From NCBI GenBank assembly GCA_044222185.1, contig JBGANV010000007.1:32001-96000 (forward strand): a stretch of 64,000 nt of DNA. The letters are read 5' to 3'. This DNA is from Planctomycetota bacterium. Its GTDB lineage: Bacteria; Planctomycetota; GCA-002687715; CAIWVZ01. A program made the position numbers and the translations under genes. Every line of letters begins with the position of its first letter. The first letter of the stretch is position 1. Positions 1 to 64,000 of the stretch are shown here, piece after piece. Under the pieces are notes generated by a model that worked only from the letters and a program-made list of their open reading frames with translations, did not search any database and was not told the DNA's origin.

Positions 1-2
1 AT

Positions 3-830
3 CTCGAGTCCCTCACGTCGGAGGCGACCGGCTCGCTGTTCTTCGGCGCCGAGTTGCGGGCCGCGGCCCTGCTCGCGTCCGAAGGCCGCACGTTGAACGT
101 GGGCGGGCTGCCCGTCGTGAACGGCATCGATCGCATCGAGACGATCGGCGGCAGGGTGGTCCTCTCGGGTGCGCGGCACGACGGTCGCGCGCGCTACGTG
201 GTCGAGTGGGACAGCCTGCGGATCTTCCAACTCATCGCGCGCGGGGAGATGGAAACAGGTGGTGACGTGCCGGCCGCATTCGAGAGGGGAGAGCGTCTGG
301 TCGCGCGGGTGAGCATCGCATCGCCCATCGTCGACGACGCCGACGACCTCGTCCGTGCGCTGCGCGAGGCCCAGGGTGAGCTCGGAGTCGGTTCCCTCGC
401 CGACGCGGAGTTCATCATCGACGTGGGATACGGCGTCGGTAGTCGAGACGGCATCGAGGAGGTGATCGACCCACTGAAGGCAGCCCTCGAGCGCATGGGC
501 GTCCCCAAGGTGACGATCGGCGCGTCGCGCAAGGTGACGCAGGACCTGGGGCTCCTGCCCGACTCGTTCCAGATCGGACAGACCGGCGTGCCCGTCAACC
601 CGAAGATCATGCTCGCCATCGGGATCTCGGGAGCGCCCCAACACCTGAACTACATCGGAGAGCGGGCGGCCATCTTCGCATTCAACCGCGATCCCGAGGC
701 ACCGCTGATGGTCCTGAACCGCAGCCGGCCGAAGCCGCGCGTTTTTCCGATCCACGGCGACCTCTTCGCCGAGGTACCCAAGTTCGTCCGAGCACTCGAG
801 TCCGAGATCGCAGTGGGCGCCCGCGGTTGA
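3..830 (+). CDS. etfA: Electron transfer flavoprotein alpha subunit (EtfA/FixB family), 5'-truncated by window edge
   Basis: FAD-binding motifs LADAEFIIDVGYG, GASRKV, QIGQTG..VNPK, AIGISGAPQHL, AFNRDPEAP; frame is open back to the window start. Confidence 0.85.
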   Translation, partial: LESLTSEATGSLFFGAELRAAALLASEGRTLNVGGLPVVNGIDRIETIGGRVVLSGARHDGRARYVVEWDSLRIFQLIARGEMETGGDVPAAFERGERLVARVSIASPIVDDADDLVRALREAQGELGVGSLADAEFIIDVGYGVGSRDGIEEVIDPLKAALERMGVPKVTIGASRKVTQDLGLLPDSFQIGQTGVPVNPKIMLAIGISGAPQHLNYIGERAAIFAFNRDPEAPLMVLNRSRPKPRVFPIHGDLFAEVPKFVRALESEIAVGARG

Positions 831-938
831 ACGGGATTCGTCGCGGCGCGGCCCAGTCCCCGCGTCGCGACGTGTCTTTTGACGTGCGGAGCCGCGAGGA
901 CGCGTTCGTCAGGTAAGCTCCTCCCGAGCTTCCGAACC

Positions 939-1565
939 ATGGCCGCGCGCAACGCTTCATCCTCGTCCCGACCCTCGTCCGCCGATCCTTCGGCCGATCT
1001 CCTCCACCGCTGGCAGGACGAAGCGGACCTGGATGCTCTCGACGATCTTCTGCGGCGAGAGGTTTCGATCCTCAAGGAGCTGATCCAGCGCAAGGCGCGT
1101 GGAATGCTTCGGCCCTCGGCCGGTGCCACGGACGTCGCTCATGAGTCGGTGTTGGCCTTGCTGAAGGTGAAGGAGCCGCCCGCCTTCGACGACCCGCGGG
1201 CACTGCGCGCCTACCTGTGGAAATCCGCCTGGCGGCTGCTCATGCAGCGCATGCGACGTCCGCGCGCGGCCGCCCTTCTGCGTCCCGAGGCCGTCGCCTC
1301 GTTGTCGGAGAATGCGACCGTGCTCCGGTTGGGGGGCATGGGGCGGCTCGATCATGAGGAGCGGATGGTCGCGACCCGCGTCGCCATGACGCTCCTGAAG
1401 GACGAGGAGCGTCGTCTCCTCGAGCACTTCTACTTCGACGAGTGGCCCATCGCGAAAGCCGCCACCGAGCTCGGGATTTCCGAGGAGGCGGCGGCCATGC
1501 GACTGAGCCGCGCGCGGCGTCGCCTGGCGCAGCGGCTCGTGGCGTGGCACGACGCCGTGGCCTGA
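939..1565 (+). CDS. ECF-type RNA polymerase sigma-70 factor
   Basis: Region 2 (DVAHES...LRAYLWKSAWRLL) and region 4 HTH (LKDEERRLLEHFYFDEWPIAKAATELGISEEAAAMRLSRARRRL); ATG 939 preferred over TTG 879. Confidence 0.85.
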   Translation: MAARNASSSSRPSSADPSADLLHRWQDEADLDALDDLLRREVSILKELIQRKARGMLRPSAGATDVAHESVLALLKVKEPPAFDDPRALRAYLWKSAWRLLMQRMRRPRAAALLRPEAVASLSENATVLRLGGMGRLDHEERMVATRVAMTLLKDEERRLLEHFYFDEWPIAKAATELGISEEAAAMRLSRARRRLAQRLVAWHDAVA

Positions 1566-1725
1566 TCCCGCACGTTTCAGGGGTCGTTCCCGAAGGAACC
1601 GAAGCCCCACGGCTTCCGGGCCCGAATTCTTTCAGACGCGCCGACTCGCGGCCAATATCGGGCAGACGACCGCCTCTTCGGCGGCCTGGGCGTTCACCGC
1701 TTCTTCATTCCCAGAGAGACCTCCC

Positions 1726-4700
1726 ATGTTGGATTCGTTCAGTCGACCCACATCGCAGCGCCACGGACGGCGCTGTTCCGTCAGCATGCTGTCGATCGCC
1801 ACGTTCCTCGTCGCCGCAACGCTGGCTCGAGGGCAAGCGTTCACGCCGATTTCCGGAACGCTGTTCGACGGCTCAGGCGGACCCCTCCTCGCCAACACCA
1901 CGTACGTCGTCACGGGAACCATCACGGTGCCCGTCGGGCAGACGTTGACGATCAACTCGGGCGCCGGAGTGAAGTTCAACAGCGGTCTCGAGATGGTCGT
2001 GAACGGGACGCTCAACGTGAACGGGACGGCACCTGCGCCGGTTCGTTTCACCTCATTTCGCGACGACTCGGTCGGAGGAGACACGAACGGCAACGGGGCC
2101 TCGTCGGGCGGTGCGGCGGACTGGCGCGGCCTGACCTTCAACTCGACCGCCACGGTCACGATGACTCAGGCGTCGGTGCGTTACGGCGGCTCGGCATTCT
2201 TCCCCGGGATCGGGAACCTCGGCGCCAACATGACGCTGTCGAACGTCACCGTCGGCAACTGCTACGACGCCGGCCTGAGCCTCAACGGCCAGGCGGCCAC
2301 GGTCTCCGTCTCGAACTGCACGTTCACGGCCAACGGTGGCTACGCCGTCCAGGCGGCCCGACTCGACCAGTTGAACGGGTTCACGAACAACTCGGCGAGC
2401 GGAAACGGCGTGAACACGATCCGGATCAGTGTCGGCACCCTCGCCGTGAATCGCACGATCACGGCTGCCAACTGCATGAACGGCGCCGTCTTCGTCGACA
2501 CCTCGATCCAGGTGAGCACGGGTGTGACGCTGACTTTGCAGGCGGGAACCGCGTTCAAGATGAACGGCGGCACCGGCGTGACCGTGGACGGCACGCTCAT
2601 CACGAACGGCACGGCGGGCTCGCCCGTCTACTTCACGTCGTTCCCCGATGACTCGGTCGGAGGCGACACGAACAACAACGGCGTGAGCTCTGGTTCCCCG
2701 ACACAGTGGCTCGGGGTCACGCTCAACTCGACGGCGTCCGCGAGCAGCCTGACGCGGCTCGTCACGCGATACGGCGGTGGGTCCTTCTTCCCTGGCATCC
2801 GTCTTTCAGCCTGCAACGCAACCCTGAACGCGTGCCGCATCGAGAACTTCTACGACCACGGCCTGAACTGCTCGAACAACAGCCTTCCGACGGTCACCGG
2901 TTGCACGTTCACCGGCAACGGCAACGTGGCCGTCACCGGCGTTCAGCTGCAGGCGATCCCCGGCTTCACGAACAACTCGGCGAGCGGAAATGGAGGGAGC
3001 TTCATCCAGATCACCGATTCGACGATGACGGGCAGCAAGACGATCATTCCCGCGAACTGCATGAACGGCGCGCTCGTGGTGAACACGCCGCTCTCCGTAC
3101 CGGCGGGTGCGACTCTCACGATGGCCGCCGGGACCTGCATGAAGTACCAGTCGAACTACCGGTTCCAGATCGACGGGACGCTGCTGGTGAACGGATCGAG
3201 TGGCACCCCCGTGATCATGACCTCCATCCAGGACGACTCCGCGTTCGGTGACACGAACAACAACGGCCCGTCTGCGGGCTCGCCGACCCAATGGGCCGGC
3301 GTCCTCTTCATGTCGACGTCGGATGCCAGCGTGATCCACGGACTCGAAGTCCGCTACACGGGCGCGTCCTTTCTGGCGGGCATCGAACTTCGCGACGCCG
3401 ACATCGTTCTGGAGAGCAGCAAGGTCACGTCGACCTACGCCGACGGAATCAACCTCAACGCCGGCGGTGCGAACGCCACGATCAACGCGTCCATCAGCAA
3501 CTGCACCCTCACGTCGTGCAACGGGTATGCGATCAACAACGTGGCGCTCGACGCGGTGCCGCATCTGCTGAACAACACGGGGAGCGCGAACGGCTCGACC
3601 TCTGTCCACGTGACCGTGGGCACGCTTGCGGCCTCGACGCTCACGGTTGGTCCGGCGAACGGGATGAGCGGCGTTTTGTTCTTCTCCGACAGCCTCACGG
3701 TGCCGGCGGGGCGTACGCTCGCGATGCAGGCGGGTCTGATCTGCAAGTTCTCCGGCGGTTTGAACGCCAGCATCACCGGGACGCTGCTTGCTGCGGGTAC
3801 CGCGGCGAGCCCGATCTACTTCACCTCGGCTCAGGACGACTCCGTCGGCGGCGACACGAACGGCAACGGCCCGTCGAGCGGGAGCCCCACGAACTGGCAG
3901 GGCATCTACTTCAACACGGGATCGTCCGGAAGCCTCCTGACCCAGGTGACGACCCGATTCGTGGGGGCCAGCTTCGTCGCGGGTGCGGTATTCGCCGGGG
4001 GATCGCCGACGCTGTACACCTGCACGTTCAGTGACGGATTCGCCGCCGGCCTGAACTTCACCGACTCGTCGTCGCGGCCGACTGTCGTCGAGTGCCATCT
4101 CGTCAACAACGGTGGCTATGCCGTCGACAACGTGCCCGTGGATGCGCTCCAGGGCTTCGCGAACAACTACGCGACCGGCAACCACACGGACGTGATTCGC
4201 GTGACGAACAGCACGCCGGTCGGAGATCTCTTCATCGGGCCGCAGGCCGGAATCGCCATCTTCATGGCGGCGGGCCTGTCGATCCCAGGGGGACGCAGCG
4301 TCGACGTCCTGCCCGGGACGATCATCAAGATGGGCGGTGGCACGGGCGTCGACGTCACCGGCTCGCTCGACGTCCGCGGCACCGGATACGAGCCCGTGGT
4401 CTTCACCTCCTACGGCGACGACAGCTACGGCGGTGACTCGAACGGGAACGGCCCGAGCACCGGCAGCCCGACCGATTGGCGCGGCCTGACGTACACGGCG
4501 GGTGCGACGGCATCGTCGGTCGAGAACGTGATCATCCGCAACACCGGAAGCGGGTTCTTCGCTGCGCTCAGCCTCCAGTCGCCGAACGTCTCGGCTCGCG
4601 CGGTGCGCGTCGAGCGCTGCTTCGACCACGGCATCACGGCGTCGGCGCTCTCGGGTGCGGGCATGAACTGGGTTGCGAACGCCTGCAACAACGCGGGCAT

Positions 4701-5403
4701 CCGCCTCACCGGTGGTGGATTCGACGTCGTGCACGCGACCGTGACGGCGTGCGGCACGGGTGTGAACGGAACCGGTTGGACGGGCAACGTGCGCAACTCG
4801 ATCGCGTGGGGCAACACGACGAACTTCGCGGCCATTCCCCAGGCCCGCGTCTTCAACTCGGACGGCGCCTTCGCCGGCATCAACGGCAACCTGAACGTGG
4901 ATCCCCAGTTCGTCGCACCTGCGACGGGGGACTACCACCTCCAGGGCAGCTCGCCCTGCATTGGCAACGGTGACGTCGCCGTCGCCATCGCCACCGAGAA
5001 GGACTGGGACGAGCAGCCTCGCCTGATCGACTCCACGTTGAGCGGGACGGCAGCACCGGAGATGGGTGCCTTCGAGCGCCCGATCTGGCAGATGACCGTG
5101 AACGGCGTGTCGCGGCTCGGCGCGACCGTCACGTTCCAGGTGAACGGCGCACCGGGAACGTCGTTCTACGTGCTCGGAGCTCTGGATGGGTCGTTCTACC
5201 TCGGCAACTACGGGATGGGCCTCGCGGGGTTGAGCCCGCTGATCCTCGTCGCCCTTCCGGTCGGGACGCCGTTCTCCGTGACGATCCCGCAGGATCTCAA
5301 CCTCCTCGGCCTCATGGCGGGCATCCAGACGCTGACGGCGCTCGGCAGCAACCCGGCGCTCGGCAGCACGACGAACCTCTACCGCGCCGTCGTCCGGCCG
5401 TGA
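1726..5403 (+). CDS. Large secreted right-handed beta-helix repeat protein (5 modules) with choice-of-anchor-Q-like segment and C-terminal putative sorting domain
   Basis: Signal peptide; five ~195-200 aa repeats each with FTSxxDDSxGGDTNxNG...W; GNLNVDPQFV..DYHLQGSSPCIGNG..DWDEQPR..EMGAFE near the C-terminus; strong GC3 bias. Confidence 0.85.
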   Translation: MLDSFSRPTSQRHGRRCSVSMLSIATFLVAATLARGQAFTPISGTLFDGSGGPLLANTTYVVTGTITVPVGQTLTINSGAGVKFNSGLEMVVNGTLNVNGTAPAPVRFTSFRDDSVGGDTNGNGASSGGAADWRGLTFNSTATVTMTQASVRYGGSAFFPGIGNLGANMTLSNVTVGNCYDAGLSLNGQAATVSVSNCTFTANGGYAVQAARLDQLNGFTNNSASGNGVNTIRISVGTLAVNRTITAANCMNGAVFVDTSIQVSTGVTLTLQAGTAFKMNGGTGVTVDGTLITNGTAGSPVYFTSFPDDSVGGDTNNNGVSSGSPTQWLGVTLNSTASASSLTRLVTRYGGGSFFPGIRLSACNATLNACRIENFYDHGLNCSNNSLPTVTGCTFTGNGNVAVTGVQLQAIPGFTNNSASGNGGSFIQITDSTMTGSKTIIPANCMNGALVVNTPLSVPAGATLTMAAGTCMKYQSNYRFQIDGTLLVNGSSGTPVIMTSIQDDSAFGDTNNNGPSAGSPTQWAGVLFMSTSDASVIHGLEVRYTGASFLAGIELRDADIVLESSKVTSTYADGINLNAGGANATINASISNCTLTSCNGYAINNVALDAVPHLLNNTGSANGSTSVHVTVGTLAASTLTVGPANGMSGVLFFSDSLTVPAGRTLAMQAGLICKFSGGLNASITGTLLAAGTAASPIYFTSAQDDSVGGDTNGNGPSSGSPTNWQGIYFNTGSSGSLLTQVTTRFVGASFVAGAVFAGGSPTLYTCTFSDGFAAGLNFTDSSSRPTVVECHLVNNGGYAVDNVPVDALQGFANNYATGNHTDVIRVTNSTPVGDLFIGPQAGIAIFMAAGLSIPGGRSVDVLPGTIIKMGGGTGVDVTGSLDVRGTGYEPVVFTSYGDDSYGGDSNGNGPSTGSPTDWRGLTYTAGATASSVENVIIRNTGSGFFAALSLQSPNVSARAVRVERCFDHGITASALSGAGMNWVANACNNAGIRLTGGGFDVVHATVTACGTGVNGTGWTGNVRNSIAWGNTTNFAAIPQARVFNSDGAFAGINGNLNVDPQFVAPATGDYHLQGSSPCIGNGDVAVAIATEKDWDEQPRLIDSTLSGTAAPEMGAFERPIWQMTVNGVSRLGATVTFQVNGAPGTSFYVLGALDGSFYLGNYGMGLAGLSPLILVALPVGTPFSVTIPQDLNLLGLMAGIQTLTALGSNPALGSTTNLYRAVVRP

Positions 5404-5434
5404 TCGGCGACCGCGCGCGTCGCGCGCGACGTGT

Positions 5435-6346
5435 TCACGCGAACACGTCCGCGCGCGCCGCGGCGAAGATCGTGGCGACCGCGGGGTTCTTGATGCGGCG
5501 CTCGACCGAAATCCCGAAGAAGCGCTCCACGAGCTCGTCGCTCCGGCCGATGACCTTCAGCTTGTAGTGCTCCCGGACCTCGTCTTCCACGGCCGATGGC
5601 GCCGGGAAGACGCCCAGCCCGTCCTGGCCGAACGCCTTGATCAGCGCGCTGTCCTCGAACTCCGCGACGATCCGCGGGCGGATGCGATGTTCGACGAACC
5701 AGGGCTCGAGTGCTCGACGAAGCGCCGTGTTCTCCGTCGGTAGGAGGACGGGCGCGCCGTCGAGCGATCGCGGGAAGCGGTGGTCGAGCGATCGCGCCAA
5801 GGCCGCCGTCGCGAACCAGCTCACCCCGCATTCGCCGATCGCGTGGCTGAAGGCCTTCACCCGCGATCCCGCGGGCACCGGCGCGTCGCTGATCACCACG
5901 TCGAGCGTGTGCTGGGAGAGTTGCGCGAGCAGTGCGTCGGCTCGCGCCTCGTGGCAGATCACGCGAACCGACTCGGGCATCTTGAACACGGGCGCGAGCA
6001 GGCGACGCACGACCAGTTTCGGGACCACGTCGTCGATGCCGACGCGCAGCCGGATCGGCCGCCCCGTCGGGCGCGAGGTCACCGTGTCGACGAGTTCACG
6101 ACCGAGGGCGAAGATCTCGTCGGCGTACTGGAAGACGACCTGACCGACCTCGGTGAGCTGGAGGTGGCGGCCGACGCGGTTCACGAGTCGCTCACCGAAG
6201 CTCGTCTCCAGCTCGCGCACCTGCCCACTGATCGTGGGGTGGGTGAGGTGGAGCCGCTTCGCGGCCTTGGCGATCGAGCCCTCGCGAGCGACGGTCCAGA
6301 AGTAGAGGAGGTGGTGATAGTTCAACCAGTCGGCGGCAGTTGGCAT
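5435..6346 (-). CDS. nhaR: LysR-family transcriptional activator NhaR
   Basis: N-terminus WLNYHHLLYFWTVAREGSIAKAAKRLHLTHPTISGQ; VGIDDVVPK, EFEDSALIKAFGQDGLGVF, SVERRIKNPAV typical of NhaR. Confidence 0.9.
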   Translation of the reverse strand: MPTAADWLNYHHLLYFWTVAREGSIAKAAKRLHLTHPTISGQVRELETSFGERLVNRVGRHLQLTEVGQVVFQYADEIFALGRELVDTVTSRPTGRPIRLRVGIDDVVPKLVVRRLLAPVFKMPESVRVICHEARADALLAQLSQHTLDVVISDAPVPAGSRVKAFSHAIGECGVSWFATAALARSLDHRFPRSLDGAPVLLPTENTALRRALEPWFVEHRIRPRIVAEFEDSALIKAFGQDGLGVFPAPSAVEDEVREHYKLKVIGRSDELVERFFGISVERRIKNPAVATIFAAARADVFA

Positions 6347-6435
6347 GTAGGTTTTCCCGTCAGTATGCGACGAAAGTATCAGATTGCCTAGGCCATGCCG
6401 ACGGCCGATACTTCCGCCATCAACTGGAGCCTGTC

Positions 6436-7401
6436 ATGTCTGACGCGATCGATTCGATTGGTTCTCCGCTCGGCTGGGCCGGATTCATCGGCTTCGTCCT
6501 GCTTCTCCTCCTGCTCGATCTGGGCGTCTTCCATCGCAAGGCCCACGTCGTCGGGCTGAGGGAGGCTGCCGTCTGGAGCGGCATCTGGATCGCGCTCGCG
6601 GCGGTCTTCAACGTCGGAGTCTGGGCGTTGTTCGGGCCGGCGCGCGCCCTGGAGTTCGCCACGGGCTACGTCATCGAGAAGGCGTTGTCCGTGGACAACA
6701 TCTTCGTGTTCGTGGTGATCTTCTCGTACTTCGCCGTGCCCGCGATCTATCAGCACCGCGTCCTGTTCTGGGGCATCCTCGGGGCGCTCATCACGAGGGC
6801 GATCTTCATCCTCGTGGGTGGTGCGATCCTCGCGAAGTTCCACTGGATGATCTACGTGTTCGGGGGAATCCTCGCGGTCACCGGGATCAAGTTGCTGCTG
6901 CAGCGCGACGCGCACGTCGATCCGGCGAAGAACCCCGTGGTGCGGATCTTCAAGCGGTTCTTCCCCGTCTCGAACGACTACGACGGCGACCGGTTCATCA
7001 CGAAGACATCCGGCCGTCGCGTGGCGACTCCGCTCCTGCTCGCGCTTCTGGTCGTCGAGTTCACGGATCTCGTCTTCGCGGTCGACTCGATTCCGGCGAT
7101 CTTCGCCATCACGCGCGATCCGTTCATCGTGTTCACGTCCAACATCTTCGCGATCCTCGGGCTGCGCTCGCTGTACTTCCTGCTCGCGGGCGTCGTCCAC
7201 AAGTTCGTCTACCTGAAGGTGGGCCTTTCGGCCGTGCTCCTCTTCGTCGGCGTCAAGATGATGCTCCCCGAGACCTACAAGGTCCCGCCTGGGTGGTCGC
7301 TCCTCATCATCGCGCTGCTGCTCGGTTCGTCGATCGCGGCGTCGCTCCTCCGGACTCGCCGGATCGCGCCGCCGCAGATCGCCACGGCGCGCGACGGGTG
7401 A
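6436..7401 (+). CDS. alx: TerC/Alx family membrane protein (putative Mn2+/metal homeostasis)
   Basis: LLDLGVFH, GYVIEKALSVDNIFVF, QHRVLFWGILGAL, DLVFAVDSIPAIFAITRDPFIVFTSNIFAILGLRSLYF; ATG 6436 preceded by GGAG. Confidence 0.9.
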   Translation: MSDAIDSIGSPLGWAGFIGFVLLLLLLDLGVFHRKAHVVGLREAAVWSGIWIALAAVFNVGVWALFGPARALEFATGYVIEKALSVDNIFVFVVIFSYFAVPAIYQHRVLFWGILGALITRAIFILVGGAILAKFHWMIYVFGGILAVTGIKLLLQRDAHVDPAKNPVVRIFKRFFPVSNDYDGDRFITKTSGRRVATPLLLALLVVEFTDLVFAVDSIPAIFAITRDPFIVFTSNIFAILGLRSLYFLLAGVVHKFVYLKVGLSAVLLFVGVKMMLPETYKVPPGWSLLIIALLLGSSIAASLLRTRRIAPPQIATARDG

Positions 7402-7418
7402 CGTGCACCCCACACGTC

Positions 7419-8995
7419 TCAGAGCTCGAGCAGCCAGATCGAGTCGGGCGCGTAACGGCTGAGCGTCGGTAGACGGCGAGCGGTCTCGGCGCGATCCAGA
7501 CGCCGGAGGTGCCCGAACTTCCCGAGGCCGCCGGCATCCGGCGCGCGCGCCGGCGCGACGATGAGGAAGACCACGCGCTGGCGCAGGCTCCCGACCTTCT
7601 TCAGATCGAAGACGTGCTGCACGTGGGCACACGGGTCGATCGAGGTCACCTCAGGCGCCATGTGGTGGCGCATGGCGAACGCCACCTGGCAGAAACGGAC
7701 GTCTGTGACGAGGACGTCGTCCTCGCTCTCGAGCAGGGCGTCGAACTCGCGCGCCAAATCGCGAAGGTCGGCTGTCTCACCGTTGGCAAGTTCGCGGCAG
7801 ATGGCCGGCGTGCAGAATGCCGTCACGAGGAGCAGGAACGCGGCCGGGGCGTACCGCGAGATGAGATCCGCGAGATGAGATCCCCTGTGATCAGCACCGC
7901 GCCCGGGAGGAGGTACCAGGTCCAATAATCGTGCTGCGCGGCGTGGCTGCGAAACACGACGATGTTCAGGATCCCCGGAACGAGGATGGCGAGTCCGACG
8001 GCGAGGCTGGTCGTCATGCGTCCGGCCGCAAAGAGGATCCCGACTGCTGTCGCGATCACCACAGGCCAGCTGAAGAAGCGGACGAGCATCTCGACCTGGC
8101 CCCCAAACCAGGCGCTCGCCGTCGACGACACGGCGGCGCCCGACGCGTCCCGCGCCGTCGTCGATGCGACGTCGAATCCTCGGACGAGGTACTCGCCGAC
8201 GTGCGCCAGGGAGAACGATCGCACCGCCTCGTGGCTCCCGTAGGCGGAGGCGACGGCCCGCTCGTCGATGTCGACGAAGAAGCCGTGGATGACGAGGACG
8301 ACGGCGACCGAGACCACGCTGACGATGGCCATCGCGAACACGCGCCCCCACCTGCGATCGGGCCGGGGCCGGAGGCATTCGAGGAGACACAAGGCGGGTA
8401 CGGTGAAATGTCCCTCCCAATCCATCTGGCCCGCGAGGAAGTGCGCGGCCAGCACCACCGAGTACAGCCGCGGGGGCCGGTCCCGCAGCGTCAGGTGCAG
8501 GAGGACCGTGAGGAGAATGAAGAAGAGCGTCGCCACCTCCGGGTTGCACATCCATCCGAAGACGAAACTCATCGGGAGGACGAGCCAGAGCGCCCCGACG
8601 ACGGTCACGCCGACACGCGTCATCGACCGTCCCGCGATGAGGACGAGGAGGCCGCCGGACAACGCGGAGAGCAAGATGGGCAGGACGCGGAAGCCCCGCT
8701 CGGTGAAGCCCACCCGCGCGACGACGGGGTAGGTCATCCAGAGGAACGCCGGGGGATGGTGTGCCCACACCACGCCGATCGGCGGATCCGTCGGCAGCGC
8801 GGCGAGGAGCGGCGTGCCGTGCGTCGCATCGAATCCGAAGCGGAGCCAATGCTTGATCGGCAACCCGGAGTAGTACAGGCCGTTTCCGGACGCGTGGTCT
8901 CGGCCGAACGGCCTGTCGATCACCGGGAGGTAGCGTGCGATGGCGAGGAGCGCCGTTGCGAGCGCGATCCATCGGACGAAGCCTCTGTGCCGCAT
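7419..8995 (-). pseudogene. ArnT/PMT-like (GT-C) integral membrane glycosyltransferase, frameshifted by a 14-bp tandem duplication
   Basis: N-terminal part (WAHHPPAF, GFTERGFRVLPIL, many TMs) in ORF 7823..9271; hydrophobic continuation and soluble tail in ORF 7419..8972; removing one copy of ccgcgagatgagat joins them as ...ITGDLISRYAPAAFLLL... Confidence 0.75.
7854..7881. repeat. Exact tandem duplication of a 14-mer (ccgcgagatgagat x2)
   Basis: Direct reading: 7854-7867 is identical to 7868-7881. Confidence 0.95.
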
Positions 8996-9158
8996 GATCG
9001 GATCGAGAGCCAGTGAAGACCTCCAGTCGCCTGATGCCGGGTGCGGCGTCGGTACGGCGTGAGTATACGCGCGACTCGACGTTCCGGATGGACGAGTGCG
9101 GACTGCCGTCGGGGACCGAGCAGGCCCAGCGTCTCTCGGCACTGTTACAACGCGCCCC

Positions 9159-10049
9159 GTGAACGACGGAACGAACGACACTCCGGCCTGGGCGCCGCCT
9201 GCGGCGTTTGCCATCTGCAGCCTCGTGTGGGGGAGCACGTTCCTCGCGATCAGCTTCGGCAACGACGCCATCCCTCCGTTCTGGGGCGCGGCGCTGCGGC
9301 TGGGTGTGGCGGCGGTGCTGCTCGGCGTCTTGATGGTGATGACACGCCAGCCGTATCCGCGGGGCCGCGCCCTCGTCGCTGCGTGCGGGTTCGGGTTCCT
9401 GAACTTCGGTGCGAGTTTCTGCCTGCTCTACTGGGCGGAGCAGACCGTGCCGTCGAGCCTCGCCGCCGTCGTGTACGCGACGTTGCCCCTCACGACCGCT
9501 CTGCTGGCGCGGGCCGTCGGCCTGGAGAAGCTCGTTCCGAGGAAGATCCTGGGCGCGCTGGTCGCGATCGGCGGTGTCGTCGTCATCTTCCGCTCGCGGC
9601 TCAGCGGGTCACATCCGCTCGGGCCCATGCTCGCCGTGATCGGCGGGTCCGTCGCGGCGGCGTCCTCCGGCGTCGCTCTGAAACTCGGGCCGAGGCAGCA
9701 TCCACTCGGTGCAAACGCGGCGGGTGCCTGCGTGGGGTTCGTCGTTTGCGCCCTCGCGAGCGTGCTTGCCGGTGAGGCGCACCCGATTCCCTCGACCTGG
9801 CGCGCGGCGTTTCCGATCCTCTACCTGGCGACGGTCGGTTCCATCGGCGCGTTCGTGGTCTACGCCTGGCTCGTGAACCACTGGGAACTGACGAAGGTGA
9901 GCTTCATCTCCGTCGTCGTTCCCGTCGTGGCGACGACCCTCGGCGTGCTCTTTCGTGACGAGGCCCTCACACCCACGAGCCAGGCCGGCGCCGCCATCGT
10001 GCTCAGCGGCGTCGTCATCGCACTGTGGACTCCGCGACCGATGCGATAG
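9159..10049 (+). CDS. EamA/DMT family transporter
   Basis: VWGSTFLAI, PPFWGAALRL, WAEQTVPSSLAAVVYATLP, ILYLATVGSIGAFVVYAWL; about 10 TM; GTG start at 9159. Confidence 0.9.
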   Translation: MNDGTNDTPAWAPPAAFAICSLVWGSTFLAISFGNDAIPPFWGAALRLGVAAVLLGVLMVMTRQPYPRGRALVAACGFGFLNFGASFCLLYWAEQTVPSSLAAVVYATLPLTTALLARAVGLEKLVPRKILGALVAIGGVVVIFRSRLSGSHPLGPMLAVIGGSVAAASSGVALKLGPRQHPLGANAAGACVGFVVCALASVLAGEAHPIPSTWRAAFPILYLATVGSIGAFVVYAWLVNHWELTKVSFISVVVPVVATTLGVLFRDEALTPTSQAGAAIVLSGVVIALWTPRPMR

Positions 10050-10920
10050 CCGGCAGCGATGAGGCCTGCGGCAACCTTCGCCGCGCGACGTGGTCTCGGA
10101 ACTGGAACGCGATGATCAGCCCGGCGCTCGCCGCGAGCCACCAGAACCCAGGTTCGGATCGCACGAGAGCATCGATCGCGTCCTCGCCAAGCGTCGAAAG
10201 CCGGCTCAAGAGCGGCGTGATCATCATCCACCCGGCAGACCACGCAGACGTCGCCAAGTGAACGAGCACGCGCGGAATCCGCGCCTGCCGTCGACTCGGA
10301 TCACGGAAGAAGACCAGCGTCGCCAACGCGCTGATCGCGACGATGACGCCGCCGAGGACACGCCACGGACCGGGAGGTCCCGACAGGAAGTCGAAGGTGA
10401 ACGAACCGACGAGCGCGGCACCGCCGAGAATCGCCGTGGCCAGGGCCGACTTCAGCGCAGCCTCGGCCCGCGTGAATCGCGACGATGCAACCCAGGCCTC
10501 CCGGACGGCGACGATCACGGGCGTGAGCGCCATGCAAGTGATCGTCATCGCGTGACCGTGGCCCGGGTGGAGGCCGGCGTGAGCTCGATAGGCGAACACA
10601 CCCCCGCAGCCGGCGGACCAGGCAAGCCACGGAAGCCTGCGTAGCCACAGAACACGCACGAGCGTCCGGCGTGAGACTCCCTGCAGGGCGCCGGCCTGCG
10701 ATGCCTGTCCGACCGCTCGCCCGACGGCGACCCACTGGGACCAGAGGAGCGCGGCCAGGAGTACGGTCCCGACCCACTCGACGAGTGACGCAGGAATCCG
10801 GCCCGGCGAAGGGACGACGATCGGGAGAACGGGCATTCCCCAAAGGAAGATGCGATCGGCGGCAACGCAGACGAGGGCCCATGAGCGGTGTTCCGGCGTC
10901 GTTCGCCCGTTCAGCATCAC
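10015..10920 (-). CDS. Hypothetical polytopic membrane protein
   Basis: About 7-8 hydrophobic segments; follows the M48 gene on the same strand; start uncertain; 3' end overlaps the EamA gene. Confidence 0.5.
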   Translation of the reverse strand: MMLNGRTTPEHRSWALVCVAADRIFLWGMPVLPIVVPSPGRIPASLVEWVGTVLLAALLWSQWVAVGRAVGQASQAGALQGVSRRTLVRVLWLRRLPWLAWSAGCGGVFAYRAHAGLHPGHGHAMTITCMALTPVIVAVREAWVASSRFTRAEAALKSALATAILGGAALVGSFTFDFLSGPPGPWRVLGGVIVAISALATLVFFRDPSRRQARIPRVLVHLATSAWSAGWMMITPLLSRLSTLGEDAIDALVRSEPGFWWLAASAGLIIAFQFRDHVARRRLPQASSLPAIASVAESTVR

Positions 10921-10993
10921 ATTCCCGTCGTCGCTGCGCCGCGCGCGTCTCGCGTGACGTCACCGGATGTCTGCCATGGCGGCGGGATCGTGG

Positions 10994-12976
10994 TCATGCT
11001 GGAACGCGCCCTGGAGGAGACACCGCTTCCGATGCCGCGCCGTCGATCCGGTTGCCGAACTGCGCCTCGATCCGTCGCAACTCGGGGGCGAGCAGCGCAA
11101 CCGGGTGCTTCGCTACGGAATCACGTGCTGACGTACAGGCTTCGGCCGCAGCGGCGTGCGACTCGAACGCTACGGCGAAACGGGCGCGTGCCAGCGCCAC
11201 CCACACGTCGCCCGGGATCGTCCTCTCTGCGTCTTCGAGCAGGTCGCGAGCTCGCGGCCGGTCGCCCGAATCGGACGCGAGGCAGGATTCGAAGGCCGTC
11301 AACGCGCCGAACCGCGGATGCAGCGGACGCACGCGGCGGAGGATCGCGAGGGCCTCCGCCGGCTGTCCGAGGTTGCGATGCGCTCGGGCGCGCAGGAGAG
11401 CCACGACCGGCGAGTTCGGGAACCGGGCTTGAAGCGGCGCGGTGATCTCCAGAGCCATCGCTGGATCGGTGTCGAGGCGGAGGATCCCCTCGATCACGAC
11501 CGGTGCGTGGAACTTGGGGAACTCCTCGCGCAGCGCGGCCATCTCGGTGATCGCCGGCCCTGTTTCGCCGAGCACGGCGCGGGAAGCGGCGACGGTGTAG
11601 CGAACGCCCGGATCCCGACAGACGCGTTTCTTGCGGTGTTGCGCCTCGCGGACGACGCCCTCGAAGTCCGACGCGGTGAAGGACGCCAGGAGACGTTGGC
11701 GGCATCGAACGATCGGACGCGAGACGGCGCCGCCGACGAAACCGACGAGCAGGCAGATGAGCCCGATCAAGGAGAGGGCGAACCCGTCGAGCGACGGGCC
11801 ATTGACGATGGTCAGCGCGGTCACGATCACTCCGCCGAAGCCGAGCAGCGCTTCGATCCGCCCAGCCGGGTTCGGTGCGGAGAACAACCGGCGTGTCTCC
11901 TTCGTGAGGCTTCGGCCTGCGATGAGCAGCAGCGCGAGGCGCGCCATGGCCACGACACAGAAGAGCGCAACGGCCGTCGACGGAAACGGTCTGGCGAGCG
12001 CGACCGCCACGAAGAAGAGGGTCGTATGAACTCCGATTCCCCACCGCGCGAAGACCGTCTGTCGCCGTGCGACGTGGCTGCAATCCTCCATCGTCGCTCG
12101 CTCCGCGTCGGGCGCCGCCGCGCGGAGCCTCTCGTGACGAATGGCCGGATGAGGGTGCGTGGAGATGGTGTGGATCAACCGGATGGCCCAGGAGCCGCTC
12201 TCCGGCAGACCGATCGTGTGCGTCTTGTCCAGCGCCAGCGACATGCTGCGGTATCCGGCGACGCTGCCCGCCAGGAGGTCGCAGGCCACCTCGTCATGGC
12301 GGGACACGAACGTTCGCATCAGCGTCATGGCTGCCAGCATCGCGGCGATCCCACAAATCACATTCGACGCCACGGCGACGCCGAGACCGATGGCTGCGGC
12401 GGCCCCCGTCATCCACGCGAACGCGCGGAGAGTCCCGCGCGCGATGTGCGCCGTCTCGTGGGCAAGCATTGCATCGCGTTCGTCAGCGGTCAGACGATGA
12501 ACGATCCCGTCCGTGACGAGGATGGCCGGTGACTGCAGAGCGCAGGCGAAGGCCGCCACCGTCAGGGACGCGGACGGGCTGTTGCTCTGCAGCACGCGGG
12601 GCGTCGCGATCCCCATCGCCGTCGCCGTCCGCGCGACGGTCGCGAGAACGGCTGGCTCCTGGCACGGCGGGAGTGGTCGGTTGCGGTCGCCGGCGTGGCG
12701 CGGAAGGCGCAGCGCCATCGGCGCCAGCACCATGGTGACTGGCAGAATGGCGCCAATTTCCACCAGCGGGAAGCGTCCCAAGCTCCATGCGATGCCGGCG
12801 GCGACGAGCGGAACGAGCGCGCAAACCGTAGCGATCTCTGCTGCCACCAGCAGCAGGCGCGCCGTCGTGCCGCCGCACTGCTTCGTCGCCTGGCGTCCCG
12901 TAAGCCAGGCGATGACGAATTCGGCGGCCCACGTGATGGCCACGAGCGCGCTCCAGAATTCGAGACCTGCTCGCAT
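10994..12976 (-). CDS. M48-family (HtpX/Ste24-like) membrane zinc metalloprotease with C-terminal TMs and TPR-like repeats
   Basis: ILVTDGIV..LTADERDAMLAHETAH (HExxH), RHDEVACD, STHPHPAIRHERL; helical TPR-like tail; ATG at 12976 (upstream ORF extension runs through repeat DNA). Confidence 0.8.
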   Translation of the reverse strand: MRAGLEFWSALVAITWAAEFVIAWLTGRQATKQCGGTTARLLLVAAEIATVCALVPLVAAGIAWSLGRFPLVEIGAILPVTMVLAPMALRLPRHAGDRNRPLPPCQEPAVLATVARTATAMGIATPRVLQSNSPSASLTVAAFACALQSPAILVTDGIVHRLTADERDAMLAHETAHIARGTLRAFAWMTGAAAAIGLGVAVASNVICGIAAMLAAMTLMRTFVSRHDEVACDLLAGSVAGYRSMSLALDKTHTIGLPESGSWAIRLIHTISTHPHPAIRHERLRAAAPDAERATMEDCSHVARRQTVFARWGIGVHTTLFFVAVALARPFPSTAVALFCVVAMARLALLLIAGRSLTKETRRLFSAPNPAGRIEALLGFGGVIVTALTIVNGPSLDGFALSLIGLICLLVGFVGGAVSRPIVRCRQRLLASFTASDFEGVVREAQHRKKRVCRDPGVRYTVAASRAVLGETGPAITEMAALREEFPKFHAPVVIEGILRLDTDPAMALEITAPLQARFPNSPVVALLRARAHRNLGQPAEALAILRRVRPLHPRFGALTAFESCLASDSGDRPRARDLLEDAERTIPGDVWVALARARFAVAFESHAAAAEACTSARDSVAKHPVALLAPELRRIEAQFGNRIDGAASEAVSPPGRVPA

Positions 12977-13126
12977 CCGCACCCTCCGCTCCCCTGGACA
13001 GCGCCCGACGCCGACCGGGAGCCGGGGATCATACCGTGCGGTCACCGGCTCCGACTGTGCGGCTCGGCTTGGGCACTTGGGGCTCAATGATGATCGAGAG
13101 TCCCGTGGCCCGGTCTTCGACGACGG

Positions 13127-13774
13127 CGGAGCGCCGCGTCCACCGCCGTCTCGGCCGGCGTGGCATGGGGCCCGGTGCGAGATCACTGAGGGCTGCATGA
13201 TCATCGAACGTCCCGCAGCGGATCGACACCAGCGGGACCGGACGCCTCGGCTGCGCCTCGGTCGTCCGGCGATCCTGCCGCGCGCGCCGCCGCTGGCGCG
13301 GCGGGTCGCCCGGCGCTCCTCTGGGCAGACGGCGTTCCGCTGCGAGATCTCCTTCGGACCTCCGCGTTCGCTGGCGTGTCGTCGGAGCGCTGCGTCCACC
13401 GCCGTCTCGGCGGGGACCGGCAGGATCGCCGCGCGTCTCGCGCGGTCCGGCCGGCGTGGCATGGGGGTCGGTGCGGGATCACTGACATCGACGTGATCAT
13501 CGCGGGGCCCCTTGCGAATCGACGCCCGTTGGCCCGGGCGCCCTCGCTTCGCTCGGGTCGCCCGGCGATCCTGCCACTCGTCCTCGCTGACGCTCGGTTC
13601 GAGTGGCGCTCCGTCGCGCCGCTCGCGCGACGCGATTCGGAGGGCGACGCGTTTCGAGAGGCGACGGCGCGCGCAACCGCGCGACGACGTTCGCGATCGG
13701 CCGCGGCTTGCGCGGAGAGCGCCGCGCGACTCGCGCGGCGCACCCGGCGAGGATCGGGGCCCGGTGCGAGATCA
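13127..13774. repeat. Cluster of degenerate copies of a structured intergenic element (A 13127-13280, B 13383-13575, partial D 13716-13774)
   Basis: Shared segments gagcgccgcgtccaccgccgtctcgg, cggcgtggcatggggcccggtgcgagatcactga, tgatcatcg, cggcgatcctgcc. Confidence 0.8.
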
Positions 13775-13824
13775 GCGAGTCGTGCGGGACGACCGCCTCC
13801 CGCGACCCGACGGGCACGAGTCGG

Positions 13825-16431
13825 TCACTGCACGGAAATCCGGGCGACGCGGCTCCAGCAGCCCAACGTGCCGCCCGTCCAGTCGAAGCACACGGCGTCG
13901 AGCGAGAGTCCGGGTGGCAGCAGAATCCCACCGAAGGTCCGCGCGCCCACCGGTGAAAGGAAGTGGATCGGGACCGCTCCGACGGGAAGGCTGAATTGAA
14001 ACAGGAGCAACGATGGATCGGGCGCACACAGCCCGAGGTACGGGCCCCCGCCGGGAAGTCCACCGCAAGGCGTGTCGCTGAAGATGTTGTAGTACTCGTG
14101 CGACTTCACCAGCGACGTGTTCTGCACCGTGACCGGCCCGCCAGGGCTCCCTTGCGTCATGCTGATCGTCGGCCGGAGGGGACCCCACTTGGCGATCCCT
14201 CTCGATGGCACTCCACCGACACCTCCGAACGTCCCGCCGACGAACAACGCCGACCCGGATCCGTCATCGTGTGCGACCAACGCCTGGCCGCCGACGCTCG
14301 ACGTGTTCTGGAAGGTGCCTCCGAGCGGAGTCCAGATTCCGGGCCCCAGCATCTTCAGGACGCCGGTCGCAGAAGTCGCAAACAGCGCCGGACCACTTCC
14401 ATCGTCCCAGATCGTCAACGCGGCGACGGAGGTCGGAGACGCGGGACCAACCGACGACCACGACGTTCCATTCCACTTCATGACCCCCGTCGCGGATGAG
14501 CCGTTGAGGCTCCCGATCGCGCCACCGAGGAAGAGAGCCGGGCCGCTGCCGTCGTCGAAGATGCGGAGCGCGCTCCTCGCGTTCGAAACGCCACCCGTGG
14601 TCGCGATCACCTGCCACGACGTCCCGACGCGCTCGAATACCGAATTCGGGGTCGTGATGCCGCCGCCCCAAGGCCGCACGACTCCGAACAGTCGTGGACC
14701 GGTGCCGATGTCGCCGAACGCAAGCGCCTTCACCTCGATCCCGGTAGGCGCGCCCAGGTCCGACCACGCCGTACCGTTCCAAGCCGCCATCGAGTTGGCG
14801 GGTACGCCGCCCGCCGACGTGAAGATGCCGCCGACCACGAGCTTCGGACCACTGCCGTCGTTCATGACGGTGAAGGCGTGCGCCACTGGGAGTGGCGGCA
14901 ACGGGAGCGGCGGGCCGCCGGTGAGGCCTCCGAGCACGCTACCCCACGACGATCCGTTCCACCGCGCGACGGTTCCGGGCACTCCACCGCCGGCGTAGAG
15001 CTCTGGGCCGTTGCCGGAATCGAAGATCGCGAGCGCCTCCACGGATCCCAACGCTGCCGATCCAAGCGGCAACCACTGGCCGTTCAGGAACGCCGCGACG
15101 CCGCTCGCCGCGACGCCGCCGATGCGAAGGAACGAGCCGCCGGCGAACAGTGCATGCGCGCCCAAGAGGTCACCGGATACGAGAGCCGACAGCGATCCCG
15201 TCGGCGCGACGCCGTTCCCGGGAAGGGAAGACCAGGCCGTTCCGTCCCAACGCAAGATTTCAGAATGCGTCGTGCTGCCGGGCGTGGACATGGCCGCATG
15301 GAGCGCGGGCCCCGTCCCATCATCGAAGACCAGGCCGCTGTAGCCCTGCGCCGCGCCGAACCCCGAGCCGGCCGGCGACCACGCTCCACCGCGATACCGG
15401 GCCACGCCGCCCGTCGACGTTCCGCCCGCCGAGGTCACCTGCCCGAATGCGAACAACGCGGACCCGCCTCCGTCATCCCACGCGGTGAGCGCCGACAACC
15501 CCGTGGAACCCAGACCCGAGCCGGGCGTCGACCACGCGGAACCATTCCACTTCGCGATGTGGTTCGCCGGCATCCCTCCGGCCACGCTGAAGAATCCTCC
15601 GACGAACAGCGCAGGGCCGAAACCATCGTCGTAGACGACGGCATCTCGAGCGACGGACGACGGTCCCGAGATGCCCGCTCCCAAGGCGGTCCATGCCGTC
15701 CCGTTCCACCGTGCCACGTTCGATGCGATTCCCATCCCCGTGAAGGTGAATCTTCCGACGGCATAGAGACCCGGGCCCGAGCCATTGGTCCAGGATCGAA
15801 GCGCATGGATGTCGCCGAAGGCTCCCTGTCCCACGTCCACCCACGCCGTGCCGGTCCATCGTGCGAGGCTGTTGAGCACCACGGAGCCGGACGCGCCGAA
15901 CGTGCCACCGGCATGGAGCGCCGGACCCGCTCCGTCATCGAAGACGCACAGCGTGCGCACCGCGCCATTCAACCCGGCTCCGACCGGCGCCCAGTTCGTT
16001 CCGTTCCACCGTCCGATGTTCGCGAGCGCAATCCCGTTCGTCGTGCTGAAGGCCCCCGAGAACCCGACGTAGAGCGCCGGTCCCGATCCGTCGTCGAACG
16101 CCGCGAGCGCGAGCGGCACCGGAGGCATCGTTCCGGATTGCCACGTGGGGAGAAACGGCACGGCGGACCACGCAACCCCGTTCCATTGCATCAAGCTGCC
16201 GTGGTCCGAAGCGGCGTTGGCGCCAGCGAAGAGCCGCGGTCCCGATCCATCGTCGAAGGTGCCCAGTGCCCCGGAGAATCCGGATGGCTGGAGATAGGGC
16301 GATCCGAATCCCTCGGACCACCCGGCGACGCACTGCGCCACGGCCGCCGAACCGGTGAAAAGCAAAATGCCCGCGAAGACGGCGTGAGTCACGAACTTTG
16401 AGCTGGGCAATGGCGAGCTCGATCTGGTCAT
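13825..16431 (-). CDS. Secreted beta-propeller repeat protein (about 14 WNG/FDDGSGP blades) with Cys-containing C-terminal domain
   Basis: Signal peptide ending AVA|QC; repeats ALxxFDDGxGPALYxGG.F....ANxIARWNGxxW; CTD HEYYNIFS..PC..GGGPYLGLC. Confidence 0.85.
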   Translation of the reverse strand: MTRSSSPLPSSKFVTHAVFAGILLFTGSAAVAQCVAGWSEGFGSPYLQPSGFSGALGTFDDGSGPRLFAGANAASDHGSLMQWNGVAWSAVPFLPTWQSGTMPPVPLALAAFDDGSGPALYVGFSGAFSTTNGIALANIGRWNGTNWAPVGAGLNGAVRTLCVFDDGAGPALHAGGTFGASGSVVLNSLARWTGTAWVDVGQGAFGDIHALRSWTNGSGPGLYAVGRFTFTGMGIASNVARWNGTAWTALGAGISGPSSVARDAVVYDDGFGPALFVGGFFSVAGGMPANHIAKWNGSAWSTPGSGLGSTGLSALTAWDDGGGSALFAFGQVTSAGGTSTGGVARYRGGAWSPAGSGFGAAQGYSGLVFDDGTGPALHAAMSTPGSTTHSEILRWDGTAWSSLPGNGVAPTGSLSALVSGDLLGAHALFAGGSFLRIGGVAASGVAAFLNGQWLPLGSAALGSVEALAIFDSGNGPELYAGGGVPGTVARWNGSSWGSVLGGLTGGPPLPLPPLPVAHAFTVMNDGSGPKLVVGGIFTSAGGVPANSMAAWNGTAWSDLGAPTGIEVKALAFGDIGTGPRLFGVVRPWGGGITTPNSVFERVGTSWQVIATTGGVSNARSALRIFDDGSGPALFLGGAIGSLNGSSATGVMKWNGTSWSSVGPASPTSVAALTIWDDGSGPALFATSATGVLKMLGPGIWTPLGGTFQNTSSVGGQALVAHDDGSGSALFVGGTFGGVGGVPSRGIAKWGPLRPTISMTQGSPGGPVTVQNTSLVKSHEYYNIFSDTPCGGLPGGGPYLGLCAPDPSLLLFQFSLPVGAVPIHFLSPVGARTFGGILLPPGLSLDAVCFDWTGGTLGCWSRVARISVQ

Positions 16432-16533
16432 GCGACGATCCTCGGGAGTCTTGTCCCCGACGGTGGTGGTGAGGCTATCCTCATGATCATGGCGTGTCCA
16501 CGCGCTCGCGTCGCTGAAAGCCTGCAATTCACG

Positions 16534-16562
16534 GGAACTTCGTGCGCAGGCCGAGACGTCGA
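16534..16562 (+). promoter_or_regulatory. Candidate ECF-sigma promoter (GGAACTT-N16-CGTCGA) upstream of the FG-GAP gene
   Basis: ggaactt 16534-16540, 16-nt spacer, cgtcga 16557-16562, 39 nt before ATG 16602; matches generic ECF AAC/CGT consensus. Confidence 0.35.
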
Positions 16563-16601
16563 TGCGCGAGCGCCAAAGCGATTTCGGCCGAGGTCTCTCC
16601 G

Positions 16602-19151
16602 ATGAATGACGTCCGCGCGATCGTCTTCGCCTGCGGTTTTGCTGCCCTCGCCTGCCAGTTTTCCGCCGGGCAGGGCGTGCCGCTGTTCGAGCCTCGCGTG
16701 ATCTCGCTGCAGGTCTCGATTCCGGGCTCCGCGATCGTGAATCCAACGCACGGCATGCTGGTCGATCTCGACGGAGACGGCGACGCGGACTTCGTCACGT
16801 TCGACGTGCAGGGGTACGTCGTCGTCTGCCTCGCCAGCAACGGGACCCTCGGGCCCGCCGCGGCGTATCCCATCGGTCAGAGCGTCGCGTGTGCGACGGC
16901 CGGCGACATCGATGGTGACGGGGACGTCGACCTGGTCATCGTCGGAACCTACGTGTCCTCGGCGCTGTGGGTGTATCGCAACGACGGGGCTGGCGGATTC
17001 GGCGCTCCTCCACTCATTCAACTCCTTCCCGCCGGGAGGTCGTACTGGACCGTGACGATCGCGCGGATGAACGCCGACGCGATACCGGATCTCTTCACGA
17101 GCGGCGGAGCGACTCCCTCGACGGTGCTCATCGGAAGCGGGAACGGGACGTTCACGGCGACGACCGGGCCGATCTTGCCGTCGTTGCTGTTCGACGTCGC
17201 AGACGACGACGGAGACGGTGACGACGACATTCACGTGATTTCAGTGCCCAACGTCGTCACCTACCGCAACACCGGGCAAGGCAGCTTCGCGCCGCCGATT
17301 CCCCGGTTTCCCGTGGCGTCCAGCGCGACCAATGTCTGGGTGAGGGACATCGACCTGGACACGAATCGCGACTTCGTCGTCTTCTCGTCATCGGGCGGCG
17401 GCTCGACGTCCATGCAGGTCGCTCTCGGAAACGGGTCGGGGTCCTACTCCGTTGGCGCTCCGCAAATCGTCGCGACGACGCTCTGCACGAACCCGATACT
17501 CACGGACGCCGATGGTGACGGCGACCTCGATCTCTTCGTGGTCACGCAGTCCGGGAGCCTCGGGCTCGCACGGAACGCGGGCGCCGCAACGTTCAGTCCG
17601 GTGTCGGTCTTCGACCCGTCGCTCGGCACCACGGTGTTGACCGGCGACTTGGACGGCGACGGCGTCAGCGACGTACTTCAGCTCTACACGAGCTTTGCGA
17701 CGCTCCGCAGAGGCGTCGCGCCGAATGCCGTCCAGCCGTTGATCGAGGTGCCCATCGGGTCCACGTTCGGTTTCGGCCTCCTCCTCACCGACCTGAACTC
17801 CGACGGCTTGCCGGACCTGGTCGTGAGCGCCTTCTCGGGACTCACGCTGCTGATGGGGCTCGAGCAGTCGCCGACGCCGCAGTTCATCTCCGGGTCCGCT
17901 CCGTCGTCGCCGGGCATCGTGGCGGCGGACTTCAATCGCGACGGATTCCTCGACGTGATGTCGCTCACTTCGCTCGGCACGCTCGAACTCAGGCTCGGCG
18001 ACGGGCAGGGAGGCCTGGCGCCGCCGTCCGTCGTCTCCGTGGGTGCTGGCGGGCGGACCGTCGTTGCGGCGGACGTGAACGGCGACGGCAATCCGGACGC
18101 CGTCGTGCTCTTCACTGGTTCCCTCGCGGTGCGGCTCGGTGATGGGGCTGGGGGCTTCGGTGCGCCGATCGTGACCCCGTCTCCCGTCACGTCGGCCACC
18201 AGCAGCGTGGGCGACGAGCGGCTGTTCCTCGCGGACCTGAACGGCGATGGCTTCCTCGATGCCGTGGTCTACCCAGGAGCCGCGGCCTCGACCCCCGGCT
18301 TCGGCATCCTGTTGGGGAATGGCACCGGAGCGTTCCCGTCCTCGTCGGTCCTGCCCGGCTCCGCTTCGGGACGATGGCCAGCACTCCACGACGTCAACGA
18401 TGATGGTGTTCCCGACCTGCTGTTCACGATCGTCTCGACGAGCCAGTTCGCCGTGAGGTTCGGTGTCGGTGACGGCACGTTCCTCCCGTTCGTGCTGACG
18501 CCGATCGCGGGCCCGGGCGACATCGCCGTGGCCGATTTCGACGGCGATGGATTCCCGGACGTGATGACGAGCACGGGTTGGCTGATCCGCAACGATGGAA
18601 CAGGCGCGTTTCCACAGACGGAGAGGATCGGCCCGATCTCCGGAACTCTTCGGACGGCGGACGTCAATGCGGACCTTCAGGTCGATGCCGTATTCGTTCA
18701 CTCGAGCTCCCAGTCCGCCTCGGTGTCGATTCTGCACGACCTTCGACGCTGCCCGTGCACCGGGTTTCGATATGGGATTGGTTGCCCCGGCGCGGCGGGG
18801 GTCGTGCCGGCACTTTCCGCTCGCGGATGCGCGTCGCCGGGCGCGACGCTTTCGCTCGACGTTCGCGGCGGACTCGGCGGAGCATCCGGAGGACTGGTGA
18901 TCGATCAAGCCGCCGTGAATACGCCCGTGGGCTACGGCTGTGCGGCGTTGGTTCCCTTCAGCATGCCGACGGTTCTTCCTTTCGTTCTCGGCGGCCCGCC
19001 GGTCGCAGGCCTCGGACGGACGACGTTCAGCGTGACGCTCCCGCCGACGTTTCCGACGGGAGTGACGGCGGCACTGCAGGCCGTCGTCTTCGATGCGGCG
19101 TCACCGCTTCAGGTGTCGGCGACGAACGGGGTCTCACTGGTCATCCGGTAG
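16602..19151 (+). CDS. Secreted FG-GAP/VCBS repeat protein with C-terminal putative sorting domain
   Basis: Signal peptide SAG|Q; more than 12 DxDGDGxxD-type motifs; CTD YGIGCPGAAGVVPAL...LQAVVFD...SATNGVSLVIR. Confidence 0.9.
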   Translation: MNDVRAIVFACGFAALACQFSAGQGVPLFEPRVISLQVSIPGSAIVNPTHGMLVDLDGDGDADFVTFDVQGYVVVCLASNGTLGPAAAYPIGQSVACATAGDIDGDGDVDLVIVGTYVSSALWVYRNDGAGGFGAPPLIQLLPAGRSYWTVTIARMNADAIPDLFTSGGATPSTVLIGSGNGTFTATTGPILPSLLFDVADDDGDGDDDIHVISVPNVVTYRNTGQGSFAPPIPRFPVASSATNVWVRDIDLDTNRDFVVFSSSGGGSTSMQVALGNGSGSYSVGAPQIVATTLCTNPILTDADGDGDLDLFVVTQSGSLGLARNAGAATFSPVSVFDPSLGTTVLTGDLDGDGVSDVLQLYTSFATLRRGVAPNAVQPLIEVPIGSTFGFGLLLTDLNSDGLPDLVVSAFSGLTLLMGLEQSPTPQFISGSAPSSPGIVAADFNRDGFLDVMSLTSLGTLELRLGDGQGGLAPPSVVSVGAGGRTVVAADVNGDGNPDAVVLFTGSLAVRLGDGAGGFGAPIVTPSPVTSATSSVGDERLFLADLNGDGFLDAVVYPGAAASTPGFGILLGNGTGAFPSSSVLPGSASGRWPALHDVNDDGVPDLLFTIVSTSQFAVRFGVGDGTFLPFVLTPIAGPGDIAVADFDGDGFPDVMTSTGWLIRNDGTGAFPQTERIGPISGTLRTADVNADLQVDAVFVHSSSQSASVSILHDLRRCPCTGFRYGIGCPGAAGVVPALSARGCASPGATLSLDVRGGLGGASGGLVIDQAAVNTPVGYGCAALVPFSMPTVLPFVLGGPPVAGLGRTTFSVTLPPTFPTGVTAALQAVVFDAASPLQVSATNGVSLVIR

Positions 19152-19164
19152 GGCCTCGTGCCGC

Positions 19165-19320
19165 AGAGCGCCGCGTTCACCGCCGTCTCGGTGGGGACCG
19201 GCCGGATCGCTGCGCTTCCCGCGCGTCCCGCGCGGTCCGGCGGGCGTGGAGTGGGGGCCGGTTCGAGATGACTGCGGCGCGCGCGACGATCCCGCAACCC
19301 GCCGCGCCGCGCGATCGGCC
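19165..19320. repeat. Dispersed copy C of the 13.1-13.8 kb element, between convergent genes
   Basis: agagcgccgcgttcaccgccgtctcggtggggaccggccggatcgc...cgcggtccggcgggcgtgg...ccggttcgagatgactg aligns with copy B. Confidence 0.8.
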
Positions 19321-19381
19321 CCACCATTGGTCCCCGCTGCCCCCCGGTTCGAATCGCGCGCCGCTTTCGTGCGCGGGCTGG

Positions 19382-22354
19382 TCAGTCCGGCAAGCGCGCC
19401 CGCGCCTCCCGAATGCGTTGGAACAACCGATCCCACTTTGCCGCCTCGTCGGCGGGCATGCCGTCGCGGAACGCGGCGTCGCGAACGAATCGAAGCGGCG
19501 CGCCGCGAAGCCACCAGTCGAGCAGATCGACGGTGCCGGTTCGGCGGCTCTCGGCCGCCGTCGGGTTGGCGACGGTCCAGTCGAACGACTGCTCGAGCCA
19601 ACGCATCGCCTCCGCACGCAACTCGGGCCGGTTCTGCTTGCGCGACAGCGCCAGGGCCGCGTGGATTGCGGTCCACAACTTCGCTGGATCCGGCTTCGAC
19701 TCGGAGCGCTCGATGACGAGGCGTGCGGCGAGCAGGGACGTCTCCGGATCGTTGCGGTCGCAGTAGTACTGCGCCAGGTCGCCGAGCGTCTCCGTGTCCG
19801 GCACTTCGTCCGGGTCGGAAATCGACCGGATGGGGATCGACGCCAGCCGTCGCTCGTGGGCGCGCAGCTGAACGATCGCCTTGTCGGTCAGCGGGAGCTT
19901 CGCCAGCTCCGCGGGCGTGGCAAGAGCGCGGAAGCGCTCGTAGGCGTCCGCGGCGCCCTTGTAGCGGTGGCGCAGCGAGAGCGCCTGGCCGTAGGCGAGC
20001 CATCCGAACGATGACGTCGGCGCATCGCGCACGACACCGCCCAGGAATGCGATCGCCTCATCCAAGACCCCGCGCGCGGTCAGAAGTCGCCCGAGCCCGA
20101 TTCGACCTTCGATCAGACGCGGCGCGGTGTTCAGCAGGCCACGGAAGATCCGCTCCGCTCGACGTGGATCCGAGCCAGCGCTGAGGATCGTCGCGAGGTT
20201 GCAGAGGGTCTCGGGAATCGACGACCCGAGTGAAACGGCGCGCTCGTATTCCGCGACCGCTTCGGGATAGCGCTCCTGCTCGTGCAGGCACAGCCCGAGG
20301 AAGTGCGCCACCATCAGGTTGGTCGGATGTGCGACCTTCAGTCGCCGGAGCAGGGCTTCGCCTTCCTCCACGTGTCCCGCGCGCCGCAAGCACGTGGCGA
20401 CGACGCAGAGCATGTGTGGATCGCCGGGTACCAGCGCCGCGCCCGCGGAGGCGCAGCGCGCGGCTTCGGCGAAATCCTCGGGGCGCCCCCGCATCTCGAG
20501 CGCGCGCTCGAGCGTCATTTGTGCGTCGGGTGAGCCCGGGTGCGCTTCCTGGATCCGCCGCGAGACGTCGATGACGTCGCCGACCGGGGCCGTCTGCAAG
20601 AGCCACTCGCAGTGAAACGCGAGGGCCTGCGGCTCGAGCCGGCTGAGTTCCGCGGAGCGCAGCGCGGTGAGAAGCTCGTCGGGCTTGCCGGACAACCGGA
20701 GCTCGATCCAGCGCTTCGGTTCGGGTCGGTCCTCCGCGTCCCTCGCGATCTCGAAAAGCCGCCGGGCCGATGAGTCGGGTCCGAGGGCGGCCTCCGAGGC
20801 TCGCGCGTAGTCGAGGAGCGCGCGGACGAGCCGCCGCCTGATGCGCGATGTCTGCAGCCGGCCGCGGATCGATTCCGCATCGCCCGCCGTGATCGGCATG
20901 CCGTACGCCGCGAATGCCTCCTCGTACGCGCGCACGTCGGCGGGCCAGTCCCGGTAAGTGGGAGCCCAGGCCGAGATCGCATCCAGGCGCCGAACCATCG
21001 CGTCGTCGGCGGCGAGGGTCGCGGCCTCCTTCTCGGCGCGTGTCAGCCCGGCGAGCGCCGCGGCGCGCACCTTCGTCGCGTGCGCGATGACGTCCGCGAC
21101 CGACGCCGCCTCCGCACGCTCTGCGGCGATGCCTGCGAGCGTGCGGGCCTCGCGCCACGGGCCCACGTCCTGCAGCGGCCCGCCCTCCGCTTTGGCGACT
21201 GCGACTTCGGCAGCCGTGATGGCGGTGATCGCTTCGGCGTCCAGCGTCTTCTGTCGAGTGGCCCGCTCGTCCGCAGCCTGCAACATCACCAATCCGATCA
21301 GGACGGCTGCGAGGAGGCACACGAGCACGACGGCAACGACGAGCCTCCGCCGGCGGCGGTCGGCGTCGAGGCGGGCACTGGCGAGCGCGGCGAGTTCCCG
21401 GGCTTCGGCCGCACGCTGCTCCTGCCGCGCAGACCACGAGACGATCTCCTCGGCGACGACCGCCGCGGACGATGGCCGAGCCTTCGGATCCGTCGCCAGG
21501 CATAGGACGATGAGGTTGGCGAGACCGGGATCGCACCCGCCGGTGGCCAGCGCGTTCCGGATGGCATCCGTCTCGACGGGCCGGTCCGGTGCGAAGAGCT
21601 CGAACAACATGGCCCCGATCGCATAGACGTCCGCTTGCGGTCCCACCTCGGCGGATCGGCCCGCCTCCTGTTCGGGGGACATGTACGCCGGCGTTCCCAG
21701 GATCGCGCCCGTGTGCGTCATGCCTGGCGCGGCGGCTGATGGCGGAGCCGCCGCGTGAGTCGAGTCGATCGGGAGGTCATCCGCGCCCTGCCGCGCGAGC
21801 CCGAAGTCCATCACGAGCACTTCACCGAATTGCCCCAGCATCACGTTCGACGGCTTCAGGTCGCGGTGAATGACGGACACCGCGTGTGCCGCGGCAACGG
21901 CTTGCGCCACGCGCTCGATCACGGAGACGAGCTTGCGGCGTTCATTGGGATCGTCACCGAGTTCCAGCAACCGCTGTTTGAGCGTGCGACCGTGGACCAG
22001 CCGCATGGCGATGTAGGGGCGCCCGTCCGCCGTGACGCCGCGATCGTAGATGGGCACGACTCCCGGGTGCACGACGCGCGCGGCGAGGCGCGCCTCGCTG
22101 ATGAACCGGCGGATCTGGGCCGCGGTACCCCCGTGATCGGCGCGCAGGAACTTCACCGCGACCTCGCGTTCGAGCAACCGATCGGTGGCGCGGTGGACGA
22201 CGCCCATGCCACCCTCGCCGATGACTTCGTGGATCGCGTATCGCTCCTCGAATGCTGCGACGTCCGGCGGAGGTTCGTCGGGTTCGTGATCGCGGGCCGT
22301 GCTGCCCCGGAATGCGCGCCGCAACGCGTCGTCGAGCCGTCCGTCGTCGTTCAC
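19382..22354 (-). CDS. Hanks-type Ser/Thr protein kinase with one TM helix and TPR repeats
   Basis: IGEGGMGVV, VAVK, HRDLKPSN, DFGLAR, GTPAYMSPEQ; TM helix; TPR region; GTG start overlaps the ECF stop (GTGA). Confidence 0.93.
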   Translation of the reverse strand: MNDDGRLDDALRRAFRGSTARDHEPDEPPPDVAAFEERYAIHEVIGEGGMGVVHRATDRLLEREVAVKFLRADHGGTAAQIRRFISEARLAARVVHPGVVPIYDRGVTADGRPYIAMRLVHGRTLKQRLLELGDDPNERRKLVSVIERVAQAVAAAHAVSVIHRDLKPSNVMLGQFGEVLVMDFGLARQGADDLPIDSTHAAAPPSAAAPGMTHTGAILGTPAYMSPEQEAGRSAEVGPQADVYAIGAMLFELFAPDRPVETDAIRNALATGGCDPGLANLIVLCLATDPKARPSSAAVVAEEIVSWSARQEQRAAEARELAALASARLDADRRRRRLVVAVVLVCLLAAVLIGLVMLQAADERATRQKTLDAEAITAITAAEVAVAKAEGGPLQDVGPWREARTLAGIAAERAEAASVADVIAHATKVRAAALAGLTRAEKEAATLAADDAMVRRLDAISAWAPTYRDWPADVRAYEEAFAAYGMPITAGDAESIRGRLQTSRIRRRLVRALLDYARASEAALGPDSSARRLFEIARDAEDRPEPKRWIELRLSGKPDELLTALRSAELSRLEPQALAFHCEWLLQTAPVGDVIDVSRRIQEAHPGSPDAQMTLERALEMRGRPEDFAEAARCASAGAALVPGDPHMLCVVATCLRRAGHVEEGEALLRRLKVAHPTNLMVAHFLGLCLHEQERYPEAVAEYERAVSLGSSIPETLCNLATILSAGSDPRRAERIFRGLLNTAPRLIEGRIGLGRLLTARGVLDEAIAFLGGVVRDAPTSSFGWLAYGQALSLRHRYKGAADAYERFRALATPAELAKLPLTDKAIVQLRAHERRLASIPIRSISDPDEVPDTETLGDLAQYYCDRNDPETSLLAARLVIERSESKPDPAKLWTAIHAALALSRKQNRPELRAEAMRWLEQSFDWTVANPTAAESRRTGTVDLLDWWLRGAPLRFVRDAAFRDGMPADEAAKWDRLFQRIREARARLPD

Positions 22355-23037
22355 CCGAGCAGCTCCAGCAGCGTCCGGCATTCGGTGTCGACGTCCGCGT
22401 CGCTTCCTGGCTCGTGGAACGCCACCGTCTCCCGAAGAGCCTCGGTGAATTCCTTGCGGGCGAGCGCGTACTCACGGTGCGCACGTTCGACGGAGATTCC
22501 GAGCCGCGGCGCGATGTCGCGAATCGGCAGCGAGTCGTCGAACCGCAGGCGCAGGATCTCGACGCGCGCCAAGGCGTCGCGACCGAGGAGTCGCGCGCGT
22601 TCGCGCATGCGCTCGGCGGCTTCCTCGACGACGCTTCCAGCCCAGGCCTTCGTGAACGCCTCGTCCGCGCCCGTCGCGACCCCTCCCACGCCGCCATCGA
22701 TGTGCGATGGGGTCAGTTCGACGGCGCCCCTTCGCCGCTCTTCGATGCGCGACGCCACGTTGCGCGTGACGCCGTGAAGGAACGCGCGAAAGCTGCCCGG
22801 CCTGCGCTGTTCGACGCGCTCGATGGCGCCGCCAGGCTTCAGGCACTCGAGGAACACCTCCTGCACGGCGTCGTCGATCTCGTTCTGCATCGGCGGAGCG
22901 GTCCAGCGGGCGCGGACGTAGGCGCGTACAACGGGCAGATACCGCGTGACGAACCGCTCACGATCCGCCGCGCTGCCGAGGGCGGCGGCGCGGACGTCGG
23001 TCCAGCACGTGGAGGCGAACTCGCGATCGGACGACAT
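22351..23037 (-). CDS. ECF sigma factor, kinase-associated type
   Basis: FASTCWTDV..FVTRYLPVVRAY, DDAVQEVF, SFRAFLHGVTRN, region 4 ILRLRFDDSLPIRDIA; translationally coupled to the kinase. Confidence 0.88.
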   Translation of the reverse strand: MSSDREFASTCWTDVRAAALGSAADRERFVTRYLPVVRAYVRARWTAPPMQNEIDDAVQEVFLECLKPGGAIERVEQRRPGSFRAFLHGVTRNVASRIEERRRGAVELTPSHIDGGVGGVATGADEAFTKAWAGSVVEEAAERMRERARLLGRDALARVEILRLRFDDSLPIRDIAPRLGISVERAHREYALARKEFTEALRETVAFHEPGSDADVDTECRTLLELLG

Positions 23038-23076
23038 GGGGACCGCATCATATCGACGCGGTCCACGACGACCCCC

Positions 23077-26000
23077 TCAGGAGTCGTACTCGAGGATCGG
23101 GCTAAGCGCCGTGATCGCGAACGTTTGCGGGTCCTGCAGGAAGAAGATGGCGTCTGCGGTGAAACCCGGCGGCAACGTTCCCGCCGGGAGGTCCAACCGG
23201 GCCGACCCGCGCGAGTCCAGCACTCCGAAGATCCCGGGTATGGAGTTCAGGAGCTGGTAGTTGGCGAGCGCGTCAGCGCCGAGGCCGAGCACCGGCCCGT
23301 TGCCCTGGAGGTGCGGCGACGAGAACGCGAAGCTCCAGCGCGATCCTGCGTTGTCCCCGCCGGCGTTCACGATGCACGTGAACCCCGTGCCCGTACGACC
23401 CGAGTGCCACCGGACGTCCAGCGGCGGTGCGGCCGGCGGACCTCCGATCAGCGCCAGGTTGTCCGAGCCCATCGTTCGCACGCTCCGCCCCGAGAGGTCG
23501 CGGGCGTTGTTCGTGTCCGGGAACGTGGCCTGGCGCGCGAGAACGTGGGTTCCGGACGCCGTCCGCCGGCTGCCTCCCGCGAATTCCGCCCAATGCGCGG
23601 GGGCACGCGGGTGGTTGTGCACGACGTTGTCGTCGTGCCCCGTGGCGCGGACGAGGTCCACGAGTCGGCCGTAGCTGTCGTAGAGCGCGGCCTCGTATTC
23701 GGCGGTCGAGAACGGGAAGCCCGAGGGCGACGTCGTGAGGACGTTGATGTACGGGACCGCCGCAGGCTTCTCCGCGGGCGCCGTGGAGCCCTCGCCGAGC
23801 ACGCAGTAATCGCCGGCCGGGAGAAGCCCCAACGGCAGGCTCGAACCGAACGTTGGAGCGACGAGCGCGTGAGCCTGGTTCTGGAACCCGCTGCACAGCA
23901 GGTACCAGTTGCGCAGGTCGACCTGGAGGTAGCTCGCGTTTCGGAGCTCGACGAGGTCTGGAGAGTCGTCGATCTCGTTGAGGTAGACGAACGACCGCGG
24001 GAGCGGGTCGTAGCCGCGAACGCCGCTGTTGCCGTTCTCGAGGCCGAACGACCTGGGGCCGTGCGTCGTCCAATCGCCACCCGAGTTGCTGTCCAGCGCT
24101 CCGATGCGCTCCGCGTGAATGGAGCCGATGATGGGCCCGTCGGATTGGTTCGTGGCGCGGCCACGGAACTTGCCGCCGAGCGATCCCTGCCCGTACAGCC
24201 CGTCGCTTCCGGCGACGTGAACCTCATCGATGACGAGTCCGTTGCCGTTGACGAGACCCACGGCGAAGTCCCCGGTCGTCGTGGGGACGTTCGGGAGGAT
24301 CGACAGGACCTGCGTGCCGGCCGGCACCTCGCCGAGTGTCCCGACCAGCTCGCGGATCACGGCGATCTCACCGGGCTGCAGAGTGATGGTGAATGGCGGC
24401 GTTTCGTAGATCCCGCCGTCCTTCCAGCGAATGCGGGCGTCGACCAGCGTTTGCGCGGCAGGCCCGAAGTTCGTGATCTCGACGGCGTCCGGCGTCGCCG
24501 CCGTGACCTCCGAGATCAGGATGCGACCGACCGCTGGCGGAATCGGCGGGAAGCACAGATCCCAGTCGCCGTGGTTGGTGCAAGGCGTGTCGGCGTAGGG
24601 CTGGCCGATCACGTAATCGAGGCGCGCGTCACCGTTGATGTCGCCGAGGCAGGCGACGGACCAGCCGAAGCGCGAGCCCGTCTCCGAGGGTCCGAAGAAG
24701 CTGATGGGGAACTCCATGTGGAGGAGAGCCCCCGTTTCGCCGGAGCGGAACTCGACTTCGCCGGCGCCGGTCGGAGTTCCGGATGAAACGCCCTCTTCGC
24801 TGGAGGTGACGATGACGTCCGCCCGGCCGTCGTCGTCCATGTCGCCGGCGAAACCCACGAACCAGCCGAATCGCTTGCCCGCCGCCGAGCCGGCCCACGT
24901 GGTGACCGTGCCATAGGCGCCGAGAGTCTGGTTGCCGCGGTAGATCCGGACATAGCCGCTGTTCGTGCCATTGACGTCGCCGAACGGAGCGCCCGCGACC
25001 GTGTGTGCCGGTCCCGACTGCGACGTCGTCGACGGCAAGATGGCGACGGAGCGTCCCAGGTTGTCGCCCGCGGCATCGCCCTCCTTCGTGAACAGCAGGC
25101 CACCGGTCAACCCGCTGTAGGCCGAGATCCGACCGGTGGCCGATCCTGCCGCACCGTCGTAACCGGGCGTGCCCACCACGTAGTCGGGTCGGCCGTCGTC
25201 GTTGATGTCACGTCCGGCGGCGACCGCCGTGCCGAACAGGTCGACGACGTTCACGCCGTTGTGCGCGCGCATCAGTCCACCGTTCGTCGACCAGATCTCG
25301 ACGCGTCCGCGGTTGCCGTTGTATCCGGGGATACCGACGACGAAGTCCCGGTCTCCGTCGCCGTCCAGGTCACCGGCGTCCGCGACGGCCGAACCGAACT
25401 GGTCGTTGACGTTCGATCCGATGAGGTCCGTCAGCAGTGCGAACGACGGCATGGCCCGGATCTGGATCCGGCCCGCGCTCGTCGAGTAGCCCGGTGCTCC
25501 GATGATCAGCTCCATCTTCCCGTCGCCGTTGATGTCCTCCATGGCGGCGAGTGACGTGCCGAACTCGGAGTTGCCGGCTGTGAAATTGAGTGAGCTGATC
25601 AGCGCGCCGGTGGCCCCAGAATAGACCTCGACGCGTCCCGCCTGGTTCAGGTTGCCGTTGTCCGCGCCCGGGATTCCGATGGCGTAATCGGGCACTGCAT
25701 CGCCGTTGACGTCGCCGACGGCCGCCACGGCCCAGCCGGTCTTGCGCAGCGTCGATCCGCAGGGAGGCGGCGTGATCGTGAACGTGACCGAGCCGACCCC
25801 CGCGCCGCCCGCGCTCGCGTGATTGCGAACGGTGATCGAGTGCGTGCCCTGGCTGTTCAGCAGTGACTCCGGAATGCGGATCTCCCCGAGCGTTGACGAG
25901 AACAGCGTCGATTCGAGGACGGTGGTGTCCCACAGGAACTGGGTTCCTGAGACACCATCCGTCGTGTCGCCGCCGTTGTGAAAGCCGGTTCCCCCGACGG

Positions 26001-26859
26001 TGAGGGTGAGCGGACCGGACCCCGCGACGGCGATGCTCGGAGACACGCCCGTGATCGTCGGGTGACTCGCGCTGCCGAAGAGCGCGGCCAGCGTTTGTGC
26101 ATCACGCAGCGACAGCCACGAGCGATTGCCGATGCGATCCTGGAACGACTCGTAGCCGGGGCGGCAGACGATCGTCGGCTCGCCCTCCACCGTGGTGAAG
26201 GCGAACGCGCCGTAGTGCATGATCGAGAGGAAGTCGTAGGTCCCGTTCACGATGGCCGCGTTGACGATGCTGAAGTTGTTCGTGCACGAGTTGCCACCAC
26301 ATGCCGTCTGCGAGATGTACTGGGTGCGGATCTGCACGTAGGTGTTTCGATCCGCCCGAGACTGCTCGTGGATGAAGCCCAAGGCGTGCATGACCTCGTG
26401 GGCCATGACGAACGGCGCGTCCCAGTGGTTGTCGCCGATGTTGATGAACTGCTGTCCGCCCTGCATCCCGACGGATGAGTTCGAGACGTTCGTGTTGGCG
26501 GCGTTGCGCCGGACGGTGAAGTAGTTCGTGCTGGCGCCTTCGACGAAGTTCAGTCCCGACACGGCTTCGAGCTCGGCGAGTGCGAGCCGGAAGTCAGCTC
26601 GATGGGCGGTCGAGACCTGCGAATCGAACGTGTAGTGGACCGTCGAGCTCGGCCAGAAGTTGAAGACGAACGCGCCGTCTCCGTAGACGACCGATTCGGG
26701 CAGCGCCATGTCGTCGACGAGGACGAAGCCGGGCGGCGGCCATGGCTCCTGGGCTTCGGACTGTGCACGGCCAGGGTTGAACGCTGCGGCCATCAAGAAC
26801 AGGACGACGGCGAACCGGCGGGCGCCGATCGCGCCTGGAAGCGTGTTGGAATGATTCAT
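23077..26859 (-). CDS. Secreted astacin (M12A) metalloprotease + Ig/IPT domain + integrin-alpha/FG-GAP propeller + two lamin-tail-like domains + CTD
   Basis: HEVMHALGFIHEQSRADR and SIMHY Met-turn; PTITGVSPS Ig domain; FGxAVA..GDxxGDG..D..VG.PG repeats; ILISEV..DAVEITN and VYLNEI..DLVELRN. Confidence 0.9.
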   Translation of the reverse strand: MNHSNTLPGAIGARRFAVVLFLMAAAFNPGRAQSEAQEPWPPPGFVLVDDMALPESVVYGDGAFVFNFWPSSTVHYTFDSQVSTAHRADFRLALAELEAVSGLNFVEGASTNYFTVRRNAANTNVSNSSVGMQGGQQFINIGDNHWDAPFVMAHEVMHALGFIHEQSRADRNTYVQIRTQYISQTACGGNSCTNNFSIVNAAIVNGTYDFLSIMHYGAFAFTTVEGEPTIVCRPGYESFQDRIGNRSWLSLRDAQTLAALFGSASHPTITGVSPSIAVAGSGPLTLTVGGTGFHNGGDTTDGVSGTQFLWDTTVLESTLFSSTLGEIRIPESLLNSQGTHSITVRNHASAGGAGVGSVTFTITPPPCGSTLRKTGWAVAAVGDVNGDAVPDYAIGIPGADNGNLNQAGRVEVYSGATGALISSLNFTAGNSEFGTSLAAMEDINGDGKMELIIGAPGYSTSAGRIQIRAMPSFALLTDLIGSNVNDQFGSAVADAGDLDGDGDRDFVVGIPGYNGNRGRVEIWSTNGGLMRAHNGVNVVDLFGTAVAAGRDINDDGRPDYVVGTPGYDGAAGSATGRISAYSGLTGGLLFTKEGDAAGDNLGRSVAILPSTTSQSGPAHTVAGAPFGDVNGTNSGYVRIYRGNQTLGAYGTVTTWAGSAAGKRFGWFVGFAGDMDDDGRADVIVTSSEEGVSSGTPTGAGEVEFRSGETGALLHMEFPISFFGPSETGSRFGWSVACLGDINGDARLDYVIGQPYADTPCTNHGDWDLCFPPIPPAVGRILISEVTAATPDAVEITNFGPAAQTLVDARIRWKDGGIYETPPFTITLQPGEIAVIRELVGTLGEVPAGTQVLSILPNVPTTTGDFAVGLVNGNGLVIDEVHVAGSDGLYGQGSLGGKFRGRATNQSDGPIIGSIHAERIGALDSNSGGDWTTHGPRSFGLENGNSGVRGYDPLPRSFVYLNEIDDSPDLVELRNASYLQVDLRNWYLLCSGFQNQAHALVAPTFGSSLPLGLLPAGDYCVLGEGSTAPAEKPAAVPYINVLTTSPSGFPFSTAEYEAALYDSYGRLVDLVRATGHDDNVVHNHPRAPAHWAEFAGGSRRTASGTHVLARQATFPDTNNARDLSGRSVRTMGSDNLALIGGPPAAPPLDVRWHSGRTGTGFTCIVNAGGDNAGSRWSFAFSSPHLQGNGPVLGLGADALANYQLLNSIPGIFGVLDSRGSARLDLPAGTLPPGFTADAIFFLQDPQTFAITALSPILEYDS

Positions 26860-27073
26860 GAAGGGTCTCTTTTGGCGTGGCTCGGGGCGAGCCTTGCCTC
26901 GGACACCCTTCCGGCGAGGTGGCGGTTTCGCAGGAATCCGTCTCAACGGACCGATCGGCCCTCGCGCGGGGGCCGCCGCTCAGGTCGAATTCCGGAGATT
27001 TCTCGGGTTTGCCCCGTTCGCGCCCACCGACCAGGGCCGCCGACGCGTTGTCGAGGCCACGGAGGGGAGTGCG

Positions 27074-28363
27074 TCAGTACGCCAGCCCGGCCATCGAGCA
27101 GAGTGAACTCATCGCCGAGTCGGCGTCAGGCCCCGTGTAGGTCGCACCGGTGATCTTCGCCACCGTCGCCTGGCCGATCGCCCGCACGTTCTCGTTCTTC
27201 TCGTTCGCGAGCGCCTTCGTGATGAGCGGGACCGCCTCCTGGACCTTGTGGGCTCCGAGCGCCCAATAGGCGACTCCGCGGATGGCCGTGTTCGAGTCCT
27301 TCGCCGACGCGATGAGGGCCTTCGAGAGCTCGTCATCCAGTTCGAGCCTGGCGCAGGCGCGGAGCGCGCTGAGCCTGTCCGTCTGCGCCGTGCTCTTGAT
27401 CATCCCGATGAGGACCTTGCGATGCGCCGCGGTCACGGGATCGCACGTGACGAGCGCCCGGATCAGCAGCGAGCGGACCTGGGCCTTGTTCTCCTTCTTG
27501 ATCGCGCCGAGGAGCGCCGGGGCGCTGTCGGGCATTCCCAGGCTTTCGAGTGCGCGCGCCACGGCGAGCTTCACCTGGAATGACCCGGATCCGAGGAGCT
27601 TGTGGAGGACCGGCAGCACTCGCCCGTTCCCGCGCTGGCCCATGGCTTCGACGGCCTCGATCCGGCGCGCGTCGTCGACGGTCTCGGCGGTTTGCTTGAT
27701 GAGGAAGTCCACGACGCGCGGATCATCCGATTTCGCCAGGGCCTTCAGGCCCTCTTGCCGCTTGTTGACGTTGTTGCTGTTGGCCTGCTTCAGCACCTCG
27801 TCGGTGACGGCGCGCATCTGCTTGACGACTTCGGTCTCCTTCGCCGGGTCTTGAAGTCCCAGCGCGATCCGGAGCTTCGACGCCAGTTCTGACACGGAGA
27901 GCGTGTACACGTGGTGGAGAAGGACCGTCTTGCCATCCGGCGCCAGGATCAGGAACTGCGGCGCAGCGACCCGCGCGGCATCGTCCATGAAGTCGGCGCG
28001 GATCTTGGCCTCGAGGCGCTGGTGGTGGGCACACGTGATGATGCCGAACTTCGAGCAGCACGTCGTCTCTGCGCCGTTCGCGTCCTTGCCGACGGTCTCC
28101 GCGTGCGAGCATCCGTTCGCGATCATGCAGACGAAGCTCTTCGACAGCGTGACGATCTCGGGATTGTGCAGGTGGCCCGTGGCGACCTCGTCGTTCGCGC
28201 TCTCGTTGTCCATGAGGAGGACGATCAGGACGGGCTTCTTGTCGGCCTGCGCCTGCTTCAGCGCCGCGTCATGCTCCGGCTGCCACGCGATCTGTGCATC
28301 CTGAGCGCGGGCCCCGATCAGCACGGCGAACGACAACAGGAACGCGCATCGCCAGCTCACCAT
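27074..28363 (-). CDS. Exported thioredoxin-like fold + HEAT repeat protein
   Basis: Signal ARA|Q; IAW...AALKQAQADKKPVLI thioredoxin-like start without CxxC; HEAT repeats (RIEAVEAMG, KLAVARALESLG, RGVAYWALG). Confidence 0.75.
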   Translation of the reverse strand: MVSWRCAFLLSFAVLIGARAQDAQIAWQPEHDAALKQAQADKKPVLIVLLMDNESANDEVATGHLHNPEIVTLSKSFVCMIANGCSHAETVGKDANGAETTCCSKFGIITCAHHQRLEAKIRADFMDDAARVAAPQFLILAPDGKTVLLHHVYTLSVSELASKLRIALGLQDPAKETEVVKQMRAVTDEVLKQANSNNVNKRQEGLKALAKSDDPRVVDFLIKQTAETVDDARRIEAVEAMGQRGNGRVLPVLHKLLGSGSFQVKLAVARALESLGMPDSAPALLGAIKKENKAQVRSLLIRALVTCDPVTAAHRKVLIGMIKSTAQTDRLSALRACARLELDDELSKALIASAKDSNTAIRGVAYWALGAHKVQEAVPLITKALANEKNENVRAIGQATVAKITGATYTGPDADSAMSSLCSMAGLAY

Positions 28364-28463
28364 GTCTCCACTCCCTTCGAGCGACCCGCGGCGGGTCCTG
28401 ACCGCCGCGGCGCCGCGGCTCCTCAGGTGGGGAACGTGCTGCACCGGCGATTCGCAACGAGGC

Positions 28464-28979
28464 TCATTTCTTTCTCGTGTACGTGATCGTCATCATCGGG
28501 AACTCGCGGCCGTCCGGGCCAGGGCCATACATCGTGAAGACGCGCGTGTTCGAGTCCCTGAACTCGGTCGTCATCTTCAGCGGGATCTTCTGGCCGGACT
28601 CCGCGTGTACCGTTTCACCCGTCATCGTGATGACGCGGCTCGCGGCATCGAAATTCCCCGATACCTGGGCCATGACGGGGGTCATGCCATCGGCCCAGAA
28701 CTGGACGTAGGCCTTCCTCGTCGGGTCGTAACCCGTGACGCCGTGACCGACGTAGGGAATGCCGTCCTTGGTCTGCATGTTCAGATCGGTCGTGAGCCAC
28801 AGCCCCCCGCAGCCGACGGAATTCACCTCCATCCCGCTCATTGGCGGCATGGGCGCGCCCGGCGGGAACGACGACTCGGCGCTCCAGCTACCGGCCCAGC
28901 GCTGGAGGTTCTCGTGCTGCGGAAGGGGTCCGACCGGCCCCTGATCGCATCCGCCTGCATTCTCGCTCGACTGCCCCAT
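28464..28979 (-). CDS. DUF1579-like protein
   Basis: PLPQHENLQRWAGSW, GGLWL, GHGVTGYDPTRKAYVQFWADGM, MMTITYTRKK; GGAG upstream. Confidence 0.8.
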   Translation of the reverse strand: MGQSSENAGGCDQGPVGPLPQHENLQRWAGSWSAESSFPPGAPMPPMSGMEVNSVGCGGLWLTTDLNMQTKDGIPYVGHGVTGYDPTRKAYVQFWADGMTPVMAQVSGNFDAASRVITMTGETVHAESGQKIPLKMTTEFRDSNTRVFTMYGPGPDGREFPMMTITYTRKK

Positions 28980-29092
28980 GGTTCGACTCCTCGATGTGTA
29001 AGGGAACGGGCGTGATATCCTCGGCCCCGCGCGCGCGGCGCACACTCGTGACGACCGGCGTGTCGTTCCGTTACACCCTCCCGGCGAATCCA

Positions 29093-29842
29093 TTGGTCGA
29101 CGACACCGGAATCGGCGGAAGCTCGGACTTCCCGCGGACGCGCCGTTCGGCCATCGTCGCCGCGGGAAGTTCCGACCCGATCGAACGCACCCGGGCGTTC
29201 GATGCCCTGATCAGCGCCTACTGGAAACCCTCCTTTCGGCACCTGCGGCTCAAATGGCGCAAGAATCACGAGGACGCCAAGGACCTGACACAGGCGTTCT
29301 TCGGGCGAGCCATGGAGAAGGGGTGGTTCGATTCGTTCGATCCATCGAAGGCCCGATTTCGCACCTTTCTGCGGACGTGCCTGGACGGCTTCGTGCAGAA
29401 CGAGGCGAAGGCGCAGGGACGGATCAAACGCGGTGGCGGCGAGCGCATCCTGTCGCTCGACTTCGAACGCGCCGAGGGCGAACTCGCGCACGTCGATCCG
29501 GCAGCTCCCGATTCGGTCGATCGGGAATTCGATGAAGCCTGGGTGCGTGGTCTGTTCGCCTCCGCCATCGATCAACTGCGGAACGAGCTTGCGGCGGCCG
29601 GCCGTGTCGTGAACTACCAGCTCCTCGTGCGATACGACCTGGAGCGTCGCGACGACCAGCGAATCACGTACGACGACCTCGCGCGCGAGCACGGGATCTC
29701 CGTGACCGACGTGACGAACCGCCTCGCGTTCGCGCGGCGCGAGCTGCGACGCGTCGTCCTGGATCGCCTCCGCGCGATCACGTCGACGGATCGGGAATTC
29801 CGGGAAGAGGCACGGCTCGTACTCGGGCTCGACCCGCCATGA
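29093..29842 (+). CDS. ECF sigma factor, kinase-associated type (start approximate)
   Basis: FPRTRRSAI..AFDALISAYWKP, EDAKDLTQAFF, FDPSKARFRTFL, KRGGG, FDEAW, TYDDLAREHGIS..DVTNRL. Confidence 0.85.
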   Translation: MVDDTGIGGSSDFPRTRRSAIVAAGSSDPIERTRAFDALISAYWKPSFRHLRLKWRKNHEDAKDLTQAFFGRAMEKGWFDSFDPSKARFRTFLRTCLDGFVQNEAKAQGRIKRGGGERILSLDFERAEGELAHVDPAAPDSVDREFDEAWVRGLFASAIDQLRNELAAAGRVVNYQLLVRYDLERRDDQRITYDDLAREHGISVTDVTNRLAFARRELRRVVLDRLRAITSTDREFREEARLVLGLDPP

Positions 29843-30807
29843 CGTCACTCGATCGCGACCAGATCCGCCGCCTCCAGAGCGCGGCAGACGAGCCGGACCT
29901 CACGGGCACGCGCTACGCCCTCGTCGAACGCGTGGGGCGAGGGGGGATGGGCACCGTCTACCGGGTTCGCGATCGAGAGCTGGATCGCGACGTCGCGCTG
30001 AAGGTGTTGAGTGATCCCGATCCCGATCGCGATCTGGCCCGGAGGATGTTCCGCGAGGCACGCCTGCTCGCGCGACTCGAACACCCGAACATCGTGCCTG
30101 TTCATGACGTCGGCGTCCTTCCCGACGGGCGGGTCTTCTACGTGATGAAGCTGGTGCAGGGCACGCGGCTGGACGCATGGGCGCAAGCGGGTGCATCCCA
30201 GCTCGACGTCGTGCGGTTGTTCCAGACGATCGCGGACGCCGTCGCGTTCGCGCACGCGCGCGGGGTCATCCACCGGGATCTGAAGCCCGCGAACATCATG
30301 GTCGGGGAATTCGGCGAGGCCCTCGTGATGGACTGGGGCGTGGCCCGCCTCGCAGCGTCGGGCCCGCGTCGTTCTGCGGCCGATCCCGACTCCGCGCCGC
30401 CAGCCGCCGACGGCCCACTCGAAGACACGGGGCACGGCACGATCGTGGGAACCGCCGGCTTCATGGCTCCCGAGCAGGCTCGCGGCGACGACGCGAACCT
30501 CGACGGGCGCGCCGACGTCTACGCGCTCGGTGCGACGCTTCGCGTGGTGTTGCGACCGCCCGTCCCCAAGCGCCTTGCGGCCATCGCGGCGCGGGCCGGT
30601 GCGACGGATCCGGGTGCGCGCTATGCGACGGCGTCCGAACTCGCGGCGGACCTCCGCGCGTTCGCCGATGGCCTTCCCGTGAGCGCGTGGCGCGACACGG
30701 CCATCGACCTGGTCTGGCGGTGGGTCGTCCGCAACCGGATTCTCCTATCTCTCATCGGGGCGTACGTTCTGATGCGCCTGGTCCTGCTCCTCGGATGGAA
30801 GCGGTGA
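29839..30807 (+). CDS. Short Ser/Thr protein kinase with one C-terminal TM helix
   Basis: VGRGGMGTVY, VALK, HRDLKPAN, DWGVAR, GTAGFMAPEQ; ATGA overlap with the ECF gene. Confidence 0.92.
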   Translation: MTSLDRDQIRRLQSAADEPDLTGTRYALVERVGRGGMGTVYRVRDRELDRDVALKVLSDPDPDRDLARRMFREARLLARLEHPNIVPVHDVGVLPDGRVFYVMKLVQGTRLDAWAQAGASQLDVVRLFQTIADAVAFAHARGVIHRDLKPANIMVGEFGEALVMDWGVARLAASGPRRSAADPDSAPPAADGPLEDTGHGTIVGTAGFMAPEQARGDDANLDGRADVYALGATLRVVLRPPVPKRLAAIAARAGATDPGARYATASELAADLRAFADGLPVSAWRDTAIDLVWRWVVRNRILLSLIGAYVLMRLVLLLGWKR

Positions 30808-30838
30808 CGTGGGCTCGCTCGACCGCGAGGATCCGCAC

Positions 30839-31375
30839 ATGAGACGGGCCGTCATCGCTTTCACGTTCGCTGCGTTGGTGCTTGGCTCCTGCTCGGACGG
30901 CGAGTCGAACCCAGCGCCGGTGGCCGAGTCGGCCATCGATTTGAAGGTGCAGACGTTCGCCGAGCTGGAGGCGACGCTCCAATCCCTCCGCGGCAAGCCG
31001 GCGATCGTCAACATCTGGGCAACGTGGTGTCCGCCGTGTGTCGCAGAGCTGCCGGACCTGGTCGCCACGGCGCGAGAGTACCGCCCGAAGGGCATCGCGT
31101 TCGTCGGAATTTCGTACGACCTGCTGGGGCGGCAGAAGGAGCGTTCCGGCGTCACCGCGGCGGTGCGGCGGTTCATGGCATCGCGCGGGGTCGACATTCC
31201 CGTGGTCATCCTCGATGAGGACGACTCGGATGCCGTCACCCGCAAGTTCGGACTGTCAGAGTTCGTTCCGTACACGCTGGCGTTCGACTGGAATGGAGCC
31301 ATCGTCGACCGTCAGGAGGGCAGCACCAACCGCGAACGGTTCTCCGCCATGGCGGACCGCCTGCTCTCGCGCTGA
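30839..31375 (+). CDS. TlpA-family thiol-disulfide reductase lipoprotein
   Basis: Lipobox LGSC; GKPAIVNIWATWCPPCVAELP. Confidence 0.88.
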   Translation: MRRAVIAFTFAALVLGSCSDGESNPAPVAESAIDLKVQTFAELEATLQSLRGKPAIVNIWATWCPPCVAELPDLVATAREYRPKGIAFVGISYDLLGRQKERSGVTAAVRRFMASRGVDIPVVILDEDDSDAVTRKFGLSEFVPYTLAFDWNGAIVDRQEGSTNRERFSAMADRLLSR

Positions 31376-31433
31376 CTGCCACGATCGTGTCGGGGATGGT
31401 GCCGTCCTCGGCGCCGCATAACATTCGCCGCTC

Positions 31434-32510
31434 ATGTTGCGGGGATTTCCATCGAGCGCGGTCGTGGCTCTCTCGGCTTGGGTCGCGCTCACGTCGTGCG
31501 GTTCCGTCCATACGGTCTACGCGCCGGAGGGGCCCTTCGAAGGGATCGAGAGCCGTCTCGACCGCGCGCGCGCCGCCGATGCGAAGCTCCGCCTCGTCGT
31601 CGTCCACGGGATGGGCAAGCACACCTGGGGGTTCTCCGATTACATGATGGAGTGCCTCCTCGAACGCCTGGGCTTCCCCCTCGCGAAGGGGATCACGGAG
31701 CAGCCGCACACGCTCGCCGGAACGACCGCGACGGAACGGATCATCCATCACTTCGATGCGGACGGCCGCGAGCGCCTGGTGATCCACGAACTCGCATGGG
31801 GACCGATCGTGGCCGGCGTGAAGGCCCAGCAACTCGACTTCGATCAGGAAGAGCCGTTCTGCAACTTTCGCGAGTGCCTGAACGCGAGGATCAAGACCGA
31901 GATGATCGCGGATCGCCTCGCGGACCCGGTCATCTACCTGGGCAACAGCGGGGGGGCCATTCGCGCGGCGACGCGGGCGGTTCTCCAAGGCGCGCTTGCG
32001 AGCGATGCGCGGGATGAGCTGTGTTTCGTCACGCACAGCATGGGTGGCGTCGTCGTGTTCGACACGATCACGGAGATGGCGAGAAGAGGCGAGGTGCCCG
32101 GGGGCCGGCGCATCGTTCATTACATGCTCGCCAACCAACTGGCTCTCCTCGAACTGGGCAAGAGCGACGCGGTCCAGACGCTCGCTGGCACGCCCGGCCT
32201 CGCGGCGACCTGCACCGACGCCGACACGCTCGTCGAGGCCGTGCTGTTCAGTGACCCGAACGACATGCTCACGTTCGGCGTGCCAGAGGTGTTCAAGCAG
32301 ACGCATGCCCGCTATCGGAACCTGCTCTACACCTACACGAACGTCGCCGTCACCGTCGCCGACACGTCGTACTTCGGCCTCCTGGCCAACCCTCTCGAGG
32401 CACACGCCGGCTATGCACGCTGCAACCGGGTCTTGGACGCGCTGATCGCCGGGAACGCACCGAAGTCCGAGTCGACCGAGGAAGGCACAACCGGCTCCGC
32501 GGCTCCCTGA
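31434..32510 (+). CDS. Putative lipoprotein with alpha/beta-hydrolase-like motifs
   Basis: Lipobox LTSC; VVVHGMG, VTHSMGG nucleophile-elbow-like motif, FSDPND, AHAGY. Confidence 0.65.
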   Translation: MLRGFPSSAVVALSAWVALTSCGSVHTVYAPEGPFEGIESRLDRARAADAKLRLVVVHGMGKHTWGFSDYMMECLLERLGFPLAKGITEQPHTLAGTTATERIIHHFDADGRERLVIHELAWGPIVAGVKAQQLDFDQEEPFCNFRECLNARIKTEMIADRLADPVIYLGNSGGAIRAATRAVLQGALASDARDELCFVTHSMGGVVVFDTITEMARRGEVPGGRRIVHYMLANQLALLELGKSDAVQTLAGTPGLAATCTDADTLVEAVLFSDPNDMLTFGVPEVFKQTHARYRNLLYTYTNVAVTVADTSYFGLLANPLEAHAGYARCNRVLDALIAGNAPKSESTEEGTTGSAAP

Positions 32511-32685
32511 GACGGCGGCATCTCCATACGCACTCGCGCGGCGGCGCCTTCGCCGGACGGAGTATGGCCCCGCGATCTGAAGCACGGAGGATGGGTGCGG
32601 TTCCTCCGCCCTGCGTCTGCCCCGTCGCTTTCCTCCCGACACCCTGCGGCGGACGCGGGGTCTTTGTTTCCCAGGTAGCCGCGCC

Positions 32686-35400
32686 ATGCTCGACTCACTT
32701 CGCCGGCGTCCGGTCGGACTCGTGTCAGTCGCTCTCCTCCTCGCATTCCAACTCGCCCCGGCCCAGGCCCCGAACCTGGACCCTGCGCAGCCGCTGCCGG
32801 GGAGCCCCATCGTCGGCCCCGCTCCGGGAAGCCAGAAGGCGGCCGTGGTGGCCCTCGGCCTGGGCTCGTCGCTGATGGTCTTCGAAGACGACCGCGCTGG
32901 CGACAGCGACCTCTTCGCGGTGCGACTCGGACCGGGCGCGGTCCCGCTCGACTCGGTGCCGTTCCCCGTGACGAAGGCGCCGGGCAATCAGACGGTCCCC
33001 AAGGTCGTCTGGAATGGCGCCAACTGGCTCGTCGTCTATCTGAACCAGGTCGACCCCGGCAGCGGGTACTTCGCCTACCAGTTCGCGGCCCAGCGCGTGT
33101 CGCCGGCGGGACAGGTGCTCGACGCCACGCCGATCGTCCTCGGATCCGATGACACCGGCGGGAACTTCGGCGTCGCGAGCGACGGCAACAACTGGGTCGT
33201 CTCCTACACGGGATACTCCAGCGGCTCGAACGGGATCACCGCGAAGCGCATCAGTCCGGCGGGAGTGATCCTCGACCCGGCTGGCGTCACCGTCTTTCCG
33301 GCGACCTACTACATCATCTTCGGCGTCTCGACGACGTTCGGGCAGAACGAGTACGTCTTCACCTGGATCGACAACGGCCTGAAGGCCCGACGGTTCACGC
33401 CCCAGATGCAGCCCATCGACGCAGCGCCGATCTCCACCGTGTTCGCGGACGGCACCCTCACGTCGAATGGCTCACAGTTCTTCATCGTTCGGACGCGGCA
33501 GACGTCGCTCTACACGTCGGAGGTCGTGGCGAACCGCCTGAACGCGTCGCTCGCACCGCTCGAGGCGAATCCGATCAGCGTCTCGGGCTTCGGCGCGAAC
33601 GTCAACTACACCGAACCGCAGGCCGCGTGGGACGGCTCGCAATGGATCGTTTCGTGGCTCACCCTCGCGACACAGACTCCGAAGGCCGCGCGCGTGACGA
33701 CGTCTGGTGTGGTGCTCGATCCGGCGGGCGTGACGATTCCCGAGAACGATCCGAGCTACCTCTACGGATTCACGCTCGGCGGGCTGCCGGGAGGCGGAGC
33801 GCTCCTGGCCTGGCACGACGTGCGGTTCAACGGGACGAACGACGTCTTCGGCACTGCGGTCAGCGGTACGGGTGCTCCGGGAACCGAGCAGTGCTTCAGC
33901 ATCGGCGCCGAAGCGCTGCGCAACCCGCGCGTGACCGCCGGCTTGGACCAGCTTCTCGTCACCTATCGCGCGGAGCTCGCGGCGACGTCGCGCGTGCTGG
34001 TCCAGCGACTGGATGCGGTCGGTGCGGCAATCGACGGCGAAGGCATCGAGGTGGCGTCCGCCGTGCACACGGGCCTCTATGCGGGTGGGGTGGCCTGGAA
34101 CGGGAGCGTCTATCTCGTGACCTGGTCCGATGCCCAACAGGGAAAGGTGTTCGCGCGGCGATTCCTGCCGAGCGGTGGCTGGCTCGACGCAGCTCCGATA
34201 TTCGTGATGAACGGATGGGGGAGTGATGCGGCCGCGCTCGGGTCGGACTTCCTCGTGACGGGTCTGCGATCGCCCGGATACCCGCAGTACGTCTCGTCGT
34301 ACGCGGCTCGGGTTCGCGGCTCGGACGGGTTGGTTCTCGACAATCCCGCGCCAGCGGTGGCGGGGACGTACGCGACTCGTGCGCGCGTCGTCACGCTCGG
34401 GGGGCGATACCTCATCGCCACCGAGTCGCACGTTTCTCACGACTCGAACCAGGCGGGCATCGTCCTCAATTTCGTCGACACGGCAGGCGTCGTCACCGCT
34501 CCGCTCAACGTCGGACCGCTCAACATCCAGGACTGGGGGAGCATCGACATCGCGAGCGCGGGCACGAGCGCGCTCGTGATCGGCCAGACTGGCAGCAACT
34601 GGACGAACACGGACGTCTACGCGCGGCGCGTTCTGCCCGACGGGTCCATGCCAGCGCCGATGTTCAACGTGACGGCCACGGCGCCCTTCGGCCAGTCGCG
34701 CGCGTCGGTGATGTGGACCGGCACCGAGTACGCGGTGAGCCATCTCACGTTCCAGAACAACGTGTGGAGCTACGACCTGGAGCCGGATGTGTACGTCAGC
34801 CGGATCACCGAGGCCGGAGTCCTGGTGGGGTCGGCGGCCGCGCCGCTGTGGAATGGCGAGGACTACGAGGTGTCGGTCGACGGCGACGGCACCGGCGGCG
34901 GGCGCGGCGTGTTCGCCGCGTCGACGTACGTGGATGGCTCGTACGCGGCGTTTCGCATCAGTCTCCGGACCTTGCGCGCGGCCGGTGTGACGCCATTTGG
35001 CGTGGGCACGCCGGGTTGCACCGGTCCCGAGCAGCTCGACGCAATCTCGCGGCCGTTCATCGGCAACGCCGCGTTCGGGTTCGTCTGCACGCATGCGCCG
35101 GCAGGCGCGAGCGGGTTGCTCGTGGCGAGCACGGTGGCAGTTCCAGGCGGGGCGGATCCGTTCGGGGTCGGCGTGGTCCTGCACGTCGGCATGGCGTCGC
35201 CGACGGCCTACCTGACGCTTCCGATGAATGCGGATGCGGCCGGTGTGGGTCGCACGCCCGTCGCGCTGCCCGCGTCGCCTTCCCTCGTCGGCAGCACGTT
35301 CCACTTCCAGGCGGCGTTCGTCTGGAACGGACCGTGCACGCCGTCACCCCTCGGGATCAGCACGTCGAGCGGATTGAGCCTGCAGATCCAGGCGCCGTGA
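32686..35400 (+). CDS. Secreted beta-repeat protein (PxVxWNGxxxLVxWxDxR...AxRVxxxGxxLD repeats) with C-terminal putative sorting domain
   Basis: Signal APA|Q; about 12 repeats; CTD FGVGTPGCTGP...LPASPSLVGSTFHFQAAF...STSSGLSLQI. Confidence 0.85.
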   Translation: MLDSLRRRPVGLVSVALLLAFQLAPAQAPNLDPAQPLPGSPIVGPAPGSQKAAVVALGLGSSLMVFEDDRAGDSDLFAVRLGPGAVPLDSVPFPVTKAPGNQTVPKVVWNGANWLVVYLNQVDPGSGYFAYQFAAQRVSPAGQVLDATPIVLGSDDTGGNFGVASDGNNWVVSYTGYSSGSNGITAKRISPAGVILDPAGVTVFPATYYIIFGVSTTFGQNEYVFTWIDNGLKARRFTPQMQPIDAAPISTVFADGTLTSNGSQFFIVRTRQTSLYTSEVVANRLNASLAPLEANPISVSGFGANVNYTEPQAAWDGSQWIVSWLTLATQTPKAARVTTSGVVLDPAGVTIPENDPSYLYGFTLGGLPGGGALLAWHDVRFNGTNDVFGTAVSGTGAPGTEQCFSIGAEALRNPRVTAGLDQLLVTYRAELAATSRVLVQRLDAVGAAIDGEGIEVASAVHTGLYAGGVAWNGSVYLVTWSDAQQGKVFARRFLPSGGWLDAAPIFVMNGWGSDAAALGSDFLVTGLRSPGYPQYVSSYAARVRGSDGLVLDNPAPAVAGTYATRARVVTLGGRYLIATESHVSHDSNQAGIVLNFVDTAGVVTAPLNVGPLNIQDWGSIDIASAGTSALVIGQTGSNWTNTDVYARRVLPDGSMPAPMFNVTATAPFGQSRASVMWTGTEYAVSHLTFQNNVWSYDLEPDVYVSRITEAGVLVGSAAAPLWNGEDYEVSVDGDGTGGGRGVFAASTYVDGSYAAFRISLRTLRAAGVTPFGVGTPGCTGPEQLDAISRPFIGNAAFGFVCTHAPAGASGLLVASTVAVPGGADPFGVGVVLHVGMASPTAYLTLPMNADAAGVGRTPVALPASPSLVGSTFHFQAAFVWNGPCTPSPLGISTSSGLSLQIQAP

Positions 35401-35412
35401 GGCTGCTGCGCT

Positions 35413-35907
35413 TCAGGCCGGCGTCGCTGCGGCGACGGCCGGCCGCCGGGCGCGAAACGCGATGGCCCAGGCGATGAACCACACCAGTGCGGCGAACGCC
35501 ACGTGGATCAGCGCCGGCATCACCCAGTTGAACACGAGCACCAGCCAGGGTGACGCATCCTCGGGCATCTTGAACTCGCGAAGCTGCACCTCGTAGCGCG
35601 TCGGCCCGCCCGACGGCGTCTTCCACCGATAGGCCCAGGCCAGCGCGTAGGCCGCCGCGATGGCGCCGCGGTAGATGAACGCGAACACCGCCGCCGTCTT
35701 GATCATGGACCAGAGCGAATGTCCGGCCCGCAACATCAGGATCGACGACAGGATGATCCAGAGCGCTCCGAGGGCGAAGACGCTGAGGACCTTCATCGCT
35801 GCCGCATCGGGGTGATTCACCTCGAGCCACGCGCGCAGCACGGTGAGCGGGAGGAGGATCAAACCCGGAACGAGGCCAAAGCGGACGATGGGAGTTGGGC
35901 GGGTCAT
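35413..35907 (-). CDS. Hypothetical 4-TM membrane protein
   Basis: Four hydrophobic helices, strong GC3 codon bias. Confidence 0.7.
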   Translation of the reverse strand: MTRPTPIVRFGLVPGLILLPLTVLRAWLEVNHPDAAAMKVLSVFALGALWIILSSILMLRAGHSLWSMIKTAAVFAFIYRGAIAAAYALAWAYRWKTPSGGPTRYEVQLREFKMPEDASPWLVLVFNWVMPALIHVAFAALVWFIAWAIAFRARRPAVAAATPA

Positions 35908-35958
35908 GGGGCGAAGGGTATTTCATCGGGGGGACGTTCACACGGGCGGCGGCCGAGC

Positions 35959-36266
35959 GCATCGTCGTCGATTGCTTGCTGCGAACGAAGCGAGCCGCCG
36001 ATCTCTGCAGGGCTGGAGCCCTGCCAACCGGCCGCGTGGAACGCGGCGTTCCGTGCGCAGGACGGTGAGTTCGAGCGAACAGGAGCGCCAAGCTCCGCTT
36101 GGCCGGACCGGCAAGGCTCCAGCCTTGCCGCGAACGTCGACGGACGATCACGCGCCCCGACGCGTTGCGGCATCGTCGTCGATTGCTTGCTGCGAACGAA
36201 GCCAGCCGCCGATCTCTGCAGGGCCGGAGCCCTGCCAACCGGCCACGTGGAACGCGGCGTTCCGTG
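35959..36266. repeat. REP/BIME-like cluster: two 97-bp direct repeats (35959-36055, 36170-36266) plus an inverted central palindrome
   Basis: Three mismatches between copies; hairpins gcagggct-gg-agccctgc, ggaacgc-g-gcgttcc, cggcaaggct-cc-agccttgccg. Confidence 0.9.
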
Positions 36267-36332
36267 TTGCCGCCCGCAGCACGGCACTCGGCCCGGTATA
36301 GTCCTGCCTCGAACGTCGAGGAGGTCCGCGCC

Positions 36333-39300
36333 ATGTTCATGTCGTCGCGCCGGGGCATGCCCGGGTTGGTGTCGCTGGTCGCGTGGTTGGTGACGGTTTC
36401 GGGCGCGGCCCAGACCGACGTGGGCGAAACGCTGTTGCTCCAGCAGCCGACGATCTCCGCAGATCACGTCGTGTTCGTCTACGCGCAGGACCTGTGGATC
36501 GTGGGGCGCGACGGCGGCGTGGCGCGGCGTCTGACCAGCCACGTGGAGAGCGAGCGCGCGCCGGCGCTGAGTCCCGACGCGAAGCTCGTCGCGTTCACGG
36601 GTCAGTACGACGGCAACGACGACGTGTACGTCATTCCGATCGAGGGCGGGATCCCGCGGCGGCTGACGTTCCACCCGGGCCGTGACGTGGTGCAGGGGTG
36701 GCATCCCGATGGCAAGCGCATCCTCTTCACGAGTGATCGGGATGGCGGCGCGCCGGTCGAGCGGGCGTTCCTCGTCAGCGCGGATGGCGGCAACCCGGAA
36801 CCGCTGCCCATGCCGAAGGTGGCGCGGGCCCGCCTGAGCGGCGATGGAACGCACGTGGCCTACACCCCGATCCGCGACGCGTTCCGCACGTGGAAGCGCT
36901 ACCGCGGCGGACAGACGACGCCGATCTGGATCTTCGACCTTTCGACGTTCGCGACGGAGCAGATCCCGCACGAAAACGCCAGCGACACCTTCCCGTGCTG
37001 GGTCGGCGCGGACGTCTACTTCATGAGCGATCGCGACGGTCACATGAATCTCTGGCGATTCACGCCCGGCGGAAGCGCGCCGCAGCAACTGACGCGGTTC
37101 ACCGATTTCGACGTGAGGTCCGTGTCGTCGGGCGCGGGCGTCGTCGTCTTCGAGCAGGCCGGTGCCATTCACGTCTGGGATCCGGCGAAGGGCAGTGACA
37201 CGCGACTGCGCGTCACCGTTCCCGCGGATGGTCTGGGCGCCCGGCCCCGGTGGTCCGAGGCGAAGGGGTTCGTTCGCGGGGCGGCGATCGCCCCCAACGG
37301 CAAGCGCGTGGCGGCCGAGGTCCGCGGCGACATCGTGACGTTCCCGAGAGAGTTCGGTGATCCGCGCGCCGTCACCGATTCGCCGAGTGCGCACGACCAG
37401 AGCCCGGCGTGGTCGCCCGACGGAACCCAGCTGGCGTGGCTGTCGGACGAGAGCGGCGAATACCGCCTCTTGATGCGTGACGAGCGTGGCGTGGAGTCGC
37501 CGCGAGCTTTCGACCTCGGGCCCGGCGGGTTCTTCTTCGAGCTCACCTGGAGCCCCGACGGAAAACACATCTCGTTCCACGACCGTTCTGGCCGCATCGC
37601 GTTCGTGACGCTCGAGACGGGCGTCGTCACGACCATTGGCTCCTGGCCCGCGGCATTCGGCGGGTCGCGTGGGACGGCGTCGTGGTCGCGGGACAGTCGC
37701 ACGATCGCGCTCGCGACGCGTGATCCGGCCACGCTGTACGACTCGATCCAGCTCTACGATCTGCAGACCGGCAAGCTCACCGCGATCACGGACGGGTTCG
37801 GGTCGGCCGACCAGCCTGCGTTCTCGATGGACGGCAAGTACCTGTTCTTCCGCGCCACGGTTGACGGCGGCATGCGCCGCTTCGGCCTCGACATGAGCTC
37901 GCGTGCGAGCCGCGATCCGACGATGAGCCTCTACGCCGTCGTGCTCCAACGTTCGCAGAAGAACCCGCTGGCGCCGAAAAGCGACGAGGCGAGCGACGAC
38001 AAGAAGGCCGCGGCGGAATCCAAGCCGACGGCGGAGAGCCGACCCGCTGTCGAGCTCGACGGCATCGACCAGCGCATCGTGGCGTTGCCGCTGCCTCCGC
38101 GAACCTACAGCGGGCTTGCGTGCACGAAGACCCGGCTCCTGTTCCTCGAAGCCAGCGAGCCCGGCGCCTCCGATGCGACGCTGCGCAGCTTCGACTTCGA
38201 GTCACGCAAGGCGGAGGACGTGGTGGCGAAGCTGTCGTCATTCGCCGTGTCCGCGAGCGGCGAGCATCTGCTCGTGCGCATGGGCGACGAGATCTCGATC
38301 GCGAGCGCCGAGGGCAAGGACAAGAAGGTCGTCGGGTTCGACAAGGTAAAGGTGCGGGTGGAACCCACCGTCGAATGGAGGCAGATGCTCCGCGAGGTGT
38401 GGCGGATCCATCGCGACTACTTCTACGACCCGAAGATGCACGGCGTCGATTGGAATGCCATGTGGGAGCGGTGGCAGGCATTCCTCCCGCACGTGCGGCA
38501 GCGGGACGATCTCAACCTCGTCATCGCCGAGATGATCGGCGAGCTGGCGTGCGGTCACGAGAACGTCAACGGCGGCGACAGGCCCACGGCGCCGGAGAGC
38601 CCGGGCACCGGTCTGCTCGGCGCCGACTTCTCCGTGGAAGAAGGGCGCCACCGGATTCGCACGATCTACCGCGGACAGAACTGGAACCCGACGTTGCGGG
38701 CGCCGCTCACCGAGCCCGGGGTCGATGCGAAGGTTGGCGACTACCTGCTTGCCGTCGATGGGCGCCCGCTCGCGGGGACGCAGGATCTGTATGCCGCGTT
38801 CGTCGGCACGGCGAATCGTCAAACGGTGCTGACCTTGTCGTCGACGCCTGACGGAGCCGGCGCGCGGAAAGTCACCGTGGTTCCCATCGCGAGCGACACC
38901 ATGCTGCGTCGCCGCGCGTGGGTCGAGGCCAACCGACGCCGTGTGGATGCGCTCTCGAACGGGCGCCTCGCGTACGTTCACATGCCGGACACCGGCTCAT
39001 CGGGCAAGGAGGCGTTCGATCGCGACTTCTACTCCGAGCTCGGCCGCGACGGCGTGATCCTCGACGAGCGATACAACACCGGCGGCATGGCGGCCGATTA
39101 CGTCATCGCCACGTTGTCGCGGCAGGTCATCGGTCATTGGATGACGCGCGAAGGCTGGGCGGCGCGCACGCCGTTCGCGACGATCCCGGGTCCCAAGGTG
39201 ATGATCGCCAATGAGAACGCTGGCTCGGGCGGCGATTGGATGCCGTGGGCGTTCCAGCGGCTGAAGGTGGGGCCCGTCGTCGGCATGCGCACGTGGGGCG

Positions 39301-39563
39301 GTGCCGTGGGCATCGGTCCCGGCATCGTGTTGATGGACGGCGGCACGGTCACGCCACCAGCGTTCGGAGCCATGGACGCGGACGGGCATTGGGCCATCGA
39401 GAACGAGGGCGTGGCTCCGGATTACGAAGTGGTGGAATGGCCGAAGGACGTCATCGCGGGTCACGATCCGCAGCTCGAGAAGGCCGTCGCGCTCGCTCTC
39501 GCCGAGTTGGAGAAGAATCCGCCGAAGCCCCGGCCTTCGTTCACATCACCCAAGCCTCGCTGA
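36333..39563 (+). CDS. Tricorn protease homolog (S41 family), exported
   Basis: PD40-type propellers, WKRYRGG, EWRQMLREVWR..RDYFYDPKMHGVDW, GELACGH, PDZ, DERYNTGG, NENAGSGGD (catalytic Ser), RTWGG, IENEGVAPD, DPQLEKA. Confidence 0.95.
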   Translation: MFMSSRRGMPGLVSLVAWLVTVSGAAQTDVGETLLLQQPTISADHVVFVYAQDLWIVGRDGGVARRLTSHVESERAPALSPDAKLVAFTGQYDGNDDVYVIPIEGGIPRRLTFHPGRDVVQGWHPDGKRILFTSDRDGGAPVERAFLVSADGGNPEPLPMPKVARARLSGDGTHVAYTPIRDAFRTWKRYRGGQTTPIWIFDLSTFATEQIPHENASDTFPCWVGADVYFMSDRDGHMNLWRFTPGGSAPQQLTRFTDFDVRSVSSGAGVVVFEQAGAIHVWDPAKGSDTRLRVTVPADGLGARPRWSEAKGFVRGAAIAPNGKRVAAEVRGDIVTFPREFGDPRAVTDSPSAHDQSPAWSPDGTQLAWLSDESGEYRLLMRDERGVESPRAFDLGPGGFFFELTWSPDGKHISFHDRSGRIAFVTLETGVVTTIGSWPAAFGGSRGTASWSRDSRTIALATRDPATLYDSIQLYDLQTGKLTAITDGFGSADQPAFSMDGKYLFFRATVDGGMRRFGLDMSSRASRDPTMSLYAVVLQRSQKNPLAPKSDEASDDKKAAAESKPTAESRPAVELDGIDQRIVALPLPPRTYSGLACTKTRLLFLEASEPGASDATLRSFDFESRKAEDVVAKLSSFAVSASGEHLLVRMGDEISIASAEGKDKKVVGFDKVKVRVEPTVEWRQMLREVWRIHRDYFYDPKMHGVDWNAMWERWQAFLPHVRQRDDLNLVIAEMIGELACGHENVNGGDRPTAPESPGTGLLGADFSVEEGRHRIRTIYRGQNWNPTLRAPLTEPGVDAKVGDYLLAVDGRPLAGTQDLYAAFVGTANRQTVLTLSSTPDGAGARKVTVVPIASDTMLRRRAWVEANRRRVDALSNGRLAYVHMPDTGSSGKEAFDRDFYSELGRDGVILDERYNTGGMAADYVIATLSRQVIGHWMTREGWAARTPFATIPGPKVMIANENAGSGGDWMPWAFQRLKVGPVVGMRTWGGAVGIGPGIVLMDGGTVTPPAFGAMDADGHWAIENEGVAPDYEVVEWPKDVIAGHDPQLEKAVALALAELEKNPPKPRPSFTSPKPR

Positions 39564-39690
39564 GTGACGAGGCCGGCGCGACCGGGGCTCAGCCTCACCG
39601 TTCGACGGAATCCGAGTGGCCGTCGCGGTCGCCCCTGAGGCTCGCGGCCGTGTGCACCTACGATCCTTCGCCATCCGAAAGGGGCGCCCC

Positions 39691-41061
39691 ATGTCACCGA
39701 GCATCATCGAGCCGTTCAAGATCAAGGTCGTCGAGCCGATTCCGCTTCTCACGCGAGAGGAGCGCGAGCGGCGACTCGCCGCGGCGCACTTCAACCTCTT
39801 CGGGCTGAAGGCCGAGTCGGTGACGTTCGACTTCCTGACGGACTCGGGGATCTCGGCGATGTCGGTTCAACAATGGGCCGCCATGATGCTCGCGGACGAA
39901 TCGTATGCCGGGTCGCGGTCGTTCTTCCGCTTCGAGAAGGCCGTGCGCGACCTCACGGGGTTCAAGCACATCATCCCCACGCACCAGGGCCGCGCCGCCG
40001 AGCGGATCCTCTTCGCCATCACGGTGAAGCCTGGGATGCGCGTGCCGTCCAATTGCCACTTCGACACCACGCGCGCCAACATCGAGTTCGACGGGGGCGA
40101 GGCGGCGGACCTCGTGATCGAGGAGGGGAAGGACCCGAAGTCCGAGCACCCGTTCAAAGGCAACGTGAACCTCGACCGTCTGGATGCGTTCTGCCGCGAG
40201 CACGCCGGCACGATTCCGCTCGGCATGACGACCATCACGAACAACACGGCAGGCGGGCAGCCCGTCAGCCTGGAGAACCTCCGCGGTGTCGCGAAGATCC
40301 TGCGCTCGCACGGAATCCCGTTCATCCTCGATGCGTGCCGCTTCGCCGAGAACTCCTGGTTCATCAAGACGCGAGAGCCGGGCCAGTCGCATCGATCCGT
40401 GCCGGACATCGCACACGAGATCTTCCGGCTCGCGGATGGCTGCACGTTCTCGGGCAAGAAGGACGGCCTCGTGAACATGGGCGGGTTCCTCGCGCTCAAC
40501 GACGACGCGTGGGCGGAGCAGGCCCGCAATCTCCTCATCCTCACCGAGGGGTTCCCGACCTACGGCGGATGCGCCGCGCGCGATCTGGAGGCGCTCGCCG
40601 TCGGCATCGGCGAGTCCATGAGCGAGGAGTACCTCGAGTATCGCCAGGCGAGCATCAAGTACCTGGCGAAGGGGCTGAACGCGCGCGGCATTCCCACCGT
40701 TCAGCCGCCAGGCGGACACGCCGTCTACATCGACGCCAAGTCGTTCCTCTCGCACATTCCGCCCGAGCAGTTCCCGGGGCAGGCCCTCGCGTGCGAGCTC
40801 TACCTCGAGGGCGGCATTCGCTCGTGCGAGATCGGGTCGGTGATGTTCGGAAAGGTCTCGGCGGACGGGAAGTTCACGCCCTCAGCCATGGAACTCGTTC
40901 GCCTCGCGATTCCTCGCCGCTGCTACACCCAAAGCCACATCGACCGCGTGGTCGAGATCTGCGGTGACGTGGCGAGGCGGTCCCGCGAGCTTCGCGGCAT
41001 GAAGATGACCTTCCGCCCGCCGTTCCTCACGCACTTCACGGCGCGGTTCGCGCGGATGTAG
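39691..41061 (+). CDS. tnaA: Tryptophanase (PLP beta-eliminating lyase)
   Basis: EPFKIKVVEPI, DFLTDSG, DESYAGS, PTHQGRAAE, HFDTT, SGKKDG, EGFPTYGG; C-terminal HFTARF favours TnaA over tyrosine phenol-lyase (FFTARF). Confidence 0.9.
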   Translation: MSPSIIEPFKIKVVEPIPLLTREERERRLAAAHFNLFGLKAESVTFDFLTDSGISAMSVQQWAAMMLADESYAGSRSFFRFEKAVRDLTGFKHIIPTHQGRAAERILFAITVKPGMRVPSNCHFDTTRANIEFDGGEAADLVIEEGKDPKSEHPFKGNVNLDRLDAFCREHAGTIPLGMTTITNNTAGGQPVSLENLRGVAKILRSHGIPFILDACRFAENSWFIKTREPGQSHRSVPDIAHEIFRLADGCTFSGKKDGLVNMGGFLALNDDAWAEQARNLLILTEGFPTYGGCAARDLEALAVGIGESMSEEYLEYRQASIKYLAKGLNARGIPTVQPPGGHAVYIDAKSFLSHIPPEQFPGQALACELYLEGGIRSCEIGSVMFGKVSADGKFTPSAMELVRLAIPRRCYTQSHIDRVVEICGDVARRSRELRGMKMTFRPPFLTHFTARFARM

Positions 41062-41414
41062 CTCGGCGTCGCCGTCCTGGCGGACGGACGTTCGTTCCTG
41101 ACGTCTCGGCCTGGATGACGACCTCCGTCGTCGGGGATGGTCGCCCGTTGCGACCGGCGGACGCGTCTGGTGACGTCCGCGAGACTCTCGAACGACCGCG
41201 CGCTCGGCTCGAGCCCGTCCATCGCCGGTGGACGCGAGACGTGAATCGCGTTTCCAGGCGACGATGCCTGGTCGTCGAACGCCGGGAGGCGCGATGTACG
41301 CTCGAATGGCGGGGCTTGTGCAGCGTCGAGCTGCCGCGACATTCGCACGGTGGCTGATTGGCCTGAACCGGTGCGCAATGAACGATGGAGCGACGATCCT
41401 TCGGAGGCTCCACC

Positions 41415-43907
41415 ATGAGGACGAGACCCTCGGTGCTCGTGGCCTTGGCGTTCGCGATGCTCGGGTCGGTCGAATCGGCCGCACAATGTCCACCGGCGCA
41501 GTGGTCGGGAATGGCGCTGCCTGGGGGACTGGGCGCAACGGCCATCTATGCGACGTTCCGCTGGGATCCCGACGGTGGTGGACCGGCGTCGCCGCTGCTC
41601 GTCGCGGGCGGCGACATCACGATGGCCAGCGGCGCGCTGGCGTCGCGCGTGGCGGCGTGGAACGGTTCCACGTGGGTTCCGATGGGCGCGAACCTCGTTG
41701 GTGGCCGAGTCTGGAGCTTCGCGGAGTACCAGGGAAGCCTATATGCCGGTGGCAATCAGACGAGCCTGAGTACGGCGACCAGCCCCAATATCGGCCGATG
41801 GGGCGGCACCGCTTGGCAACCGGTCGGCAGCGGACTGAACGGCAACGTCCGCGCCCTCGCCGTGTTTGGTGGAGAGCTCATCGCCGGCGGCGATTTCACG
41901 ACGGCAGGTGGAGTCGCGGCGCCCTACCTCGCCCGGTGGAATGGGACGGCATGGGCGGCGTTCGGTCCACCCGTGAACGGAGAGGTGGACGCGCTGCGGG
42001 TTGCGAACGGCGAACTCGTCGCTGGCGGGAACTTCACGACGGCGGGCGGGCTCACGGTAAACCGGATCGCGCGGTGGAACGGCGTGTCGTGGCAGCCTTA
42101 TGGTGTCGGATTGGGCGCGACGGTCTACGCGCTTGCCGAATTCGGTGGTCAGCTCGTCGCGGCGGGCCAGTTCAATTCCTCGGGCAGCGCGTCGATTGGC
42201 ACCGTCGCCCGGTGGGACGGCACGTCGTGGCTGCAGCTCGGCGCCGGTGTCTGGAGCGCCGTTCGCTCACTCGAGGTGCTCGGGAGCGAACTCGTCGCCG
42301 GTGGGGATTTCGTTGCGGCCGGCGGCGTCTCCGCGGGCCACATCGCCGCATGGGACGGCTCGTGGGCGTGGCGCTCGCTCGGCCTGGGACTGTCTGCGAC
42401 GGTGCGGGCGCTGATCGTCGATGGGGGCACCCTCGTGGCGGCCGGCGACTTCGACGCAGCAGGCACGGTCGGATTGAACCGGATCGCGCGCTGGAGCGGC
42501 ACGACCTGGTCAGCGCTCACCCCTGAGGGTTTCAACGGGACCATCGCGAGTTTCAGCGAGTTCCAGGGCGATCTGGTTGTGGGCGGGGGGTTCACGATTG
42601 CCGGCGGTCCGTCGGCGAGGCGCGTGGCCCGGCGTATCGGAACGGGATGGCAGCCGTTGGGCGAAGGGATGACCGGATCTGGCCAGGTATTCGTACCGCC
42701 GCCCGCGGTGACGTCGCTCACGATCCACGGTGGGGATCTGATCGCCGGCGGGAACTTCGAGTTCGCGGACTCGAACCCGGCGCTGAACGTTGCCGCGTGG
42801 AATGGGACGTCGTGGCGCGCACTCGGCGGCGGCGTCGGCGCGGGGATCATTCCGGCGATTCCCGTGAATGCCGTGACGACCTACTTGGGCGAGGTCATCG
42901 CAGCCGGTCAGTTCACGGCGGCAAGCGGAGTTCCCGCATCGAACATCGCAGCCTGGAATGGAACCTCATGGCGGGCGCTCGGTTCGGGGCTCAATGGCCC
43001 CGTGCGATCGATGCGTGTCGTCGGGGGACTGCTCGTCGTGGGGGGGAACTTCAGTGCGGCCGGAGGGCTCTCATGCCGGGGGATCGCCACTTGGGACGGC
43101 GCGAGCTGGCAGCCGTTCGGGTATTGGACTGCATGCTCGACGGAGACTTCCGTAGCCGTTTACGCCGTCGGTGAGTATCAGGGGAACGTGGTTGCCGGGC
43201 ACGTGTTCTCCTGTGGACCGTTCGGTCCCACGCAGTTCTGGACCGTCCTACGGTGGACGGGTTCGGCATGGGTTCCGCTGGGTGGAGCATTCACGAATTT
43301 CGTTGGGGCGGCATGGCTGACCACCATCGAGGAGTTCGGTGGCGATCTGGTGGTCGCTGGTGATTTCACCAGTGCCGGTGGCGTCGCCGTCGAACGGATC
43401 GCCGCCTGGAACGGAACCAGTTGGCGCGCACTCGGCACGGGATTGGACGGGACCGCGGGCAGGCTCCATGCCTGGCGTGATCAACTCCTGGTTGCGGGTA
43501 CGTTCCGCATGGCGGGAGGGATCACCTCGCCGTACTTCGCGCAGTGGTCCGTGGCGCGACCTTACCTCCGTCTTCTGCCGAGCACGGCGTCGTCGTCCGT
43601 GACGGTGATCGACGAAGACCTCATCGCGGGGCACGAGTACTTCAATCTCTACAGCACGGAGCTCTGCGGGGGCGGTGTCGGAACAGGCCCATGGATTGGA
43701 CTATGCGCGACCGATCTGACGTCGCTCCTCGATCAGATCGCGTTGCCGATTGGCGCGCAGCCGTTCCATTTCGTCGCAGTGGGTCCTGAGATCGGATTCG
43801 GACCCTATGCCGTTCCGCCGGGATTCGCATTCGACGGTGTCTGCATCGACGTGACGCCAGCCGTCTTCGGATGTCACTCGGGTGTGCAGCGGTTCCTCGC
43901 TCCGTGA
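41415..43907 (+). CDS. Secreted beta-propeller repeat protein (about 14 WNG blades) with Cys-containing C-terminal domain
   Basis: GGAGG SD; signal SAA|QC; repeats VxAL..F.GxLVAGGxFTxAGG....IARWNGTSW..LG; CTD HEYFNLYS..LCGGGVGTGPWIGLC. Confidence 0.88.
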   Translation: MRTRPSVLVALAFAMLGSVESAAQCPPAQWSGMALPGGLGATAIYATFRWDPDGGGPASPLLVAGGDITMASGALASRVAAWNGSTWVPMGANLVGGRVWSFAEYQGSLYAGGNQTSLSTATSPNIGRWGGTAWQPVGSGLNGNVRALAVFGGELIAGGDFTTAGGVAAPYLARWNGTAWAAFGPPVNGEVDALRVANGELVAGGNFTTAGGLTVNRIARWNGVSWQPYGVGLGATVYALAEFGGQLVAAGQFNSSGSASIGTVARWDGTSWLQLGAGVWSAVRSLEVLGSELVAGGDFVAAGGVSAGHIAAWDGSWAWRSLGLGLSATVRALIVDGGTLVAAGDFDAAGTVGLNRIARWSGTTWSALTPEGFNGTIASFSEFQGDLVVGGGFTIAGGPSARRVARRIGTGWQPLGEGMTGSGQVFVPPPAVTSLTIHGGDLIAGGNFEFADSNPALNVAAWNGTSWRALGGGVGAGIIPAIPVNAVTTYLGEVIAAGQFTAASGVPASNIAAWNGTSWRALGSGLNGPVRSMRVVGGLLVVGGNFSAAGGLSCRGIATWDGASWQPFGYWTACSTETSVAVYAVGEYQGNVVAGHVFSCGPFGPTQFWTVLRWTGSAWVPLGGAFTNFVGAAWLTTIEEFGGDLVVAGDFTSAGGVAVERIAAWNGTSWRALGTGLDGTAGRLHAWRDQLLVAGTFRMAGGITSPYFAQWSVARPYLRLLPSTASSSVTVIDEDLIAGHEYFNLYSTELCGGGVGTGPWIGLCATDLTSLLDQIALPIGAQPFHFVAVGPEIGFGPYAVPPGFAFDGVCIDVTPAVFGCHSGVQRFLAP

Positions 43908-44023
43908 CGTGAGGTCGATCCGACTCCGTTCGCGACGGAGCCACGTGCAGACGGAGCGGGCCGTGGCTCGATGATCGGCGCGGCGGAATGATGTCCGTCG
44001 CGCGCGGTCGGACGACCCCGAGG

Positions 44024-45745
44024 CTATTTCCCGGTGCTCCGGTCGGCTGGCAGCTCGTGTCGCGTGGCGATCGGCACGTACCCCGCCTCCAGCCCCTTGG
44101 GCGGCTGGACGATCTGCGCCGGATCGAGTTCGGCGAGCGTGCCCGTGGTCGGCGGGGCGAGATAATCGCGATCCTTCGTCCAAGCGCGGTGCAGTTTCTC
44201 GACGCGCGCTTGCATCGACTCGCGTTCCGCGAGAGTGAGATCAGCATTGAGCAGCGCGGGCTGATCGGCGAAGCGATACCAGCAATAAGTGACGACGCTT
44301 CCGTCGCCGAGTCTCGCCTTGAACGGGCCGGCGGCGGGGCCGGGCGTCCTCCACGATGAGTCCTTCGATTGCGGCGTGTCGTAGGCCTCGGGGGCATCCT
44401 CGCGCGGACGGTCGAAGTGGGCACCCTTCAGGCCGGTTTCCGAAGGGACGTCGGCAGGGGCTGCGACGACCCACTGCGACTTCTTGGCTTCCGTCCGGAG
44501 TCGGTAGTACTCCGGGAGCATCACCATGTCGCCACCAGGCGAGGTGACCTTCGTGACGAAGCGGGAGTTCCACTCGAACCCGTAGGTGGTCGGGTCCGGC
44601 GCAATCGGCGTGGCGAACGACTTCCAGGCCATCGGCATCTTCTGATCCTTTGGAGTGTCGTCCGCGTAGATCTTCCACGTCGAACCACCGTCGGACCGGA
44701 AGTGCTGCACGAATTCGCCCTGGGGGTTGATGGCGCCGCTCACGGGATTGCCGCCATCGAACCAACTGCGGACGCCATCCCAGAGCGCGGCTTTCGTGTA
44801 GGACGTCAGGCGGTGGAGGGCGATCGTCTTGCCCCCGGCGCCGACGGGAAATCGCGTCGGCGCGATGCGGGCGAAGGGTTCACCCCACGAGCTCGTCCCC
44901 AAGGCAGCCGGAACGTATTGCGTCTCCATCTGGAATGCCTTGTTTGGCGTCGACGGCCGCGCGTCGAGGAGCAGGCCCGCATAACGGGGATCGACGACCG
45001 CGGAATGCGACCAGAAGTACGGCGTGAAGAAGCAGACCGGCCCTTTGAAGGTCCGCGTGTTGAGGAAGAGCGTCCAGCAGTTGTCGCCGGTCGGGATCTT
45101 TCGGCCCGCCGTCGTCGCTTTGGGTGCCGTAAGCGGCAGCGGGAGGTACCCGTAACCAAGAAGGTCTCCGCAGGTGCCCTGCTTGAGGTTCAAGCCGTCG
45201 ATCGGGAACAGCAGCCACGGGCTGAGTTGGGCGACGCCATAGAGACCCGCGGGCTTGTCCCACGTGCCGCGACCGTGAGCGGGGCCGTTCGCGATTTCGT
45301 TGAAGTTCACGGCGACGCCCCCCATGATGAACTTCGGCGTTTCGCTGGGGAACCGAGTGTCTCTCCACCAACCCAGGCCGCCTTCGATGTCGGAATACAG
45401 GTCGACGGGCGGCTTGGTGTCGTGTTGCGCGTGCATCCACGTACCGAACAATCCCGTCTGGAAGCGGTGGCCGGGATACTGCTGAAGGAGCGGCCACGCG
45501 GCGGCATACAGCGAGAACCCCGCATTGAACTGGTCGGGCACGTTCTCGGTCGAAACGAGTAGATATCCGGCCATTTCGCCCTTTTGGATCTCGGTTCGAC
45601 TTCGCGCATCGAGACCTCGAGGTTCCGCGTTTGGGGATCGCGCCAAGTGGAGCGAGCCACCTCGTTCGTCCTGCGACACGATGGCTGGGGTCGTCAACAG
45701 GCAGGCGAGCGACGCCCACACGATCGCGGTTCTGCGCTGCTGCAT
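44024..45745 (-). CDS. Exported hypothetical protein rich in Trp/Gly/Pro
   Basis: Signal peptide after ATG 45745; long well-biased ORF with motif-like strings (GFSLYAAAWPLL, SDIEGGLGWW, YWYRF-like YCWYRFADQPAL, PPKGLEAGYVPI); family not recognised. Confidence 0.75.
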   Translation of the reverse strand: MQQRRTAIVWASLACLLTTPAIVSQDERGGSLHLARSPNAEPRGLDARSRTEIQKGEMAGYLLVSTENVPDQFNAGFSLYAAAWPLLQQYPGHRFQTGLFGTWMHAQHDTKPPVDLYSDIEGGLGWWRDTRFPSETPKFIMGGVAVNFNEIANGPAHGRGTWDKPAGLYGVAQLSPWLLFPIDGLNLKQGTCGDLLGYGYLPLPLTAPKATTAGRKIPTGDNCWTLFLNTRTFKGPVCFFTPYFWSHSAVVDPRYAGLLLDARPSTPNKAFQMETQYVPAALGTSSWGEPFARIAPTRFPVGAGGKTIALHRLTSYTKAALWDGVRSWFDGGNPVSGAINPQGEFVQHFRSDGGSTWKIYADDTPKDQKMPMAWKSFATPIAPDPTTYGFEWNSRFVTKVTSPGGDMVMLPEYYRLRTEAKKSQWVVAAPADVPSETGLKGAHFDRPREDAPEAYDTPQSKDSSWRTPGPAAGPFKARLGDGSVVTYCWYRFADQPALLNADLTLAERESMQARVEKLHRAWTKDRDYLAPPTTGTLAELDPAQIVQPPKGLEAGYVPIATRHELPADRSTGK

Positions 45746-46330
45746 CACATCCGTCTCCGTCGAATGCAGATCGCCGCCGGTTGCGGGATCGCTCACCGAG
45801 TTCCGTGCGATTCCGGAGGACGCAGGCATTGCAACACTCGCGGACGCGCTTCGCAACGAGGACTCGTTCGGACTGGGTACGGGAGGCAGTGAATCGGGTG
45901 GCGCGCGGCCCAACAAACGCTGAGCGAGCTGGGTGGGTCCGGGCATGATCGCCTCCCATCGCGATGCCGCGGGCGGGAAGCTGCGGCAGGTAGCCGTTCC
46001 GCACGACTTGTCGCCGGCCGCGCTCGTCAACAGGCCTGCATGTCGGGCGACGAACTCGTCCGCCTCAGGAAACAACGCGGCCTGAACCATCCGGTGGGAT
46101 CCATCGCGTGCGATCCCGTCCAGCGAACCACGAAAACACTCATCGCCTTTCGCTGCGACGGCGGGCCGCGGTACGGTCGACGCGTTCAATCTCACGGCCC
46201 ATCCTTCTGCCTCACTTCGAGGAGCCGGCGGTCAAAGCGCCGACGGGAGGCGCCGCGGTTTTCATTCTGGCTGAACACGACAGTTGGTCAGGCCGCTGTT
46301 GGTCGATCTCGACTGGAGATCGCGGATCGG

Positions 46331-46543
46331 TCAGCCGAGCGGATTCATCGTCACCGTCAGCCCATCGCGGAGGATGTTCGGGACAGCGTCGACGGAAGTC
46401 CCAAACTCCTTCATCATGGCGGCTTGGCCCGGGAGAAACCCGGAGATGCATCGCGCGAAGGCGATCGTCGACAGGATCCCTCGGAACAGCAGGCCGTCGA
46501 ACCCCAGGGGCGCTCCGGTGATCTTCGACGCGTGACAGGCCAT
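46331..46543 (-). CDS. Possible small ORF or gene remnant, unknown function
   Basis: GC3-biased frame MACHASKITGAPLGFDGLLFRG...NPLG; opposite-strand frames read like shadow ORFs. Confidence 0.25.
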   Translation of the reverse strand: MACHASKITGAPLGFDGLLFRGILSTIAFARCISGFLPGQAAMMKEFGTSVDAVPNILRDGLTVTMNPLG

Positions 46544-46762
46544 GAAGTCTTGCGCGGCGCTTCCCCCCGTGGCAGGTCGCCATTCAACAGCCTGGTGCAT
46601 ACACGGGCGGCGCCGTGCGTTCATTCACCCGCGTCGCTCACCGAGCGACATTCGCACGTAGGCGCCAGCGTTCGGCTTCGGGTGAGGCGTCAGCCGAGCC
46701 CGAGGTGTGGACGAGCCTCACGAGCGCCGAGACTCGTCCCTCGGCCGGCCGCCATTTTTCTT

Positions 46763-46783
46763 GAAAATCATGCCGTGATTTTC
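46763..46783. promoter_or_regulatory. AT-rich palindrome GAAAATCA-N5-TGATTTTC, operator-like
   Basis: Perfect 8-bp inverted repeat about 110 bp upstream of the gene at 46894. Confidence 0.4.
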
Positions 46784-46893
46784 CACGCAACCGACACGGC
46801 CGTCGCATTTGCCCCAATGCCGACGGGATGCTGTAGGATGCCCGCGCCCGTATCCTCACGGGAACGTTCGGGCCACCTATCGGAGGGATGCCA

Positions 46894-49026
46894 ATGACTT
46901 CGTCTTCGTCTGATGCTGAAGCAGCTCGGGGTGTTCGGCTGTTGTTCGCGGTGAGTCTGCTCGTCGTCGGAGTTCGCGCACAGTACGTGTGCTCTGCCGC
47001 CGAGTTCGGACCAAGCTCTCAGGATCCGATGGTCATCTCTGGCGCATGGACGATCGGACCAGGGTGCACTCTGAATTTCGGTCCGCGACACGTCATTCTG
47101 AGCCCGACCGCAAACCTTGCGATCAGCAACGCGACGATTTCATGCGCGAAATTCACGGCGCAGCCTGGAAGTCAAATCGTCGGGCTCGGCGCGACGCTGA
47201 ATCTGTCGACGACATCGTCGGGCCCGAACAATGGTGACGTCCGGCTGGATGGAACCGTCGACGTCCATGGACTTGCGGCGGGAGGATCCGTGGCCATCAA
47301 TGCGTCCGGCGCACTCACATCGAGTGGAAATGGGAACATCGACGCAAGCGCCACGGCAGCTGGTGGAAGCGGTGGAACGGTGTCATTGACGGCGGCGTCT
47401 GCAATATCGATAGCCGGTGCCGCGACATCGATTGATGTTGGGTGCACCGGTTCGCCATCAACGGGTGGAAGCCTCGCTATTCAATCGACTGGCGGTTCCG
47501 TCACTGTTTCTCGCGATCTGTCCGCAGCCGCAGTCGGTTTCAGTGGTGGTGCCGTGACGATCACCGCGTTCGGGGACATCTCGGTGGGCCCGGGTGCGAT
47601 CACCACGTCCAGCACTGCGTTCCAAACTAACCCGAGTTATTACACTGGAGTCGGTGGGCCTGTGGTACTCACCGCAGGTGGCCAGATCACGGTTGGTGGG
47701 TCGATAAGTGCGAGCGCATCCACCACCATATGGCCGTCGCCCTATTATCTTGCCGGGGCAGGTGGGAGCGTCACTCTGATCGCCGGAACCCACGTGCTAA
47801 TTACCCAGCCTGTCGAATCTCAGAACTTCAGTGCGATCGGACCCCCAGTTCCGCCGAGCACACTGAACATCACGGCGGGAGGAAACGTTACGATCGCGCA
47901 CAACTTGGATTTCTCGAGTCTGTGGGAATACGGACGCGGTGGGGCGATCGCGATCGCGGCAGGTGGCAACCTCGTCTTGATGACGGGAACCATCAGTGCC
48001 GCCGGAGGCGACTATCCTGGACAGAACGGGCCGGTGGGTTCCGCAAGCCTGTCGGGGAGCCAAGGGATCATTCTGCACGGGTCAATCGTGCTTCCCGGTG
48101 GCTACCTCCCGATGACCTCAGCGTTCGGATCAGTCACGCTGTTTGGGGGGATCAGTCTTCACCGCGCCGTAAGCGGACCGTCTCAGACGACCATCAATCA
48201 GAGCGGAACTCTGGAGGTGACTGCACATGGAGACATCACGCTATCGACCTACCTCGATCTTTCCGGAATTTTTGGTGGCCACCTTTACCTCACATCCGAT
48301 CGTGACGTGATCCTTACGCCGTCAGCGCACGTCAACGGCAATACGTTCTTCAGCTCCTACGACGGTGGAGGCTCGGGCGTTCGTGTGGGGCTGAGAGGGT
48401 GCCGTGTGACCGTACAGCCGGGTGCGACGCTCGTCGCAACGATCAATCCTACATATTACAGCTACTACTATTCGGAGATCGTGATGACTGCGGGAGATCT
48501 GCTCACGATGGGCGGCGCCATCACCACGAACTCTCTCGCACCGGTGTTCACGACGAGGTTGGCGTCAGCCTCGATCACGGGGACGATTTCAAGCGGGCCC
48601 GTCGTGCCTATCGTTGACCCAACTCTTGCCCCCTGCCTTGCCTCGGACCTCGCAACACTCACGGCTCCGGCGACGGTGTCGTTGGGCGGCGGTCTCACCG
48701 TGTCGGCCACCGGCCCCCCTTCGCGCCCACTCATCGTTGCGGTCGACACGCAGATCACGCACCTGTCGCTCGGAGGCTTGCTCGGGTGGACCCAGGTGAG
48801 CTTTTTGAATCCCACGCACTTCTTTCTTGCGGATCTCGGTGCATTCGGATCACCGATTGCGGGATCGACGACGGATGGCAATGGCGCATGGTCGTACTCG
48901 ACCACGATTCCGAACGTTCCCTCACTCCACGGGCTGGACGTCTTCATCGAGGCGTACATCCTCGATGCATCAGCACGCAACGGTGTGTTCCACCAACCTC
49001 CGTACAAGTCCGTGCATCTGAACTGA
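46894..49026 (+). CDS. Secreted Gly/Ser/Thr-rich beta-helix/adhesin-like protein with C-terminal putative sorting domain
   Basis: GGAGG then ATG 46894; signal VRA|Q; repeated GGxVxLxAGGxIxI units; CTD ...TDGNGAWSYSTTIPNVPSLHGLDVFIEAYILD; many A/T-ending codons. Confidence 0.8.
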   Translation: MTSSSSDAEAARGVRLLFAVSLLVVGVRAQYVCSAAEFGPSSQDPMVISGAWTIGPGCTLNFGPRHVILSPTANLAISNATISCAKFTAQPGSQIVGLGATLNLSTTSSGPNNGDVRLDGTVDVHGLAAGGSVAINASGALTSSGNGNIDASATAAGGSGGTVSLTAASAISIAGAATSIDVGCTGSPSTGGSLAIQSTGGSVTVSRDLSAAAVGFSGGAVTITAFGDISVGPGAITTSSTAFQTNPSYYTGVGGPVVLTAGGQITVGGSISASASTTIWPSPYYLAGAGGSVTLIAGTHVLITQPVESQNFSAIGPPVPPSTLNITAGGNVTIAHNLDFSSLWEYGRGGAIAIAAGGNLVLMTGTISAAGGDYPGQNGPVGSASLSGSQGIILHGSIVLPGGYLPMTSAFGSVTLFGGISLHRAVSGPSQTTINQSGTLEVTAHGDITLSTYLDLSGIFGGHLYLTSDRDVILTPSAHVNGNTFFSSYDGGGSGVRVGLRGCRVTVQPGATLVATINPTYYSYYYSEIVMTAGDLLTMGGAITTNSLAPVFTTRLASASITGTISSGPVVPIVDPTLAPCLASDLATLTAPATVSLGGGLTVSATGPPSRPLIVAVDTQITHLSLGGLLGWTQVSFLNPTHFFLADLGAFGSPIAGSTTDGNGAWSYSTTIPNVPSLHGLDVFIEAYILDASARNGVFHQPPYKSVHLN

Positions 49027-49181
49027 TTTGCCGAGAGCGGGGGTGTCTCCGCTGACGGTGACAATCCAAAGGTGCGGGCCTCGAGCCTCAGAGGGTGCCG
49101 ACGAGCGGCCCGTTCGGGGCGCTCGAACAGCAACGCTGGTGGATTGTCGTGCAACGCCCTGCGTTGGGGTCGCAGGCTGCC

Positions 49182-49617
49182 TCAGGAACGACGGGATTCG
49201 GGTCGGAAAGCCCAGCGATGTTGCGAAGGCGGGACGTTCGCCGGACGGCATGCTCGATGACGCGCCGGAAGAGGTGGACGCACTTCGACAGCGTCGAAGC
49301 GCCGAATCTTCTTCCTGCCAACGTCCCGGTCACCGACGCCCTCCTCCGGTCCGCCAACGTAGGTTTCGTCTCCCTGCATGAAGCCCTTCAGCGGCTCGAG
49401 GTCCTTCCGCACGAGGACGTCGCGGATCTTCTGCAGCCACATCCGGCCCGTTGCGTAGGTCGACTCGCGCAGGCGGGGGATGTCATTCGCGTTGCGCCCG
49501 TCCTTTCTGCGCGCGAACTCAAACACGGCGCGGAACCACCTTCGCAGAGGCTCCCGGGCGCCGTGGAACAACGTCCCAGCGGTGACCGATGCTTGGTGCG
49601 TGCAGCCAGAGCACTCC
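49182..49617 (-). mobile_element. Degenerate IS1595-family transposase remnant
   Basis: ECSGCTHQASVTAGTLFHGAREPLRRWFRA...TYATGRMWLQKIR...LKGFMQGDETYVGG...AVEV matches the IS1595 Zn-ribbon/HTH and first catalytic Asp; truncated at both ends. Confidence 0.8.
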
Positions 49618-49790
49618 TCGGGCTGGAGTGCGTCGTGTGGCTGTCCTACGCATCCGCCTTCGAGTTCTACGCTGCTCTCGTGTCGATCGTCCCCGGCAAT
49701 GCGTATCCCGAAACGTCTGCCGACCGAGCGTTGGGGGCTTTGGCCGCGCGCCCACTATCGATCAAGGCGTCTGATCCTCGCTCCGAACCT

Positions 49791-50891
49791 TCACATCACC
49801 ACCACCCCGCGCGCCAGATCGCCTGTCAGCAGATCGGCGTAGGCGCGGTTGATGTCGCCGAGGGCGTAGCGGCGCGTGACGAGGCGATCGAGAGGAAGGC
49901 GACCGGCGATGAAATGAGCGGCATAGGCCGGGAAGTCGCGGTCGGCCTGGACGCTGCCGTAATAAGACCCGAGGATGCTCTTCTCCTCGCGAACGATCAG
50001 GGATGACGGGAAACTCGTGTTGCTTCCCATGGGCGACAATCCCACGAGCACGAGCCGTCCACCGGGTCGCACGGCCTGAAACGATTGCTCCTGAACGGCG
50101 GGCGAGCCCACGGCCTCGAACACGACGTCGGCGCCGCGACCATCGGTCAACCGGCGAATCGCCGTTGCAGCGTCGGGCCCCGCGGGAACCGCGTCGGTTG
50201 CACCGAAATCGCGGACCATGGCGAGCTTCGCCGGGGACTTGTCGACGACGATGACCTGCCGCGCATCGGAGAGTCGCGCGCCGAGGACGACGCTCAACCC
50301 CACGCCGCCCGCGCCGAAGACGGCGACGCTCTCGCCGGGAGAGACTCGCGCGGTGTTGAGGGCTGCGCCCACACCCGTCGCGACGGCACACCCGAGAAGC
50401 GCCGCGACCTCGAACGGAATCTCCGTGCGAATGGGAATGCAGCACAACTCGGGAACGACCGTCCGCTCGGCGAAACACCCAAGTCCGCAGTAGGTGAACA
50501 CGGGATGACCATCGCGGGAGAATCGCGCGGTGCCGTCGAGCATCGTTCCGGCCCAGAGCGGACCGACGTAGGTCGAGCACAGCGCCGGGCGTCCCCGCTC
50601 GCAGTAGAAGCACTCACCGCACGCCGGAGCCCAGTTCAAGACGACGTGGTCGCCGACCTGGACGCGCGTGACGTCAGCGCCGACGGCCTCGACGACGCCT
50701 GCTCCCTCGTGCCCAAGGACGGCAGGCAATACGTGCTGAGTATCCCCCGTCACGAGGTGCCAGTCGGAGTGGCAGACGCCGGTCGCATGCACGCGCACGA
50801 GCACTTCGCCCCGCTTCGGAGGTCCCAGTTCCAGTGTTTCCACCGAAATCAGCGTTCCGACCCGGTTCAGAACGGCAGCTTGGGTTTTCAT
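49791..50891 (-). CDS. Zn-dependent alcohol dehydrogenase (MDR, class III-like)
   Basis: GVCHSD, LGHEGAGVV, CGECFYCERGRPALC, GCAVATGVGA, GAGGVG. Confidence 0.93.
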   Translation of the reverse strand: MKTQAAVLNRVGTLISVETLELGPPKRGEVLVRVHATGVCHSDWHLVTGDTQHVLPAVLGHEGAGVVEAVGADVTRVQVGDHVVLNWAPACGECFYCERGRPALCSTYVGPLWAGTMLDGTARFSRDGHPVFTYCGLGCFAERTVVPELCCIPIRTEIPFEVAALLGCAVATGVGAALNTARVSPGESVAVFGAGGVGLSVVLGARLSDARQVIVVDKSPAKLAMVRDFGATDAVPAGPDAATAIRRLTDGRGADVVFEAVGSPAVQEQSFQAVRPGGRLVLVGLSPMGSNTSFPSSLIVREEKSILGSYYGSVQADRDFPAYAAHFIAGRLPLDRLVTRRYALGDINRAYADLLTGDLARGVVVM

Positions 50892-50983
50892 GGGAGGTGC
50901 GCGCCATCGTACAGGGACATCGCGCGGCTGAAACACCTTCCTTCGTCTCGCGCTCCGTCCTGCACACGGATATCCTCCGGCCC

Positions 50984-52516
50984 ATGGAAATGATCGACTG
51001 GGTCGTGCTCTTCGGATACGCAGCGATGATCATCGCGATCGGGCTGCGCGCATCGCGGGGAGTCACGACGGCTGAGGGCCACCTCCGCGCCAACCGGAGC
51101 CTGCCGGCGTGGGCCGTGGTCTTCTCCGTGCTCGCCACAGAGATCTCGGCCGCCACCTACATCGGCGTCCCTGAGACGGGCTTCAAGTCCAACTGGAATT
51201 ACATGCAGTTCGCCATTGGCGCGCTGCTGGGCAAGGCCGTGCTTTCCAAGTGGTTCATCCGGCTGTATTGGCGGTTGAACTTGACCACGGTCTACGGGCT
51301 GCTGGGTCAGAGGATCGGGCCCGGAATACAGAAGGCGTCAGCTTGGGCCTTCCTCGCGGGGCGACTGGTTGCTTCGGGCGTACGGCTCTTCATCGCGGCC
51401 CTCGCATTCAACGTCGTGACGGGAATCGACCTGACCGTCGCCATCGTCTGTGTCGCAGCGATCGCCACGCTCTACACATTCATCGGCGGCCTCAAGGCCG
51501 TCGTCTGGACGGACGTCTGTCAGGGAATCGTGTTCTCGATCGGTGCGGCGACAGCCATCGGTGTCGGTCTTTGGAAGTTGAACACGCCGATAGGCGATCT
51601 CGTGCGCGCCGCGTCGGAAGCCGGCAAATTCCAGTTCATCACGTTCGACTCCGGCGAAGCGAGCTGGCTGACATCGTTGAAGCCACTTCCCGTCGCCATC
51701 CTCGGTGGGTTCTTCCTCGTCTTGGCGACTCACGGGACGGATCAGGAGAACGTTCAGCAACTGCTCGGAACGAAGAGTGAGAAGGCGTCGGGCCGCAGCA
51801 TCCTGGCGTCGGGGCTCGTGACGTTCCCCATCGTGGCGCTGTTCCTCTCCGTCGGGACGATGTTGTGGGCCTTCCACCGCAAGTTCCCGCCGACGGCCTA
51901 TTCCGCCTCCGACACCGCGCGGATCTTCCCCAACTTCATCTATCACGAGTTGCCCATGGGGATACGCGGCGTGGTCTTCGCCGGGCTCTTCGCGGCCGCG
52001 ATCTCGAGCCTCGGCGCCACCGTCAACGCGGCGACGACGGCCTGGATGAGCGACGTCAATCCCAAGTCCGAGGCCGAATCCGCCAAGTTCCGGCGGATCC
52101 GCCTCCTGACCTGCGTGTTCGGGGCGCTTCTCGCGCTCATCGCATTGTTCTTCGCGTGGTACGCCAAGGACTCACGCGATGACCTCGTGCAGATCGCCCT
52201 CGGTGCGATGACGATCCTCTATGGCGGAATCCTGGGCGTCTTCCTTTCGGCGCTCCTCTTCCGCACGCGCGGCAGCGACGCGTCGACGCTTGCCGGACTC
52301 TGTGCCGGCGTCGCCTGCGGAGCGCTCCTCTTCTTCCACCGCCAGATACTCAACGGCGTCGGACCGAAGTTCCTCCCGTCGTTCCAGGAGCTGAAGGATC
52401 CGCTGCTGGTCTGGCCCTATTTCATTCCGATCTCGGCGACCGTCACGCTCGCCGTCGCCGCACTGGGAACGCGTAACCCCTCGATCGGCCAGGAGCCCCC
52501 ACGTGTCGCAGCTTGA
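50984..52516 (+). CDS. Sodium:solute symporter (SSS family)
   Basis: ANRSLPAWAVVFSVLATEISAATYIGVP, GGLKAVVWTD, HGTDQENVQ, FAAAISS. Confidence 0.92.
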   Translation: MEMIDWVVLFGYAAMIIAIGLRASRGVTTAEGHLRANRSLPAWAVVFSVLATEISAATYIGVPETGFKSNWNYMQFAIGALLGKAVLSKWFIRLYWRLNLTTVYGLLGQRIGPGIQKASAWAFLAGRLVASGVRLFIAALAFNVVTGIDLTVAIVCVAAIATLYTFIGGLKAVVWTDVCQGIVFSIGAATAIGVGLWKLNTPIGDLVRAASEAGKFQFITFDSGEASWLTSLKPLPVAILGGFFLVLATHGTDQENVQQLLGTKSEKASGRSILASGLVTFPIVALFLSVGTMLWAFHRKFPPTAYSASDTARIFPNFIYHELPMGIRGVVFAGLFAAAISSLGATVNAATTAWMSDVNPKSEAESAKFRRIRLLTCVFGALLALIALFFAWYAKDSRDDLVQIALGAMTILYGGILGVFLSALLFRTRGSDASTLAGLCAGVACGALLFFHRQILNGVGPKFLPSFQELKDPLLVWPYFIPISATVTLAVAALGTRNPSIGQEPPRVAA

Positions 52517-54059
52517 TCTCGTCGCGCTTGCCGGTCGTCGGATCTGGCTCGGCATCCCAGGACTCACGCTCGACGACGCGACCAAGCGCGTCCTCGACGA
52601 CGTCCGCCCGGGCGGTGTCGTGCTGTTCCGTCGCAACGTGCAGTCGATCGATCAGGTGACGGCGCTCTGTCGTGCGTTGAAGGCGCAGCTCGGCCCGCAG
52701 CTTCTGATCTCCGTCGATCAGGAGCATGGCCTCGTTCTTCGCCTCGATCGCGAACTCACGGTGTTCCCCGGCAACATGGCGCTCGGTGCCGCCGGCGTCC
52801 GGGAGCCCTCGCTTGCCGAGCACCTCGCGCAAGAACAGGGCAGGCGCTCGGCTGCCGAACTGCGGGCCGTCGGCATCGACATCAACCTCGCGCCGGTTTG
52901 CGATCTCGCGACCCGAGGTGACAACCCGGGGTTGGGAGTCCGGTCCGTCTCCGGGTTCGCCACGCTCGCATCGAGAGTGGTGGCCGCGATCGTGCGCGGC
53001 CAGAGCGAAGGCGGAGTGTTGTCGACCCTGAAGCATTTCCCCGGCCTCGGCGACGCCGCGATCGACTCCCACCTGGATCTGCCTGCGGCCATCGCAGGCG
53101 ACCTCGACGTCGTCCTGGCACCCTTCGTCGCAGGAATCGCCGCGGGAGCCGAGATCGCGATGACGACCCACGTCTACTTCCGCGACCTGGACGACGGCGT
53201 GCCGGCCACGTTCTCGCGCGTCATCGCTCGCGACCTCCTGCGAGGGCGGCTCGGGTTCCGTGGAGCGCTCATGACCGACGATCTGGAAATGGGCGCGATG
53301 ACTCGGCGCTTCGGGTACGACGAAGTGATCCGGCGGGCGTGCGCCGCGGGCCACGACGTGCTCTCCATCTGCCATGACGCGGAGAAGCAGCGTCGTGCGC
53401 ACGAGCTGCTTCGTCAGGCGTACGCCGCCGGTGAAGCGTGGGCCGGTGATCCCGTGGAGACGACAGAGCACCTGGATGCGTTGCGCGTGCCCGCGACCGC
53501 GCCGGTTCCTGACCGCCGCGCCGCGGCCGATCTCGCGCGCGCGATCGCGGGGCGCGCCGTCACGGTCGTTCGCGACCCGTGCGGCCTCATCCCTCTCGAC
53601 GCCACGCAGCCCGTCTACTTCGTCGGCACGATCGTGCGAGGCGAGACCCAGGCCGAGGATCCGCTCCGGGGCGAACCCCTGGACGTACTCCTCGGCGGGT
53701 TGCCGGCCGGATCCAAGGTCGAGATCCTTCCGGCGCCGCCGACGCCGGCTGACCGGGCGCGCATCGTCGCGGCCGCGACCACCTTCGGGCGGGTCCTGAT
53801 CGGGACGACACTTGCCCGGTTCAACGCCCTCGAGCGCGATCTGGTGCTGGATCTCGCTGGGGCGCATCGCGGCGCCGTCGTACTTGCCCTCCGCAACCCC
53901 TTCGATCTGGACGTCGTCCCGGCGAATCTCCCCGCCGCGCTGGTGACGGCCTTCGGGTTCCGACCCGTCCATCAGGAAGCGCTTCTTTCCGTCCTGTTCG
54001 GCCGGGTTCAGCCCTACGGTCGCCTCCCGGTCGAGTCCAGGCCGATCCCGCGCGCTTGA
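52503..54059 (+). CDS. nagZ: Beta-N-acetylhexosaminidase (GH3, two-domain)
   Basis: GGVVLFRRN, SVDQEHG, NLAPVCD, KHFPGLGDAAIDSH, LGFRGALMTDDLEM, LRNPFD. Confidence 0.88.
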   Translation: MSQLDLVALAGRRIWLGIPGLTLDDATKRVLDDVRPGGVVLFRRNVQSIDQVTALCRALKAQLGPQLLISVDQEHGLVLRLDRELTVFPGNMALGAAGVREPSLAEHLAQEQGRRSAAELRAVGIDINLAPVCDLATRGDNPGLGVRSVSGFATLASRVVAAIVRGQSEGGVLSTLKHFPGLGDAAIDSHLDLPAAIAGDLDVVLAPFVAGIAAGAEIAMTTHVYFRDLDDGVPATFSRVIARDLLRGRLGFRGALMTDDLEMGAMTRRFGYDEVIRRACAAGHDVLSICHDAEKQRRAHELLRQAYAAGEAWAGDPVETTEHLDALRVPATAPVPDRRAAADLARAIAGRAVTVVRDPCGLIPLDATQPVYFVGTIVRGETQAEDPLRGEPLDVLLGGLPAGSKVEILPAPPTPADRARIVAAATTFGRVLIGTTLARFNALERDLVLDLAGAHRGAVVLALRNPFDLDVVPANLPAALVTAFGFRPVHQEALLSVLFGRVQPYGRLPVESRPIPRA

Positions 54060-54103
54060 TTCTCCGGAGGGTTGCCGCGCATCATCACGGCTCGGAGGCG
54101 AGA

Positions 54104-55381
54104 ATGACCATGCGAGTCGTGTCCCTGATCGCGTTCGTGTTGTTTGCGGGCGTGACCGTCGTCGCGCAAGAGAGCAAGCCCGCCACCGATCCCAACCTCT
54201 TCGTGGCCGGCACGGTCTACGACGGCCAGGGGAACGGCGTCAACCGCGCGAAGATCATCGTGAAGGTGAAGGCCCAGGGTGGCGGCGACAACGCATGGGA
54301 CGAGCTGGATTTCCACCAGGAGATCTACTCGGACTTCATCGGCCGCTTCGCCATCCACGCGCGCATGCCCAGCGATGAGTACGCGATCGTCGCCCAGAAG
54401 GAGGACTACACGTCGGACGACCTCGTGCCGTTCAAGGCCGGGGCCGCCAACGTCCGCGTCACGGTCTACGCCGCGGGAGCGCTCGGCGGGAACGTCCTCG
54501 TCGATCCCAGCGTCTTCCCGTCGTCGATCACGGTCGAGGTCCGACCCGACGTCCCGACGAACAAGCTCCCGACGGACGACCGAGACGAAGTGACCATCGG
54601 GCATCCCGGGAGCGACGGCAAGTTCAAGATCACGCCGCTGAAGGCGGGGAAGTACGAGGTCACCATCTACGTCGGCGATCGCGAGGTCCTCGCCCATGCC
54701 GTGCCCGTGAGCGTGCGAACGGGCGAGACTTGCGTCGACGTGCGACTGAAGGACCTCGACCTGCGGGCCAAGCTCCGCAACGTGCGCGTGACGGTCACGG
54801 ACACGAAGGGCGAGCCGATCAAGACGGCCAAGTGCATCGTCCTTCCTCCGTTCGGCACCCACACGACGTCCAACGAGGTCTTCACGGCATCCAATGGCGT
54901 GATTTCCGTGATGCTGAAGGCGCCGGGATGCACGTTGATGGTGGCGGCCGCCGGCTACGCGCCGATGAAGTTCAAGGATCCGAAGGCCGACCTCACGTTG
55001 AAGTTGAAGCCCGGCATCGGCGTCAGGCTGAAGCTCGGGAACGGCGTCAGGGTCCCGGGTGAGCCGAAGCGCGTCACGGCCGCGTTGCTCACGGACCAGG
55101 AGATGAAGGATCCCGAAACCGAGGCCCGCCGCGCGCTCGGCATCCAGACGAGCCCCGATCCTGCGACGTTCGACGAGAACGGCGAAACGACGGTGTGGGT
55201 GGCCGATCCCGGCCGCTACACGATCCTCATCACCGCCGGCATCAAGAAGGAGAAGGTGATCTCGGCTGTGACCGTCCCCCTGAAGGACGCCGAGATCTCC
55301 ATCAGCAAGGACGAACCGAAGCCGTTCGTCGTGGCACTCTCCGGCGACGCGCTCGCCGACGCGTTCAAGCGTCTCGAGTAG
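54104..55381 (+). CDS. Exported protein with carboxypeptidase-regulatory-like (transthyretin-fold) repeats
   Basis: GGAGG SD; signal VVA|Q; VAGTVYDGQG, SDGKFKITPLKAGKYEV, VTVTDTKGEPI. Confidence 0.75.
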   Translation: MTMRVVSLIAFVLFAGVTVVAQESKPATDPNLFVAGTVYDGQGNGVNRAKIIVKVKAQGGGDNAWDELDFHQEIYSDFIGRFAIHARMPSDEYAIVAQKEDYTSDDLVPFKAGAANVRVTVYAAGALGGNVLVDPSVFPSSITVEVRPDVPTNKLPTDDRDEVTIGHPGSDGKFKITPLKAGKYEVTIYVGDREVLAHAVPVSVRTGETCVDVRLKDLDLRAKLRNVRVTVTDTKGEPIKTAKCIVLPPFGTHTTSNEVFTASNGVISVMLKAPGCTLMVAAAGYAPMKFKDPKADLTLKLKPGIGVRLKLGNGVRVPGEPKRVTAALLTDQEMKDPETEARRALGIQTSPDPATFDENGETTVWVADPGRYTILITAGIKKEKVISAVTVPLKDAEISISKDEPKPFVVALSGDALADAFKRLE

Positions 55382-55784
55382 CGGCCGCGCGGGCGGCGCC
55401 GATCAGCCCCACGAGCAGCAACGCGCCGCCGACGGGCACCAGCACGATCCCGAGGGACGGGTCGCCCTCCGTGTTCAGGATCCCGCCCAACAGGAACCCC
55501 AGCGGCATGAGCGCGGCACCGGCGACGATCCATCGCGCGATGCGCCCGCGTCGTCCCGCGTCGGCCGTGATTTTTTCGCCGAGCGCCGCGAACACGAGGC
55601 ACAAGAGCCCCAGCAGATTCCCGTGTGCGTGAGCGAGCGTCCACATCTCGCGGCGCATGGTGCTGCCGAGATAGACGGGGACTTTCATGGCGTGCAGGGC
55701 TTCGAGCGTGAGGCCGAGGGGCAGAAAGACGGCCAGGAGAACCCAGCCCGCAACGAGGACACGTCGAATCGATGGGTCTTTCAT
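55365..55784 (-). CDS. Small 4-TM membrane protein with WTLAHAHG motif
   Basis: ATG 55784 overlaps the cytochrome stop (ATGA); four TMs; EALH and AHAH motifs. Confidence 0.8.
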   Translation of the reverse strand: MKDPSIRRVLVAGWVLLAVFLPLGLTLEALHAMKVPVYLGSTMRREMWTLAHAHGNLLGLLCLVFAALGEKITADAGRRGRIARWIVAGAALMPLGFLLGGILNTEGDPSLGIVLVPVGGALLLVGLIGAARAAATRDA

Positions 55785-57661
55785 TCGCCGATGGAGATGG
55801 GGTTCTGGCCCTGGAGGTTGGTGAGGTTCACGATTTGACGGAGGTCGACGCGGAAATCCTGGCCCACGAACGTGCCCGGGGCGGGACGCGCGAGGCGGCC
55901 GGGCGCCCGTTCGGCGATGGCGTCGAGCACCGAGAATACGGCCCGGCGGCGTGCCTCCGGTCCCTCCGTGTGGTCGATGCGTGAAAGGACGTCGCGCAGT
56001 CCGATGGGAACCCGCTCCTCCAGCGATTGGAGGCTGCGTTGAGCGATCCACCGGATGCTCGGGTATCCATCGCCCATGGTGATCGCGAGCCATGCGCGGA
56101 GCCCCGCGCCGAACGCCGGATCGAAGCTCGCGCCACTGCGCCCGAGTGCGGCCGCGTAGACCGCGCGCTGGACGGCGTCACCCGACAGGAGCGAGGCCGC
56201 AGCGTCTGGCAGAGCCGAGGGCGCGCGATCGCGTCGAGACGTCGGGAGCTCGTAGTGATTGCCCCAGAACGCATTCATCCGTTCGGCGACCCAGGTCAGC
56301 GGGCGGTCGAGGTGACACAGCGTGCATGCATGCGGGCGGCCCGCGTCGGCGTCGCGTTTGGGTTCGGGGGATTCGATGCGGTGGCTGCGGTGGATTTCGA
56401 CGATGCCATACACCATGCGCGGCATGTGGCACTCGACGCACGAGGAACCGCTGCTCTGTGGTGCGTGGTGCGTGTGGGCCGTGACGTCGGCCGCGTAGCG
56501 TTCGTGGCATTGCGTGCAGATCTGGTTTCCCGGCAGGTCCGGGCGCAGTTGCCCGTGAGGATCGCCAGCGTGCATGGCGTGACATGACTGGCAGGTCATG
56601 GGGCCGCGCAGGTAGCAGGGCGACGACGTCACGCCCTGGAACTCGTAGGCGGTGAGCCGCGGCGTTCCGTCGGGCCAGAATCGGACGCGGAACAGGTCCT
56701 GGTCCGATGATCCGCGCACGGGCGTCGACTGCGTGATGGGAGACACGTGATCCGTCAGCTTGTCGCCGGCGCGAAAGGTGGGCCCCGTCGTCATCCACGC
56801 CGAGATGCGCTCGATGGGTTCGGGGAGGCGCTGGCCGTGGCATTGGCCGCAGGACGACACGGCCCGTTCCTTGTCGAGGCGCGCCGGGTTCACGATCGTC
56901 GGGTCGACGGGCTTGGAGGCGTGCAAGGCGTATCGCGCCACGGGATCGCGTCGTGCGTCGGAGTGAGCGGCACCCGGCCCGTGGCACGCTTCACAGGCGA
57001 TGCCGAACTCGCCCACCCGGGAGTCGAACTTGTTTCCCGCAAGCCGCGAGGCGTCCGCGTAGTTGAGCATGCGCGGCTCGGGCCCCGTGTTGTGACAGAA
57101 GATGCAGTTCTCGTTCCACGTGGATTTGTGTCCGTCCCAATTCGGATCGTCGGGATGGAGGAAGACGGTGTTCAGGTGCAGCCAGCGCCGTGCGCCCCGG
57201 TGCCAGAGGATCGGCAGCCGAACGAAGGCATCCGTGTCGCCGCGGTGCTCGACCTCGAAGTACTGCTGGTAACGGCGTGAACCCACGAGCAGCGCGACCT
57301 CGGCCCGTCGCCGGCCGCCCTGGGCGGTCGGCAGGTCCATGAAGAAGCGATCACCCTCGCGGAACGGGCGGGCCTCCGCACCTTCGTACCGGACGGAACG
57401 TCCGTCGAAGATGCCTTGGATCGCGGCGGGCGAGGGACGCTGGGTCATCGTCGAATGGAACGTCGCGCGCCACGAGTCGAAGTGGTCGGGGTGACAGGCG
57501 CGGCAGGTGCTCGAACCCACGTAGCCGCCGTCGCGATGGATGAAACTCGCGGCGGCCTCGTGCGCGACGGGATCGTGCCCGAACCGCAGAGCTCCTGCGA
57601 CGAACAGGGGAGCCGCGACGAACGCGAGCACCGAGAGAGCTTTGACGTTGGCTGATGACAT
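55781..57661 (-). CDS. Octaheme c-type cytochrome, N-terminally anchored or exported
   Basis: Eight CxxCH motifs: CRACH, CIFCH, CEACH, CGQCH, CQSCH, CTQCH, CVECH, CTLCH. Confidence 0.92.
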   Translation of the reverse strand: MSSANVKALSVLAFVAAPLFVAGALRFGHDPVAHEAAASFIHRDGGYVGSSTCRACHPDHFDSWRATFHSTMTQRPSPAAIQGIFDGRSVRYEGAEARPFREGDRFFMDLPTAQGGRRRAEVALLVGSRRYQQYFEVEHRGDTDAFVRLPILWHRGARRWLHLNTVFLHPDDPNWDGHKSTWNENCIFCHNTGPEPRMLNYADASRLAGNKFDSRVGEFGIACEACHGPGAAHSDARRDPVARYALHASKPVDPTIVNPARLDKERAVSSCGQCHGQRLPEPIERISAWMTTGPTFRAGDKLTDHVSPITQSTPVRGSSDQDLFRVRFWPDGTPRLTAYEFQGVTSSPCYLRGPMTCQSCHAMHAGDPHGQLRPDLPGNQICTQCHERYAADVTAHTHHAPQSSGSSCVECHMPRMVYGIVEIHRSHRIESPEPKRDADAGRPHACTLCHLDRPLTWVAERMNAFWGNHYELPTSRRDRAPSALPDAAASLLSGDAVQRAVYAAALGRSGASFDPAFGAGLRAWLAITMGDGYPSIRWIAQRSLQSLEERVPIGLRDVLSRIDHTEGPEARRRAVFSVLDAIAERAPGRLARPAPGTFVGQDFRVDLRQIVNLTNLQGQNPISIGE

Positions 57662-57703
57662 CGTGTCGGCGCAGAGCGCGAGGTTCGTATCTTACGCGCC
57701 GCG

Positions 57704-59200
57704 ATGAGTGATGACCTCGGGATCGATGACCGGTTCGACGTCGCCGTCGTGGGCGCCGGGTTCGGGGGCATGGGTGCCGCGCTCGCATGTGCGGAGACGG
57801 GCCTCCGGGTCGTGATCTTCGAGGCGCTGAACTATCCCGGCGGATGCGCGGCCACCTTCGCGCGTGACGGGTATCGGTTCGAAGCGGGCGCCACGCTCTT
57901 CTCCGGACTCGGGGCCGATCAACTGTTCGGGCGGTGGATCACCCGGCACGGACTCCCGGTCACGGTCGATTGGATCGACCCCGTCGTCACGTTTCGAACG
58001 GAGGACCTCGAGCTCGAGATCGGCCGCGACCGGGACGCGTTCATCACGCGGCTCTGTGCACTCGATGGCGCTCCGGCGGTAGCCATCAGGAAGTTCTTCG
58101 CATGGCAGGCGCGACTCGCCGACGATTTGTGGGACGTCATCCTCGACCCGACGTCGCTCCCACCGTTCTCGCTGCGTGCGGTCATCCGGCATGCCCTCCA
58201 GGTGAGGAGGAACCTCTCGCTGACGCGCCTCGCGGGGCGATCGCTCGCCCAGATCCTCGATCGGTTCGGACTCGCCGGGTTCGTTCCCCTTCGCCGGTAC
58301 CTGGACGGCCTCTGCCAGATCACGGTCCAGTGCCCGGCGGCCGAGGCGGAGGCGCCGTTCGCGCTCGCGGTGATGGATTACTACTGGCGGGGCACGGGGC
58401 ACGTGCGAGGTGGGATCGGCGAACTGGCGCGCGGGCTGACGGATGCCATCGGCAGGCTTGGTGGAGTCGTGCGGATGCCCGATCGCGTCACGGGGATTCG
58501 ACCGCATGGCGACGGCTGGCGGGTCGAGGGACGTGGTCACGCGGTCGTCGCCCGAAACGTGATCGCGAACGTCCTGCCCGGCAGCCTCCTGAATCTCGCC
58601 CCCTCGGATGCGCTGGACCGACGTCGGCTCGACAGGCTCGATCGAGACGTGAGGCAGGGATGGGGCGCCGTCATGCTCTATCTCGTGGCGAAGGCACCCG
58701 CGGATGCGGCACGAGAGCCGCGCCATCTGGAACTCGTGGCGACCGCCGATGCCCCGTACACGGAGGGCAACCACGTGTTCGTGTCGATCAGCGGTGCGGA
58801 CGACGTCGGGCGGTGTCCGCCGGGATTCCGCACCCTGACGGTCTCGACGCACGCCCCGCTTCGGCCAGACGGCTCGACGGAGGCGGATTGGGCCGATGCA
58901 GTCGCGCGGATCCAGGCTCGCATGCGAGCGACGCTCGCGCTGCGAGCCCCGGAATGGGACGTGGGGATCGTTCACTCCATGACGGCGTCGCCCCGAACCT
59001 TCGAGCGGTTCACCGGCCGAGGGGGCGGTGCCGTTGGAGGGATTCCGAGGCGCGTGGGACTGCGGCAGTACCTGGCGCTGGGACCCGTGTCGGTGGCCAA
59101 GGGCTTGTGGCTCGTTGGCGACTCGACCTTTCTTGGTCAGAGCATCCTCGCCGCGGCGACGAGCGGCGTCCGCGTGGCCCACGCGCTCCGTCCGCGCTGA
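57704..59200 (+). CDS. Phytoene desaturase/carotenoid isomerase-like FAD oxidoreductase
   Basis: VVGAGFGG, PGGCAATF.RDGYRFEAGAT, VRGGIGELA, ASPRTFERFT...GAVGG, GLWLVGDSTF.GQ. Confidence 0.85.
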   Translation: MSDDLGIDDRFDVAVVGAGFGGMGAALACAETGLRVVIFEALNYPGGCAATFARDGYRFEAGATLFSGLGADQLFGRWITRHGLPVTVDWIDPVVTFRTEDLELEIGRDRDAFITRLCALDGAPAVAIRKFFAWQARLADDLWDVILDPTSLPPFSLRAVIRHALQVRRNLSLTRLAGRSLAQILDRFGLAGFVPLRRYLDGLCQITVQCPAAEAEAPFALAVMDYYWRGTGHVRGGIGELARGLTDAIGRLGGVVRMPDRVTGIRPHGDGWRVEGRGHAVVARNVIANVLPGSLLNLAPSDALDRRRLDRLDRDVRQGWGAVMLYLVAKAPADAAREPRHLELVATADAPYTEGNHVFVSISGADDVGRCPPGFRTLTVSTHAPLRPDGSTEADWADAVARIQARMRATLALRAPEWDVGIVHSMTASPRTFERFTGRGGGAVGGIPRRVGLRQYLALGPVSVAKGLWLVGDSTFLGQSILAAATSGVRVAHALRPR

Positions 59201-59250
59201 GCGGTCCGTCCGCGCTCTGCTACCGTGGCGGCCCACGCAAGCAGAGCACC

Positions 59251-60531
59251 ATGCCCGACACCTTCACCACGACCATCACCGGGATCGGCGCTTCCGGCGA
59301 GGGAATCACGCGCCATGACGGCAAGGTCGTGTTCGTTCCGGGCGCGTTGCCTGGCGAGACCGTGCAGGTCGAGATCATCCGCCGTGGCGCGAGTTTCGAT
59401 CGCGCGCGACTCGCTGGCGTGACCGATCCCAGGGGCCGGCGCCCGACGCCGTGTGCGCACGATCACGCGGGTGGCTGCGGCGGATGCGGGCTCCTGCATG
59501 CGACCCGCGAGACACAGGCCTTGATCAAGGCCGGGATCGTTCGCGATGCACTGACGCGCATCGCGGGGATCGACGGTGCGCGGGTCAAGCCGACGCTCAC
59601 GCCGGGGCCCGAGTTCGGCTACCGCAATCACGCCCGGTTCGGCGTGAACGGCGATGGTCGCCTGACGTACGTCACGCGCGCCGACAGCGCGCCCTCGCGT
59701 GATCGCCCGTCCATCCCGATCGACGCATGCGCCGTGCTTCATCCCCAGCTCGACAAGCTGCGCGGAATGCTCGATGGGCGCGTCGCCGGCGCGAGCGAAG
59801 TCGAGCTGCGCATCGGAACGGCCACGGGCGAGAGCCTGGCGATCCTCCACGGCATGACGGCGCTCCCGAGGACGATCGCCGCCGAGCAATTCCCCGGAGC
59901 CCTCGCAGTCTCGCGCGGAGAGCAGGTGCTACCAGTCAAAGGGCTTCCGCAGACTCGTGAAGTCGTGCGCGGCGCGACGTTCCGCGTCTCTGCCAGATCG
60001 TTCTTCCAGGTGAATGCTGCGGGCGCCGAGTGCCTCGTCGACTGCGTGCGGGAGGCTGCCGCCGTTCCGAAGGGCGGTCGCGTGCTCGAACTGTTCGCCG
60101 GTGTCGGACTCTTCGCCGTGGCCGCGTTCGACTCCGACACCGAGGTCATCGCCGCGGAGATCGATCACTCGGCCGCCGGGGATTTTCGCGTCAACGCGGC
60201 GGGGCGCCCCCGCGTGAAGCTCCGCGAGCTGGACGTGGCCGAGCTGCTGCAGGACTTCCGATCCGGCGTCGATCGTTTCGATGCCGCGGTCATCGATCCG
60301 CCGCGGGCCGGTGTCGGTCCCGGGCCCCTCGGACGCCTCGCGCAGCTCCGGATCCCTCGGCTCGTGATGGTCTCGTGTGATCCGGGGAGCCTCGCCCGCG
60401 ACGTGAAGACTCTCGTCGCGAACGGCTACGAACTCGTCGAGGCGACTCCCGTGGATCAGTTCCCGGGCACGGCGCACGTCGAGACCGTCGCGCTGCTCGT
60501 GCCGAAGGGGCGCGCTTCCGACGCTCAGTAG
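59251..60531 (+). CDS. rlmD: TRAM-domain 23S rRNA (uracil-C5)-methyltransferase RlmD
   Basis: VFVPGALPGE, CAH...CGGC, YRN, SFFQVN, LELFAGVG, DPPRAG, VSCDPGSLARD, DQFPGTAHVE. Confidence 0.9.
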   Translation: MPDTFTTTITGIGASGEGITRHDGKVVFVPGALPGETVQVEIIRRGASFDRARLAGVTDPRGRRPTPCAHDHAGGCGGCGLLHATRETQALIKAGIVRDALTRIAGIDGARVKPTLTPGPEFGYRNHARFGVNGDGRLTYVTRADSAPSRDRPSIPIDACAVLHPQLDKLRGMLDGRVAGASEVELRIGTATGESLAILHGMTALPRTIAAEQFPGALAVSRGEQVLPVKGLPQTREVVRGATFRVSARSFFQVNAAGAECLVDCVREAAAVPKGGRVLELFAGVGLFAVAAFDSDTEVIAAEIDHSAAGDFRVNAAGRPRVKLRELDVAELLQDFRSGVDRFDAAVIDPPRAGVGPGPLGRLAQLRIPRLVMVSCDPGSLARDVKTLVANGYELVEATPVDQFPGTAHVETVALLVPKGRASDAQ

Positions 60532-61238
60532 TCGAGCTTCATCGGAAGTCCGGAGAGCACGGACTTTCGCGCGAGCGACGTGAACACGTCGAGGCCGAAC
60601 CGTGCGGCCGTCTTCAGCGCCGTGCCTGCGTCCGGCAGATCCGCGGACGGCTTGCCGAGTTCGGCCGGCGCAGTCGAATAGGCCTCGGCACCGATCTGCT
60701 CCAGTTGGCGCAGCAACTCGTACGAGGACCCGAAATGGCACTCGTCGTTCGACGGCTCGATCGCCGCGAACACGAAGTCGAAGTCGACGGGAAGCCAGAT
60801 CTTCGGCATGAAGACCTGCTGGAAGCGGTTTTCGGCGAAGCCCGCAGCTTGGGCCTCCTTCCACACGGCATCCGTCGACCAGTCCTCGACGGCGGTCTCG
60901 GGCAGGTCCCGCCCGGGCGCATCCAGGTAGACGGAGAGCAGAAGCAGGCTGCCATAGCCGAGCCAGTTCGGCCGGTCGGTGAAGTACTCGCCCGAGTCGG
61001 ATTCGCTCCAGTTCAGCTCGACGGGGCTCACTTCGCCGAGCGCGACCTGAAGCGCGTCGCGCCACACGAGGACGGCGGAACGTACGGCATCCTCGGCAGG
61101 TGCGGGCTCGTCCTCCGTGTGGGCGGGGCGGGGTTTTCGCGACGTGAGCCCGGTCGAACGCGCCACCCGGTCCGCGACGTTGTCCCAGTCACCGCAGTAG
61201 TAGCGGGTGAACGCACCAACGTAGACGTCCAATGGCAT
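60525..61238 (-). CDS. Hypothetical acidic cytoplasmic protein
   Basis: Good codon bias; MPLDVYVGAFTRYY...FGSSYELLRQL...GLPMKLDY; family not recognised. Confidence 0.7.
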   Translation of the reverse strand: MPLDVYVGAFTRYYCGDWDNVADRVARSTGLTSRKPRPAHTEDEPAPAEDAVRSAVLVWRDALQVALGEVSPVELNWSESDSGEYFTDRPNWLGYGSLLLLSVYLDAPGRDLPETAVEDWSTDAVWKEAQAAGFAENRFQQVFMPKIWLPVDFDFVFAAIEPSNDECHFGSSYELLRQLEQIGAEAYSTAPAELGKPSADLPDAGTALKTAARFGLDVFTSLARKSVLSGLPMKLDY

Positions 61239-61294
61239 CGCGGCGCATCGTAGACGAATGCCGGGCCGTCGTCAGCCCAAAGAGCGGGGCGACG

Positions 61295-63289
61295 TCACTT
61301 GAGGGTCGTGCGTGACGGAACCGTCGCGCGCCGCAGCGTCAGGAGCGCGAACGAGGTCTGGATCGTGTCGTTTCGGTTCTGCGCACCCGGCGTGTCCCAA
61401 CCGCCGCTTCGGCGCTGGATGTCGACCAGGAACTCTCCGGCCTCTCGGTACCAGTCGTGGCGACCGACGAACCGCGCGTCCGTCAGCACCATCGACCGCT
61501 CGAGAGTGTAGAGCCAGTAGTAGTCGGGGAAGAACTCGCCCGCTGCGGGCTGGATGTCGACGCGGAAGATCGAGTCCAGGTGGTTGACGGCCATATCGAC
61601 GGCTGCGGCGACCTTCGGCTTGCGCTGGTCTCCGGGGCCGTCGCCCGAGATCCCGTCGAGACCGAGCATCAGCACGGCGATACCGATGCAGTCCGTCGTC
61701 CCGCGCCCCACGGATTCGCGGTGGAGCGGGTTGTAGTTCCACCAACCGTAAGGCATCGCGCGCATTTCGAACTTCGGCCATGCATGGGGATCGACCGCGC
61801 CGAGGGGCTGGGCATACGGGCGCGTGCCGTTCGCCTTCGATTGGAACGAGAGGTATGTGTCGACGAGCTTCTCGAAGGCTTCGCGGGGGACGGTGATTCC
61901 GCATCGCTTCGCCGAGAGAAGTCCGAGCGCGCCGTACTGCGTGTTCGAGGCGTCGGCCGTCTTCGGGTACGCGAGGTAGCTCCAGACGCCCCGGTAGCGG
62001 GCCTTGACGAGCCAGTCGGCGGCCCGTTCCATCGCCTCGCGATCCTTCGGCGCCAACGTGCGCTTGAACGTGAAGTTCACGCGCTCGGCTGGGGGGAGGC
62101 GCAGGAATTCGATTCGCTCGCCGGACGGCGAGGCTTTGTGTTCGAGCGCACTGAGGAAGAGGCCGTTCTCGTAGGTGGACGATGGCGTGTTCGCGAGCAG
62201 GAAGTCGAATGCCTTCTGGATCACGGCCTCGTGCTTCGAGACGCCGGAGGCGAGCAGCGCCATGACGGCGAGGGAGGTTGGGCCCGTCACCCATTTCTCG
62301 GCGCCGAAATTGGTGTTGAAGCCGCCGAAGGAGCCGTCCTCCTTCTGGCGCTTCTTCAGCCATTCGACGCCTCGATCGACGGCGCTGTCGACGCGCGCTT
62401 CGAAGGCCTTCCAATCCTCGGCGTCGGTGACGACCTCCGGCGAGGTCGTCGGCATTTCCTTGAACGTGGGTTCGAACTTCTCGGCGGACTTCTCGCGAAC
62501 CCTTCGGGCACGATCGAAGGCATTCTCGAGCAGATCGCCCAGGAGCGTTCGAGACTCCTCGTTCGAGTCGGACTTCACGCGATCCACCGCGCCCGCGCAG
62601 AGGATGGCGAGGCCTCGACCGATCGAGACTTCCTGGAGCCAGGGGAATGCGAGCTTGTAGCGGTGGCCCAGGATGATGCGCGAGCCTGGGGCACCAACGG
62701 GCGTGTCCACGCCCGCTGCCCAACAACCGTTCCACTTGCCGATGCGGTCGGGGAGGATCGTCTTCGGCTGTGAGAGGAGCGGATGGTGCGAATGCACCAT
62801 CACGACCGAGTCGTAATGCTGCGGCGAGTAGTCGAGCTTGAACTCGGGTTCGAGGAAGCCGAAGGTGCGTCGCTCCTGGGGCTGCTTCAGGTCGGGAAGC
62901 AGCTTCTCGGCAGCCACGTTCCGGGACCAGAACTGGGCGAACATCACGACGACGCCGCCGCCGTTGATGAAGGCCCGGATCGTCTCGCGCGACAGGACGA
63001 GCGTCTTCTGGACCGGGTCCTCGTAGTTCGACCATGAACCGAGGACGAGGACGTCCGTCGATGACAGGGTGAGCTTCCCGGCCCTGGCATCGGCGAGCAG
63101 CGGGCGGGCCTGGACGCCGAGCGAGCCGATCACCGACGCCATGTGGTCGGGGACCATCCCGGACTCGTCGGGCCGCGGAGGCAGCGCCAGGTAGGCGACG
63201 CGAAGGGGTTGCTGGCCGTGAGCGGGATGAGCGGCCAGGAGGAGCGCGCCGAGCGCGATCAGGAGGAAAGCGCGAGGTCGGAGTGGCAT
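61295..63289 (-). CDS. Exported prenyltransferase/squalene-cyclase-like (alpha/alpha barrel) repeat protein with an N-terminal alpha/beta domain
   Basis: AVDRGVEWLKKRQKEDGSF, TSLAVMALL, DASNTQYGALGL, YYWLYTLER, HDWYREAGEFLVDIQRRSGGW, TSFALLTL. Confidence 0.82.
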   Translation of the reverse strand: MPLRPRAFLLIALGALLLAAHPAHGQQPLRVAYLALPPRPDESGMVPDHMASVIGSLGVQARPLLADARAGKLTLSSTDVLVLGSWSNYEDPVQKTLVLSRETIRAFINGGGVVVMFAQFWSRNVAAEKLLPDLKQPQERRTFGFLEPEFKLDYSPQHYDSVVMVHSHHPLLSQPKTILPDRIGKWNGCWAAGVDTPVGAPGSRIILGHRYKLAFPWLQEVSIGRGLAILCAGAVDRVKSDSNEESRTLLGDLLENAFDRARRVREKSAEKFEPTFKEMPTTSPEVVTDAEDWKAFEARVDSAVDRGVEWLKKRQKEDGSFGGFNTNFGAEKWVTGPTSLAVMALLASGVSKHEAVIQKAFDFLLANTPSSTYENGLFLSALEHKASPSGERIEFLRLPPAERVNFTFKRTLAPKDREAMERAADWLVKARYRGVWSYLAYPKTADASNTQYGALGLLSAKRCGITVPREAFEKLVDTYLSFQSKANGTRPYAQPLGAVDPHAWPKFEMRAMPYGWWNYNPLHRESVGRGTTDCIGIAVLMLGLDGISGDGPGDQRKPKVAAAVDMAVNHLDSIFRVDIQPAAGEFFPDYYWLYTLERSMVLTDARFVGRHDWYREAGEFLVDIQRRSGGWDTPGAQNRNDTIQTSFALLTLRRATVPSRTTLK

Positions 63290-63353
63290 GGCAGGAATGA
63301 AAACGCCGTCGCGAGGCTCGTTGCCTTCGCGACGGCGTCAGGGCCGAAGCGGG

Positions 63354-64000
63354 TCAGTCGTCGACCATGTCCTTCAGGACCGTTCCGTCAGGTCCGCGGC
63401 GCAGGCGCTCGAAGGCCGACGCTTCGATCTGTCGGATGCGTTCGGCGGAGACCCCGAGCATCTTGCCGATCTCGGCCAGAGTGTGCGGCCGGTTGCAGTC
63501 GATTCCGAAGCGGAGTCGCAGCACGAGCCGATGACGATCCGGAAGGATCTTCAGGCTGTCGCGGACGAGCGTTCGGATGTCGTCTCGGATGACTTCGGCG
63601 TCCGGGCGCGGCGAGCTGCTGTCTCCGACGAGGTCACCGAGGCGGCTTTCGTCCTCGGGCCCGTAGTCGAGCGAGAGCACGGGCCGCGACACCGACGGGT
63701 TGGCGAGCATGTCGCTCAGCCGGTTCCGGCGGTGCTCGTCCTCGATCATCCGCGGATCATCGAACCCTTCCGGATCCTCCTTGGCGGCCTTGCGGAGGCT
63801 CTGCGTGACGTTCACCGGAAGACGGATCGTCCGGCTCTTGTCTTCGAGGGCCCGAAGGATGGCCTGGCGGATCCACAGGTACGCGTAGGTCGAGAATCGG
63901 ACGCCGAACCGGGCCGAGAATGACTCGGTCGCGCGGATCAGGCCCAGGTTGCCTTCCTGGATCAGTTCGCTGTAGGCCAACGGGCCGCCATCGAACTTGC
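63354..64000 (-). CDS. RpoD/RpoS-family sigma-70 factor, 5'-truncated by window edge
   Basis: ELIQEGNLGLIRA, GVRFSTYAYLWIRQAILRAL..KSRTIRLPV, SLD, VLRLRFGI...TLAEIG..LGVSAERIRQIE. Confidence 0.9.
   Translation of the reverse strand, partial: KFDGGPLAYSELIQEGNLGLIRATESFSARFGVRFSTYAYLWIRQAILRALEDKSRTIRLPVNVTQSLRKAAKEDPEGFDDPRMIEDEHRRNRLSDMLANPSVSRPVLSLDYGPEDESRLGDLVGDSSSPRPDAEVIRDDIRTLVRDSLKILPDRHRLVLRLRFGIDCNRPHTLAEIGKMLGVSAERIRQIEASAFERLRRGPDGTVLKDMVDD

Follow-up and report, generated by a model that had tools for sequence, protein, structure and literature searches.

Two families of terminal beta-sandwich domains on secreted proteins of a Planctomycetota bacterium: candidate address tags in export or in attachment to the cell surface

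Seven secreted proteins encoded in a 64,000-nucleotide stretch of Planctomycetota bacterium GCA_044222185.1 (7.08 Mb, 67% G+C; the stretch is hereafter the window) carry tails that belong to two families, A (ORFs at 13825, 23077 and 41385) and B (1726, 16542, 32686 and 46888). Secreted proteins of many kinds, in their hundreds, are capped by these domains in this planctomycete and in related bacteria, so that both families resemble address tags, with a putative role in export or in attachment to the surface. The first-pass annotation of the window had assigned all seven tails to one related domain; they are indeed C-terminal domains, but blastp and iterated profiles split them in two. It had further proposed a lineage-specific tag whose machinery lies elsewhere. 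Interchangeable passengers, an unannotated terminal domain and the absence of secretion genes among the remaining genes of the window speak for this proposal; the existence of two families, and a family B that is not strictly C-terminal, depart from it as stated.

All seven genes are present, and each has a signal-peptide-like N-terminus (7/7) by an in-house, unvalidated heuristic, which was applied here and below to stop-to-stop ORFs and not to called genes. The carriers of family A are P0002 (13825..16431, minus strand; the ORF extends to 16746, with a likely ATG at 16431), a secreted propeller-repeat protein with its tail at 13828-14181; P0004 (23077..26859, minus strand; likely ATG at 26859), a secreted protein that combines astacin, a choice-of-anchor-Z repeat, FG-GAP and two LTD, with its tail at 23080-23430; and P0006 (41415..43907, plus strand; ORF from 41385, likely start at 41415), a secreted propeller protein of Rax2/DUF5122 type with its tail at 43557-43904. 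Family B comprises P0001 (1726..5403, plus strand), a secreted beta-helix repeat protein of 1225 aa (Pfam Beta_helix, 1e-17) with a divergent tail (envelope 5053-5400); P0003 (16602..19151, plus strand; ORF from 16542, likely ATG at 16602), a secreted FG-GAP repeat protein (Pfam FG-GAP_3, 9e-65) with its tail at 18765-19148; P0005 (32686..35400, plus strand), a secreted repeat protein with its tail at 34990-35394; and P0007 (46894..49026, plus strand; ORF from 46888, likely start at 46894), a secreted Gly/Ser/Thr-rich protein whose tail (48625-48990) ends 11 aa ahead of the stop. The tail limits set by eye in the first-pass annotation agree with these profile envelopes within about 35 bases, and the C-terminal peptides quoted there are found in the translations. 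All seven C-termini end, as it described, in beta-strand sequence with neither a hydrophobic helix nor a basic tail. The variety of passengers that it listed is borne out by Pfam for Beta_helix, FG-GAP, Astacin+FG-GAP+LTD and Rax2/DUF5122, while the Pfam scan gave no match for the passengers of P0002, P0005 and P0007 (3/7).

The division into two families is evident from pairwise blastp of the last 160 aa, where P0002 and P0006 form the sole strong link (1e-33), P0003 and P0005 reach 1e-3, and the remaining pairs stand at 0.04 or worse. Two kinds of profile were used: single-pass seed profiles, which yield the lower counts given below, and four iterated models, which yield the higher ones. Iterated searches of the 40,487 six-frame ORFs of the genome converge on two sets with 0-1 ORFs in common. 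When the rows from the window are left out, the full models still find all of the tails but one, with E values of about 3e-13 to 2e-26 for these six. The paired leave-out values are 2.5e-22 and 1.6e-26 for P0002, 3.3e-13 and 3.1e-22 for P0004, 6.5e-23 and 4e-26 for P0006, 2.3e-16 and 3.4e-13 for P0003, 3.3e-17 and 3.2e-14 for P0005, and 1.2e-8 and 7e-13 for P0007. The tail of P0001 is a weak member of family B and the weakest of the seven (4.6e-10 against the seed profile that includes its own row; 4.5e-5 in the full and 5e-3 in the seed leave-out). Scores of one family against the leave-out profiles of the other are not significant (E of 13 to 310), and reversed-sequence controls give 0 matches for all four models, so that the similarity among tails is far above chance. 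The two families may be remotely related, as hhalign places them collinearly over 88-98 columns with probabilities of 33% and 57%. Tails of both families measure about 115-130 aa. Cysteines are not conserved in this genome (68 of the 211 B tails have none, nor do 45 of the 89 tails of family A), and the canonical external B domain has two that are nearly invariant. The iterated B models also drew in an Ala-rich N-terminal extension, and 34 of the 257 B ORFs are matched by just one of the four iterated models.

Both families are abundant and placed at the ends of their carriers. Family A counts 84 ORFs by the single-pass profile and 90 by the iterated one; family B counts 177 and 257. The 345 members of A and B are spread across the genome at about one per 20 kb, a scale that matches known sorting or docking tags. 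In the single-pass set the A domain lies within 10 aa of the stop in 84/84 ORFs, and the B domain is C-terminal in 150/177; in this set each ORF has one tail, never in tandem and never A together with B. Of the 27 B domains found elsewhere, 21 directly follow a signal-peptide-like segment. The genome-wide search suggested by the first-pass annotation thus returned many matches, with A uniformly C-terminal; its expectation that the tag is always C-terminal fails for B, and matches away from the C-terminus are in part what it had named as evidence against itself. By the heuristic, signal-peptide-like starts are found in 74/89 A carriers and 164/204 B carriers, compared with 79/400 control ORFs (about 80% versus 20%). 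In 83-84% of carriers an [AG]-Q motif marks the end of the signal peptide.

The passengers fall into 98 single-linkage clusters. Among 284 pairs of strongly similar passengers, 25 consist of one A carrier and one B carrier, and there are several passenger families in which both tail types occur (one has 11 members with B and 9 with A). This swapping of tails between homologous passengers is the modularity of A and B. Family B extends well beyond this genome, with 26,993 cluster representatives in public data; the match is C-terminal in 148 of the best 150 external proteins, and the passengers of 100 external carriers match 38 different Pfam families. Within the same order, both families turn up in each of the 22 genomes sampled (24-121 matches for B, 4-55 for A). 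Across a phylum sample of 151 genomes, B occurs in 34 and A in 15. Relatives of the P0003 passenger in other phyla (52 loci) give matches that stop at query residue 724 or before, so the tail (residues 722-849) is not covered by them.

Structure prediction gives confident models for both families (AlphaFold2 pLDDT of 93.8 for the B tail of P0003 and 95.8 for the A tail of P0006), with 9-10 DSSP strands over 118-130 aa and a single short helix, in A, as the exception to an all-beta content. The tails are thus modeled as generic Ig/FN3-like beta-sandwiches. Macroglobulin, LILR-type Ig and FN3 domains are their best matches in the PDB: B superimposes on the MG domains of TEP1r, CD109 and C5 (Z of 8.8-8.3, rmsd of 2.9-3.1 Å over 98-101 residues) and A on the FN3 domains of neogenin and DCC (Z of 8.4, rmsd of 2.9-3.0 Å over 91-92 residues), with Z values of 8.3-8.8 that the comparison tool itself rates near background and that support the fold class only. 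Of 50 listed entries, 11 are common to the two models. In the fold comparison that the first-pass annotation advised, both modeled tails are thus predicted sandwiches of this generic type. No T9SS CTD chain is among the best 50 structure matches listed; a CTD-like fold is nonetheless conceivable.

Neither family corresponds to a described domain in the resources searched, which is in line with the first-pass annotation, for which a strong match to a characterised domain would have been damaging. Pfam and NCBIfam give 0 matches at E<=10 for the seven window tails, NCBIfam gives 0 at E<=0.01 for 44 and 42 family members, Pfam gives for these 86 tails one chance match to an unrelated family (1/44 sequences), and a sequence search of the PDB with the tails gives none. 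Known sorting systems were also sought in the genome. The T9SS CTD model TIGR04183, SprA (TIGR04189) and PEP-CTERM (TIGR02595) have no match, and as their control genomes are silent too, these negatives are weak; neither Sortase (PF04203) nor Exosortase (PF09721) is matched, with positive controls for both. Anchors of PEP-CTERM, LPXTG or MYXO-CTERM type can be set aside, given the lack of a C-terminal transmembrane helix with basic tail and of sortase or exosortase matches in the genome. Identity with dockerins, GC-type included, is rejected by the all-beta fold and by the absence of NF041540 matches in the genome or on the tails, and identity with the T9SS CTD is rejected at the sequence level, where the curated CTD models do not match the tails.

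The reading that we favor, tentatively and with a probability of roughly 0.4, is that A and B are interchangeable terminal address tags, in which the folded tag docks its passenger to a shared component of the envelope. The carriers would leave the cytoplasm through Sec, each bearing a single tag at the C-terminus of the mature protein or, in the smaller share of B carriers, at its N-terminus. Through the folded tag the passenger, be it a propeller, FG-GAP repeats, a beta-helix, a protease or a lectin-like domain, would then be docked to a common partner, and the carrier would so be kept at the cell surface, in a way comparable to dockerins, SLH domains and the anchoring half of a T9SS CTD. 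Tags at one or the other mature terminus are compatible with docking, and the absence from the genome of matches to T9SS CTD, SprA, GC-type dockerin, PEP-CTERM, sortase and exosortase is counted for an address tag. Dockerins (including the GC-type, NF041540) are likewise modular tags on diverse secreted proteins, usually but not obligatorily C-terminal, with a lineage-restricted expansion; they differ in being calcium-binding helical repeats, whereas the tails are all-beta and a cohesin-like partner was not found. Docking is weakened by the generic fold, by the missing partner, by the lack of conserved cysteines and by the lack of any motif suggestive of a ligand. The C-terminal position of A (84/84) and of the best external B proteins (148/150) counts against docking as well, since it fits an export signal equally well.

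An export signal is a rather unlikely account of the tails. The folded tail would be read by an outer-membrane translocation pathway, undescribed or secretin-based, and possibly removed afterwards, which would make A and B functional analogues of the T9SS CTD or of the PPC domains of type II secretion substrates. Besides the prevailing C-terminal position (150/177 for B in this genome) and the signal-peptide-like starts, the eight secretin genes of the genome favor it, as do the [AG]-Q ends, which recall the Q-rule of Bacteroidetes signal peptides; this rule accompanies T9SS cargo, and pyroglutamate N-termini occur in Bacteroidota. PPC domains are small C-terminal beta-sandwiches found on a range of secreted proteins, where their part in export or retention is unclear. 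The tails resemble them in being small beta-sandwiches added to the C-terminus of varied secreted proteins; they differ in their far higher copy number, in forming two alternative families and in having no Pfam match, PPC included (86 tails). The T9SS CTD (TIGR04183/TIGR04131, Por_Secre_tail PF18962) is likewise a beta-sandwich that ends many unrelated Sec-exported proteins, one copy per protein, and a genome may encode from tens to hundreds of such carriers. Family A shares its strictly C-terminal position, whereas B is also found at mature N-termini. There is no sequence match between the two, and the tails (115-130 aa) have 9-10 predicted strands, compared with the compact 3+4 seven-strand beta-sandwich of the CTD (PMC11285876). 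The 21 B domains at the mature N-terminus argue against a threaded, T9SS-like C-terminal signal for B: threading is impossible there, although recognition of a folded domain is possible. The silence of the T9SS core gene and CTD models in the genome also counts against an export signal, with the caveat of silent controls. Profiling for co-occurring translocon or peptidase genes, advised by the first-pass annotation, brought no support. Secretins are present in 150/151 sampled genomes, so that their presence does not track the tails, and C25 peptidases (the PorU family), present in this genome, occur in 83/151 genomes but in 22 of the 34 B-positive ones and do not co-vary with the tails.

Comparably improbable is an ordinary end domain with no role in sorting, that is, a carbohydrate-binding or adhesive Ig-like module, or a cap for folding or stabilization. 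The generic Ig/FN3/macroglobulin-like fold suits such a domain, as do weak Foldseek matches to chitin-binding, LPMO and CBM21 proteins (TM of 0.4-0.5), the placement of B at either end of the protein, and machinery searches that ended without result. A binding module with about 345 copies in one genome would be out of the ordinary. Tandem or internal positions are the norm for Ig-like spacers and adhesin repeats, and here there is one terminal copy per ORF; A and B exclude each other but replace one another on homologous passengers. The passengers are mostly not carbohydrate-active enzymes.

We regard as very improbable a protein mesh at the surface that is built by A tails binding B tails, or by tails binding their own kind, in the manner of cohesin and dockerin. 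A is found solely in genomes that contain B (15/15), and in some genomes a high copy number of B goes with a high one of A (121 and 55; 93 and 51). The B:A ratio, however, ranges from about 2 to about 12, 19 of the 34 B-positive genomes have no A, and a scaffold with tandem A or B domains is absent from this genome. An artefact of Gly/Pro/Ala low-complexity composition in a G+C-rich genome with drift of iterated profiles, for which the Ala-rich extension and the single-model ORFs could be cited, is refuted for the core of both families and conceivable for fringe members only, given the empty reversed controls, the 177 and 84 ORFs still found by single-pass seeds, the leave-out recovery of the window tails, pLDDT above 93, and the 26,993 external representatives, the best 150 of which are C-terminal in 148.

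A and B are new domain families, with neither a Pfam nor an NCBIfam model and no name. How proteins move to and are retained at the unusual planctomycete cell surface is poorly understood, and a definition of these domains would provide an annotation marker for the secreted or surface proteome of these bacteria, as well as handles for surface display. The presence pattern of B, in 34 of 151 genomes, would make gene profiling for a matching receptor or translocon practical. If the tails are export signals, they would point to a secretion route that is new; as simple binding modules they would be new domain families of a useful but ordinary sort. In a broader and still doubtful proposal, Planctomycetota would have an undescribed pathway for outer-membrane export, surface attachment or both, which marks its cargo with A and B and serves several hundred proteins per cell. 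The phylum-wide B would be its older address and A a second one that arose later, at the level of the order, and the [AG]-Q ends would belong to this pathway too.

The seven genes to which the first-pass annotation assigned a common C-terminal domain, as a candidate sorting or anchoring system, are all real open frames, and their translated C-termini are the peptide strings quoted there. The claimed signal peptides are seen as well. A heuristic of our own (positive start, hydrophobic core, then a small-x-small site) finds a signal-peptide-like N-terminus in 7/7 and places the likely start codons at 1726 (P0001, 1726-5403, plus strand), 16431 (P0002, 13825-16431, minus), 16602 (P0003, 16602-19151, plus), 26859 (P0004, 23077-26859, minus), 32686 (P0005, 32686-35400, plus), 41415 (P0006, 41415-43907, plus) and 46894 (P0007, 46894-49026, plus). 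As had been stated, none of the seven C-termini has a transmembrane helix followed by a basic tail. Pfam and NCBIfam matches on these proteins fall only on the passengers (the protein minus its tail), and the last 108-140 residues give no match to either library even at E ≤ 10. The passenger types proposed earlier hold in part: a Beta_helix, FG-GAP, an astacin combination and a Rax2/DUF5122 propeller are matched, whereas three passengers are without a match. In the minus-strand P0004 an astacin domain, FG-GAP, two lamin-tail domains and a choice-of-anchor-Z repeat (NF058597, 6e-12) precede the tail. Choice-of-anchor domains are defined by their occurrence with alternative sorting signals, and the presence of one in P0004 fits a reading of the tails as tags.

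Tails are thus found, but in place of a single shared domain the iterated profiles separate them into two families, A and B. Pairwise blastp finds clear similarity only between the tails of P0002 and P0006 (1e-33); P0003 matches P0005 at 1e-3, and every remaining pair is at 0.04 or worse. Since only one pair was clearly alike, we extended the search to the complete genome, which comprises 16 contigs and 7,084,855 bases (the window being C2:32001-96000) and yields 40,487 stop-to-stop frames with a minimum length of 90 aa. Profiles iterated from the tails of P0001, P0003, P0005 and P0007 collect 203-228 frames with 182-203 in common (family B), and those from P0002, P0004 and P0006 collect 78-84 frames with 68-75 in common (family A). 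The overlap of the two sets is 0-1 frames, and the reversed-sequence control gave 0 matches for the four models tried. Leave-out profiles, built from paralogues outside the window only, place P0003, P0005 and P0007 in B and P0002, P0004 and P0006 in A, with E values for these six tails of 1e-8 to 7e-23 (seed models) and 3e-13 to 2e-26 (full models). The tail of P0001 is a weak member of B (5e-3 with the seed model and 4.5e-5 with the full one). Cross-family leave-out scores are not significant (E 13 to 310). Profile-profile comparison of A with B gives a probability of 33% with alignments of 44 and 42 rows and 57% with all members, and the aligned 88-98 columns run collinearly. A and B may share a remote origin.

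The A and B members inside the window are exactly these seven, a mild local excess. The tricorn-type protease (36099-39563, plus), the HEAT-repeat protein (27074-28444, minus) and the squalene-hopene-cyclase-like repeat protein (61295-63289, minus) are without either domain, in agreement with the first-pass annotation. The remaining window genes (regulators, kinases, the tricorn protease, transporters, metabolic enzymes) are housekeeping or unrelated. Across the genome the 345 members are dispersed, at roughly one per 20 kb. They show little tendency to cluster with a recurrent neighbour gene: 45% of members lie within 5 kb of another, against 38 +/- 3% under random placement.

Conservative single-pass profiles (from alignments A1 and A2) find B in 177 frames and A in 84 across the genome, with exactly one tail copy in every frame and A and B together in none. 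The many matches anticipated from such a profile search were obtained. Their expected C-terminal placement is true of A throughout, with the tail end within 10 aa of the stop in 84/84 frames, but it fails for 27 of the 177 B copies (150/177 C-terminal). Among these 27, 21 follow a signal-peptide-like segment at a distance of no more than about 30 aa, which puts them at the mature N-terminus, and a few others end 11-32 aa before the stop. Downstream of the N-terminal copies lie, among other things, Kelch-like propellers and a module similar to NIDO by eye. As a terminal module, B therefore prefers the C-terminus without being restricted to it. The unions of the iterated models contain 257 B frames (211 C-terminal) and 90 A frames (89 C-terminal). 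A signal-peptide-like start in the first 120 codons, by the same heuristic, is present in 74/89 A carriers, 164/204 C-terminal B carriers, 28/43 other B carriers and 79/400 random long frames. Outside the window, at C6:644344-648694, three tandem genes each encode a signal peptide, an N-terminal B and a C-terminal module of about 230 aa, NIDO-like by eye and with Y as its last residue, which is present in eleven further frames; B is thus able to head a protein besides ending one. Three possible features of the C-termini were rejected. The 25 aa upstream of the tails do not differ in composition from the passengers and so form no conserved linker; a universal disulfide is incompatible with the many tails of this genome without Cys (68/211 among B tails); and the last residues are mixed, which leaves no C-terminal aromatic rule.

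The ends of the signal peptides show a regularity of their own. Where the hydrophobic core ends, a 15-residue stretch contains [AG]-Q in 62/75 A carriers and 163/193 B carriers with a signal-peptide-like start (83-84%), including 7/7 of the window proteins; the share is 36% (514/1446) in other signal-peptide-like frames and 8-11% in random 15-mers. This resembles the pyroglutamate Q-rule of Bacteroidetes. Its authors describe that rule as specific to Bacteroidetes, and in the main text of their paper the word "Planctomycetes" occurs 0 times (PMC5837995). The plant-type glutaminyl cyclase family PF05096 has no match in this genome.

Passengers are diverse and interchangeable, as had been claimed. 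Passengers with a length of 100 aa or more number 289 and form 98 single-linkage clusters, 69 of them singletons; the largest, of 142 members, is probably linked through repeats. Strongly similar pairs (E ≤ 1e-30 over at least half of the shorter protein) number 284, namely 123 A-A, 136 B-B and 25 A-B, and several passenger families are mixed for their tail, one with 11 B and 9 A. Either tail can thus stand on homologous passengers, by the logic that also defines choice-of-anchor domains. Matches of P0003 to its FG-GAP relatives in other phyla (52 loci) reach query residue 724 at most and leave the tail (722-849) uncovered.

AlphaFold2 models computed on paralogue alignments are confident and all-beta for both tails, with 10 strands in B (pLDDT 93.8) and 9 strands plus one short helix in A (pLDDT 95.8). 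Foldseek against the PDB returns nothing at E ≤ 1e-3 with either model, and the best PDB sequence match of the tails has an E of 0.59. The VIA exhaustive search ranks macroglobulin domains (TEP1r, CD109 and C5, Z 8.8-8.3) and LILR-type Ig domains closest to the B model, and FN3 domains (neogenin and DCC, Z 8.4) closest to the A model. For an arrangement as common as this one, the tool itself gives a background close to such Z values. The two models share 11 of the 50 entries listed. The predicted folds are generic Ig/FN3-like sandwiches, and such a fold says little about function.

The B family extends far beyond this genome. Of 1.84 billion cluster representatives, 26,993 match its profile with an E of 1e-3 or lower, and 5,715 of them also pass 1e-10. 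Among the best 150 external proteins, B is single-copy in 149 and within 10 aa of the C-terminus in 148; one has an N-terminal B, and one, P0012 (2030 aa), has the only tandem arrangement, eleven near-identical, weak partial matches to the profile core (positions 27-111, each about 2e-4). Rather than carrying a tag, P0012 may consist of diverged Ig-like repeats. For 100 of these 150 the passengers fall in 38 Pfam families (RCC1, FG-GAP, Kelch, Ig, astacin, matrixin and LamG among them), none of which overlaps the tail. In the best external B tails two Cys, one Pro and one Gln are invariant or nearly so. Comparison of 86 aligned tails with Pfam and NCBIfam finds no model, one chance match aside, and the 30 nearest ESM Atlas clusters per tail, in which Planctomycetota is the commonest phylum, are all named "hypothetical protein" with no common Pfam family. 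A word-based homologue search with alignment A2 gives only 11 proteins, none named. With the Pfam, NCBIfam and PDB sequence searches blank, the strong match to a characterised domain that would have spoken against a new system is absent. A and B are both present in 22/22 sampled genomes of the window's order, with 24-121 and 4-55 matches for B and A, respectively. When the phylum is sampled evenly, 34/151 genomes contain B, nearly all-or-none by family and usually in multiple copies; A is present in 15/151, all 15 also B-positive, and is abundant only in the window's order.

Sortase and exosortase have no match in the genome, with positive controls that worked. The T9SS CTD model, SprA, the GC-type dockerin and PEP-CTERM also have no match, but controls were silent in 3/4 of these searches, so those negatives are weak. 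The T9SS CTD and dockerin-type tails are functionally among the closest systems; membership fails on sequence for the former and on sequence and fold for the latter. A translocon or peptidase gene co-occurring with the tails, as the first-pass annotation had envisaged, did not emerge from secretins and C25 peptidases profiled over 151 genomes, as neither tracks the tails. Secretins (8 genes here, usually 2-13 per genome across the phylum) occur in 150/151 genomes and are non-discriminating, and C25, rejected as a PorU-like partner, occurs in 83/151 (22/34 B-positive, 61/117 B-negative). One Peptidase_C25 (gingipain/PorU family) protein, at C1:676846-679446 outside the window, itself ends in an A tail; a second C25 gene lies at C1:2010016-2011137, in a 1629-aa frame. 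The concept of such terminal tags is already known. The A and B families themselves appear undescribed, with neither a Pfam or NCBIfam model nor a description in the literature listings and abstract openings consulted.

On their sequence features the tails look like putative address tags rather than an ordinary Ig-like spacer or adhesin repeat. Each protein has one copy, placed at a terminus; the two kinds exclude each other, yet either can be found on homologous passengers; starts are of the Sec type; and the carriers run to hundreds in a genome, with a lineage-wide distribution that is all-or-none. The main rival, a putative export signal read by an outer-membrane pathway, best fits the strictly C-terminal position of A; B also stands at the mature N-terminus, and we consider this reading rather unlikely. 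We consider it equally unlikely that the tails merely bind or stabilise and have no part in sorting; the generic fold leaves room for this, and the swapping of exclusive tails speaks against it. That A and B tails bind each other is a long shot, the predicted A-B complex (alignments A1 and A2; score 0.03, mark 0.32) being uninformative either way.

The occurrence of B at either end of the mature protein favours, at least for B, recognition of the folded module by a common putative partner. Recognition of the folded tag would then dock or retain the passenger at the cell surface. To docking or retention of this kind, as with dockerins, SLH domains and the anchoring role of the T9SS CTD, we give a probability of roughly 40%.
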